Part shown: positions 1 through 32,000 of the stretch, in pieces | Layout of the letters: each line of letters opens with the position of its first letter | Numbering within the stretch: position 1 is the stretch's first letter | Translations under genes and position numbers: made by a program | Source: Candidatus Methanoperedens sp. | GTDB lineage: Archaea; Halobacteriota; Methanosarcinia; Methanosarcinales; Methanoperedenaceae | NCBI GenBank assembly: GCA_041494705.1 | Contig: JBGQBI010000003.1 | Location: 120,001 to 152,000, forward strand | DNA: 32,000 nt | Direction of reading: 5' to 3' | Notes under the pieces: generated by a model | What the model was told of the DNA's origin: nothing | Database searches by the model: none | Seen by the model: only the letters and a program-made list of their open reading frames with translations

Positions 1-678
1 TGCAAACTCATACCATGTGCATATGCCGCTGTTGGCTACATGATATATCCCGAAGGGTAACATTCTCGAATGGACATTCTTTATCATACTGGCTGCATCT
101 TTTGTATAGGTCGGGGACATTATCATATCATCCACAACTTTAATTTCTTCGTTGTTGTGCGCTTTTTTTATCATTGTCTCAACGAAATTTCCACCCTTGC
201 CGCTTGCTCCAGCGGCCCCAAACAGACTGGAGGAACGTATGATATAGTGGTTTTCAAACGTATTTCTGACAAAATATTCACCTGCGAGTTTGCTGTTCCC
301 ATACACATTTAATGGATTCGGGATATCGTTTTCAATATAAGGTTCTTTTTTCCTGCCATCAAAGACATAATCAGTACTTATATGCATCAAAATTGCATTC
401 AAATCTTTAGAGATTAGCGCGATGTTTCTTGCACCCAGCGCATTTACTGCAAAAGCCCTGTCAGCAAAATCTTCTGCATCATCCACCCTCACATAAGCCG
501 CGCAGTTGATTACAACATCAGGCTGTATTTTTTTTAAGATTTCCATCGACGTTTTAAAATCAGTAACATCGATATCTGCATGAGTCAGGGGGGTAATTTC
601 GTCTTTGTTTTCAAATACCCTTACAAGGTCAAAACCCAGTTGCCCGTTCGCCCCGATTACAGCAATTTTTATGACCAG
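1..678 (-). CDS. rmlD: dTDP-4-dehydrorhamnose reductase (RmlD/RfbD), N-terminal ~225 codons; the 3' end lies beyond the left window edge
   Basis: My own translation of the minus strand from ~675 downwards reads VIKIAVIGANGQLGFDLVRVF...INCAAYVRVDDAEDF...STDYVFDG...PLNVYGNSKLAGE. This contains the GxxGxxG Rossmann motif and the STDYVFDG / YGxSK catalytic region typical of RmlD. It is absent from the ORF track because there is no in-window stop and no ATG/GTG/TTG start. The start codon is unresolved (see findings). Confidence 0.8.
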   Translation of the reverse strand, partial: MVIKIAVIGANGQLGFDLVRVFENKDEITPLTHADIDVTDFKTSMEILKKIQPDVVINCAAYVRVDDAEDFADRAFAVNALGARNIALISKDLNAILMHISTDYVFDGRKKEPYIENDIPNPLNVYGNSKLAGEYFVRNTFENHYIIRSSSLFGAAGASGKGGNFVETMIKKAHNNEEIKVVDDMIMSPTYTKDAASMIKNVHSRMLPFGIYHVANSGICTWYEFA

Positions 679-709
679 AACCCCCTGTTCTCTCTTGCAA
701 GTCTCTCCT

Positions 710-1195
710 TCATGGCTCGTCCACCTTAAAAGGACTATTCTCCATGCCTTCGTATCTTATTTCGTCCACGGTTTCTTTCTTCCCCCAGCCTGCATAGAGT
801 TTATTGGGGAGATTTATTATCAGACCCGGTTTGTCTCCAACATTTTTATAAGCGTGCACTATCCCCGGAGGAACTAATACGATTTTATGTCCATTTTGAC
901 TAATGTCTAAAATCATTTTGTTTTTATATGTTGAAGAATTTTTTCTGTTATCCCATAGTATTAACTTAAAGTCCGAAGGACCTAAAAAACAAAAAAAATC
1001 CGTTTGTTCCAGATGCTCGTGAGGTCCTCTCGCAACCCCGGGGTAAGTCAGCGATATGTAGGACATCACAGGAAAAATATCTTCACCAATCATATCTTTC
1101 CTGAAAAGTTCTATAAGCCAGCCCCTGTCGTCTTCATATTTAATCAAATTTTTTATAATAATGTCGTTAATTTTCCCGTCTTTGAAACCGCTCAT
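710..1195 (-). CDS. rmlC: RmlC-family cupin, probable dTDP-4-dehydrorhamnose 3,5-epimerase (short form, 161 aa)
   Basis: The motifs DDRGWLIELF, ARGPHEH and ILWDNRKNSSTYKNK, and the PPGIVHAY strand, match the RmlC pattern (D.RG.F.E, RG.H.Q, D.R..S.TyG, P.G.aHG). It sits between rmlA and rmlD homologs. Confidence 0.7.
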   Translation of the reverse strand: MSGFKDGKINDIIIKNLIKYEDDRGWLIELFRKDMIGEDIFPVMSYISLTYPGVARGPHEHLEQTDFFCFLGPSDFKLILWDNRKNSSTYKNKMILDISQNGHKIVLVPPGIVHAYKNVGDKPGLIINLPNKLYAGWGKKETVDEIRYEGMENSPFKVDEP

Positions 1196-1201
1196 AAAGG
1201 G

Positions 1202-1483
1202 TTACGCCCCTTTATAACGTCCCGAGTCACGTCTCGGGAGGACGTGTCCACGTATGCCGAAGGCATACGTGTTGTCTTTGCTAAAGGTTTCAAAAAAGCG
1301 ACACCTCGCTTTATGCGGTATCCACGTAAACCGATACCCCGGTTTACGTGGTGTTGGGGTATGCTTTGCATACCCCTCGTTTGATAAACCTTTCTTAAAG
1401 GTTTGCGTATGCCTGTGGGCATACGTGTCTGCGAAGTAAAGCGGCACAACGGTTTTTGATAAAACTTTCTTAAAGTTTTTCAT
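1202..1483 (-). CDS. Doubtful 93-aa basic ORF that exactly fills the rmlA-rmlC gap; alternatively non-coding (palindrome cluster)
   Basis: Its ATG (1483..1481) overlaps the rmlA TGA as ATGA, and its stop lies 6 nt before the rmlC ATG. However, the region is built of perfect palindromes and is open in 4 of 6 frames, which is what palindromic DNA produces. The peptide is K/R/H-rich with repeated xYAxxH units that mirror the hairpin arms. Confidence 0.25.
   Translation of the reverse strand: MKNFKKVLSKTVVPLYFADTYAHRHTQTFKKGLSNEGYAKHTPTPRKPGYRFTWIPHKARCRFFETFSKDNTYAFGIRGHVLPRRDSGRYKGA
1217..1479. repeat. Cluster of at least 7 perfect short hairpins (REP/BIME-like or structured RNA) between rmlA and rmlC
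   Basis: Stems read directly from the sequence:
- TCCCGAG/CTCGGGA, 1220-1239
- CACGTATGCC/GGCATACGTG, 1249-1271
- CCACGTAAACCG/CGGTTTACGTGG, 1322-1351
- GGGGTATGC/GCATACCCC, 1356-1376
- AAACCTTT/AAAGGTTT, 1386-1404
- CGTATGCC/GGCATACG, 1406-1425
- AAAACTTT/AAAGTTTT, 1461-1479
The 25-nt unit TTTGATAAAsCTTTCTTAAAGkTTT occurs twice (1380-1404 and 1455-1479). Confidence 0.85.
1291..1310 (-). terminator. Weak intrinsic-terminator-like element (5-bp stem plus T5-6) inside the hairpin cluster
   Basis: The minus strand reads AGCGA-GGTG-TCGCT followed by TTTTTG. The short stem means low confidence. An oligo-T run alone can terminate archaeal transcription. Confidence 0.3.
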
Positions 1484-2553
1484 ACCTCTATCTCCGAATA
1501 GTCCCCTATCATCAGTTTCAATGCTTTATGACTGTTATTTTTTAAAACTTTTACATCTTTTCCGATCAGGCTGTCCTCCAATCTTTCTATTCCCCTTACC
1601 TGCGCGTTGTCGAGAATAACACAATGCTCGATGGATGAATCAACAATTTGGGTATTGTTCCCGATACTGGTATAAGGACCTATGAAAGAGTTCACGATAT
1701 GCGAGTTCTCACCTATTGCCACAGGACCTCTAATAATACTGTTTTCAACAACAGCGCCCCTGTCAATTTTTACTCGTCCTGTCACCCTTGTTTTATCATC
1801 AAGACTCCCGCATATTTCAGTTTTAACATATTCATCCAGAATTATGCTGTTTGCTGTGAGGATGTCGTCTTTTTTTCCAGTATCAAGCCACCAGGATTTG
1901 AGAATTTCACTTTTTACTTTGCAGCCCATGTTGATTAATTCCTGTATGGCATCCGTGATTTCAAGTTCGTTGCGCGAGGATGGTTTTATCCTATCAATAG
2001 CATCATGTATTCTTGGGGAGAATATGTATACTCCAACCAGGGCTAAATTGCTGGGCGGCTGCTTTGGCTTCTCTATAAGTTTGACCACATTTCCCTTGTC
2101 GTCCAAAACCGCCACGCCAAAGGCGGTTGGATTTTCAACTTCTTTTAATAAAATTAATGCATCCAGTTTTTCCATGTTGAATTTATCCACAAGCCTTTTT
2201 ATCCCCTCTCCAAGCAGGTTATCTCCCAGGCACATTACAAAGGGTTCATCTTCCAGGAAGTTCCTTGCAGTTTTTACAGCATGTGCTAAGCCAAGGGGCT
2301 CCTGCAGCATGTATGTGACATTTATTCCCCATGCAGAACCGTCTTTTACATAGTCCTTAACATATTGCCCGGTTTCGTGCGCGATAATTATTGCGGTATC
2401 TTCTATTCCAGCCCGGGAAGTCTGGTCAAGGACATAACCAAGAATAGGTTTGTTAGCCACTGGAATGAGCTGCTTTGCTGTTGTAAATGTTAAGGGTCTT
2501 AGCCTTGTCCCCTTGCCACCGCTTAATATTAAAGCTTTCAATCTAACCATCAC
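1480..2553 (-). CDS. rmlA: Glucose-1-phosphate thymidylyltransferase, long form (N-terminal nucleotidyltransferase plus C-terminal left-handed beta-helix)
   Basis: The N-terminus KALILSGGKGTRLRPLTFTTAKQLIPVANKPIL carries the G-G-x-G-T-R-L-x-P-x-T sugar-nucleotidyltransferase signature. The ~357 aa length and the C-terminal hexapeptide-like repeats (IGENSHIVNSFIGPYTSIGNNTQIVDSSI) fit the long-form RmlA/StrD type. Confidence 0.85.
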   Translation of the reverse strand: MMVRLKALILSGGKGTRLRPLTFTTAKQLIPVANKPILGYVLDQTSRAGIEDTAIIIAHETGQYVKDYVKDGSAWGINVTYMLQEPLGLAHAVKTARNFLEDEPFVMCLGDNLLGEGIKRLVDKFNMEKLDALILLKEVENPTAFGVAVLDDKGNVVKLIEKPKQPPSNLALVGVYIFSPRIHDAIDRIKPSSRNELEITDAIQELINMGCKVKSEILKSWWLDTGKKDDILTANSIILDEYVKTEICGSLDDKTRVTGRVKIDRGAVVENSIIRGPVAIGENSHIVNSFIGPYTSIGNNTQIVDSSIEHCVILDNAQVRGIERLEDSLIGKDVKVLKNNSHKALKLMIGDYSEIEV

Positions 2554-2583
2554 TTCCTGTTGATGCTCTTTATTCTAAATAAG

Positions 2584-2604
2584 CATACCTGATTCGCAGG
2601 CATG
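2584..2604 (-). terminator. Hairpin followed by a U-rich tract downstream of the radical SAM gene (terminator/attenuator or RNA-stability element)
   Basis: The minus-strand RNA forms CAUGCCUG-CGAAU-CAGGUAUG (8 bp including one G-U pair) followed by CUUAUUUAG. It shares the GGTATGC core with the hairpins at 1249-1425. Confidence 0.3.
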
Positions 2605-2628
2605 ATATTTATTTTATCGCAAATGTTG

Positions 2629-4020
2629 TTAACGGAATGCGTTCTTCCCGTATCGAATGACAGCATCCAGATACCACATCATCTCAGTAAAAGACCCGGG
2701 GGACGTAATTAACTCGAATATTTTTTTTGGTCGGATGTAAAACTTTCTATATGCTTTTTTGCTATATTCCAATACATCATCCTTTTTTAGATTCCCGAAT
2801 TCAAAAAGCACATCCGTGTTGAAATAATCAGAAAGAATTCCCCCTTCCGTTGGTACTAAAAATCTCCCTTCAGCAGCTATCAGATCATAGAGGGCTGTAC
2901 CCGGGAAGGGAATCGTTATGTGGAACTGGGCTATATGAGGGTCCATCTCCAGGGCAAAATCTATGGTACTCTGCATGCTCTCACGCGTCTCATTGGGAAG
3001 CCCAAGCATAAAGAACCCATTGACTTTTATTCCCACTTCGCGTGCCCATCCAGCGACTTTCTTTACACGCTCAAGATCAAGATTTTTATTTATAATTTTC
3101 TGGATATTCGGGTCACCCGACTCGACTCCAATCCCTATCTGGAAAACACCGGCTCTCTCCAACTTTACAAGGAGTTCCTTTGTAACACTTTCTGCCCGGA
3201 GCCCGACATGGCAGGCAATTTCTATATTGAGGTTCTTTGATATAATCAAATCCGCAATCCTCATTGCCCTATCAGTATCCAGGGTAAAATTGTCATCAAC
3301 AATATCGAAATGCTTCACGCCGAATTCATTTGCCAGATACTCTATCTCAGCGATTACATTCTCCGGGGAGCGGGCTCTGAATCTTTTACCAAAAATATTC
3401 TTGTTGCAGTATATACACCCATATGGACAGCCGCGGGAAGTTATTATAGACGCTACCGGTTTTTTTCTCGCTCTTGTTGTATAGACTTTAAGGGCAGGGA
3501 AGAGGTGATAAGCAGGGAAGGGCAGGCTGTCAAGATCCTCTATCAGGGGGCGCGGCTGGTTACGAACAATCCCACCATCACACGGGAATGCAACACCATT
3601 AATTCCAGACCATTCCCGTTTCTCGACCAGTTCGAGCATTGTCATTTCACCCTCCCCTATAACTACAGCATCACATCCGGACTGTTTGAGAACATATTCA
3701 GGCATGGATGTCGGATATGGTCCCCCCATGACGATAGGGATACCTTCGGATCTCAAAAGGTTTGACAAATGTATTGCTGATTGCGCTTTGACAACGTTTG
3801 AATGGATTCCGATTATATCCGGCTCTAATTTTTTTATTTGTTCCGCCACGGTTTCATTTTTTAATTTCATGGCATTTGCATCTATTATCGTGCATTCATG
3901 CCCATTTTTTTCCAAAAAACTCCCTATGTATCCCAGCCCCAGGGGTGGAAGGAGCGTCACTGCATTTACCTTTTTCGCATAGTCGGGGTAAGGATTTACT
4001 AAAACGACACTCTTTGGCAC
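2629..4020 (-). CDS. B12-binding-domain radical SAM enzyme (class B type; possible methylase)
   Basis: It has the CxxxCxxC cluster motif GCPYGCIYC. The N-terminal Rossmann-like domain follows the class B pattern (VVLVNP...LPPLGLGYIGSFLEKNGHECTIIDAN...IVMGGPYPT...DAVVIGEGEMTMLELV). The C-terminal FFMLGLPNET...ITIPFPGT block is also present. Confidence 0.9.
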   Translation of the reverse strand: MPKSVVLVNPYPDYAKKVNAVTLLPPLGLGYIGSFLEKNGHECTIIDANAMKLKNETVAEQIKKLEPDIIGIHSNVVKAQSAIHLSNLLRSEGIPIVMGGPYPTSMPEYVLKQSGCDAVVIGEGEMTMLELVEKREWSGINGVAFPCDGGIVRNQPRPLIEDLDSLPFPAYHLFPALKVYTTRARKKPVASIITSRGCPYGCIYCNKNIFGKRFRARSPENVIAEIEYLANEFGVKHFDIVDDNFTLDTDRAMRIADLIISKNLNIEIACHVGLRAESVTKELLVKLERAGVFQIGIGVESGDPNIQKIINKNLDLERVKKVAGWAREVGIKVNGFFMLGLPNETRESMQSTIDFALEMDPHIAQFHITIPFPGTALYDLIAAEGRFLVPTEGGILSDYFNTDVLFEFGNLKKDDVLEYSKKAYRKFYIRPKKIFELITSPGSFTEMMWYLDAVIRYGKNAFR

Positions 4021-4024
4021 ATTC

Positions 4025-4777
4025 TCACAACCTATACTTCCCGGTCTTCTTCGCCACGCAGAAGAGCGAAACCCCTACTGGGAGTGATATACCTCCTTCG
4101 ATAATGCCCCTCTCCAGAGTCTGGACGCTTCCAAAAAGCCGACCTAATAAGGATGGCAGATCGGTGTAGAAGTCTGATACAGGCTCTCCATCTCTACAAA
4201 GTTTCCTTACCTTCCTGAATAGATAGACAGACGGCATAAGCAGAAAGGTCCAGTAAGTGATGCGCTCAATGGCAAAACCGCTCGCCTCCATTTTTCCTGC
4301 CAGCTCGGTTTTAGCGTACCTCCTCTGGTGGTGAAAAGCTTCGTCATGCGGGCTCCACAGGAGCATCAGTGCAGGGACAGTAACTATGAGACAACCCGTC
4401 TCTTTAATTACCCGATTGACCTCTTCCAGTGCCTTCCTGTCGTCCTTGAAGTGCTCGAAAGCATCCAGAGCGATAACCAGGTCAAAAACATTATCTTTGA
4501 AAGGCAATCTCATCGCATCGCCCCGGATAATACTGTCTATTCCTCTTTCCTTGCAGTACTTAATGCTCTCCCATGAAATGTCTATCCCGTACATTTTCCC
4601 GTAATTATCAAAGTTCTTAAAATTATTTCCGACTGCTGTCGCCAGGTCAAGAATCTTAAGATCTTTTTTATCACCGTATATTTTTTTTAAAGTATCCGCC
4701 ACGATGCAGGTTCTGGAACGATACCACCAGTCAGTTTCCTCAGTTTCATGCATCTTCTGGAACTCTTCGAATTTCAT
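4025..4777 (-). CDS. Class I SAM-dependent methyltransferase-like protein with an atypical motif I
   Basis: The Methyltransf_11/23-like core is present: ILDLATAVGNN (motif I position), MYGIDIS, DAMRLPFKDNVFDLVIALDAFEHF and LIVTVP. An SD-like GAAGGGAG lies upstream of the ATG. Confidence 0.75.
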   Translation of the reverse strand: MKFEEFQKMHETEETDWWYRSRTCIVADTLKKIYGDKKDLKILDLATAVGNNFKNFDNYGKMYGIDISWESIKYCKERGIDSIIRGDAMRLPFKDNVFDLVIALDAFEHFKDDRKALEEVNRVIKETGCLIVTVPALMLLWSPHDEAFHHQRRYAKTELAGKMEASGFAIERITYWTFLLMPSVYLFRKVRKLCRDGEPVSDFYTDLPSLLGRLFGSVQTLERGIIEGGISLPVGVSLFCVAKKTGKYRL

Positions 4778-4792
4778 GGTATAAATCTCCCT

Positions 4793-6412
4793 TCATCCAA
4801 TCTGCATTTTCGAAGGTAGTTCTTCTGGATTTGAACTATTCGCCAGATAAAACCGGCGGTTTTTTGGCGGAACTATAGGCTCATTTTTCGGCAATTTCAT
4901 GAACATGTAGGCTGGATTCGATGCATCGAATCGTTTACTTATCCACCAGAGGTAATTCAAGGCATAAGTACGACCATCCATGTCCCTGAACCCCATAAAA
5001 ACGTCAAGAATCAACACAGTCAATCGCGGGGGAAAGAAACGGAATGCTTTATATGATTTCGATTTAACTAATAATTTCCTTAAAAATGGGGGGAGAAGAA
5101 ACATCAGCCGATAAAATATCCTGAAGGAGTTCATCACTCTTAGCTTTTCTTTGCTCAAGCCTACCGAACCATCAACCATATATGTATCATGACAGCCATC
5201 TTCCAGACGGCCCACCTCTTTCTCATTAATCTGGTTATACTCCAATCCGTATCTGATTATGTCTGTCTGCGGCAGGTATTGCAGCATAAAAGATGAAACC
5301 CTGTAACAGTATTTTAGACCAGTCAGGAACTCGGCAAAACAAATGAGTTCCGATTCGGTTTGTCCGGGAAGTCCAAGGATATAATCCAGGGAATAGCGTA
5401 ACCTGTTTTTTTCTAAAAGATGTATAGCTTTATGAAACTGTTCGTCAGTCATGCTTCTATTGAGAATATGGTTTCTTATATGTTCATCATAGGACTCAAG
5501 ACCAAGCTGGACGACATCGCAACCGGCATTTTTTAGTGCAGAAACCGCCTCTTCGGTAATGAGCATCGGATGCCAGAAAATCCGGAAGGGGACGTTAATT
5601 TCTTTCTTATACTTATCGCAAAAATCAACAATCCAGCGGGTAGAAGCTGACATGACGCTGTGCCTGAAATCAATCCATTTGTATTTGTATAATTCCTTAT
5701 GGTATTTTAATTCGGCAATAACGGAATCTACAGACCTCTCACGGAAACGTTTTCCGCCAATTTTTTCCCATTCTTTAGCTTCAAATGACAATGAACAATA
5801 AGAGCAATTGAACGGGCAACCGCGGGCTATTACAGAAAGGTAATAGTTCCTTATTGGAACATGCCTTGCAAAAAGTTCCTTATCGACCATGGGAAGTTCA
5901 TCCAAGTTCGCAATCTGAGGGCGCTTAGGATTACGAATAATTTCTCCATCTGGCGTTTTGAACCACAGGTTTTTTATTTTAAAATCAATCTCTCCGCGTT
6001 CTATCGAGTTGCACAATTCCAGTAAGGCATATTCTCCTTCCCCGAGACATATAATATCAACCGGATCTTCACGGATAACTTTCTCCGGAACACTGTATGG
6101 ATGTATTCCACCAAAGATGATGGGTACATCGAGATATTTCTTGATTTCCCTCGCCATATCCAATGCCCACCGATATGTGGTAGTCATAACTGAAAAAGCA
6201 ACCAGATCCGGCTTAGATTCAATAACCTGGTGAAGGGCTCTCTTTTTCATATCAAATATTTTAGCAATTTTTGGGATACAAAGATAATTTTTATCGTCGA
6301 AGAGAGATTGGTCGTAAGCTAATGTAACCTCATGCCCATTTGCCTTCAATATAGCTGAAAGACACTGGACAGATATATTTTCCCAGCCCATAGCAACAAA
6401 AGTGCATCTCAT
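4793..6412 (-). CDS. B12-binding-domain radical SAM enzyme with a ~115-aa hydrophobic/basic C-terminal tail
   Basis: It has the CxxxCxxC motif GCPFNCSYC. The N-terminal B12-like domain reads LKANGHEVTLAYD...VPIIFGGIHPYSVPE...DIICLGEGEYALLEL. The tail (nt 4796-5140) contains FRIFYRLMFLLPPFLRKLL and LTVLILDVFMGF. Confidence 0.85.
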   Translation of the reverse strand: MRCTFVAMGWENISVQCLSAILKANGHEVTLAYDQSLFDDKNYLCIPKIAKIFDMKKRALHQVIESKPDLVAFSVMTTTYRWALDMAREIKKYLDVPIIFGGIHPYSVPEKVIREDPVDIICLGEGEYALLELCNSIERGEIDFKIKNLWFKTPDGEIIRNPKRPQIANLDELPMVDKELFARHVPIRNYYLSVIARGCPFNCSYCSLSFEAKEWEKIGGKRFRERSVDSVIAELKYHKELYKYKWIDFRHSVMSASTRWIVDFCDKYKKEINVPFRIFWHPMLITEEAVSALKNAGCDVVQLGLESYDEHIRNHILNRSMTDEQFHKAIHLLEKNRLRYSLDYILGLPGQTESELICFAEFLTGLKYCYRVSSFMLQYLPQTDIIRYGLEYNQINEKEVGRLEDGCHDTYMVDGSVGLSKEKLRVMNSFRIFYRLMFLLPPFLRKLLVKSKSYKAFRFFPPRLTVLILDVFMGFRDMDGRTYALNYLWWISKRFDASNPAYMFMKLPKNEPIVPPKNRRFYLANSSNPEELPSKMQIG

Positions 6413-6415
6413 TAT

Positions 6416-7369
6416 TTAAAATCCCCGTGTATCAGAATAACCATATTCTTTCCTAAAGGCATCATCCCAATTTAATATGACTTTATTCGGATGATTTGCA
6501 TCTTTCTTGCAATACTCCAACAGGCAGAATGGACGCTTTTTTGTATTAAATTGTTTAGCCATCCTTTTCCAGATGACTGCAAGCGGTTCTTTATAGATAT
6601 TGCCATAGACATCATGAATCCGGTCGCAAATCATTACATCCCCATCGTTTGTAACATAGATTTTTTCCACTCCTGCAGGACAGCGATTTTTTCCTGCCCA
6701 GAATATGTTGTCTTCTCTCACATATGGAAGATTCCGGTATTTCAGGTAAAATTCATTGTCAAGAGAGAATTTCATAGGAAAGTTATAAAGCACAAAAGAA
6801 TTCTCCTCTTTTGCTATCTGTATTGCATCTTCATTGAATTCATGTTCTTCTTTAATGGGAATTATACTGAGACAAATCGGGATTCTATTTTTGTGGGCAT
6901 ACTGGATTAATTCTCTCTTAAAATCTCCGATATAGTTGGATCCATAGCTGATTTGTATTGAAGTAACACCGGCATTTTTTACCATGTCTATTTTATCCTT
7001 AGTAAGGAGTTTTCCATTGGTTACAAGAGATATTATGACATCTTCGGGGATGGAAGAGATTACATCAAATATATCCTTTCTCAACAATGGTTCCCCGCCC
7101 GTGATATTCAGGTGTACCATTCCCATCTCCTTCGCCTGCAACACGATTTCTTTAATTTTTTCAAGAGGGATGTCTTTAGTATTACCTTCCTGCATCAAAT
7201 CATTTGCATAGCAGTATGTGCAATTATAATTACATCTCCATGTCACTGCCAGTTCAACGCTGCGTAACACGGGAATGCCAATCCGCATTTTTAATTCTGA
7301 CGTTAATACCCGGTAAAAAACGGCAGGGTTTTTTATAAAGCGAAACTGCATCAATAGTTTCTTAAACAT
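6416..7369 (-). CDS. Radical SAM enzyme with a SPASM/twitch-like C-terminal Cys cluster
   Basis: It has the motif WRCNYNCTYC, the GGEPLL SAM-binding motif, and the C-terminal Cys pattern RCPAG...MICDR...PFCLLEYC. The ORF track extends it to a TTG at 7453. I prefer the ATG at 7369 (MFKKLLMQ) because the extension is low-complexity (LYTYLY) and coincides with TATA-like repeats. Confidence 0.85.
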   Translation of the reverse strand: MFKKLLMQFRFIKNPAVFYRVLTSELKMRIGIPVLRSVELAVTWRCNYNCTYCYANDLMQEGNTKDIPLEKIKEIVLQAKEMGMVHLNITGGEPLLRKDIFDVISSIPEDVIISLVTNGKLLTKDKIDMVKNAGVTSIQISYGSNYIGDFKRELIQYAHKNRIPICLSIIPIKEEHEFNEDAIQIAKEENSFVLYNFPMKFSLDNEFYLKYRNLPYVREDNIFWAGKNRCPAGVEKIYVTNDGDVMICDRIHDVYGNIYKEPLAVIWKRMAKQFNTKKRPFCLLEYCKKDANHPNKVILNWDDAFRKEYGYSDTRGF

Positions 7370-7385
7370 GTTGGTCTTCTGAGGG

Positions 7386-7428
7386 ATAAGTAAGTATATA
7401 AATTTATCATATAAGTATGTATATAAAT
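7386..7428 (-). promoter_or_regulatory. Tandem 18-nt direct repeats, each carrying an archaeal-consensus TATA box (TTTATATA on the minus strand)
   Basis: ATAAGTAAGTATATAAAT (7386-7403) and ATAAGTATGTATATAAAT (7411-7428) match at 17 of 18 positions. The minus-strand TTTATATA at 7402..7395 is centred ~27 nt upstream of position ~7372, just before the ATG at 7369. No SD precedes that ATG. Confidence 0.35.
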
Positions 7429-7482
7429 ATGCCGTATAGTTAAGGATAATCAAATTTACAATTAAGTTCGATAAATGTCAGG

Positions 7483-8214
7483 ATGGAAGTAAATACGATG
7501 GCAGGAAAAACAGAACAGTCGATAATTATCCCGGCTTATAACGAAGCAGGGAGAATAAGTTCTTTTTTAGAGGAACTCCTGAACTTTTCAAATTTAAATT
7601 TAAATAATTATGAAATTATTATTGTTAACGATGGAAGTACCGATGGCACCGAAGATGTAATAAATAATCTAATTAAAGGTAGAAATGATGTGAGTTTAAT
7701 CGGGTATTCCACAAATAAAGGTAAAGGAGAGGCGGTTAAATTTGGGATTTTTAACTCTTGTGGTGAAAAAATAATATTCATTGATGCAGATGGTTCGGTT
7801 GCTCCAAATTTGATGCCTGAGATAGTGAAAAGATTGGACGAATATGACGTAGTGGTAGGAGATAGGTCTTTAAAAGAATCCAGAATTAAAACCAGGGTTC
7901 ATAGGTGGTTCCTGGGAAAAATTTTCAATATTATGGTAAATCTCTTATTCCGGACAAACACCAGGGATAATCTCTGTGGTTTTAAAGGATTTAAAAGAGA
8001 TGTAGCTGAAGAATTATTCAATGATTTAATTGAAAAAAGATGGCTGTTTGATGTTGAAATTTTCTATAAGATTAAACAAAACAAATTTAGTTTATACCGC
8101 ATGCCCATACAGTGGGAATATGTAGGAAATTCAAAAGTAGGGTTTTCAGACCCCGTAAAAATATTTTTAAGACTCTTTGTTTTAAGAATTAAATTGTTTA
8201 GAAAATGGGATTAA
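7483..8214 (+). CDS. GT2 family glycosyltransferase, polyprenyl/dolichyl-phosphate beta-glucosyltransferase-like (ALG5/GtrB type)
   Basis: Diagnostic motifs are IIIPAYNEAGRI, IIIVNDGSTDGT, FIDADGS (DxD) and GDRS...NLCGFKGF. The small soluble GT-A fold size fits. An alternative start is the ATG at 7498. Confidence 0.85.
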   Translation: MEVNTMAGKTEQSIIIPAYNEAGRISSFLEELLNFSNLNLNNYEIIIVNDGSTDGTEDVINNLIKGRNDVSLIGYSTNKGKGEAVKFGIFNSCGEKIIFIDADGSVAPNLMPEIVKRLDEYDVVVGDRSLKESRIKTRVHRWFLGKIFNIMVNLLFRTNTRDNLCGFKGFKRDVAEELFNDLIEKRWLFDVEIFYKIKQNKFSLYRMPIQWEYVGNSKVGFSDPVKIFLRLFVLRIKLFRKWD

Positions 8215-8269
8215 ATTAGCACACCTATATTCAGAAAGTTATTTAACATCATTAATTTAAGGTAATCTC

Positions 8270-10399
8270 ATGGAAAAGGATACCAGAAATAAAATTATTT
8301 TTTCTCTTCTTTTTAGCTTTCTGTTTTTGGGGTATATTTTTCTAATATGGGGAAACTTTAAAACTTATTTGTCTGGCATCTCTACAAATTTCGGATATCT
8401 GGATTACCAGAATAACTGGAGGGTTCTGGATGATCTTATAAATTTAAAAATACCCTATAAGGATTATTTTAGCGAATACGGCTGGCTTTTTCTGTTTATC
8501 CAGTCCACAGGCTATATAATCGCCGGGAGAAACTTCTTATCATTATTAATTAGCGAACATTTATATTTACCAGTTATAGGCATTATTTTAAGTTACATTG
8601 TAGCAAAGAATATACTAGGAAAAAAACATTTAATTCTTATATTTTTGTTTTTTAGCCTATTATTCGAAGTAAATAATGTCTATCCCTCAATAAGACATTT
8701 AATGGCGGAATTAAGCCTCTCTTTTTTCATTCTTTATCTTTTTAAAGAGAAAAATAAATATTTACTAATAAGTGGGATAATTGGGGGATTTGCAGTTCTA
8801 ACAGCTCTGGAATATGGCATAGCATTGAATATAACGATATTGATGGTTTTTATTTTTAGCTTTTTTTCGGATGTTAAACTGAAAAAGGATTTATTTAGTA
8901 AATTTTACGCAGGGCAATTGATTGTAGTAGTTCCGTACTTTTTTTGGCTTTACATAGAAGGGGCATTAAGAAATTACTGGGAGTTCACATACGGATTTTC
9001 AAAAGCATTTTACTACGCTTCTCCATGCAGTGGCGATAGCTTTCCCCGATTATACGATATCCAGAATCTACTTCCAATTTCTAAATTATTGGTATTAAAT
9101 GTCCCGATTGAATTTTTGCAAAGACTTAATTTTTATATAGTATTTGGCTTTTTTTTAATTAGCGCTCTCGTCCTATTATTTATTCTTATCAAAAATAAGA
9201 AGTTTAGCAAAAATAATTTACTGAATTTCAGTTTAGTTATCTATGGACTATTGATTTTTCTCAGAACGCTTGATACCCCCTGTATCGGTTATTTCACATA
9301 TGGTTTGGTGCCTTTCTTTTTATTAATAACTCTTTTTATTGAAGAAATCGCCTCATGGAGTCTGGAGAAAAAATCACGTATATTGAAAATTATTGCTTTT
9401 TCCTTAATAATCCTGATATTTTCATGGTTTATATTAACCGAAAACACCGGTTCAATTGTTGGAATTTTTGGGAGTGAGAAAAAACAAATAGAAAAAAATA
9501 ATCTTCCGGAGCAAGAATTTTATTATCCTGCCGGATGGTTTATTAATAAAGAGCTTGCCGATGGATACAAAGAAATTACGGATTATATTGTAAAGAATAC
9601 TACAGAGAATGATTTTTTGTACGTTTACCCCTGGGGACCTTATAACCACCTGACAGGCAGGAGACCCCCGAATAGTATTTTAAGCACGCCTCATTTTGTG
9701 GCCGGGGAACAGTTTGTAGAGAGAACTAAACGGGAATTAGAGCTTAAAAAACCAAAATTTGTGGTAATTAATATTTTTAATAACCTGGGGATTGTGCGCT
9801 ATGGTAAATCAAGAGGCGACGTGGGAAGCTATTTTTCCTTGGGTTACGAGGAGGGACCTGTTTTTGCCGGGGACGGAAATGCGGTTGAAAAGTATATTCT
9901 GGAAAATTATCAGGCAGTTTTTAAGAATAATCTGGCTATAATTATGCAACAAAGAGCTGAGCCGATAACGATGCATCCAAATAAAAAAATTGTATTTTCA
10001 AGGCAGAATTGGACAAAAGAGAATATAGAATTGGAATCGATGAAAGAAACCAGCCCGGGCAAGTATATTATTGTCGGAGATAATGCAAGTTTATCATTGA
10101 TTTTTGAAACCTCTGTTGAAGCATCTGATATAAACATTGAACTTAAATTGGATGGAAATTTGTTGACAAAGCACCTGACAAGGTATGTTTTGAATTTTTA
10201 TATCCAGACAACCGATGCGAGCGCCCCCTCGTATGCAACTAAAACTTTAGCTACAAAAGATTGGCAAACAGTTAAAATTCCGTCTGGCGGGTCCAGAGAG
10301 ATAAAGATTTTAAAAATTGAAGTTGGCTCCAATAATGGTTTAATCTGGTGGCTTAACCCGGATACCCTGGAGATAAGAAATGTTACAGCTTTTAAATAA
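8270..10399 (+). CDS. Polytopic membrane protein (about 12 TM) with a ~300-aa C-terminal extracytoplasmic domain; putative GT-C type glycosyltransferase
   Basis: The N-terminal ~400 aa are very hydrophobic. The first loop carries acidic residues in LDDLINLKIPYKDYFSEYGWL, reminiscent of the first-loop D...Y...PY motif of lipid-sugar-dependent GT-C enzymes. It lies immediately downstream of a polyprenyl-P-hexose synthase-like GT2. The function is inferred only. Confidence 0.55.
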   Translation: MEKDTRNKIIFSLLFSFLFLGYIFLIWGNFKTYLSGISTNFGYLDYQNNWRVLDDLINLKIPYKDYFSEYGWLFLFIQSTGYIIAGRNFLSLLISEHLYLPVIGIILSYIVAKNILGKKHLILIFLFFSLLFEVNNVYPSIRHLMAELSLSFFILYLFKEKNKYLLISGIIGGFAVLTALEYGIALNITILMVFIFSFFSDVKLKKDLFSKFYAGQLIVVVPYFFWLYIEGALRNYWEFTYGFSKAFYYASPCSGDSFPRLYDIQNLLPISKLLVLNVPIEFLQRLNFYIVFGFFLISALVLLFILIKNKKFSKNNLLNFSLVIYGLLIFLRTLDTPCIGYFTYGLVPFFLLITLFIEEIASWSLEKKSRILKIIAFSLIILIFSWFILTENTGSIVGIFGSEKKQIEKNNLPEQEFYYPAGWFINKELADGYKEITDYIVKNTTENDFLYVYPWGPYNHLTGRRPPNSILSTPHFVAGEQFVERTKRELELKKPKFVVINIFNNLGIVRYGKSRGDVGSYFSLGYEEGPVFAGDGNAVEKYILENYQAVFKNNLAIIMQQRAEPITMHPNKKIVFSRQNWTKENIELESMKETSPGKYIIVGDNASLSLIFETSVEASDINIELKLDGNLLTKHLTRYVLNFYIQTTDASAPSYATKTLATKDWQTVKIPSGGSREIKILKIEVGSNNGLIWWLNPDTLEIRNVTAFK

Positions 10400-10423
10400 T
10401 ATAAGACTTGCCTCTGCCGCAGC

Positions 10424-11230
10424 TTATCTCTTATACAATATCATCTTTAGCCTGAATCCGTAAAGGTAATATAATAACTTCAGGTAATTCACATATTCCC
10501 CGGTATCAAGCTTGCTTTTCCCGCTCTCCCTGAGTTTGAAAGTATATGGAATCTCTTTTACTTTATTATATGAACCTTTAACCAGTATTTCAAGCAATAT
10601 TTTATATCCGGCTGGACTGAATGAGACGTTACTGATAACTTTTCTTTTCAGGAAAAAGTATCCGCTCATGGAGTCTTTTACATCTGTTAGAGGCGCTGAA
10701 AGTATGGTAGCTCCCCTTGAAACTACATATCTGAATTTACTCCATCCCTCAATTTTCCCGCCATTTACGTATCTGCTCCCGACTGCAATATCATAGCCGT
10801 TTAAAAGAGCCTGCACAAGATTTTTTAGTTCTTCCGGAGGATGCTGAAGGTCGGCATCTATTACGCCAATGTTTTCTCCAAGCGAGATTTTAAATCCTTC
10901 AACTACTGCTGATGAAAGACCCAGCTTTTCCGGTCTGGTTATAACCTTAACAGGATAGTTGTTTGCTAACTCTTTTGCTGCTTCTGCTGTGCCGTCGGGG
11001 GATGAATCATCTACCACAATCACTTCATAGCTATACCCACGGAGAGCCTCTGATACCAGGGGAATTAACTTTTTTATATTCTCCCGCTCGTTATATGTTG
11101 GAATAACAACTGTAATATCCAACATTTCCGGATTATATTCAAGCATTTCTGAAGGAGTCAGAAGACTTGTTTCTATAAAAAATCTATCTTTAGTTTTTAA
11201 GTTATTCTTAAAAAATTTATGGTTTTCCAA
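10424..11230 (-). CDS. GT2 family glycosyltransferase, dolichyl/polyprenyl-phosphate mannosyltransferase-like (DPM1 type)
   Basis: Diagnostic motifs are VVIPTYNERENI, VIVVDDSSPDGT, VIDADLQHPPE and SGYFFLKR. The track start is a TTG at 11230. ATG alternatives are at 11146 and 11125 (MLDITVVIPTYNE). Confidence 0.85.
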   Translation of the reverse strand: MENHKFFKNNLKTKDRFFIETSLLTPSEMLEYNPEMLDITVVIPTYNERENIKKLIPLVSEALRGYSYEVIVVDDSSPDGTAEAAKELANNYPVKVITRPEKLGLSSAVVEGFKISLGENIGVIDADLQHPPEELKNLVQALLNGYDIAVGSRYVNGGKIEGWSKFRYVVSRGATILSAPLTDVKDSMSGYFFLKRKVISNVSFSPAGYKILLEILVKGSYNKVKEIPYTFKLRESGKSKLDTGEYVNYLKLLYYLYGFRLKMILYKR

Positions 11231-11440
11231 TGCAAATCCAAACCTGGCATATTAATTTAATCACTTTATAAAATAAATTGTTCCAACCATATTCGACAAA
11301 TAAGGGCTTACGGAAGATTTATAGTAACCAAAATTAATTCAAAAAGAAAAACAAGGTTTTACTCAGGCAAATAATTTCAACAAGAAGATTTGAGCAAATG
11401 ATTTGCCAAGTATTATAAACAATAAATAAAAGAGGGAAAG

Positions 11441-11542
11441 TTGAAAAATTTTTACATCGATGGGGTTTGTTTTGCGGATGATAATTTCCGAAATGTGAAA
11501 CAATACAGAGCAGCAGTGATGTGTGTTCGTTATGGAAGGTAA
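11441..11542 (+). CDS. Candidate 33-codon upstream ORF (MKNFYIDGVCFADDNFRNVKQYRAAVMCVRYGR) overlapping the SPASM radical SAM start; speculative
   Basis: A TTG at 11441 is preceded by AAAGAGGGAAAG (SD-like GAGGG, 4-nt spacer). The TAA at 11540-11542 overlaps the downstream ATG at 11532 by 11 nt. The downstream gene has no SD of its own. Confidence 0.2.
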   Translation: MKNFYIDGVCFADDNFRNVKQYRAAVMCVRYGR

Positions 11543-12602
11543 ATTAAGCATAGTCAGGAATTTATTCCTGAGCAGAATCAAGAATGTACCATATAAACTA
11601 AATTTAGCAGTTACCTTCCAGTGCACATCAAGATGCCAGACATGCAATATCTGGAAAAAATACAGGGATAATCATGAATTAAAAAAAGATGAACTGACAT
11701 TACAGGAAATCGACGCCCTATTCAAGAATCTCCCATCAACAATGACATGGGTAAGTTTAACAGGCGGGGACCCGTTCCTGAGACCTGACTTATCACAAAT
11801 TATTAAATCGGCGGCAGAAAATATCCCTTCATTGCAGATAATAAGTATCCCCTCTAACGGACTGCTTAAAGACAGGATTCTTTCGGTTATCGAGGAAATG
11901 ATGGAATATAACCTGCCTAACATTTTTATCACTTTCAGCATAGACGGACCTCCTGAAATCCATGATAAAATCCGGGGCATAAATGGTGCATTTCAAAAGG
12001 CATGGGATACATATACTGAAGTTAAAAAATTGACCGCAGGCAGCAGGAAATTTCATGTGGGTTTGGAAACCACCTTATCCAGATGGAATATAGATTCTAT
12101 AAAGCACTTTTTATTAGAGATGGATGGTCACAGTACTACCATTACCGTAGCCCATAATGCATATTTGTACGATAATCAGGAAGATGTTGAGATATCACCC
12201 CGTTATCACATACGGCATACAGCAGAAGTAATTGAGATTTTAAACGATCAGTTATCATTTACACATCCGAATGAGTTAATAGAAAAAATATATTTGCAAA
12301 GTATTCCGGCATATTTAGATAACAAAACCAGGCAGGTGATTCCATGCGTTGCTCTCAAAGCATCTCTTGCTGTGAATGCATACGGGGATGTTACACCATG
12401 TTTTATGTGGGGAAAGAAAATAGGAAACGTCAGGGATTGTGGTTACGATATAATGAGTATCTGGAAATCAAAAGAGGCAGAACTTGCAAAATCGTCAATA
12501 AAGGAAAATAAATGCGCTAACTGCTGGACACCCTGCGAAGCATACCAGAGCATAATATGGCACCCTTTGAGAGCATTTGCATCATATTGCAGGGAGCTTT
12601 GA
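11523..12602 (+). CDS. Radical SAM enzyme with a SPASM-like C-terminal domain
   Basis: It has the motif FQCTSRCQTC, then LTGGDPFLR, and C-terminal PCVALKASLAVNAYGDVTPC...KCANCWTPCEA (CxxCxxxC). The likely true start is the ATG at 11532 (MEGKLS); the track uses the GTG at 11523. Confidence 0.85.
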   Translation: MFVMEGKLSIVRNLFLSRIKNVPYKLNLAVTFQCTSRCQTCNIWKKYRDNHELKKDELTLQEIDALFKNLPSTMTWVSLTGGDPFLRPDLSQIIKSAAENIPSLQIISIPSNGLLKDRILSVIEEMMEYNLPNIFITFSIDGPPEIHDKIRGINGAFQKAWDTYTEVKKLTAGSRKFHVGLETTLSRWNIDSIKHFLLEMDGHSTTITVAHNAYLYDNQEDVEISPRYHIRHTAEVIEILNDQLSFTHPNELIEKIYLQSIPAYLDNKTRQVIPCVALKASLAVNAYGDVTPCFMWGKKIGNVRDCGYDIMSIWKSKEAELAKSSIKENKCANCWTPCEAYQSIIWHPLRAFASYCREL

Positions 12603-12609
12603 TTATAAT

Positions 12610-12651
12610 TTATGCTCTTCAACTATCGATATTGATTTGAAGCATAATTTT
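12610..12651 (+). terminator. Hairpin plus T4 after the SPASM radical SAM gene (possible attenuator/terminator at a compositional boundary)
   Basis: TTATGC(TC)TTCAA at 12610-12622 pairs with TTGAAGCATAA at 12637-12647 (11 bp with a 2-nt bulge). The loop contains ATCGAT, and TTTT follows at 12648-12651. Confidence 0.3.
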
Positions 12652-12694
12652 ACGAAACATATTAATTTAAATACTCTTGGGGAAATCACAGAGC

Positions 12695-13222
12695 ATGGAT
12701 AAGAAACTGATGCGTGGTATTTATATCGGTTTGGTCGTGGTAGTAATCCTTTCCACCTACTATTATTTCTTCAGTCCCCTTCCCCCGGAAGATAGGGTTT
12801 ATTCAGAGGACATGGTCTGGTTATTCAACAAGATTGACAGCGTCAATGGTAAAAAGCTCTCCCCTGAGCAGGCTGCAACCGTCAATTCAACATTTACAGG
12901 CTCCTCAGTAGTAGTTGTCGTCTTCGACCAAGATGGCAACAGGATGCGCAGGAAAATATCGTTCGGCAACGATACCCTGGTTGTGACCAAGGAGTCATCT
13001 GCCGAGGCTGAAATAAGGCTGAGCGATGTTGCCGTCCACAAACTCAGACCTGTAATTGAAAGCGCTTTAGAAGACCATGTCATCTCCACGGGAGAAAAGG
13101 CTGAGATTATAGCGCAGGTGGTCAGTCTAAAAGCCCAGAGGCAGATTCTTATGGAGGATCCCTTCCTGGCGAAGCTGATAAAAGATAAGACGATTGATAC
13201 CCTGAAGTCATTCGTGAGTTGA
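12695..13222 (+). CDS. Hypothetical N-terminally membrane-anchored protein (~175 aa), no recognisable family
   Basis: The N-terminus MDKKLMRGIYIGLVVVVILSTYYYFF is a signal-anchor, followed by a balanced soluble domain. It is on the same strand as the flanking radical SAM genes and tightly spaced to them. The track start at TTG 12677 is less likely than the ATG at 12695. Confidence 0.6.
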   Translation: MDKKLMRGIYIGLVVVVILSTYYYFFSPLPPEDRVYSEDMVWLFNKIDSVNGKKLSPEQAATVNSTFTGSSVVVVVFDQDGNRMRRKISFGNDTLVVTKESSAEAEIRLSDVAVHKLRPVIESALEDHVISTGEKAEIIAQVVSLKAQRQILMEDPFLAKLIKDKTIDTLKSFVS

Positions 13223-13236
13223 GGGGGAAGACCTGA

Positions 13237-14664
13237 GTGGCAAATACGAAGAAAATTCTTCTTATCAATTCTCCATTTTTCCACGTACCCGGAAAGTTCC
13301 AGAGCCATGCCGTTTATACGGAACCTCCTCTGGGTCTGGCTTACATCGCCTCCTATATCCGGAAATACTATCCGGGTGATGCAAATATCAGGATAATAGA
13401 CGGAGCAGTCATGGAACTGACAAAGGAGGAAATCCTCGATGAAATCCGGAAAGAGAAACCGGATATCGTGGGAGCCACTGCCGTAACTTTGACCTCAATA
13501 TTCGTCAAGGAATTGTTTAGAGAAGTCAAGAAGATTTTTCCGGAATGCCTTACAGTCGCCGGGGGACCCCATGCTACAGCCCTTCCTTTCGACCTTACTC
13601 CAGAAGCTGACATGATTGTCATTGGGGAAGGTGAGGAAACAATGGTGGATATACTCAGGTGGATGGACGGCGTCCTCGCTAAAAAAGACATTAAGGGAAT
13701 CGCTTATTTGGAGGAAGGAAAGCAAACAATCAATGAGCTGCGTCCTTACATCGAAGACATGGATTCCATCCCATTTCCTGCCAGGGACCTTCTCCCGATG
13801 GAAAGGTACACCCATCAGTATATGCACAAATCCACGACAAAAGGTTATTCTACCATCCTGATGACGCGCGGATGCCCGTTCAGTTGCAGGTTCTGCGGTG
13901 TCAGGAAGATGTGGGGCAGCAAAGCACGCTATCGCAACGTGGAGAATATACTGGCGGAACTGCAGGAAATCACATCGAAATACGGGATATCATTTATTTT
14001 CTTCATTGATGATACCTTCACTGCAAACCGGAAAAGGGCTGAGGCTATCTGTCACGGAATCCTGAAAATGGGACTGAATATCAAATGGGCATGCTTCAGC
14101 AGGATTGATGCCGTTGAACCGGAATTCCTGGCTCTGCTTAAGAAGGCGGGGTGTGTGGAAATACAGGTGGGGGTAGAAAGCGGAGACCAGAACATCCTGA
14201 ATGAAATCAATAAGAATATTAACTTAGACCAGGTGAGGGAAGCTTTTGCAGTCATACGCAGCAGCGGTCTCCAGACAAAAGCATTTTTCATGATAGGAAA
14301 CCCAACGGAGACGAAGGCAACGGTAAAGAAGACGATCGATTTTGCCATAGAGCTTAACCCTACCTATGCCTTTTTCTCAATCCTTATTCCTTTCCCCGGC
14401 ATCTCCATCTTCGATGAATTTAAAGAGAAGGGTTATATCAAGACATTTGACTGGAGCAGGTACAACTGGTACGGGGATCCGGTCTTCGAGACTGAAAGCC
14501 TCTCGAAAAAAGATATAATTGCTCTCCAGAGGGAGGCTGAACTTCGGTTCTATCTCAGACCGATGAAGATAGGCAAGTATGCGATGGATGCCGTAATATC
14601 CGGGCAGTTCAAAGTTCTCTTCAGGAATTTATTTGCATTTTTAAGCATCGTAGCGAGAGGGTAA
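13237..14664 (+). CDS. B12-binding-domain radical SAM enzyme (class B type)
   Basis: It has the motif GCPFSCRFC. The N-terminal domain reads ILLINSP...EPPLGLAYIASYI...TVAGGPHATALP...DMIVIGEGEETMVDIL. The C-terminal FFMIGNPTET...ILIPFPG block is present. It starts at a GTG preceded by GAGGGGGA. Confidence 0.9.
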   Translation: MANTKKILLINSPFFHVPGKFQSHAVYTEPPLGLAYIASYIRKYYPGDANIRIIDGAVMELTKEEILDEIRKEKPDIVGATAVTLTSIFVKELFREVKKIFPECLTVAGGPHATALPFDLTPEADMIVIGEGEETMVDILRWMDGVLAKKDIKGIAYLEEGKQTINELRPYIEDMDSIPFPARDLLPMERYTHQYMHKSTTKGYSTILMTRGCPFSCRFCGVRKMWGSKARYRNVENILAELQEITSKYGISFIFFIDDTFTANRKRAEAICHGILKMGLNIKWACFSRIDAVEPEFLALLKKAGCVEIQVGVESGDQNILNEINKNINLDQVREAFAVIRSSGLQTKAFFMIGNPTETKATVKKTIDFAIELNPTYAFFSILIPFPGISIFDEFKEKGYIKTFDWSRYNWYGDPVFETESLSKKDIIALQREAELRFYLRPMKIGKYAMDAVISGQFKVLFRNLFAFLSIVARG

Positions 14665-14669
14665 AATTT

Positions 14670-17600
14670 ATGGAAATCGACAAAAATGAAGCATTAATGC
14701 TTGGAATCGTTCTCATTATAGCAGGAGTCTTTTTCTTCCACAATATCCCCAGGGACATGGGAGACGACGCAATCTCCGACGGTGTCTCAGCGATGCTGAT
14801 AAACCGGGCGCATGATACTGGAATATCGGCTTATGAAGTGTTCCAGGAGGCTTCCCAGAGCGCAGGATCAGGAGGGCGAATGTTAAGCCCCCACGCCTTC
14901 AGGTTCATGGGAATGGGCACCCCTTTCTGGACCGCACTTCTTGCCATAGCACAGAAATTATTCGGCGTCACAAGCTTCTGGCAGCTTTTCCTGGCTTCTC
15001 TTGTAGGATTCCTCACCGTCATTGTGACTTACTATGCAGGGAAGACCATGTACGGCAGGACGGTCGGCTTCCTGTCTGCATTGCTTCTCGGTAGTTCTCT
15101 CTTCTTCGTTATCCAGACAAGGACTGCTTCGGGCTTTCTGGCTATCGCCCCACTCATGGCTATCCTTGCAGCCTATCTCTTCTACACAGCCCATAAGACA
15201 AAAGACAGAAAATATCTCTGGTATTGCGGGCTTGCCCTGGGATTAAGCTTCTTTAACGGCTACCCACTGAGCTTTTTAATCATTCCTATCCTGGGATTTT
15301 TCTTCCTCTGGAATTTCAGGTTCGGCTCATTCTTGCGGAATTTTACAAAGGTCAGAACGATATGGAAACAATCTATCGATGGCAGTGGAGAAAGTGCCCT
15401 TCTGGGATTGCGGGATTACATTACCATGGCTATAGTTGCCATCTCACTTTTCATGCTGTTGACTGTTGCATGGTCGCTGTACGCCAACGTTCCTGCTATG
15501 GATACCTACAACGAAATCAGCGGACCAAGAACGCTAGGACAAATGAGACTGGACAACCTTGACGCCATTATATCCCAGAAAGGAACTGGCTATTTCGGGC
15601 TCACATGGCTTCCCCAAACCACTGAATGGAAGATAGCAACTGAGAAAAGATACTGGAAGGTTATTTTCCTGGAAATGGACCCGTGGGAGTCCCTGAATGG
15701 TGTCCATGACCAGCAGCAGTTGGCAGGAAGACCGATGGTCGCCCCCTTTGCCACTATTTTCTTTTTCGCAGGTATTCTTGCTATGCTCTGGCGCCGTTCT
15801 ATGGCTGACAAACTATGCCTTGTCTGGCTTGGGGTGACAAAATTCGCCTTTACCCTCCCTATGGGTTTCGCCCCGAGGTCGCTGATGATAGCTGCGCCCG
15901 TAATCTACCTTACGGCAGCAGTGGGACTTGTGTATTCCTTCCAGCTTCTGGAAAAAAAAATCGGTAGAATATACCGTGAAGAAAAAGTCAGGAAAGTCCT
16001 GATGGTTCTCTTCGCGGGTGGGCTGCTCTTTACCGTCTCTATGACATACGGAGAGGTCTTCCGCGAATACTATGGAATGGATGCTAACATAGAACGGTTA
16101 GTAGGGACCAACGAAGTGGGCAGATATATCAGCGAGAATTCCAATCCCAATGATACGGTTCTCGTGCTGGGTGAAATCATGGCTGTGCCTTACGATGCCA
16201 TTTTTCTCTCTACCTCAGGAAAGCCCTATAAGGTTCTATACTGGTGGGACGACGTTCTGCTGGGAAAGCTCGGAGGCAGAGGACCCTCGGGTACAATCGC
16301 TCCAAAATTGGATGACTGGGAGAAGGAAGTCCTCAAGAACAATAGTGAGATTATCTATGTATTCGCTACAGGGGCGCGTTACAATAAAATCCCTGGCTGG
16401 AACCTGTATGACCAGCCCCCGTGGAATGAATTTGAAGAACTCCATCCCGGCATCGAGCCCGTTAAAAGGACATATTTTTCCAACGGGATTCCTTCTTCCG
16501 TGGTCTATGTGGTAAACCGATCCACCCCGCGGAATAACTACCTTACTTTAAGAAGCAAGCCTGATTCAGAGTTCTATTCTTCTTCTGACGACAACATCAG
16601 CTTTATAAACATACAGGGAGGAGGAAAAAATCCGTATTTATTAATAGGCAATGACAGTTTTACCCTTCCAATGGACGTTCCTCCCAGCATGGAAGTCTCG
16701 ATCACTTTTGATAAAAACAGCAGAATTCTCTTTGAGCCCCTCATCGAATCAAAGGATTATGAAAAGGATATCTTTGAGCAGAAGAACCTGATCTTCATGG
16801 CAGGAGCGGGTAGAAGCTTCCTCGAATTGGACGGTTCATCCGGATATCTAATCTATAAGATCGAGTCGCCTTTCAAAATAGAGAGGCTGGACATTCGCAC
16901 AAACCCCCGCGTCTTCAACGACAGGAATAGGAAGAATGCAATCTCTGCGTACTATTCTACTGATAATAAAAGTTACAAGAGAATATACGAAGTGAGGAGC
17001 AGCGGGAATAGCGACTGGGCAAATTATCGGGATCAGATCACAGGAAACACCTGGAACAATGGCATCTACGACCGGGAGACGTACGATGTCATTTATCCTG
17101 ATAGCAATATTGTCTATATTAAATTCAGCTTCGAGGGCTATCCGGGAGAGGCACAGCTCTGGTCAAGAGGGGAGGGAAACCACTGGCTTATGTTCGATGC
17201 AAAGGTGGACACCTCTTCTATGAAGAAATTTGAAGTGAAAAAAGGATTGAATACTGTCAAGACATGGTTGGCAGCGCCAGGGGAAGTTACAGTAGCAACG
17301 GAAAATGCAAAAATTACTCCGAAAATCCTCGAAGCCGAGTACCTCCCCTCCTCCACAGGCGTTCTGGAGGGTGGTGACCATCTTAGCAACGGCATGACAA
17401 GAAGGGCAAACGGAAGCATCCATCCGACAGGTTATATCGTCTATGGTCCGGGAATCCCATTGTATGTCCCTGGTGTTTATAACGCACGTTTCAGGATGGC
17501 TGTACTGAACAATACCATAACAGAGGATGTTGCCAGGATAGAAGTTGTGGAAGGCTCAGATATACTGGAGGAAAGAGAAATAAAAGGAACCAACTTTTCA

Positions 17601-17729
17601 AAAACTTGGGAATACCAAGACTTTTATCTAAAGTTCAACACCGGTGGTAAAAAGGACATGCAGTACCGGGTCTATTTCGAGAGGGGTGAAGGGCTCTGGG
17701 TGGACTTCATTGAAGTGAGCAAAGAATGA
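14670..17729 (+). CDS. ArnT/PMT-like GT-C membrane glycosyltransferase (about 470-aa TM domain) fused to a large extracytoplasmic region with a discoidin-like module and an extra C-terminal CBM-like module
   Basis: The first loop MGDDAISDGVSAMLI resembles the ArnT motif DEARYAEISREML. The stretch FWTALLAIAQKLFGVTSFWQLFLASLVGFLTVIVTYYAGKTMYG matches the PMT_2/ArnT helix pattern. About 12-13 hydrophobic helices run to ~aa 460. The C-terminal ~137 aa (nt 17316-17726) begin ILEAEYL...GYIVYGPGIPLYVPGVYNARFRMAV, a pattern typical of CBM6/35-type modules. Confidence 0.75.
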   Translation: MEIDKNEALMLGIVLIIAGVFFFHNIPRDMGDDAISDGVSAMLINRAHDTGISAYEVFQEASQSAGSGGRMLSPHAFRFMGMGTPFWTALLAIAQKLFGVTSFWQLFLASLVGFLTVIVTYYAGKTMYGRTVGFLSALLLGSSLFFVIQTRTASGFLAIAPLMAILAAYLFYTAHKTKDRKYLWYCGLALGLSFFNGYPLSFLIIPILGFFFLWNFRFGSFLRNFTKVRTIWKQSIDGSGESALLGLRDYITMAIVAISLFMLLTVAWSLYANVPAMDTYNEISGPRTLGQMRLDNLDAIISQKGTGYFGLTWLPQTTEWKIATEKRYWKVIFLEMDPWESLNGVHDQQQLAGRPMVAPFATIFFFAGILAMLWRRSMADKLCLVWLGVTKFAFTLPMGFAPRSLMIAAPVIYLTAAVGLVYSFQLLEKKIGRIYREEKVRKVLMVLFAGGLLFTVSMTYGEVFREYYGMDANIERLVGTNEVGRYISENSNPNDTVLVLGEIMAVPYDAIFLSTSGKPYKVLYWWDDVLLGKLGGRGPSGTIAPKLDDWEKEVLKNNSEIIYVFATGARYNKIPGWNLYDQPPWNEFEELHPGIEPVKRTYFSNGIPSSVVYVVNRSTPRNNYLTLRSKPDSEFYSSSDDNISFINIQGGGKNPYLLIGNDSFTLPMDVPPSMEVSITFDKNSRILFEPLIESKDYEKDIFEQKNLIFMAGAGRSFLELDGSSGYLIYKIESPFKIERLDIRTNPRVFNDRNRKNAISAYYSTDNKSYKRIYEVRSSGNSDWANYRDQITGNTWNNGIYDRETYDVIYPDSNIVYIKFSFEGYPGEAQLWSRGEGNHWLMFDAKVDTSSMKKFEVKKGLNTVKTWLAAPGEVTVATENAKITPKILEAEYLPSSTGVLEGGDHLSNGMTRRANGSIHPTGYIVYGPGIPLYVPGVYNARFRMAVLNNTITEDVARIEVVEGSDILEEREIKGTNFSKTWEYQDFYLKFNTGGKKDMQYRVYFERGEGLWVDFIEVSKE

Positions 17730-17774
17730 AAGGATATATACAAGAATTTTTTTGCATGTGGAAATAAAATCTTT

Positions 17775-20321
17775 ATGCGACAGGATGGCATATCTGAAAA
17801 AACAAAAGAACTTGTAATGCTTGCATTATTGCTCATCTTTTCTTCTTACTTCCTTTTCTACAAGCTACCGGACGAGATGGGTGATGACGCAGTAAGCTGG
17901 TCAAATTCCGCAATGTGGATAAATGAGGCACATGCGTCAGGCAGACCTGTGCTGGAAATACTCGATGATGCCATAAACAGCCCAGGAGGAATAAACGCAT
18001 TTTCTGTGAATGCGTTTTTTATAACCGGCTTGGCGACTCCCCTGTGGGCAATGGTGCTTGCAGCAACGCAAACGTTTGTCGGCAACTCTGCTTTCTGGAC
18101 GCTGTTTTTATCGGCGTTTTTTGGTTTTCTTACTGTAATAGCCGTATATTTTACCGGCAGGGAATTTTATTCAAAGGAAGTTGGATTCATTTCAGGCATT
18201 ATCCTGTCGAGCATGCTGCTTTTTGCTCTTATCTCCAGGTCAGGCTCCGGTTTTTATACACTTCAAACATTTTTCTCTATGCTTGCTCTATTTTTTTTCC
18301 TGAAAGCGCACAGGGATAAAAAATTAATTTATTTATTGTTATCAGGCATTTCAACAGCCCTACTGTTTTTCAATGGATATCCTACGGGATATACGATACT
18401 TCCAGTTCTATTACTGTACTTAATTGTAATATCTACAAAATCTTTCAAGACAAATACGTTCAGGTTCGGTGTTAAAGACTATCTGGCAGCAGCATCTGTT
18501 TTTATATCTGTTTTTATTGCATTGACTGTTTTATGGTCTCTTTACGCCAATCTCCACCCCCTGGATGTTTTCAATTCAATAGCTCACACAAGAGCTGCTT
18601 ACCAGAACCAGTATTTTTCGCCAAATACACTGGAAATCAAGCTAAAAACCATATTAAATTTTTTCATGACAGTTTTTATCCAGACGCCTGTGATCGAATC
18701 GCTGCGTGGCACCCATATCCAGCTTAATATAATCAGGCACCCGGTCATTTCGCCTTTTATATCGGTATTCTTTTTCACAGGATTATACTGCATAACCAGA
18801 AGGAGAAATTTTGCTGATATTCTGTTTATCGTGTGGAGCGGGCTGAGTTTAATAATATTTACCGTTTTTTTAAAATCATATCCTCGAACGTTATTCTTCA
18901 TCCTCCCGGCTATCGCAATTATCGCAGCTAACGGGATTGTATATATTGTAAAATGGTTCGATCGCTTTCAGAATGATAAAAAAATATTAAAAAAGTATGT
19001 ATCTATTTTTCTTGTGCTGGGTTTAGCTCTTAATGCCTATTACATGCAACATGAGATGTTTACGTACGTTTATGGCACGATGGGTGGAAATATTAACAGG
19101 TTCTACGGGATGTCGGCAGTTGCGACCTATATCAACCAGAACGGAGAACCGGAGAAAACTGAGGTGGTACTCGGAGACAGCATTTTAGCGCCGTATGATG
19201 CTTTCTATTTCTATACATACGGCAAGCCGTACTCTGTGCTTTACTGGTGGGACGATCTGCTGTACAAAGAACTTGGCGGGAGAGTGGACGCTGTAAACAA
19301 GCTGTATGCATGGGAAACACAGATTCTTCTGGAAAAAGAGAAAATTTATTATCTTTTCGCTGTGGGAGGCAAGTACAATGAAATCCCGGGCTGGAATTTA
19401 TGGCAGCCTGTGGAATGGGGGGAGTTCAAGGAGCTGCATCCCGACCTTCAACCTGTCAAAAGGATATTTTTCCCAAACGGCATACCTGCGCTTGAACTCT
19501 ATGAGGTCAACAGGACAACTCCAGGAAACAACCACATCACACTGGATGTACAGAATAACTCGGAATTCTCAATCCAGTCAGCATCGGATGGGTATGTGAA
19601 ATTTATAAAAATAAAAGGCGCTATAAGGAACCTGAGCATCTCGGGTGAAAACCAGACCTTCACACTACCCATGGAGAGCCTGCCCAGCATGGAGGTCTCC
19701 ATAACCCACGATGAGAACAGCCGGGTACTCTTTGAGCCCCTTTTCCTGAGTGAAAATTACAGGAACGAAATATACTTGGAAGAAAAAATCGACCTGAAGG
19801 AAAATGCAGGATGGATTGGACTAAATGATACTTCAGGCGACTTGATGTATAAAATAGAAGCACCTTACAGGATAGAGAAGCTTTCTATACGGAGCAACCC
19901 GAGGGTGTTCAACGATAAAATAAAGAAAAACAGTGTGTCCATGTATTACTCCATGGACGGCAAAAACTTCCAGAAGGTCTATGAAGTAAGGAGCGATGGC
20001 ACGGGGAGCTGGGCTGTTTACAGTGACCCCATCACTGGTACCGCTTTTAATGACGGGATATACGAGAGGGAAAGCTACAACATCATTTATCCACAAAACC
20101 GGATAGTTTATATCCTGTTCAGGCTCGAAGGCGCCACTGGAGAATCCCAGCTATGGTCAGCGAACAAACAGCACTCTTTGATGTTCGATGCTGAAATGGA
20201 TACCTCTTTTGCGCCGAAATTAAAACTCAAAAAAGGATTGAACTATTTTAAAGTCAATGCAGAAAACAGCACTGCAGTAAAACTTACCATTGCAGCGGAT
20301 ACTGGTATCCTGCTTAAATAG
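17775..20321 (+). CDS. Paralog of the preceding GT-C glycosyltransferase (848 aa), lacking the terminal CBM-like module
   Basis: It is collinear with the 14670 product. Matching blocks include EMGDDAVSWSNSAMWINEAH, GKPYSVLYWWDDLLYKELGGR, PGWNLWQPVEWGEFKELHPDLQPVKRIFFPNGIP, LPSMEVSITHDENSRVLFEPL, and IRSNPRVFNDKIKKNSVSMYYSMDGKNFQKVYEVRSDG. Confidence 0.75.
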   Translation: MRQDGISEKTKELVMLALLLIFSSYFLFYKLPDEMGDDAVSWSNSAMWINEAHASGRPVLEILDDAINSPGGINAFSVNAFFITGLATPLWAMVLAATQTFVGNSAFWTLFLSAFFGFLTVIAVYFTGREFYSKEVGFISGIILSSMLLFALISRSGSGFYTLQTFFSMLALFFFLKAHRDKKLIYLLLSGISTALLFFNGYPTGYTILPVLLLYLIVISTKSFKTNTFRFGVKDYLAAASVFISVFIALTVLWSLYANLHPLDVFNSIAHTRAAYQNQYFSPNTLEIKLKTILNFFMTVFIQTPVIESLRGTHIQLNIIRHPVISPFISVFFFTGLYCITRRRNFADILFIVWSGLSLIIFTVFLKSYPRTLFFILPAIAIIAANGIVYIVKWFDRFQNDKKILKKYVSIFLVLGLALNAYYMQHEMFTYVYGTMGGNINRFYGMSAVATYINQNGEPEKTEVVLGDSILAPYDAFYFYTYGKPYSVLYWWDDLLYKELGGRVDAVNKLYAWETQILLEKEKIYYLFAVGGKYNEIPGWNLWQPVEWGEFKELHPDLQPVKRIFFPNGIPALELYEVNRTTPGNNHITLDVQNNSEFSIQSASDGYVKFIKIKGAIRNLSISGENQTFTLPMESLPSMEVSITHDENSRVLFEPLFLSENYRNEIYLEEKIDLKENAGWIGLNDTSGDLMYKIEAPYRIEKLSIRSNPRVFNDKIKKNSVSMYYSMDGKNFQKVYEVRSDGTGSWAVYSDPITGTAFNDGIYERESYNIIYPQNRIVYILFRLEGATGESQLWSANKQHSLMFDAEMDTSFAPKLKLKKGLNYFKVNAENSTAVKLTIAADTGILLK

Positions 20322-20324
20322 AAT

Positions 20325-22730
20325 TCAAGTGTTTTTTCTTACCCGGTTGAATAGCAGAATCCCTGAACATACAGCCAGTACTATCAATGAAAACAGTAAT
20401 CCCGCATAGAATAAAAGCTGCGGCCAGTAATACAGGGTAACGTAGTAGGTTCCGGGTTTATCGAAATACCAGCCATTGGCATAGCAATTTACAAGAATAT
20501 GTTTATCCGGACTTATTATGGATTTTTTAAAGAGATATGAAATGTCGCCAATAACGAAACTATTTTCGTGTTTTGTTTCATTCACATTAATGTCTTTATA
20601 CTCCGCAATCACTTCATTGAACCTGAGTGGTTCGCTCTCGAAATAAGCAGTCCACCCCGGATGGTAGCTCTCGGAGAAGACGAGGAAAAATGGCGAAGTA
20701 GCATTTTCTATCTTAACTATATATTTTGTCGGATTAATTTTTTGGAATGTAACGGCAGGTTTTGAATTTTCACGAATTTTATATTTTTCTAAAAAATTTT
20801 CCGAGGTTTCATTAACCTGACTTGAAACGAACAGCGCAGTATTGTTCATTTTAAAATTGTTAGAAGTAACAACTTTGAACATTTCATTCTCTGAGCCGTT
20901 GATAAAAATCGGTGTGTCAGCGGAATATATACGTGGAAGGAAATAGTTTTTATTATCATATATGGTTAAAGAGCCATCCTTTTGATAGATCATGGTTTTG
21001 TTAAAAATTCTTTCTAATTCTGATACATTCTCTTTTTGTGTAAATCCAAACCAGGGATACATATCTGTTTCAATAACTATTTTTTTAATATTATAAATAG
21101 CTAGATACTTGTAATAATTGGGTGAAGAAATATGGTTGAATAAGATATCAAAATTAACCAAAATATTGTTGCTGTATGTGGCTATGAAAGGTTTATTTAG
21201 ATTATAAAGTACCGGGTCCATTCCCGTATAGTATTTATCACCGCTTATTGGAAGCATAACCTGGTAATTTCCGCTTGCTGGTAAACTCAGCACCCTGTAC
21301 TCTATTTTATCGTTATTTATTTGTTCCCTCAAGTTCTGGTATTCTACCCTGTCAACATAACCTCTTGAACCATATCCCATTTCACCGATTTTATAATCCG
21401 GGATAAAATTACTTGTGATAAAGGGAATACTGGAAAAGGCTAAATAAATCACAAAAAGACTTAGGGTATATTTATAATATCTTTCTTTTTTAAATTCTTT
21501 TAACGTGAATATCAATAACAACGTAAATAAAAATATATATAGTATTCCCCATTTTTCTGTAGATGTCTTAAATATACTGAATATAAAATTATTTAAAATC
21601 AAATATGCATATATACCGCCCAGAGGATATCTTACTCCGGCTATTAAAAAACCTGCAATTAATACCAGAACCGTTAAATACAGAATATGTTTCTTTGGGC
21701 GTTTAGTTATAAGTAGATAAAAAAATATAATTAAAATCGGAATCAGCAGGACTAAAATAGCCAATGTAGAATTATAATGATTTGAAAAAAAATTATATGA
21801 AGGGTCAGAGGGAATATCTGCTGTAAACGTAAATATTTTCCAGAAAATCGGATCAAATCCTGCGCTATTTAGCCATGATAATGCAAAACTCTGTGGATAC
21901 ATTTTCCTGGCATCTGCCAGTACATAGAACCAATTAACGATCCACCAGATGTTGAATAATATAAAAGATGTTAGAACGATAATATACTTTTTAAATATCT
22001 GAGACAAACTAATGTCGGGCTTCAGGTAATAAGAAATTATAATCACTGATATCACGATAGAAATCTGATGCAGCACAGCCAGCGGCGGATTTGCATTGGC
22101 ATATGCGAAAATGAACGAGACTAAACCAAAATAAAAAAATAATTTAAAGTTATTGTTGAAATATCTTAAAATTATCCAGAAAAAAATAGGGATCAAAAAA
22201 AATGTGGCTGTGTTCCATTGATTAAGGGTTTCTAAATCGTTAAGGCTGAACGGATTGGTGATGTAGAATAAAGCGATGCCGAATGAAATTGGCGGTGATA
22301 TTTTTAGTTCTTTGCACACTAAAAATATCCCAATAAACGGTAAAAAATATATTAAAAAAATTAAGATAAAATTGGTTAAGATAATACTTCCAAATAAATT
22401 TTGAAGAAATATTAAAAAATAAACGTTAAAAAACTCAGCGTTTAACGAAGTACCGAAAAAACCGGTTCCTAAATTCAGCCAAGCGTACCCATGGGTATTA
22501 AAATGTACGTTAAAATCCAGATAATAGTTGCCCTCGCCCCCGAATATGATGTGTCCTGCCCTATAGTATTTTGATAATGTATATGCTAATATTAATCCAT
22601 ATAATCCCAAAAAGAAGGTGTAACTAATAGTGTATTTTTTCATGCAATCTCTTGCATTTGAGGTCAAATAAGAAATACGATGGATGTATTTTTTTAATGT
22701 CTGATTATTCAAATTTGCAACCATGCCCAC
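20325..22730 (-). CDS. Large polytopic membrane protein (801 aa) with an extracytoplasmic domain and a C-terminal TM anchor; YfhO/AftD-style GT-C glycosyltransferase candidate
   Basis: It has many TM helices over ~450 aa and then a soluble domain. The C-terminus SESYHPGWTAY...NCYANGWYFDKPGTYYVTLYYWPQLLFYAGLLFSLIVLAVCSGILLF follows the pattern (sY.pGW.a...n....G....G.h.v.l.Y.P..l..G..iS plus a final TM) that I associate with YfhO-like proteins. An alternative start is the ATG at 22643 (MKKYTISY). Confidence 0.55.
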   Translation of the reverse strand: MGMVANLNNQTLKKYIHRISYLTSNARDCMKKYTISYTFFLGLYGLILAYTLSKYYRAGHIIFGGEGNYYLDFNVHFNTHGYAWLNLGTGFFGTSLNAEFFNVYFLIFLQNLFGSIILTNFILIFLIYFLPFIGIFLVCKELKISPPISFGIALFYITNPFSLNDLETLNQWNTATFFLIPIFFWIILRYFNNNFKLFFYFGLVSFIFAYANANPPLAVLHQISIVISVIIISYYLKPDISLSQIFKKYIIVLTSFILFNIWWIVNWFYVLADARKMYPQSFALSWLNSAGFDPIFWKIFTFTADIPSDPSYNFFSNHYNSTLAILVLLIPILIIFFYLLITKRPKKHILYLTVLVLIAGFLIAGVRYPLGGIYAYLILNNFIFSIFKTSTEKWGILYIFLFTLLLIFTLKEFKKERYYKYTLSLFVIYLAFSSIPFITSNFIPDYKIGEMGYGSRGYVDRVEYQNLREQINNDKIEYRVLSLPASGNYQVMLPISGDKYYTGMDPVLYNLNKPFIATYSNNILVNFDILFNHISSPNYYKYLAIYNIKKIVIETDMYPWFGFTQKENVSELERIFNKTMIYQKDGSLTIYDNKNYFLPRIYSADTPIFINGSENEMFKVVTSNNFKMNNTALFVSSQVNETSENFLEKYKIRENSKPAVTFQKINPTKYIVKIENATSPFFLVFSESYHPGWTAYFESEPLRFNEVIAEYKDINVNETKHENSFVIGDISYLFKKSIISPDKHILVNCYANGWYFDKPGTYYVTLYYWPQLLFYAGLLFSLIVLAVCSGILLFNRVRKNT

Positions 22731-22736
22731 CTCAAC

Positions 22737-24218
22737 TCAGGTCTGCCATACCTGTTTTACAAATTCTTTGAAAAGAGCTCCTGTTTGCAAAATATATTCA
22801 GCCTTCCTGCGACTTTTGAAAATTTGCGTCAGGTAAATTTTTGAGAAATAATCAGGAAGGAAAGCAAACAGTGAATTATACTTTTTATGATTCTTTATAT
22901 AAAACTCATTGAAATCCAGATTGTGTTTAGCAAACCGGAACCTCGGGTCTAAAACAAGTTCACGGGGTGGTTCGCTCAGGAGATAATACTCTTCCGGATT
23001 CAGGTTCACATTTTGCTTTTCATATATTTCCGTGCCGATATACGGGATAAAGATATTAAAAGAGGTAACAGTCGGATTTATAGAGTCTAAAAGTTCCAGC
23101 GTCAGCTTCAAGTCTTCTTCGGTTTCTTCAGGCGTGTTTATCAATATATTCGCAAATGTTCTCATTCCGGTTCTGTGGCAAATATCAAATATATTTTTCA
23201 CATGGTCAACTTTAATTCCTTTTTTAAGCCGTTTCAAAACATCCGGAGAGCCTGATTCAACACCAAAATCAACCTGGATGCATCCCGATTTTCTCATCTT
23301 TTGAAGCAATTCTTCTGAAACGGTATTTATTCTTGCAGAACATGCCCATATCAAGTTTAATTTTCTTTTTATCAATTCGTCACAGATATCAGAGACTAAA
23401 TCCTTGCGTATGGTAAAATTATCATCTATGAAATAAAAGGAATCTATACCATACGTTTTTTTCAGGAACTCTATCTCATCCACTACATTCTTAGCGCTCC
23501 TGCACCTCAAGGATTTTCCAGGAGCGAGGACTTTACGCATTTCTGCGCTCACGCAGAAAGTACATTGCGAAGGACATCCTCTTCCCACAAGGATATAAAA
23601 GGAAGAAAGGAATAAACCTCTCACAGAATATGGATTCGGGAGGGTATAGTATTTCATATCCACTTTATCATAAGCCGGGAAGGGCATTGCATCCAGATCA
23701 TTAATAAGCGGTCTTGCTTCGGTCTGCACATATTCGTTTCTTGTCTTATCGTAGTATCCTATTCCGGATATATCATTATAATTTTTATTATCCAGTATTG
23801 CATGAGCCAGTTCATGCAGTGTAACCTCCCCCTCGCCAATTACTACAAAATCAACAGGACTACCTTCCCAAAAAAATTCTTTTGGACGTAGCGTGGGGTG
23901 AACTCCGCCGACAATAATTTTAACATCCCGATTAATTTTTTTTATTTTGTTTGAAATTTCGATAACATCATTAAATTCAGGAGTATAGCAGGTAATTCCA
24001 ACAATTCCGGGATTTAATTTTTCTATCTGTTTAAGGATACATCCCACAATTTTATCATGCTGGCTGCCAACAACCGCCGTTTCAGACTTGGGATCGACAA
24101 TCTCTGTCCTGATGCCATTTTTTTCAAGGGCAGAAGCCAGAAGCATCAAGGCAAGAGGAGGTCTGTGATGATTATAGGCTCTTTTTGGCGGCGAAACCAG
24201 ACATACATCAATACCCAA
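22737..24218 (-). CDS. B12-binding-domain radical SAM enzyme (class B type)
   Basis: It has the motif GCPSQCTFC. The N-terminal domain reads VCLVSPP...RPPLALMLLASALEKNGIRTEIVD...IIVGGVHPT...DFVVIGEGEVTLHELA. Confidence 0.9.
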   Translation of the reverse strand: MGIDVCLVSPPKRAYNHHRPPLALMLLASALEKNGIRTEIVDPKSETAVVGSQHDKIVGCILKQIEKLNPGIVGITCYTPEFNDVIEISNKIKKINRDVKIIVGGVHPTLRPKEFFWEGSPVDFVVIGEGEVTLHELAHAILDNKNYNDISGIGYYDKTRNEYVQTEARPLINDLDAMPFPAYDKVDMKYYTLPNPYSVRGLFLSSFYILVGRGCPSQCTFCVSAEMRKVLAPGKSLRCRSAKNVVDEIEFLKKTYGIDSFYFIDDNFTIRKDLVSDICDELIKRKLNLIWACSARINTVSEELLQKMRKSGCIQVDFGVESGSPDVLKRLKKGIKVDHVKNIFDICHRTGMRTFANILINTPEETEEDLKLTLELLDSINPTVTSFNIFIPYIGTEIYEKQNVNLNPEEYYLLSEPPRELVLDPRFRFAKHNLDFNEFYIKNHKKYNSLFAFLPDYFSKIYLTQIFKSRRKAEYILQTGALFKEFVKQVWQT

Positions 24219-24221
24219 ATT

Positions 24222-25118
24222 CTAAACCTCCAGCTCATTTTTTTTACAGAATACTACCATAGTCTCAGATAACTTAAATAGATGACCTATGGGTTTTATT
24301 ATTAATGAAAAGACCATAACAGGAACCATGAACAACGTTCTAATGGACTTTTTTCTATCCAATGAATTTATTAGACTGTGATAAAGGTCTAAAGGAAATT
24401 CAAATAATGGAAATGTCATGCTAAATATCTTAAATCCGTTTTTATTGAGTATTTTGTTAATAGTCTCCGGATTATAATGATGCAGATGCCGCGGAGAATC
24501 CAGATGTATCCAGTGTTTTTTCCCCAGTTTAAAACCAAGGCTGTTGATATTGGGAACTGATACCACAAGGATGCCATCTTCTTTCAGTATCCTGTCAATC
24601 TCTTTAAGTTCTTCGTTCGGATCATAAACATGTTCCAATACATGCCACAGGGTAATTACATCAAAAAAATTATCGGGGAATTTACATTCCGTTAACGTTT
24701 GGTTTAAAGTGTTAACTTTAGTTAGCTTATTGGTCAGGTTATATCCTACAGGGTTGGGTTCTATTCCATACAACTCCCATTCACCGGAAAAAACCGATAA
24801 AAAATCCCCATTGCCGCAGCCTATATCCAGAACCTTCCCTTTTGTTTTATGTTCCTGTATCTTGTTGACTTTAACCCGGTTTAAAAATTTGCAGAAAATC
24901 TTTTCAAACTTACCAAGTGCAGCGTGGTAATAACAAGCAGGGTAGAACTTTCCCATTTCATCCTTTTCCGGTCTTGGATTGAGGAAGACCAGACCGCAAT
25001 TGCTACACTTTACAACATTGAATGTATCCTCAGATAGATGATAACGAAAATCTTTACTTTCCATAATCCCTTCGTAATCATCTGAGCGGCAAAGAATGCA
25101 ATTTACTTTTTCCATCAA
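24222..25118 (-). CDS. Class I SAM-dependent methyltransferase with an N-terminal zinc-ribbon (CxxC...CxxC)
   Basis: The ribbon is CILCRS...CSNCGLVFLNP. Motif I is VLDIGCGNGDF, followed by FDVITLWHVLEHVYDP and ILVVSVPN (Methyltransf_23-like). Confidence 0.85.
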   Translation of the reverse strand: MMEKVNCILCRSDDYEGIMESKDFRYHLSEDTFNVVKCSNCGLVFLNPRPEKDEMGKFYPACYYHAALGKFEKIFCKFLNRVKVNKIQEHKTKGKVLDIGCGNGDFLSVFSGEWELYGIEPNPVGYNLTNKLTKVNTLNQTLTECKFPDNFFDVITLWHVLEHVYDPNEELKEIDRILKEDGILVVSVPNINSLGFKLGKKHWIHLDSPRHLHHYNPETINKILNKNGFKIFSMTFPLFEFPLDLYHSLINSLDRKKSIRTLFMVPVMVFSLIIKPIGHLFKLSETMVVFCKKNELEV

Positions 25119-26329
25119 TAGTTTCTCTCTTTGAACAATATTTCCAGATTATTCATAATTTCATCAGCGCGCTTCTCCCAGTCCCATTTTTCAATTATAA
25201 GATTTCTAGCATCATTTGCGGTATTTGTATATAAATTTTCATCTCTCAAAAGTTCTAAAATACTGTTGGCAAAACCCGTGATGTCTCTAGGAGGGACTTT
25301 TAGCATACCTTTTGGATAATACGTCCTTAAAGCCTCTAAATCAAAGCTCACTCCCGGCAGTCCCCATGCCATGCCTTCAGCAGCCGCCATACCGCCGCTG
25401 TCGTAGATTGCCGGGTGAACCATGAGCTTGCTCATCTTGAATATCTCAAATTTCTCGTTACCGTCTTTAAAGCCGAGCATATCGATTTGTTCTTCGAGGT
25501 TCTGTTCGTTTATTTTTTTTCTTACTTCTTTTTCCAGAGGACCATTCCCAATCATCGCCAGCCTTGCATCTGGCTTTGCTTTGCATACGTTTGCCCAGAT
25601 ATCGATTAATTCCAGTACACCTTTCTGGGGATGCAGCCTGCCCACGAAGCACGCATCATATTTTCTTTTATCTTTCGGGATTACCTTTTTTGAATTTAGA
25701 TATTTTGTTGAAGGGTTTATATCCACCCCGCCGCGAATTACCATTATCCCATTCCTGCCTCTTTTTCCTGTAATAAATCTTCTGACATCTGGTTCGCTGG
25801 TAACGAAGACAGCATCCGCATAACGCTTAACAATCCAGTAGATTGGCAATTGGGATAAATAATAAAACAGTCCTTTTAATTTTCTATCGCCGGTATAAGG
25901 CGAATCTCTGGAAAATGGATTGGGTGCAAAAAGGTAAAATCCTGCAACCCATTTTATTTTATCTTTAAACTTTAATTTCAATGCAAAAGCAGGAATAGAA
26001 TCCGGTAAAAAATCCGAAGCTGAATATACTATTAAATTATCAGGGGCTTTTTGAACTTTTAAAGCCCGGATACAACCTTTAATCGTCCTTATCATGTACA
26101 TAGGCACAAATCCAAGGTTTTTGTACCTTGAAGCCCGACATATCGTATAGTTAACATTCTCAAGATTATTCCTCATACACATTTCATAGCCTTCTTCCCA
26201 GACAAATATGTTTATAACATATCCAGATGTTGTCCATCTCCTGGCAAGCTCTATAAATATCCGGTCTCCCCCGCTTAGACCAAACCCGAGTGCGGCATTA
26301 GCAATTACGTAGATATTTTTAAGCTTCAT
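25115..26329 (-). CDS. GT4-type (GT-B fold) glycosyltransferase
   Basis: The N-terminus reads IYVIANAALGFGLSGGDRIFIELARRW. The C-terminal domain contains FVGRLHPQKGVLELI, AMIGNGP and YDSGGMAAAEGMAWGLPGV. A 4-nt ATGA overlap links it to the downstream MTase. Confidence 0.85.
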   Translation of the reverse strand: MKLKNIYVIANAALGFGLSGGDRIFIELARRWTTSGYVINIFVWEEGYEMCMRNNLENVNYTICRASRYKNLGFVPMYMIRTIKGCIRALKVQKAPDNLIVYSASDFLPDSIPAFALKLKFKDKIKWVAGFYLFAPNPFSRDSPYTGDRKLKGLFYYLSQLPIYWIVKRYADAVFVTSEPDVRRFITGKRGRNGIMVIRGGVDINPSTKYLNSKKVIPKDKRKYDACFVGRLHPQKGVLELIDIWANVCKAKPDARLAMIGNGPLEKEVRKKINEQNLEEQIDMLGFKDGNEKFEIFKMSKLMVHPAIYDSGGMAAAEGMAWGLPGVSFDLEALRTYYPKGMLKVPPRDITGFANSILELLRDENLYTNTANDARNLIIEKWDWEKRADEIMNNLEILFKERNY

Positions 26330-27092
26330 GCAAATTTGCTTCTTTTCTTGCTATAACTTCTATGCAATGGTATCCCGGGATTGGAATTGAGGAAAATTTT
26401 CTTAAATAATTCAAATGGTGCGCAGGGAATGTTCTAAAAAATTCTGATTTAAATATTTGAAATAATAGTTTAAAAAAAGGGTCAATTAGAGGATATTTTA
26501 ATGCTGGCGTATCTTTATATATTATTGAAAAATTATTTTTTTTCAATAAATCTTCAAAACTTTGAATGGATTTATATTCTCTCAAATGGGTTGGTTCGAG
26601 TACGGACTCCCCAGCATCATTTTTGTAAAAATATCTTGCATTTTTTGACTTTAAAACTGTCGTGCATAAAAATATTCCATTTGGTTTTAATATTCTATTT
26701 ACCTCATTTAAAAATAAATCATCATCGAGATGTTCGATAACCATCGTTGATGTTGCCATATCAAATGACTCATTCTCAAAATTAGTATGCAAAATATCAT
26801 TACACAATATAGTCACATCGCGAAGCCACATTTTTGTATCTCCACAAATAACTTCAGAAGAATCAACACCGTAAAGGTTTATATTTTTATTAATTTTTCT
26901 TATGTTATACAACAATGTTCCGCTTCCGCACCCCATATCTACAAGCTTAGAATTATTGTTATCTAAAATTTCAAGGAATTTACTCCAGATCAAGTCGGAG
27001 GAAATTATAAATTTTCGGTCTAAAGGAGCACCAAACGTTTTTTTATAGCGGTTATTAAACCAACGCGAATTATCTTCATTGTTATCAATCAT
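26319..27092 (-). CDS. Class I SAM-dependent methyltransferase
   Basis: Motif I is LVDMGCGSGTLL, followed by LYGVDSS, FDMATSTMVIEHLDD and GIFLCTT. An SD-like TAGGA lies 5 nt upstream of the ATG. Confidence 0.85.
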   Translation of the reverse strand: MIDNNEDNSRWFNNRYKKTFGAPLDRKFIISSDLIWSKFLEILDNNNSKLVDMGCGSGTLLYNIRKINKNINLYGVDSSEVICGDTKMWLRDVTILCNDILHTNFENESFDMATSTMVIEHLDDDLFLNEVNRILKPNGIFLCTTVLKSKNARYFYKNDAGESVLEPTHLREYKSIQSFEDLLKKNNFSIIYKDTPALKYPLIDPFFKLLFQIFKSEFFRTFPAHHLNYLRKFSSIPIPGYHCIEVIARKEANLHEA

Positions 27093-27186
27093 AATTCCTA
27101 TCTCTTTTAGCTATCATTTTTGCCCTTTTGGCATCAAGGGCTAACATTGGCTATTATATTGATGGTCAACTTATCGTTTTTATTTT

Positions 27187-28677
27187 TCATCTACCCTGCC
27201 CTCTAATTTTTAATAAATTATTTATAGAGTGATTTACTTTTATTAACCCTATTTGCATAACATATTTAGGATGCCATGTCAAAATTTTTAACATTTGTTT
27301 TGGTCTATAATAAAATTGACTGGCTGCCCTATTCCAGAGTTTAATGAGTTCATCTTCAGAAATCCCATCTAAAGAAAAGGTACGTGCCGAGCCAAACCGA
27401 TAATCTTTCCAGTCATTACTTTTAAGCAAACCCTTATCCTTAACATATTTATACAGACGTGTTCCTGGGAATGGGGTAACCAAAGTAAACAATGCATAAT
27501 CAAGGTCGAGTCTTTGGGATAATTTAATTGTATCCTCTATAGTTTCTTTAGTTTCCGTCGGGTAGCCTATCATGAAATATGCTTTAACCCGGATTCCTGA
27601 TTCCTTAATCATTTTAACAGTTTCAAACACCTGATCAATTTTTAAGCCCTTTTCCGCGAAGTCTAATATTTTCTGGTTCCCAAATTCGATACCGAGGGCT
27701 ATGGATTTGCAGTTTGCTTTTTTCATCTCAATTAATAATTCGCGGCTTAACGTGCCCACCCGCCCGTTAGTTTCCCAATCAATCTTATTTAATCCTCTCT
27801 CTACCATTCCCCTGCAAATTGCCATTGCCCATTTCTTATTCAGCGTAAATAAGTCATCTTCTATTCGAATCGCTTTTACGTTATATTTCTTATAAACAAA
27901 TTCTATTTCATCAAGTACGTTTTCAACGGATCGTCTTCTCTGGTTGCCCCATACTGCATTACAGGCACAGAAATGGCAGGCAAACGGGCACCCCCTGGAA
28001 CTCAGTATGAGTGTAAATGGTTTTTGCCCGCCGATAGAATGCGGCGAACGATATGCATCTAAAGGTAAAAGGTCTCTTGCCGGAAATGGTAATTCATCAA
28101 GATTTTTAAGATATTCACTTTGTTGATTTATAATAATTTGACCGTCTAACCTGTACGCAATACCTTTAACCTGAGCTAACTCGCCTCCTGCGCGGACTGT
28201 TTTAATTAATTCCAGCGTTGGATATTCCCCTTCTCCTATTACGCAGTAATCCACGAAAGGCATTGTCTGCATCACCTCTTCATGCTGCGGATGTATATGC
28301 GGTCCTCCAAAAATAATTTTAGTTTGTGGTGATTTTTCCTTTATCCCCTTTGCGATTTCTCCACAAACGTTGACCATAAATGTATATACGGTAACTCCAA
28401 CGAAATCGGGTGCATCGTTAGCGACTGATTCAATAACACCCTCGACAGATTGTTTCAATGCATTTCCATCAATTATTTTAACATCCATCCCATTATTTTG
28501 CAGTACAGCAGCAACATATGCTAATCCTATCGGCGGATCGATCACAAGCAAATCATTCTTAATAGCATTGATATAATCCGCATCAGGTGGTGAAATTAAC
28601 ACTACGATAGGTGGTTTTTTCTCATTGGGTTTTATTTCTTTAGTGTTTTCAATCATAATCCTTAACCTTTTTAGCAA
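27187..28677 (-). CDS. B12-binding-domain radical SAM enzyme (class B type)
   Basis: It has the motif GCPFACHFC. The N-terminal domain reads IVVLISPP...DPPIGLAYVAAVLQNNGMDVKIIDGN...IIFGGPHIHP...DYCVIGEGEYPTLELI. The C-terminal YFMIGYPTET...LVTPFPGT block is present. Confidence 0.9.
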   Translation of the reverse strand: MLKRLRIMIENTKEIKPNEKKPPIVVLISPPDADYINAIKNDLLVIDPPIGLAYVAAVLQNNGMDVKIIDGNALKQSVEGVIESVANDAPDFVGVTVYTFMVNVCGEIAKGIKEKSPQTKIIFGGPHIHPQHEEVMQTMPFVDYCVIGEGEYPTLELIKTVRAGGELAQVKGIAYRLDGQIIINQQSEYLKNLDELPFPARDLLPLDAYRSPHSIGGQKPFTLILSSRGCPFACHFCACNAVWGNQRRRSVENVLDEIEFVYKKYNVKAIRIEDDLFTLNKKWAMAICRGMVERGLNKIDWETNGRVGTLSRELLIEMKKANCKSIALGIEFGNQKILDFAEKGLKIDQVFETVKMIKESGIRVKAYFMIGYPTETKETIEDTIKLSQRLDLDYALFTLVTPFPGTRLYKYVKDKGLLKSNDWKDYRFGSARTFSLDGISEDELIKLWNRAASQFYYRPKQMLKILTWHPKYVMQIGLIKVNHSINNLLKIRGQGR

Positions 28678-29317
28678 TCATTATTTGTCCCTTGGGCATT
28701 AATCCAAAATAGCTCCCGTTCCATTTGTGGTCAATCACTTCAAAGCCTGAATTTTCCAGTACACTCTTTAAAGTCTTTTTTGTAAAAAATCGTATATGAG
28801 GGTTGGTTGGGTAGAAATATCTGTCAAATATAAATGCCAATATAAGTATTTTTAACAAATTGAAATCAGTTGTGGTTATTATTAAATGTCCCCCCATCTT
28901 TAAAGTTCTATTAAATTCCCTGAACATTTTTTCTACATCAAGAATATGTTCAACTACTTCAATTGAAGTGATTACATCAAAATACTGGGATGGGAATAGT
29001 AAATCAGTAATCTGGCTGACTTTAAAATTAATACCACTATACATGTCTCTGGCGAGCTTAATTGCAGTCTCAGAAATATCAACTCCATAAACATTGCTTA
29101 CGTTATCTAATTTCGCGAGTTCATTGGTAAAAAAACCACTCCCGCATCCAACGTCGAGAACAATACCTTTAATTACCGGTTTAGACACTTTTAAAATCCT
29201 GTTCAGATCAACCTCGTTCCATTCGGGAGGGGCTGTTGCAACACCTTTTTTGTTAACAGTCTCCATGTGCCAGTATCGTTCATAATAATTTTTTTCCAAA
29301 TCATGCACCTCCATCAT
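28649..29317 (-). CDS. Class I SAM-dependent methyltransferase
   Basis: Motif I is VLDVGCGSGFF, followed by VYGVDISETAI, FDVITSIEVVEHILD and GHLIITT. Confidence 0.85.
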   Translation of the reverse strand: MMEVHDLEKNYYERYWHMETVNKKGVATAPPEWNEVDLNRILKVSKPVIKGIVLDVGCGSGFFTNELAKLDNVSNVYGVDISETAIKLARDMYSGINFKVSQITDLLFPSQYFDVITSIEVVEHILDVEKMFREFNRTLKMGGHLIITTTDFNLLKILILAFIFDRYFYPTNPHIRFFTKKTLKSVLENSGFEVIDHKWNGSYFGLMPKGQIMIAKKVKDYD

Positions 29318-30455
29318 AAGAATTCAGTATTAGTTTTGCATTGCGTTCCGAAAAATGTTTTATCGCATAATCTCGACAATTGCCAGCAAGCCGCTCATAT
29401 TTTTTTTTGTTATTATACAAATCATTAATGGTATTTTTCAAATTTTCCATGGTCGGTTCAACAAGCACACTAACGCTGCTGTCAACTGCTAACGGAATCG
29501 CCCCTTTATTTGACCCGACAAGTGGTAAGCCACATGATATAGATTCTAAAATTACTTTTGCGAACCCTTCTTCGTATTGAGAAGGTATGGCAAAAATATC
29601 GCTTGCATTATAATATAATGGCAAATTATTATTATCCACTTTTCCAACAAAAATGACATTTGGCAACATTCCAGAAGATTTTTTTATATCTTCACTCAGA
29701 GGACCATCCCCTATAAATGCAAAGTGTATATTACTCTGGGTTTGTCTTGCAACATCCAATAAAACCTCAGCACCTTTGATTTTAATAAATCTTCCAACAA
29801 ACAATACAATAAATTTTCCATCCCACCCAAGCCTCTTTTTTGCTTCTAGTTTATCCTTTGGTTTGAAGATTTGCAGGTTAATCCAATATCTATAAACGTC
29901 TATTTTAGATTCTGATAATCCTAATTTTAACATCTCTTCTTTTGATTTATTTGATAAAGCCAAAATTTTATCTGCCGAATCCAGCGTCCATTTCATCAAT
30001 AGAGCAGTAAAAGACCGTTTATTTATTACGTAGAGTGCATGAGTGCTTGCGACAAATCTTTTGTTAAAAACTTTAGATAATATTTTTGCGATGAATGAAG
30101 CATTGAATCCCTGTGCATGTATTACATCAACCCTACCTGGATTTTGCAGCATGAAAATAAAGCTTCTGAAAAGAAGCCAAGGCGTGAGATAAAAAAATTC
30201 AAGAAATGGGTATTTTTCAAGTTTATGAAATAAATTCAAACCAAACCATGAATATCTCCTAATATCGAGGTTATCATTTTTCTCAACAGCTTTGCCTCTT
30301 GCTTTTGTTGTGATTGGTTGGTAGGTAAGAACATAAACCATGCAAACGTTTTTCCTCAAATACTCACACAGGTCATGGAGATGTGTTTCAACTCCACCTA
30401 TATTCGGTCTGAAAAAAGGAGATATAATCAGTACTTTTTCTTTTTGTATTTTCAT
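29301..30455 (-). CDS. GT4-type (GT-B fold) glycosyltransferase
   Basis: Diagnostic motifs are VLIISPFFRPNIGGVETHLHDLCEYL, FVGRFIKIKGAEVLL, FIGDGP, and the E-x7-E motif in IPSQYEEGFAKVILESISCGLPLVGS. Confidence 0.9.
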   Translation of the reverse strand: MKIQKEKVLIISPFFRPNIGGVETHLHDLCEYLRKNVCMVYVLTYQPITTKARGKAVEKNDNLDIRRYSWFGLNLFHKLEKYPFLEFFYLTPWLLFRSFIFMLQNPGRVDVIHAQGFNASFIAKILSKVFNKRFVASTHALYVINKRSFTALLMKWTLDSADKILALSNKSKEEMLKLGLSESKIDVYRYWINLQIFKPKDKLEAKKRLGWDGKFIVLFVGRFIKIKGAEVLLDVARQTQSNIHFAFIGDGPLSEDIKKSSGMLPNVIFVGKVDNNNLPLYYNASDIFAIPSQYEEGFAKVILESISCGLPLVGSNKGAIPLAVDSSVSVLVEPTMENLKNTINDLYNNKKKYERLAGNCRDYAIKHFSERNAKLILNSYDGGA

Positions 30456-30468
30456 TTTTTTAAACTTC

Positions 30469-31590
30469 CTAATTCTCGATGAGTTCTTTTATATCAATTT
30501 TGGGGAGTGAACTGACATACTTGAGTATATTATTCCTGTATTGTTCCTGCGCATGAAAAATCTTAAATATCGAATTTATGAATTCGGTCTCAGATGGCTC
30601 GATAACAAGGCCTAACTCATTATCTCTAACTACCGATGAAAAAAATCCAATACCGTCTGTAACAATAACAGGAAGCATATACTGGATATAATGCATAATT
30701 TTTCCGGGAATGGTGTAATATGAGTAGGTTTGTTTTAATGTTAGTATGTTTATCCCACAAAAGCAATCAGATAATATCTTAATTAATTGATCTGTTTCAA
30801 CAAAGCCTAAAAATTTAACATATTGTTCGACATGATATTGCTTGGATAATTGCTTAAAATACTCGTAATGGTGAGTTTTTGGACCAATGATTATTAAAGA
30901 AACGTCTTCTTCCTGCCTTATTTTGTTCAGCGCCTTTATTGCTAAATCCAAGCCAGAATCTTTCCTCATCTGTCCAATAAAGCATATATTTTTACTCATT
31001 TTGTTAGGGGAGATTGCACTTATTTTAATTCTCGGGTTAAATATGTATAATTTTTCTTTTTTCGCAATTTTTCTGCCCCAAAATTTATATCGCGCTTCGG
31101 ATAGTCTCGGAGTATGGTTTAAAACTACGTCATTAAGTTTGCATGCAAGATAATCATTAATTGGAAAAAGTAAATTATTGGCAACATAGCTGAAAAAGTT
31201 TTTTTTATTAACAGGATTTACGAGCCAATCGCCCGGTACGTATATAGATTCATCACACAGACGGCACTTGCGTAATAACCCTACAATAACCGCTGCATCG
31301 GTATTCTCAACCCAGACTACTCTGGGTCGAAATTTCCAGCAAATTAGAAAAAAAAGTTTTAAAATTTTGACAGTGTTGAAGATGTAAAAATACTTGTGAT
31401 TTTTGGTTTTAAAATACCAAATAATGTTATCTTTTAAGTAAATATTGGATGGTTTATAGCGAACCGTTATTTTCTCCAGGTCATGAATCAGGATAATGGA
31501 ATTCTTGCTGTAATTAATAATATCATTTTCAAAGGACTCTGTATCGGAAGAATTCATTTTAAATGCTAAAATATCTGCTTTGACCATCAA
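30469..31590 (-). CDS. Divergent GT-B fold glycosyltransferase-like protein
   Basis: The C-terminal half has the GT1/GT4 layout (CFIGQMRKDSGLDLAIKAL, LIIIGPK, VKFLGFV, LPVIVTD). The canonical E-x7-E motif is not evident, and the N-terminal half is unrecognisable. Confidence 0.55.
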   Translation of the reverse strand: MMVKADILAFKMNSSDTESFENDIINYSKNSIILIHDLEKITVRYKPSNIYLKDNIIWYFKTKNHKYFYIFNTVKILKLFFLICWKFRPRVVWVENTDAAVIVGLLRKCRLCDESIYVPGDWLVNPVNKKNFFSYVANNLLFPINDYLACKLNDVVLNHTPRLSEARYKFWGRKIAKKEKLYIFNPRIKISAISPNKMSKNICFIGQMRKDSGLDLAIKALNKIRQEEDVSLIIIGPKTHHYEYFKQLSKQYHVEQYVKFLGFVETDQLIKILSDCFCGINILTLKQTYSYYTIPGKIMHYIQYMLPVIVTDGIGFFSSVVRDNELGLVIEPSETEFINSIFKIFHAQEQYRNNILKYVSSLPKIDIKELIEN

Positions 31591-31658
31591 TGAATCTCCA
31601 TATAATTTCCTTATTTTGATTAAACAATCTATTTTATTTTATAGTTTATATGAATAAT

Positions 31659-32000
31659 CTATTTATTTAATACCATCTGTCTCTTAACAATATAATCCAA
31701 CATGTCCATCCTATGCATTTTTAATTCTTCGTTGGTCAGATTCGGATGCTTATATATAAAGTCTGTCTCCGCCTCTCCATCGCGTAATCCAAGGGTCATA
31801 ACGAACCTTTCGTAATCATGTGTCAATAATTCCATGCCATAATCCTGCGGTTTTTCGTAAATATCGCATCCAGGAAATGGGACAAAAGTCGAAACATCCA
31901 CTCCATCGGGCTGGACATCCTCTATGAAATCAATGTTCATTTTGCCGGTATTTTTTGCTTCTCCGGGTAAACCTACAATAAAAAACAGCCTTACTTTCAA
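31659..32000 (-). CDS. C-terminal part of a radical SAM enzyme (probably another B12-domain type); the 5' end lies beyond the right window edge
   Basis: FFIVGLPGEAKNT...VSTFVPFPGCDIYEK aligns with the FFMIGxPTET...PFPGT block of the five complete B12-type radical SAM proteins in the window. The Fe-S motif and N-terminal domain are out of view. Confidence 0.7.
   Translation of the reverse strand: MKVRLFFIVGLPGEAKNTGKMNIDFIEDVQPDGVDVSTFVPFPGCDIYEKPQDYGMELLTHDYERFVMTLGLRDGEAETDFIYKHPNLTNEELKMHRMDMLDYIVKRQMVLNK

What the first reader, a model, noticed from the sequence alone, without database searches (positions are those of the whole stretch)
2629..32000. Radical-SAM-saturated glycan tailoring island: 8 radical SAM enzymes and 4 SAM methyltransferases interleaved with 9 glycosyltransferases
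Counted directly from the sequence, 8 of ~25 CDS carry or belong to radical SAM families.

- Five are complete proteins with CxxxCxxC plus an N-terminal B12-type domain: 2629, 4793, 13237, 22737, 27187.
- One is a probable sixth, truncated by the window edge: 31659.
- Two are SPASM/twitch types: 6416, 11523.

They sit in the same tightly coupled operons as 4 class I MTases, 2 GT2, 3 GT-B and 4 putative GT-C enzymes, plus dTDP-rhamnose genes.

Characterised class B radical SAM enzymes methylate unactivated carbons. Examples are GenK/GenD1 on aminoglycoside sugars, Fom3, and HpnP/HpnR on hopanoids. Others do unusual C-C chemistry on lipids, such as the archaeal GDGT ring synthases. SPASM/twitch enzymes such as BtrN oxidise sugar carbons.

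I know of no characterised surface-glycan pathway that uses this many radical SAM enzymes. The inference is a pathway making a heavily C-/O-methylated, or otherwise radically rearranged, rhamnose-containing cell-surface glycan or glycolipid.
Basis: partly seen in the sequence, partly recalled or inferred. Interest (0 to 1): 0.85.

Follow-up and report, generated by a model that had tools for sequence, protein, structure and literature searches.

The report
Radical-SAM-rich archaeal surface-glycan island
A methane-oxidising archaeon (Methanoperedenaceae) carries a sugar-coat gene island of at least 42 kb in which a third of the genes are radical SAM enzymes placed beside membrane glycosyltransferases, an arrangement that recurs in other uncultured anaerobes and points to untested radical chemistry on cell-surface sugars.

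Summary
The window encodes 5 complete B12-domain radical SAM (rSAM) proteins, 2 rSAM/SPASM proteins and a sixth B12-rSAM cut by the window edge. The source contig shows that one to be a 421-aa B12-rSAM. There are also 4 class I methyltransferases, 2 GT2, 3 GT4 and 4 GT-C enzymes, plus RmlA, an RmlC-like protein and RmlD.

The source is a Methanoperedenaceae (ANME-2d) archaeon. The island runs at least 10 kb further, with a ninth rSAM, Gmd and an aminotransferase.

No rSAM reaches the cutoff of any characterised family. The nearest models are HpnJ, BchE and ApyD, and the best solved-structure match is AftD-unrelated AprD4; none of these is a methylase. "Heavily C-methylated" is therefore possible but unsupported.

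New here: B12-rSAM genes sit directly upstream of GT-C genes. For the AftD-like GT-C family this holds in 12 of 18 loci (odds ratio 10.6, p = 2e-4). Both window GT2s look like polyprenyl-phosphate sugar synthases.

My best reading is a strain-variable surface-glycan pathway in which rSAMs tailor sugars, some probably while lipid-linked, before GT-C transfer. I found no published description. I rate it a new variant of a known kind, interest about 0.68.

The parts
1..640 (-). RmlD (dTDP-4-dehydrorhamnose reductase), C-terminus cut by the window start
   Evidence: PF04321 219.5 bits. The N-terminal IGANGQLG Rossmann motif is present when read from an upstream GTG/TTG.
710..1195 (-). RmlC-like cupin, 161 aa, divergent
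   Evidence: PF00908 38 bits against cutoff 27. TIGR01221 rmlC only 30.6 bits against cutoff 155.75.
1202..1483 (-). 93-aa ORF with no recognised family
   Evidence: Called as a gene on the source contig. No Pfam hit at E<=10.
1480..2553 (-). RmlA, long form (glucose-1-phosphate thymidylyltransferase)
   Evidence: TIGR01208 476.8 bits against cutoff 320.
2629..4020 (-). B12-domain radical SAM, 463 aa
   Evidence: PF02310 plus PF04055. Motif CPYGCIYC. Best NCBIfam hit is HpnJ at 220 bits against cutoff 578.
4025..4777 (-). Class I SAM methyltransferase, 250 aa
   Evidence: Methyltransf_11 69 bits.
4793..6412 (-). B12-domain radical SAM, 539 aa, the most divergent paralog
   Evidence: PF02310 plus PF04055. 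Motif CPFNCSYC. 24-27% identical to the other paralogs. A 39.5% relative in L088 precedes an AftD-like GT-C.
6416..7453 (-). Radical SAM with a SPASM/twitch-like C-terminus (345 aa maximum; called as 317 aa, 6416-7369)
   Evidence: Radical_SAM 69 bits, SPASM 28.5 bits. The N-terminal half resembles MoaA and viperin. 5 extra Cys.
7483..8214 (+). GT2, 243 aa, polyprenyl-phosphate sugar synthase type
   Evidence: PF00535 111 bits. Matches spanning most of the protein are to PgfS, ArnC, AglJ, PpgS and Dol-P hexose transferase, all below cutoff.
8270..10399 (+). GT-C fold glycosyltransferase, 709 aa, with a C-terminal CBM-like beta-sandwich
   Evidence: 9 predicted TM segments. AF2 pLDDT 91.5. Foldseek hits STT3, EmbA/B, PglB and ArnT; the C-terminus hits CBM29/6/32. 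hhalign to the PMT_2 group gives 87% probability.
10424..11230 (-). GT2, 268 aa, polyprenyl-phosphate sugar synthase type
   Evidence: PF00535 120 bits. Best matches, covering most of the protein, are PgfS, ArnC and AglJ.
11523..12602 (+). Radical SAM/SPASM, 359 aa
   Evidence: Radical_SAM 48.6 bits, SPASM 32.1 bits. Motif CTSRCQTC plus 7 C-terminal Cys.
12677..13222 (+). 181-aa protein with an N-terminal TM segment, unknown function
   Evidence: No Pfam or NCBIfam hit. One predicted TM segment.
13237..14664 (+). B12-domain radical SAM, 475 aa, 5 bp upstream of a GT-C gene
   Evidence: PF02310 plus PF04055. Best solved-structure match is AprD4 6fd2, E 1.6e-38. Relatives at 49-52% identity lie next to GT2 or PMT_2 genes.
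14670..17729 (+). GT-C (PMT_2 type), 1019 aa
   Evidence: PMT_2 44.5 bits. 10 predicted TM segments. GDD in the first loop and a non-canonical WWDD motif.
17775..20321 (+). GT-C (PMT_2 / weak STT3), 848 aa, tandem paralog of 14670
   Evidence: PMT_2 41.6 bits, STT3 27.9 bits. 42% identical to 14670.
20325..22730 (-). AftD-like GT-C, 801 aa (called as 799 aa)
   Evidence: AF2 pLDDT 86.4. Foldseek top hit is AftD 6w98, E 1e-10. Remote homologs carry PF11847. In 12 of 18 loci a B12-rSAM lies directly upstream.
22737..24218 (-). B12-domain radical SAM, 493 aa, 6 bp upstream of the AftD-like GT-C
   Evidence: PF02310 plus PF04055. Motif CPSQCTFC. Best NCBIfam hit is ApyD at 210 bits against cutoff 750.
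24222..25118 (-). Class I SAM methyltransferase, 298 aa
   Evidence: Methyltransf_23 102 bits.
25115..26329 (-). GT-B (GT1/GT4) glycosyltransferase, 404 aa
   Evidence: Glycos_transf_1 102 bits.
26319..27092 (-). Class I SAM methyltransferase, 257 aa
   Evidence: Methyltransf_23 61.6 bits.
27187..28677 (-). B12-domain radical SAM, 496 aa (called as 489 aa)
   Evidence: PF02310 84 bits plus PF04055 95 bits. Motif CPFACHFC.
28649..29317 (-). Class I SAM methyltransferase, 222 aa
   Evidence: Methyltransf_23 89 bits.
29301..30455 (-). GT4 glycosyltransferase, 384 aa
   Evidence: Glycos_transf_1 101 bits plus Glyco_transf_4 65 bits.
30469..31590 (-). GT-B (GT1) glycosyltransferase, 373 aa
   Evidence: Glycos_transf_1 71 bits.
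31659..32000 (-). C-terminal 113 aa of a 421-aa B12-domain radical SAM that continues beyond the window
   Evidence: HpnJ model E 5e-9. The full gene on the source contig (L090:7532-8797) carries B12-binding plus Radical_SAM domains and CSHNCSFC.

Best explanation
This is part of a strain-variable cell-surface glycan biosynthesis island, at least 42 kb long, in a Methanoperedenaceae (ANME-2d) archaeon. Its unusual feature is that radical SAM enzymes do much of the sugar tailoring.

**Shown**
- NDP-sugar genes are present: RmlA, an RmlC-like protein and RmlD in the window; Gmd, a DegT-type aminotransferase and an Fcl-like protein just beyond it.
- Three cytoplasmic GT4 enzymes are interleaved with three class I MTases and three B12-rSAMs (window 22.7-32 kb).
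- Two small soluble GT2s of the polyprenyl-phosphate sugar synthase type and four GT-C enzymes are interleaved with three B12-rSAMs, two SPASM rSAMs and one MTase (2.6-22.7 kb).
- B12-rSAM genes sit directly upstream of GT-C genes, here and in unrelated metagenomes.

**Inferred**
- The GT4/MTase/rSAM block builds and decorates an oligosaccharide on a lipid carrier in the cytoplasm.
- The GT2s load single sugars onto dolichyl or polyprenyl phosphate.
- The rSAMs coupled to GT-C genes modify those lipid-linked or nucleotide-linked sugars by H-atom abstraction. Possible outcomes are C-methylation, deoxygenation, epimerisation or ring contraction.
- The GT-C enzymes then transfer the modified sugars onto the surface glycan outside the membrane. 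The CBM-like domain of the 709-aa GT-C fits a glycan acceptor.
- Which reaction each rSAM catalyses is not known.
For: **Gene content**
- Domain content and motifs.
- GT-C folds for all four large membrane proteins.
- Both GT2s match polyprenyl-P sugar synthases (PgfS, ArnC, AglJ, PpgS) over most of their length.
- Tight gene spacing.

**Context of relatives**
- Relatives of the 13237 rSAM at 49-52% identity sit next to GT2 or PMT_2 genes in 3 of 3 loci. One locus has 7 rSAMs, 2 GT2 and 2 PMT_2.
- Homologs of the AftD-like GT-C have a same-strand B12-rSAM immediately upstream at 9 of 17 positions, against 7 of 73 other genes (odds ratio 10.6, p = 2e-4). By locus this is 12 of 18 when L088, L089 and the window are included.
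- Overlapping stop/start triads or pairs GT2 -> B12-rSAM -> polytopic membrane protein occur in L019 and L086.
- L085 encodes a GtrA_TM-MTase-rSAM fusion just upstream of a PMT_2 gene.
- Across loci chosen by rSAM homology, 12 of 83 rSAMs are followed by a large polytopic membrane protein, against 29 of 408 for other genes. Seven of those 12 belong to GT-C families.

**Precedents for rSAMs acting on sugars**
- HpnJ and Cds act on lipid-linked sugars (PMC13459092).
- AprD4 is the best solved-structure match.

**Host and variability**
- Host assignment: a Nop5 encoded about 11 kb beyond the window start is 90% identical to a Ca. Methanoperedens protein.
- Evidence for a variable island: only 2 hits above 57% identity for the 13237 rSAM, against dozens at 64-90% for Nop5. 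Per-gene GC ranges from 0.30 to 0.47.
Against: - No biochemical data exist for any of these proteins or for the organism's glycans.
- None of the rSAMs has a TM segment.
- Characterised sugar-tailoring rSAMs act on soluble substrates.
- Among relatives of the 13237 rSAM at 30-40% identity, immediate neighbours are no richer in GTs than genes about 9 kb away. The clearest signal there is rSAM-rSAM tandems.
- The rSAMs upstream of AftD-like GT-Cs are not strict orthologs of one another. The pairing holds at family level only.
- The general rSAM->membrane-protein enrichment is modest (p = 0.047, and the loci are not independent).
- No flippase, priming phosphoglycosyltransferase or canonical AglB was found in the roughly 54 kb examined.
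- The GtrA fusion is a single example.
Confidence: 0.6

Rival explanations
1. Most of the B12-domain rSAMs are class B methyltransferases that C-methylate sugar carbons, as GenK and GenD1 do. Together with the four class I O-/N-methyltransferases they would give a poly-methylated, rhamnose-containing glycan.
For: - All carry a well-scoring PF02310 domain with the conserved GGPH...GEGE region.
- Most characterised B12-rSAMs are methylases (PMC12931638).
- Methylase models (PhpK, Sden_1168, HpnR, the RiPP C-methyltransferase family) do give 100-160 bits.
- rSAM-MTase adjacency recurs.
Against: - The top-scoring models for every paralog are the non-methylases HpnJ, BchE and ApyD.
- The best solved-structure match is the dehydratase AprD4 (E 1.6e-38), against MgmA at 1e-17, TokK at 6e-8 and TsrM at 3e-4.
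- No curated cutoff is reached.
- The paralogs are only 24-35% identical to each other, which suggests different reactions.
- The rhamnose pathway is incomplete.
Confidence: 0.25
2. The rSAMs act on a protein or peptide rather than on sugars. The target would be an S-layer or surface protein, or a RiPP-like precursor, which the GT-C (PMT-type protein O-glycosyltransferases) and other GTs then glycosylate.
For: - SPASM-domain rSAMs are typically peptide maturases.
- The best NCBIfam model for 22737 is the RiPP enzyme ApyD.
- PMT_2 and TMEM260-like families include protein O-mannosyltransferases.
- Small proteins of unknown function lie in the operons (1202-1483 and 12677-13222).
Against: - No precursor-like peptide, leader peptide, protease or exporter was seen.
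- The ApyD score is 28% of its cutoff.
- The 709-aa GT-C has a CBM-like domain, and the 801-aa one resembles the glycan-elongating AftD.
- The clusters are full of NDP-sugar enzymes.
Confidence: 0.08
3. The rSAMs modify lipids rather than sugars. The target would be the dolichol or polyprenol carrier or the archaeal membrane lipids, as with GrsA/B, Tes and the GDGT methylases. They would sit in a glycolipid head-group cluster.
For: - Several archaeal lipid-modifying enzymes are B12-rSAM or SPASM proteins (PMC13459092).
- 6416 weakly matches the tetraether synthase Tes (E 1.3e-6 to 7tol; NCBIfam 49 bits against cutoff 450).
- The ladderane-lipid rSAM model scores 73-144 bits.
Against: - All scores lie far below the cutoffs.
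- Equivalent rSAM+GT clusters occur in bacteria (Omnitrophota, Planctomycetota, Nitrospirota) that lack archaeal lipids.
- The conserved partner is a GT-C, not a lipid synthase.
Confidence: 0.07

Closest known systems
[quoted passage not shown]
   Same: A glycosyltransferase puts a sugar on a lipid and a radical SAM enzyme then remodels that lipid-bound sugar (PMC13459092). HpnJ is the best or second-best NCBIfam model for 4 of the 5 complete B12-rSAMs in the window.
   Different: Scores are 106-220 bits against a cutoff of 578, so these are not HpnJ orthologs. There are no hopanoid or GDGT genes nearby. Here there are many rSAMs per cluster, coupled to GT-C transferases that pass the sugar on.
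Aminoglycoside sugar-tailoring rSAMs: AprD4 (C3' diol dehydratase), GenK/GenD1 (C-methylases), BtrN
   Same: These are rSAM enzymes acting on unactivated sugar carbons. AprD4 is the best solved-structure match of the 13237 rSAM (E 1.6e-38).
   Different: They act on soluble secondary-metabolite pseudo-oligosaccharides, with one or two rSAMs per pathway. The AprD4 model scores 153 bits against a cutoff of 500. AprD4 does not bind cobalamin (PMC12931638).
Polyprenyl-phosphate monosaccharide pathways feeding GT-C enzymes: ArnC/ArnD/ArnT, GtrA/B/C, PgfS/PgfM, and DPR->DPA (DprE1/E2) feeding Emb/Aft including AftD
   Same: A small GT2 loads a sugar on polyprenyl phosphate. The sugar can be modified while lipid-linked. 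A GT-C then transfers it outside the membrane. Both window GT2s match ArnC, PgfS, AglJ and PpgS best. The 801-aa protein matches AftD best.
   Different: In the known systems the lipid-stage tailoring is done by a deformylase or a flavin/NAD epimerase, never by a radical SAM enzyme. No GtrA- or ArnE/F-like flippase was found in the window.
Archaeal N-glycosylation (Agl) clusters and bacterial O-antigen/S-layer glycan clusters with O-methylated sugars
   Same: They share the mix of NDP-sugar genes, GT2, GT4, class I methyltransferases and GT-C, and they are strain-variable with mosaic GC.
   Different: From my own knowledge, characterised examples use no, or at most isolated, radical SAM enzymes. 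Literature searches found no rSAM-rich example. No canonical AglB (WWDxG) is present here.

Membership tests
Radical SAM superfamily (PF04055) | CxxxCxxC cluster-binding motif and a core domain above the Pfam gathering score | tested here: met
   All 7 complete proteins score 48.6-105 bits against a cutoff of 29.5 and each has one CxxxCxxC. The full-length eighth has CSHNCSFC.
Class B (cobalamin-domain) radical SAM enzymes | N-terminal B12-binding (PF02310) Rossmann-like domain fused to the rSAM core | tested here: met
   PF02310 scores 68-84 bits against a cutoff of 32 in 2629, 4793, 13237, 22737 and 27187. It is also annotated in the 421-aa protein.
Class B (cobalamin-domain) radical SAM enzymes | Actual cobalamin binding and methyl transfer from methylcobalamin | not testable with these tools
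   AprD4 and ArsL carry similar domains without binding cobalamin (PMC12931638). This needs purified protein.
HpnJ / BchE / AprD4 / HpnR / PhpK / MgmA / ApyD equivalogs | Score at or above the NCBIfam curated cutoff for the family | tested here: not met
   The best ratios are BchE 224/481, HpnJ 220/578, ApyD 210/750, AprD4 153/500, HpnR 110/650 and MgmA 117/360.
SPASM/twitch radical SAM subfamily | C-terminal PF13186 domain with Cys ligands for auxiliary Fe-S clusters | tested here: met
   SPASM scores 28.5 and 32.1 bits against a cutoff of 21.5. 11523 has 7 C-terminal Cys. 6416 has only 5, so it may hold a single (twitch-like) cluster.
GT-C glycosyltransferases | Polytopic N-terminal membrane domain with the GT-C fold plus an extracytoplasmic C-terminal domain | tested here: met
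   PMT_2 scores are above cutoff for 14670 and 17775. AF2 plus Foldseek place 8270 and 20325 among GT-C structures only: STT3, Emb, PglB and ArnT for 8270; AftD at E 1e-10 for 20325. Each has 9-10 predicted TM segments.
GT-C glycosyltransferases | Conserved acidic residue in the first extracytoplasmic loop | tested here: met
   GDD follows TM1 in 14670 and 17775. D45 is invariant in the 8270 family. E66 (in GGEGNY) is nearly invariant in the 20325 family. A catalytic role was not tested.
AglB/STT3 oligosaccharyltransferase | WWDxG motif at the start of the C-terminal domain, and an STT3 profile match | tested here: not met
   14670 and 17775 have YWWDD(V/L)L with no Gly. STT3 is borderline at 27.9 bits against 24.5 for 17775 only. 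archaeo_STT3 scores 14 bits against a cutoff of 450.
Polyprenyl-phosphate glycosyltransferase subgroup of GT2 (DPM1/ArnC/GtrB/PgfS-like) | Similarity over most of the protein to members of the subgroup at curated cutoffs | tested here: inconclusive
   The best matches that span most of the protein are PgfS, ArnC, AglJ, PpgS and Dol-P hexose transferase, but all lie below cutoff at 37-85 bits. No C-terminal TM segments are predicted.
dTDP-L-rhamnose pathway (RmlABCD) | All four enzymes present | tested here: inconclusive
   RmlA passes its cutoff. RmlD matches strongly by Pfam. The RmlC-like protein is far below the equivalog cutoff. No RmlB passes in the roughly 54 kb examined; a 296-aa SDR scores 180 against 365.

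The most novel reading that the evidence does not exclude
B12-domain radical SAM enzymes form a widespread, uncharacterised tailoring layer for lipid-linked sugars. They would modify polyprenyl/dolichyl-phosphate monosaccharides made by small GT2s, by C-methylation, deoxygenation, epimerisation or ring contraction. This would be an anaerobic counterpart of the DprE1/E2 or ArnD step. They would hand these non-standard donors to dedicated GT-C transferases (AftD-like, PMT_2, TMEM260-like), giving surface glycans with sugar types not yet described in archaea or in candidate-phyla bacteria.
Probability: 0.3. Interest if true: 0.88.

Novelty: new variant of a known kind. Interest (0 to 1): 0.68.

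Why it matters
Thousands of B12-domain radical SAM proteins from uncultured anaerobes have no known function. The 13237 protein alone has more than 5000 relatives at E<=1e-10.

This locus and its relatives give many of them a concrete, testable context: surface-glycan assembly. They also offer a specific handle, the translationally coupled rSAM->GT-C pair, for choosing substrates such as Dol-P- or Und-P-sugars for in vitro work.

If the inference holds, it would add radical chemistry to cell-envelope glycobiology. It would predict new sugar structures on methane-oxidising archaea. Those structures bear on aggregate formation, on recognition by viruses and Borg elements, and on possible biomarkers. 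It would also enlarge the known reaction space of class B radical SAM enzymes.

Tried and rejected
- **Genome scan.** A first alignment was too diverse to seed it. I obtained the taxonomy from a neighbouring Nop5 instead.
- **Neighbour census.** A Pfam census of the +/-1 neighbours of 76 relatives at 30-40% identity, against distal controls, showed rSAM-rSAM clustering (24/133 against 4/83). It showed no near-over-far enrichment of GTs. The broad family is therefore not uniformly glycan-linked.
- **Membrane proteins by sequence.** Sequence and profile searches of 8270, 20325 and 17775 against solved structures found nothing significant. Pfam at E<=10 found nothing either. Only structure prediction settled their fold.
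- **Profile comparison.** hhalign of the 20325 family against the PMT_2 group was weak (20% probability).
- **Co-inheritance test.** I tested whether the rSAMs upstream of AftD-like GT-Cs are co-inherited orthologs of 22737. They are not.
- **OST hypothesis.** I considered 14670 and 17775 as oligosaccharyltransferases. I rejected this because the WWDxG glycine is absent.
- **Naming related loci.** Cluster-member look-ups gave no organism names for L085-L089.
- **Other features.** No tRNA genes, Rfam families or informative repeats mark the island edges.
- **Literature.** Six full-text searches found no description of rSAM-rich surface-glycan clusters. The library omits most subscription-journal papers.

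Full report
**What is in the window.**
- A mechanical ORF list and a greedy gene caller give 26 CDS in four tightly packed operons. The caller reproduces the published gene calls on the source contig. Most gaps are between -29 and +15 bp.
- Pfam and NCBIfam scans give the following, in window order:
  - RmlD (1-640, minus strand, cut by the window edge);
  - an RmlC-like cupin; a 93-aa unknown; RmlA;
  - B12-rSAM 2629; MTase 4025; B12-rSAM 4793; rSAM/SPASM 6416;
  - GT2 7483; a 709-aa membrane protein (8270); GT2 10424;
  - rSAM/SPASM 11523; a 181-aa unknown; B12-rSAM 13237;
  - PMT_2 GT-C 14670; PMT_2 GT-C 17775; an 801-aa membrane protein (20325);
  - B12-rSAM 22737; MTase 24222; GT4 25115; MTase 26319; B12-rSAM 27187; MTase 28649; GT4 29301; GT1 30469;
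  - a truncated ORF at 31659.
- All seven complete rSAMs carry exactly one CxxxCxxC motif.
With an assumed genomic background of 1-3% rSAM genes, 8 of 26 has a binomial tail of 1e-10 to 6e-7. The background is assumed, not measured.

**The two uncertain items in the observation.**
- The truncated ORF matches the C-terminal part of HpnJ/PhpK-type models (E 5e-9). On the source contig it is a 421-aa protein with B12-binding and Radical_SAM domains and the motif CSHNCSFC.
- The two large membrane proteins have no Pfam hit even at E<=10 and no sequence match to solved structures.
- With alignments of their homologs, AlphaFold2 gave confident models: pLDDT 86.4 with pTM 0.87, and pLDDT 91.5 with pTM 0.90.
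- Foldseek against the PDB returned only GT-C enzymes at the top. For 20325 these were AftD 6w98 at E 1e-10, then STT3, PglB, AftA, ArnT and Pmt4. For 8270 they were STT3, EmbA/B, PglB and ArnT.
- The C-terminal beta-sandwich of 8270 matches carbohydrate-binding modules CBM29, CBM6 and CBM32.
- Remote homologs of 20325 carry PF11847, GT-C_AftD. All four "putative GT-C" proteins are therefore GT-C.

**Source and extent.**
- An exact-sequence look-up places the window on a 2.07-Mb contig of JGI metagenome 3300053059.
- A Nop5 gene about 11 kb beyond the window start is 90% identical to a "Candidatus Methanoperedens sp." protein. Dozens of hits at 64-86% identity are Methanoperedens or Methanoperedenaceae. 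The host is an ANME-2d-type archaeon.
- Beyond the window end the island continues for at least another 10 kb. It contains:
  - the rest of the sixth B12-rSAM;
  - an Fcl-like SDR and a DegT-type aminotransferase;
  - GDP-mannose 4,6-dehydratase, which passes its NCBIfam cutoff (500 against 415);
  - a GT2, a BrnT/CopG toxin-antitoxin pair and another SDR;
  - a 504-aa rSAM with a weak B12-domain match, a CX4CX2C motif in place of CX3CX2C, and HpnJ as its best NCBIfam model;
  - another GT2.
- The island is therefore at least 42 kb long with at least 9 rSAM genes.
- It looks strain-variable and mosaic. Per-gene GC ranges from 0.30 to 0.47. The 13237 rSAM has only two hits above 57% identity, whereas Nop5 has dozens at 64-90%.

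**What the rSAMs are, and are not.**
- The five complete B12-type paralogs are only 24-35% identical to each other. They are old, distinct lineages rather than a recent amplification.
- None reaches the curated cutoff of any NCBIfam family. The best ratios are BchE 224/481, HpnJ 220/578 and ApyD 210/750.
- For every paralog the top models are HpnJ, BchE or ApyD. Methylase models (PhpK, Sden_1168, HpnR, MgmA, KedN5, TsrM) score lower.
- Against solved structures, 13237 matches AprD4, an aminoglycoside sugar diol dehydratase, at E 1.6e-38. It matches MgmA (9ccb; identified through PMC11796369) at 1e-17, and OxsB, TokK, CysS and TsrM more weakly.
- The proteins thus do not nest in a clade with a proven non-glycan substrate. 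The data equally give no support for calling them C-methyltransferases.
- A 2026 review of B12-dependent rSAM enzymes mentions no glycan or polysaccharide substrate at all.
- The two SPASM proteins resemble MoaA, viperin, BlsE and Tes only in the N-terminal core.

**Conservation of the association with glycan genes.**
- Three relatives of 13237 at 49-52% identity all lie next to GT2 or GT-C genes.
  - L084, from a Nitrospirota MAG, reads B12-rSAM, GT2, rSAM.
  - L085 has a GtrA_TM-MTase-rSAM fusion overlapping a PMT_2 gene.
  - L086 has 7 rSAMs, 2 GT2, 2 PMT/PMT_2 and sugar-phosphate genes in 18.7 kb.
- Homologs of the AftD-like GT-C at 68%, 42% and 42% identity (L087-L089) sit in clusters with 3-6 rSAMs, class I MTases, GT4s, SDR epimerases/dehydratases, an aminotransferase, UDP-glucose dehydrogenase and a split transketolase.
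- In 48 GTDB loci of at least 15 kb chosen by homology to 13237, 23 have two or more rSAMs and 11 have four or more.
- At 30-40% identity, however, the immediate neighbours of the rSAM are enriched in other rSAMs (24/133 against 4/83 distal genes). They are not richer in GTs than the distal genes. Not every member of the wider family is glycan-linked.

**A new, specific regularity: rSAM followed by GT-C.**
- In the window, 13237 ends 5 bp before GT-C 14670, and 22737 ends 6 bp before the AftD-like GT-C 20325.
- In L088 and L089 the B12-rSAM stop overlaps the start of the AftD-like gene.
- A metagenome scan with the AftD-like family returned 21 loci. The gene immediately upstream on the same strand is a B12-rSAM at 9 of 17 evaluable positions. 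Among all other genes in those loci, 7 of 73 are B12-rSAMs (odds ratio 10.6, Fisher p = 2e-4).
- Counting one primary copy per locus and adding L087-L089 and the window gives 12 of 18. Two further loci (L087 and L094) have a class I MTase inserted between the two genes.
- In loci chosen by rSAM homology, 12 of 83 rSAMs with a coupled downstream gene are followed by a polytopic protein of at least 400 aa, against 29 of 408 for other genes (odds ratio 2.2, p = 0.047).
- Seven of those 12 are GT-C families (PMT, PMT_2 or TMEM260-like) and one is a Wzx-like flippase.
- L019 shows an overlapping triad: GT2 (318 aa, 2 TM), then B12-rSAM, then a 9-TM 566-aa protein.
- The upstream rSAMs are not strict orthologs of one another. 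The coupling is between families, and the modules are shuffled.

**Mechanistic reading.**
- GT-C enzymes use polyprenyl-phosphate-linked donors; this is established knowledge of the fold.
- Both window GT2s match, over most of their length, the polyprenyl-phosphate sugar synthases PgfS, ArnC, AglJ, PpgS and Dol-P hexose transferase, although below the cutoffs.
- Sugars can be tailored at the lipid-linked stage. ArnD does this in lipid A modification and DprE1/E2 do it upstream of Emb/Aft enzymes (my own knowledge). The rSAMs HpnJ and Cds remodel lipid-bound sugars (PMC13459092).
- The simplest model is therefore a chain: GT2 makes Dol-P-sugar, a coupled rSAM (sometimes with an MTase) modifies it, and a dedicated GT-C transfers it to the surface glycan.
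- The GT4/MTase/rSAM operon (22.7-32 kb and beyond) would assemble and decorate the core oligosaccharide from dTDP- and GDP-activated 6-deoxy or amino sugars.
- Gene content, folds and adjacency statistics are shown. The substrates and the reactions are inferred.
- I put 0.6 on rSAM tailoring of glycan intermediates in a surface-glycan pathway, and about 0.3 on the lipid-linked-donor version.

**Rival readings.**
- Protein or peptide substrates (0.08) and lipid substrates (0.07) are not excluded. They fit poorly with the bacterial distribution of the clusters, the NDP-sugar gene content, the CBM-like and AftD-like GT-Cs, and the absence of precursor-like genes.

**Novelty and score.**
- Six full-text literature searches found no description of such clusters. 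The library is incomplete.
- The building blocks are all known kinds: glycan islands, class B rSAMs acting on sugars in natural products, and GT2/GT-C relays.
- What appears undescribed is the combination: rSAM saturation, and conserved rSAM->GT-C coupling across archaea and bacteria.
- I rate it a new variant of a known kind, with interest 0.68.

Noticed in passing
L090:2644-3188 (about 5.3-5.8 kb beyond the window end): A BrnT toxin / CopG antitoxin pair sits in the middle of the glycan island, between an SDR and a GT2 gene. This fits a mobile or mosaic origin.
   Followed up: no
window 1-32000: Per-gene GC swings from 0.30 (MTase 26319) to 0.47 (GT-C 14670, B12-rSAM 13237). Blocks at 7.5-10.4 kb and 20.3-32 kb are at about 0.32-0.39, and 12.7-17.7 kb is at about 0.47. 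The island looks assembled from several sources.
   Followed up: partly
window 14670-20321: The two PMT_2 GT-C genes are a tandem duplication: 42% protein identity, with DNA repeats D1/D2 spaced 3.0 kb apart. Both carry an unusual YWWDD(V/L)L motif where oligosaccharyltransferases have WWDxG.
   Followed up: partly
L090:42-1556: The ninth rSAM (504 aa, weak B12-domain match, best NCBIfam model HpnJ at 165 bits) has CWHAKCTFC, a CX4CX2C motif, in place of the canonical CX3CX2C.
   Followed up: no
L085:5788-7791: A 667-aa fusion protein combines a GtrA/DPMS-type TM domain, a class I methyltransferase and a radical SAM domain. It overlaps the start of a PMT_2 GT-C gene. Only this one example was seen.
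   Followed up: partly
window 8270-10399 (roughly residues 570-709): The 709-aa GT-C ends in a beta-sandwich that matches carbohydrate-binding modules (CBM29, CBM6, CBM32). This suggests a glycan acceptor rather than a protein acceptor.
   Followed up: partly
window 1202-1483 and 12677-13222: Two conserved small ORFs lie inside the operons and have no recognisable family. One is 93 aa, between RmlA and the RmlC-like gene. The other is 181 aa with one N-terminal TM segment, just upstream of B12-rSAM 13237.
   Followed up: no
L089:15238-17060 and 20517-21770: A related cluster encodes a split transketolase pair and a GHMP kinase plus nucleotidyltransferase next to its rSAMs. This hints at branched-chain or higher-carbon sugar synthesis.
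   Followed up: no
L010, L019, L086: Other uncultured lineages have even denser rSAM loci. By my own ORF calls and phmmer matching, a Bathyarchaeota MAG (L010) and an unclassified bacterium (L019) each show 8-9 rSAM-like ORFs in about 20 kb. Some of the L010 ORFs are short fragments. L086 has 7 rSAM genes in 18.7 kb on the record's own annotation.
   Followed up: partly
window 710-1195; L001; L090: The dTDP-rhamnose set is incomplete. No RmlB passes its cutoff anywhere in the roughly 54 kb examined, and the RmlC-like protein is short and divergent. A complete Gmd with an aminotransferase lies beyond the window, so GDP-derived 6-deoxy or amino sugars are at least as likely as rhamnose.
   Followed up: partly

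Follow-up and report, generated by a model that had tools for sequence, protein, structure and literature searches.

We found that the genes on the minus strand in the last third of the window (the whole 32,000-nt stretch of DNA analysed here) are, on balance, best explained as the distal portion of a cell-envelope glycan operon that spans at least 16 kb, and as a mosaic locus in which sugars would undergo radical and methyl tailoring after their transfer. The apparent iteration of its genes would then reflect three unrelated, independently conserved pairs of a glycosyltransferase (GT) and a radical SAM enzyme (rSAM), with methyltransferase (MTase) cassettes recently inserted. The gene content and order of the original prediction were borne out by the open reading frames and by Pfam (Table 1). 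In transcription order the genes encode a B12-rSAM (partial), a GT-B, a GT4, an MTase, a B12-rSAM, an MTase, a GT4, an MTase, a B12-rSAM and an 801-aa membrane protein. The cluster is not confined to the 12 kb initially assigned to it: co-directional genes run on upstream for at least 4.3 kb past the window end, and include those for a GT2, an epimerase, a DegT enzyme and a second epimerase. The full gene of the partial rSAM, with its Pfam domains, lies at 3406-4671 of locus L001, and the reading frame in the window is its C-terminus. The epimerase, DegT and epimerase genes for NDP-sugars stand directly before this rSAM gene, and the last of the three overlaps it.

Table 1. Features of the operon region, listed from the upstream end of the minus-strand genes.
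Feature	Positions	Strand	Basis
B12-binding rSAM of 421 aa, 3' end only (113 codons)	31659..32000	-	matches C-terminal part of the window B12-rSAMs
GT_30469, GT-B (Glycos_transf_1, Gtf3_C-like), 373 aa	30469..31590	-	Pfam (Glycos_transf_1/GT4)
GT4_29301, 384 aa, E-x7-E motif	29301..30455	-	Pfam PF13439 + PF00534 (Glycos_transf_1/GT4)
MT_28649, class I SAM methyltransferase, 222 aa, lineage-specific cassette between GT4_29301 and B12_27187	28649..29317	-	Pfam (class I MTase)
49-nt direct repeat D1, copy 1, spans MT_28649 3' end and B12_27187 start	28637..28685	.	repeat search
B12_27187, B12-binding rSAM, motif CPFACHFC	27187..28677	-	Pfam (B12-binding + Radical_SAM)
5'-end remnant of a GT4_25115-type gene, MKNKNDKLTINIIANVSP*	27134..27190	-	alignment
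3'-end remnant of an MT_28649-like methyltransferase, frameshifted, LMPKGQK / MIAKRDRNYD*	27093..27137	-	alignment
49-nt direct repeat D1, copy 2, spans MTase 3' remnant and MT_26319 start	27073..27121	.	repeat search, alignment
MT_26319, class I SAM methyltransferase, 257 aa, cassette	26319..27092	-	Pfam (class I MTase), ortholog table
GT4_25115, 404 aa, first gene of a widely conserved GT4 / B12-rSAM / MTase set	25115..26329	-	Pfam (Glycos_transf_1/GT4)
MT_24222, class I SAM methyltransferase, N-terminal four-cysteine (Zn-ribbon)	24222..25118	-	Pfam (class I MTase)
B12_22737, B12-binding rSAM, 493 aa, invariant CPSQCTFC motif	22737..24218	-	Pfam (B12-binding + Radical_SAM), alignment
AftD-like GT-C fold membrane glycosyltransferase, 799-801 aa	20325..22730	-	AF2 model, Foldseek vs PDB

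Across the whole window we observe six B12-rSAMs, two SPASM rSAMs and four MTases, together with five GT-A/GT-B enzymes, two PMT_2-type GT-C enzymes, the 801-aa AftD-like GT-C and an NDP-sugar nucleotidyltransferase. The surroundings form a glycan island that is low in GC and rich in radical SAM enzymes, and that is probably chromosomal in an archaeon of the Methanoperedenaceae (ANME-2d). The source sequence is a metagenome contig of 2.07 Mb. The closest genome contig, syntenic and with 84% amino acid identity, comes from the MAG LFW-280_2_2, which has been classed as Methanoperedenaceae (PMC8561730); the family assignment is based on this binned contig. Among the operon genes, no flippase or priming phosphoglycosyltransferase was identified.

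The order GT4-MTase-rSAM is present twice in the window, and the original prediction was of iterated modules, which in the strong form would be GT-MTase-rSAM units duplicated en bloc and working colinearly as an assembly line. Comparison of the paralogs gave no co-duplication signal. The paralogs within the window share 23-35% identity and are not mutually closest relatives, whereas for each gene distinct orthologs at 42-97% identity occur in other genomes, among them those of bacteria and other phyla, which contradicts en-bloc duplication. B12_27187 is nearer to B12_13237 (298 bits) than to B12_22737 (192 bits). When all orderings of three GTs, three MTases and three rSAMs are enumerated, 3.5% give GT-MTase-rSAM twice and 17.5% give some ordered triple twice, and the alternation is statistically not compelling. 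Gene order and content also differ among relatives: close relatives are without one or two of the three MTases (MT_28649 in the 89% relative, L010; both MT_28649 and MT_26319 in the 84% relative, L003), the order is shuffled in the 68% relative (L012), and in L014, the 58% relative, no rSAM occurs in the 10 kb flank upstream or in 2.4 kb downstream. Because co-duplication is absent, the relatives' loci differ and the extra MTases were inserted separately, colinear duplicated modules are not supported, and we consider this strong form hardly credible; what conserved adjacency does support is the weaker idea of a GT with its own dedicated tailoring partner.

The two MTase genes MT_28649 and MT_26319 are recent insertions that have left scars. 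The two copies of direct repeat D1 share 80% identity at a spacing of 1564 nt, and a 94-nt gap (27093-27190) houses both gene remnants; this repeat and these remnants show that the two MTases came by separate cassette insertions. The GT4 5' remnant is the same at 43 of 57 nt as the 5' end of the intact GT4 located after the rSAM in L003, and recurs in L010 (55/57 nt). The MTase 3' remnant, which aligns to the 3' end of MT_28649 with a 1-nt deletion, also recurs in L010, and an in-frame version of it (MPKGQIMIAKKVRD*) precedes the MT_26319 ortholog in L014. The N-terminus of B12_27187 is unlike that of its L010 counterpart and repeat D1 covers the gene start, the first ~20 nt of which are chimeric, drawn from the start of MT_26319. 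The MT_26319 cassette is found in L010, L012, L014 and L015 and is absent from L003 and L016. No MT_28649 ortholog was found in any related GT-C locus (best match 33%), and MT_28649-like genes (42-45%) sit after GT4_29301-like genes in L028 and L050.

The pairs of a GT and a B12-rSAM, by contrast with the duplicated modules, are supported as conserved units, each GT keeping its own rSAM partner in distant genomes. GT_30469 and the 421-aa rSAM adjoin in the window (L001) and in L010, L012, L006 and L007, where the GT_30469 orthologs have 47-90% identity, and both are missing from L003. In L010, L003 and L016 the GT4_29301 ortholog is joined straight to a B12_27187 ortholog, with no MTase between. 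B12_22737 belongs to a large unnamed orthogroup with 1,315 homologs (E<=1e-30) and 237 confirmed metagenome loci. In a sample of 80 metagenome loci, picked only through this last rSAM, a GT4_25115-like gene lies within 2.5 kb upstream of the B12_22737 ortholog in 30 of 50 loci, and another GT4 in seven more; a Zn-ribbon MTase resembling MT_24222, the ribbon cysteines of which are kept in orthologs, adjoins it in 38 of 61. GT-rSAM adjacency is conserved both among the archaeal relatives and in loci of Omnitrophota, Planctomycetia and Firestonebacteria. It is not universal: L014, L016, L012 and L008 have a GT4_25115 ortholog (44-89% identity across orthologs) without a B12_22737 ortholog, and ~40% of the sampled B12_22737 loci are without the GT4_25115-like gene.

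All matches of the window rSAMs to named NCBIfam families fall far below the cut-offs. Among solved structures, AprD4 (PDB 6fd2) is the closest relative in sequence, for B12_22737 (E 1e-23) as for B12_27187 (E 3e-20). It is a radical SAM enzyme with a B12-like N-terminal domain that modifies a sugar as a diol dehydratase in aminoglycoside biosynthesis, and is not a methylase; the likeness lies mainly in the radical SAM core, and the AprD4 model of NCBIfam gives ~100 bits, where its cut-off is 500. GT4_29301 weakly matches TIGR04157 'glyco_rSAM_CFB', which we take to be a GT-B family named for its co-occurrence with a radical SAM gene in Bacteroidota; membership was rejected, the 78 bits being far under the 400-bit cut-off.

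The label 'GT-C-like' for the 801-aa protein was confirmed. The protein has no Pfam or NCBIfam match, and its AF2 model is confident (pLDDT 87.7, pTM 0.88); a Foldseek search against the PDB returned AftD (6w98, E 1.2e-10) as the best match, followed by STT3, PglB, ArnT, AftA and PMT, which identifies a GT-C fold. The model comprises a multi-pass transmembrane domain and a beta-rich extracytoplasmic domain, with a transmembrane helix at the C-terminus. It shares the first two with the mycobacterial arabinofuranosyltransferase AftD (PF11847), as well as acidic residues after TM1 (E66/D72, compared with the essential K39/D41 of AftD). However, there is no PF11847 match, the TM-score is just 0.49/0.32, the length is ~800 aa against ~1,400 aa for AftD, whose C-terminal region binds acyl carrier protein, and a search of the PDB with the family profile did not find the AftD sequence. 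The family is large and mostly outside Pfam, with distant members carrying PF11847, and it occurs in Methanoperedenaceae-like archaeal contigs and in MAGs labelled Firestonebacteria, Omnitrophota, Planctomycetia and Patescibacteria. The locus resembles archaeal Agl-type N-glycosylation or surface-glycan clusters, which contain GT-B and GT2 enzymes, SAM methyltransferases such as AglP and GT-C enzymes, in that GTs, NDP-sugar enzymes, MTases and GT-C enzymes are grouped in a variable low-GC island, and weak matches to the Agl16 model were seen. It differs in that the terminal GT-C, which has neither a PF02516 match nor a WWDYG motif, does not belong to the STT3/AglB oligosaccharyltransferases, and in the literature searched we did not find rSAM tailoring enzymes described as part of such clusters.

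From these data, we favour a pathway in which the upstream dehydratase/epimerase, DegT aminotransferase and epimerase would provide a modified NDP-amino-deoxy sugar and the three cytoplasmic GT-B enzymes would put sugars onto a lipid-linked acceptor. After each transfer, a dedicated B12-rSAM may act on an unactivated carbon of the sugar just added, either by C-methylation or by an AprD4- or HpnJ-type deoxygenation or rearrangement, and the class I SAM methyltransferases would put on O- or N-methyl groups. The terminal AftD-like GT-C would work at the external face of the membrane with a polyprenyl-phosphate-linked donor, extending or attaching the glycan. A comparable grouping is known from gentamicin X2, where a sugar attached by a GT is tailored through an aminotransferase route (GenD2/GenS2), then by the N-methyltransferase GenN and then by the cobalamin radical SAM C-methyltransferase GenD1, the last two acting on the pseudotrisaccharide gentamicin A2/A (PMC4340712). 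The operon groups the same enzyme classes, in an envelope-glycan setting with membrane GT-C enzymes in place of an aminoglycoside cluster, and the likeness to the Gen proteins drawn here is one of enzyme class.

Post-transfer action in this pathway has to be weighed against the construction of unusual NDP-sugars for the GTs by the rSAMs and MTases, with GT-rSAM adjacency reflecting donor supply. The 421-aa rSAM, placed directly after and overlapping the NDP-sugar genes, fits such an order, as do several metagenome loci with DegT and epimerase genes before the GT4_25115 / B12_22737 set; nevertheless we judge it unlikely, since GT genes stand between the NDP-sugar genes and two of the three rSAMs, and the characterised sugar-modifying B12-type rSAMs considered, GenD1 (PMC4340712) and AprD4, use glycosides rather than NDP-sugars. 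The end product could also be a membrane glycolipid with a modified head group in place of a protein or polymer glycan, comparable to the HpnJ hopanoid cyclitol ether or archaeal calditol. HpnJ and calditol synthase mediate rSAM-dependent conversion of a lipid-bound sugar to a carbocycle, B12_22737 and B12_27187 both have HpnJ and BchE among their top NCBIfam matches, and GT4 enzymes often glycosylate lipids, with PimA and glycolipid synthases among the matches. We regard this as distinctly improbable: B12_27187 scores 216 and 222 bits with HpnJ and BchE, far under the cut-offs of 577 and 481, and the content of the island, with GT2 and NDP-sugar genes and three or four large GT-C enzymes that carry extracytoplasmic domains, is typical of loci that glycosylate polymers or proteins. 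We consider it very unlikely that the cluster makes a glycosylated RiPP, or a diffusible natural product of the saccharide or aminoglycoside-like kind. The combination of GT, aminotransferase, N-MTase and B12-rSAM does resemble gentamicin tailoring and B12_22737 has the RiPP enzyme ApyD as its best match in NCBIfam, but that match reaches 210 bits where the cut-off is 750, genes for 2-deoxystreptamine, precursor peptides or export were not seen, and a membrane GT-C ends or sits in every operon variant, with envelope-glycan genes around.

Finally, the tight gene packing that had been taken as translational coupling holds, while two of the quoted overlaps hinge on the choice of start codon. The 29-nt overlap (28649-28677) presumes a TTG start; the ATG at 28656, which is the start used by the JGI gene caller, is the likely start of B12_27187 and gives an 8-nt overlap and a protein of 489 aa. 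The junction at 25118-25113, quoted as ATGA, reads TTGATG, and MT_24222 likely starts at the ATG at 25115, giving 297 aa and a 1-nt overlap (TGATG). The ATG of the GT4_25115-type remnant overlaps the B12_27187 stop codon as ATGA.

We found ten tightly packed ORFs on the minus strand between positions 32000 and 20325 (see the table), whose domains and order agree with the gene list of the original prediction; this includes the partial ORF at the window edge, which is the end of a 421-aa B12-binding radical SAM enzyme (rSAM) and aligns with the C-terminal part of the other B12-rSAMs in the window. Genes are named here by class and window start, with GT for glycosyltransferases, MT for methyltransferases (MTases) and B12 for B12-binding rSAMs. 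The three glycosyltransferases belong to the GT-B group, with PF00534 scores of 102, 101 and 71 bits against a Pfam cut-off of 26.4, and all three MTases are of class I, matching PF13489 and PF08241 above cut-off and carrying SAM motifs of the GxGxG type (DIGCGNG, DMGCGSG and DVGCGSG). NCBIfam and PDB sequence searches with the MTases and GTs returned sub-threshold, generic matches, and no subfamily was assigned. The gene overlaps first reported assume the longest ORFs; those of 17 nt and 11 nt are confirmed, whereas the 29-nt one shrinks to 8 nt with an ATG start at 28656, as in the JGI gene call, and the supposed ATGA at 25115-25118 is not present, since 25118-25113 reads TTGATG and an ATG start there leaves a 1-nt TGATG overlap. 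The cluster also extends beyond the proposed 12 kb, with GT2, epimerase, DegT aminotransferase and epimerase genes upstream on the source contig, the GT2 gene at its 5' end lying outside the window and being cut off in our longer stretch of this locus (L001).

Features of the operon and of the surrounding region, in window coordinates
Feature	Coordinates	Strand	Remark
C-terminal end of 421-aa B12-binding rSAM (partial ORF)	31659-32000	-	whole gene on source contig
GT_30469, Glycos_transf_1	30469-31590	-	Pfam
GT4_29301, GT4	29301-30455	-	Pfam; PF13439 also matches
MT_28649, class I MTase	28649-29317	-	Pfam
B12_27187, B12-binding + Radical_SAM	27187-28677	-	Pfam
MT_26319, MTase	26319-27092	-	Pfam
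GT4_25115, GT4	25115-26329	-	Pfam
MT_24222, MTase	24222-25118	-	Pfam
B12_22737, B12-binding + Radical_SAM	22737-24218	-	Pfam
801-aa membrane protein	20325-22730	-	no Pfam match
Direct repeat, 49 nt, copy 2	27073-27121		80% identity between copies
Direct repeat, 49 nt, copy 1	28637-28685
Gene remnant 1	27190-27134		GT4-like 5' end
Gene remnant 2	27137-27093		MTase-like 3' end
PMT_2-type GT-C, 848 aa	17775-20321	+	tandem paralogue of the next
PMT_2-type GT-C, 1019 aa	14670-17729	+
B12-binding rSAM (B12_13237)	13237-14664
181-aa ORF	12677-13222	+	no Pfam match
SPASM rSAM	11523-12602
GT2, short	10424-11230
709-aa ORF	8270-10399	+	no Pfam match at E<=10
GT2, short	7483-8214
SPASM rSAM	6416-7453
B12-binding rSAM	4793-6412
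MTase	4025-4777
B12-binding rSAM (B12_2629)	2629-4020
NDP-sugar nucleotidyltransferase	1480-2553
161-aa ORF	710-1195	-	partial Pfam matches

Comparison with related loci, collected through the terminal GT-C gene, revealed partnerships within the operon. GT_30469 and the 421-aa rSAM adjoin in the window and L001, in L010 and L012, in L006 (Omnitrophota) and in L007 (Planctomycetia), L003 is without both of them, and B12_27187 directly follows GT4_29301 in 3/3 relatives that carry GT4_29301. GT and rSAM pairs behave as units, and this conserved adjacency supports the earlier proposal of a dedicated radical partner for every transferase. A second sample of 80 metagenome loci, gathered via B12_22737 orthologs alone (41-70% identity; 237 loci confirmed in all), was used to keep the GT-C out of the selection. 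In 30/50 loci with enough flank, the 2.5 kb upstream hold a GT4_25115-like gene on the same strand, 7 more have another GT4 in its place, and an MT_24222-like gene adjoins the B12_22737 ortholog in 38 of 61 loci, while both partners are present in 16/41. The commonest order is GT4, rSAM, MTase, an N-terminal four-cysteine ribbon is kept in the MT_24222 orthologs, and a GT-C of the 801-aa family is found in 4 of the 11 B12_22737 loci with flanks of 8 kb or more in both directions. Besides the confirmed metagenome loci, the set has been seen in contigs resembling those of Methanoperedenaceae and in MAGs that carry the labels Omnitrophota, Firestonebacteria, Planctomycetia and Patescibacteria.

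We put forward, as a tentative proposal that we consider possible rather than probable, that GT4_25115, B12_22737 and the Zn-ribbon MTase MT_24222 form a widespread, unnamed three-gene sugar-tailoring module, in which the GT would attach a sugar to a lipid-linked glycan, the cobalamin rSAM and the MTase would convert it in place to a branched, C-methylated or deoxy sugar, and the product would often go to an AftD-like GT-C from a family without Pfam coverage. If true, this would be, to our knowledge and in the literature searched, the first case of a prokaryotic cell-surface glycan being tailored by radical SAM enzymes. What recurs across domains, under public names that are generic or wrong (RimO, BchE, YgiQ), is a concrete and testable unit of GT4, B12-radical SAM enzyme and Zn-ribbon MTase, often accompanied by the AftD-like GT-C. 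We know of no description of the surface-glycan chemistry of uncultured archaea and candidate-phyla bacteria. Gene clusters for surface glycans are a familiar type of system. Unusual features, which were not found described in the searched literature, are the dense packing of B12-rSAMs, the pairing of these enzymes with specific GTs, conserved across domains, and an AftD-like GT-C outside Pfam coverage. In that literature, coverage of which was incomplete, no archaeal or surface-glycan cluster with radical SAM enzymes turned up as a direct precedent.

An assembly-line logic had been proposed for the operon, and its origin from duplicated GT-MTase-rSAM modules is contradicted by the pairwise identities. 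The two window GT4s (GT4_29301 and GT4_25115) are 23% identical, the MTases are mutually 25-29% and the B12-rSAMs 24-35% identical, and B12_27187 scores 298 bits to B12_13237, 242 to B12_2629 and 192 to B12_22737. Between the two supposed modules, the matching MTases share 28% identity and the matching rSAMs 31%. Orthologs outside the window reach 42-45% for B12_22737 (bacterial MAGs), 49-50% for GT4_25115, 47-48% for GT_30469 and 44% for the 421-aa rSAM. As ortholog identity is far above paralog identity, the modules are ancient, separate lineages. En-bloc tandem duplication was rejected, since the paralogs are not mutual closest relatives and every one of the genes is closer to its orthologs in other phyla. 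The alternation itself is present in the gene order but is weak as statistics, with GT-MT-rSAM occurring twice in 3.5%, and any ordered triple twice in 17.5%, of random orderings of nine genes.

Operon order and content shift over a short evolutionary distance, and the predicted conservation of module order does not hold among relatives at 58-89% GT-C identity to the window. L010 (89%) has the window order without MT_28649, and L003 (84%) is without MT_28649 and MT_26319 and has another GT in place of GT_30469 and its rSAM. L016 (70%) reads GT4, rSAM, GT4, MT, GT-C, the terminal rSAM being absent, L012 (68%) is shuffled (rSAM, MT, GT4, epimerase, DegT, epimerase, GT, rSAM, MT, GT-C, rSAM), and L014 (58%) has four MTases and no rSAM in 10 kb of upstream flank or 2.4 kb downstream. 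The DegT and epimerase genes of L014 (9-3150) are each broken into two or three ORFs and are apparent pseudogenes.

The origin of the repetition can be followed in the junctions. A 49-nt direct repeat flanks B12_27187, and the 94-nt gap after this gene holds two gene remnants. The first encodes MKNKNDKLTINIIANVSP followed by a stop, its ATG overlaps the rSAM stop as ATGA, and 43/57 nt are identical to the intact 5' end of the GT4_25115 ortholog in L003, where that ortholog stands directly after the rSAM. The second is a frameshifted MT_28649-like 3' end (LMPKGQ..MIAKRDRNYD against LMPKGQIMIAKKVKDYD, each closed by a stop). Both remnants are also found in L010, and L014 has an in-frame MTase remnant ahead of its MT_26319 ortholog. 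Because of these GT4 5' and MTase 3' remnants, shared with L010, and the MTase remnant in L014, MT_26319 must have come as a cassette, which brought along the end of an adjacent MTase gene and inserted into the GT4 5' end of an L003-like backbone of the order GT4, rSAM, GT4, MT, rSAM, GT-C. No MT_28649 ortholog was found in the related GT-C loci (best match 33%), and this gene was inserted separately between GT4_29301 and B12_27187, together with about the first 20 nt of MT_26319, which now form the start of B12_27187 (MIEN.. vs MIDN..). The GT-MT-rSAM repetition is a recent by-product of these two independent MTase insertions. These scars show cassette exchange diversifying glycan operons at nucleotide resolution, which matters for any reading of gene order as pathway order. 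In two distant metagenome loci (L028 and L050), MT_28649-like genes (42-45% identity) stand directly after GT4_29301-like genes, and the MT_28649 insertion may re-form a pairing present elsewhere.

We then consider the chemistry of the radical enzymes. B12_22737, B12_27187 and the 421-aa gene match PF02310 and PF04055 above cut-off, as class B rSAMs do, and the CxxxCxxC motifs, CPSQCTFC in B12_22737 and CPFACHFC in B12_27187, have cysteines that are invariant in orthologs. Against the characterised subfamilies (HpnJ, BchE, PhpK, KedN5, TsrM, AprD4 and others), NCBIfam scores were all well below cut-off (ApyD 210/750, HpnJ 216/577, BchE 222/481, AprD4 101/500), and for this reason no single chemistry was chosen, the candidates being C-methylation, dehydration and rearrangement. 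Among solved structures, B12_22737 and B12_27187 are both closest to AprD4, a dehydratase, followed by TokK, a methylase. No fusions with GT or MTase domains were found among the top 120 of 1,315 B12_22737 homologs. The LFW-280_2_2 ortholog of this gene (P0191) bears the public name "Ribosomal protein S12 methylthiotransferase RimO", and further orthologs go by BchE cyclase or YgiQ; these names look like annotation-transfer errors in an unnamed orthogroup.

Building on the observed enzyme classes, GT-C fold and conserved partnerships, we infer a pathway in which upstream NDP-sugar enzymes would supply an amino-deoxy sugar, GT-B enzymes would extend a lipid-linked acceptor in the cytoplasm, each B12-rSAM would alter the sugar installed by its partner GT, class I MTases would add O- or N-methyl groups, and the GT-C would act outside the membrane, using a predicted polyprenyl-phosphate-linked donor at the outer face. 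The rSAMs could instead tailor the NDP-sugar before transfer, which is less likely. Known cases favour action after transfer: a pseudotrisaccharide already assembled by GTs is the substrate of GenN and of the cobalamin rSAM GenD1 (PMC4340712), and AprD4 modifies a sugar in aminoglycoside biosynthesis. Modification of a glycolipid head group, or assembly of a diffusible saccharide product, is likewise less likely than tailoring of a lipid-linked glycan. If the rSAMs do act on lipid-linked sugars, the radical carbohydrate chemistry of antibiotics extends to cell envelopes. Three-component extracytoplasmic glycosylation, as described in PMC11127046 and PMC8035078, comprises a polyprenyl-phosphate GT2, a small flippase and a GT-C. 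The GT2 genes in this region are the one at the cluster 5' end and the two short ones elsewhere in the window, and no intact flippase was identified in the window.

The terminal 801-aa protein had been called GT-C-like, and this is borne out at the level of fold, though not as PF11847 (GT-C_AftD) membership. Its AlphaFold2 model, built with 31 homologs (pLDDT 87.7, pTM 0.88), has a membrane domain of many helices, followed by a beta-rich domain (roughly residues 450-770) and by a helix at the C-terminus. In a Foldseek search against the PDB, AftD (6w98) ranked first (E 1.2e-10), with exclusively GT-C enzymes down to rank 20, among them STT3, PglB, ArnT, AftA and PMT. The protein has no Pfam match at E<=10, PF11847 included, and none in NCBIfam, and its family profile did not retrieve AftD from the PDB sequences, so that the fold search alone placed it. 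With 11,038 representatives at 50% identity (E<=1e-3) this is a large family, and PF11847 was found in it only in the distant homologs P0030, P0031 and P0101. Residue E66 is at least 90% conserved in the 31 homologs and invariant in the 14 closer ones, among which D72 is at least 90% conserved. Both lie just past the first long TM helix (37-59), and the catalytic acid of GT-C enzymes sits just after the first TM helix. In AftD, K39 and D41 are essential, and E66/D72 would correspond to this catalytic-acid position. An STT3/AglB oligosaccharyltransferase was rejected, as the sequence has no PF02516 (STT3) match and no WWDYG. Distant GT-C homologs occur in Firestonebacteria, Omnitrophota, Planctomycetia and Patescibacteria MAGs. 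P0101 (1932 aa) has two GT-C domains, an N-terminal PF11847 and one of the 801-aa family at residues 1154-1915, and some family members are much longer than the window's, such as a Firestonebacteria homolog (L004, 10004-14035) with a long C-terminal extension.

The whole window is a glycan island. The two PMT_2-type GT-C proteins are 41.6% identical over 863 aa, and the shorter matches STT3 and PMT_2, unlike the 801-aa protein, on whose gene the pair converges (stop codons 20321/20325, 3 nt between). GC content is 30-39% in the operon (20001-32000) versus 45-48% nearby (13001-20000), the related MAG being reported at 43.6%; such a drop fits a glycan island that is hypervariable and horizontally exchanged. 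The window is devoid of tRNA genes. The 2.07-Mb size of the source contig led us to set aside an origin from a Borg or a virus. The closest genome match is a syntenic contig of the uncultured archaeon LFW-280_2_2 (84% protein identity), which is listed as Methanoperedenaceae (PMC8561730) and on whose bin the taxonomic attribution is based. The 709-aa ORF between the GT2 genes, for which L010 has a gene call of equal length at the corresponding edge, may encode a further membrane glycan enzyme that Pfam does not cover, and the 181-aa ORF between a SPASM rSAM and a B12-rSAM is 93% identical in L010. The 161-aa ORF partially matches a dTDP-sugar isomerase domain and a polysaccharide-synthesis flippase C-terminal domain, and could be a fragment or fused remnant.
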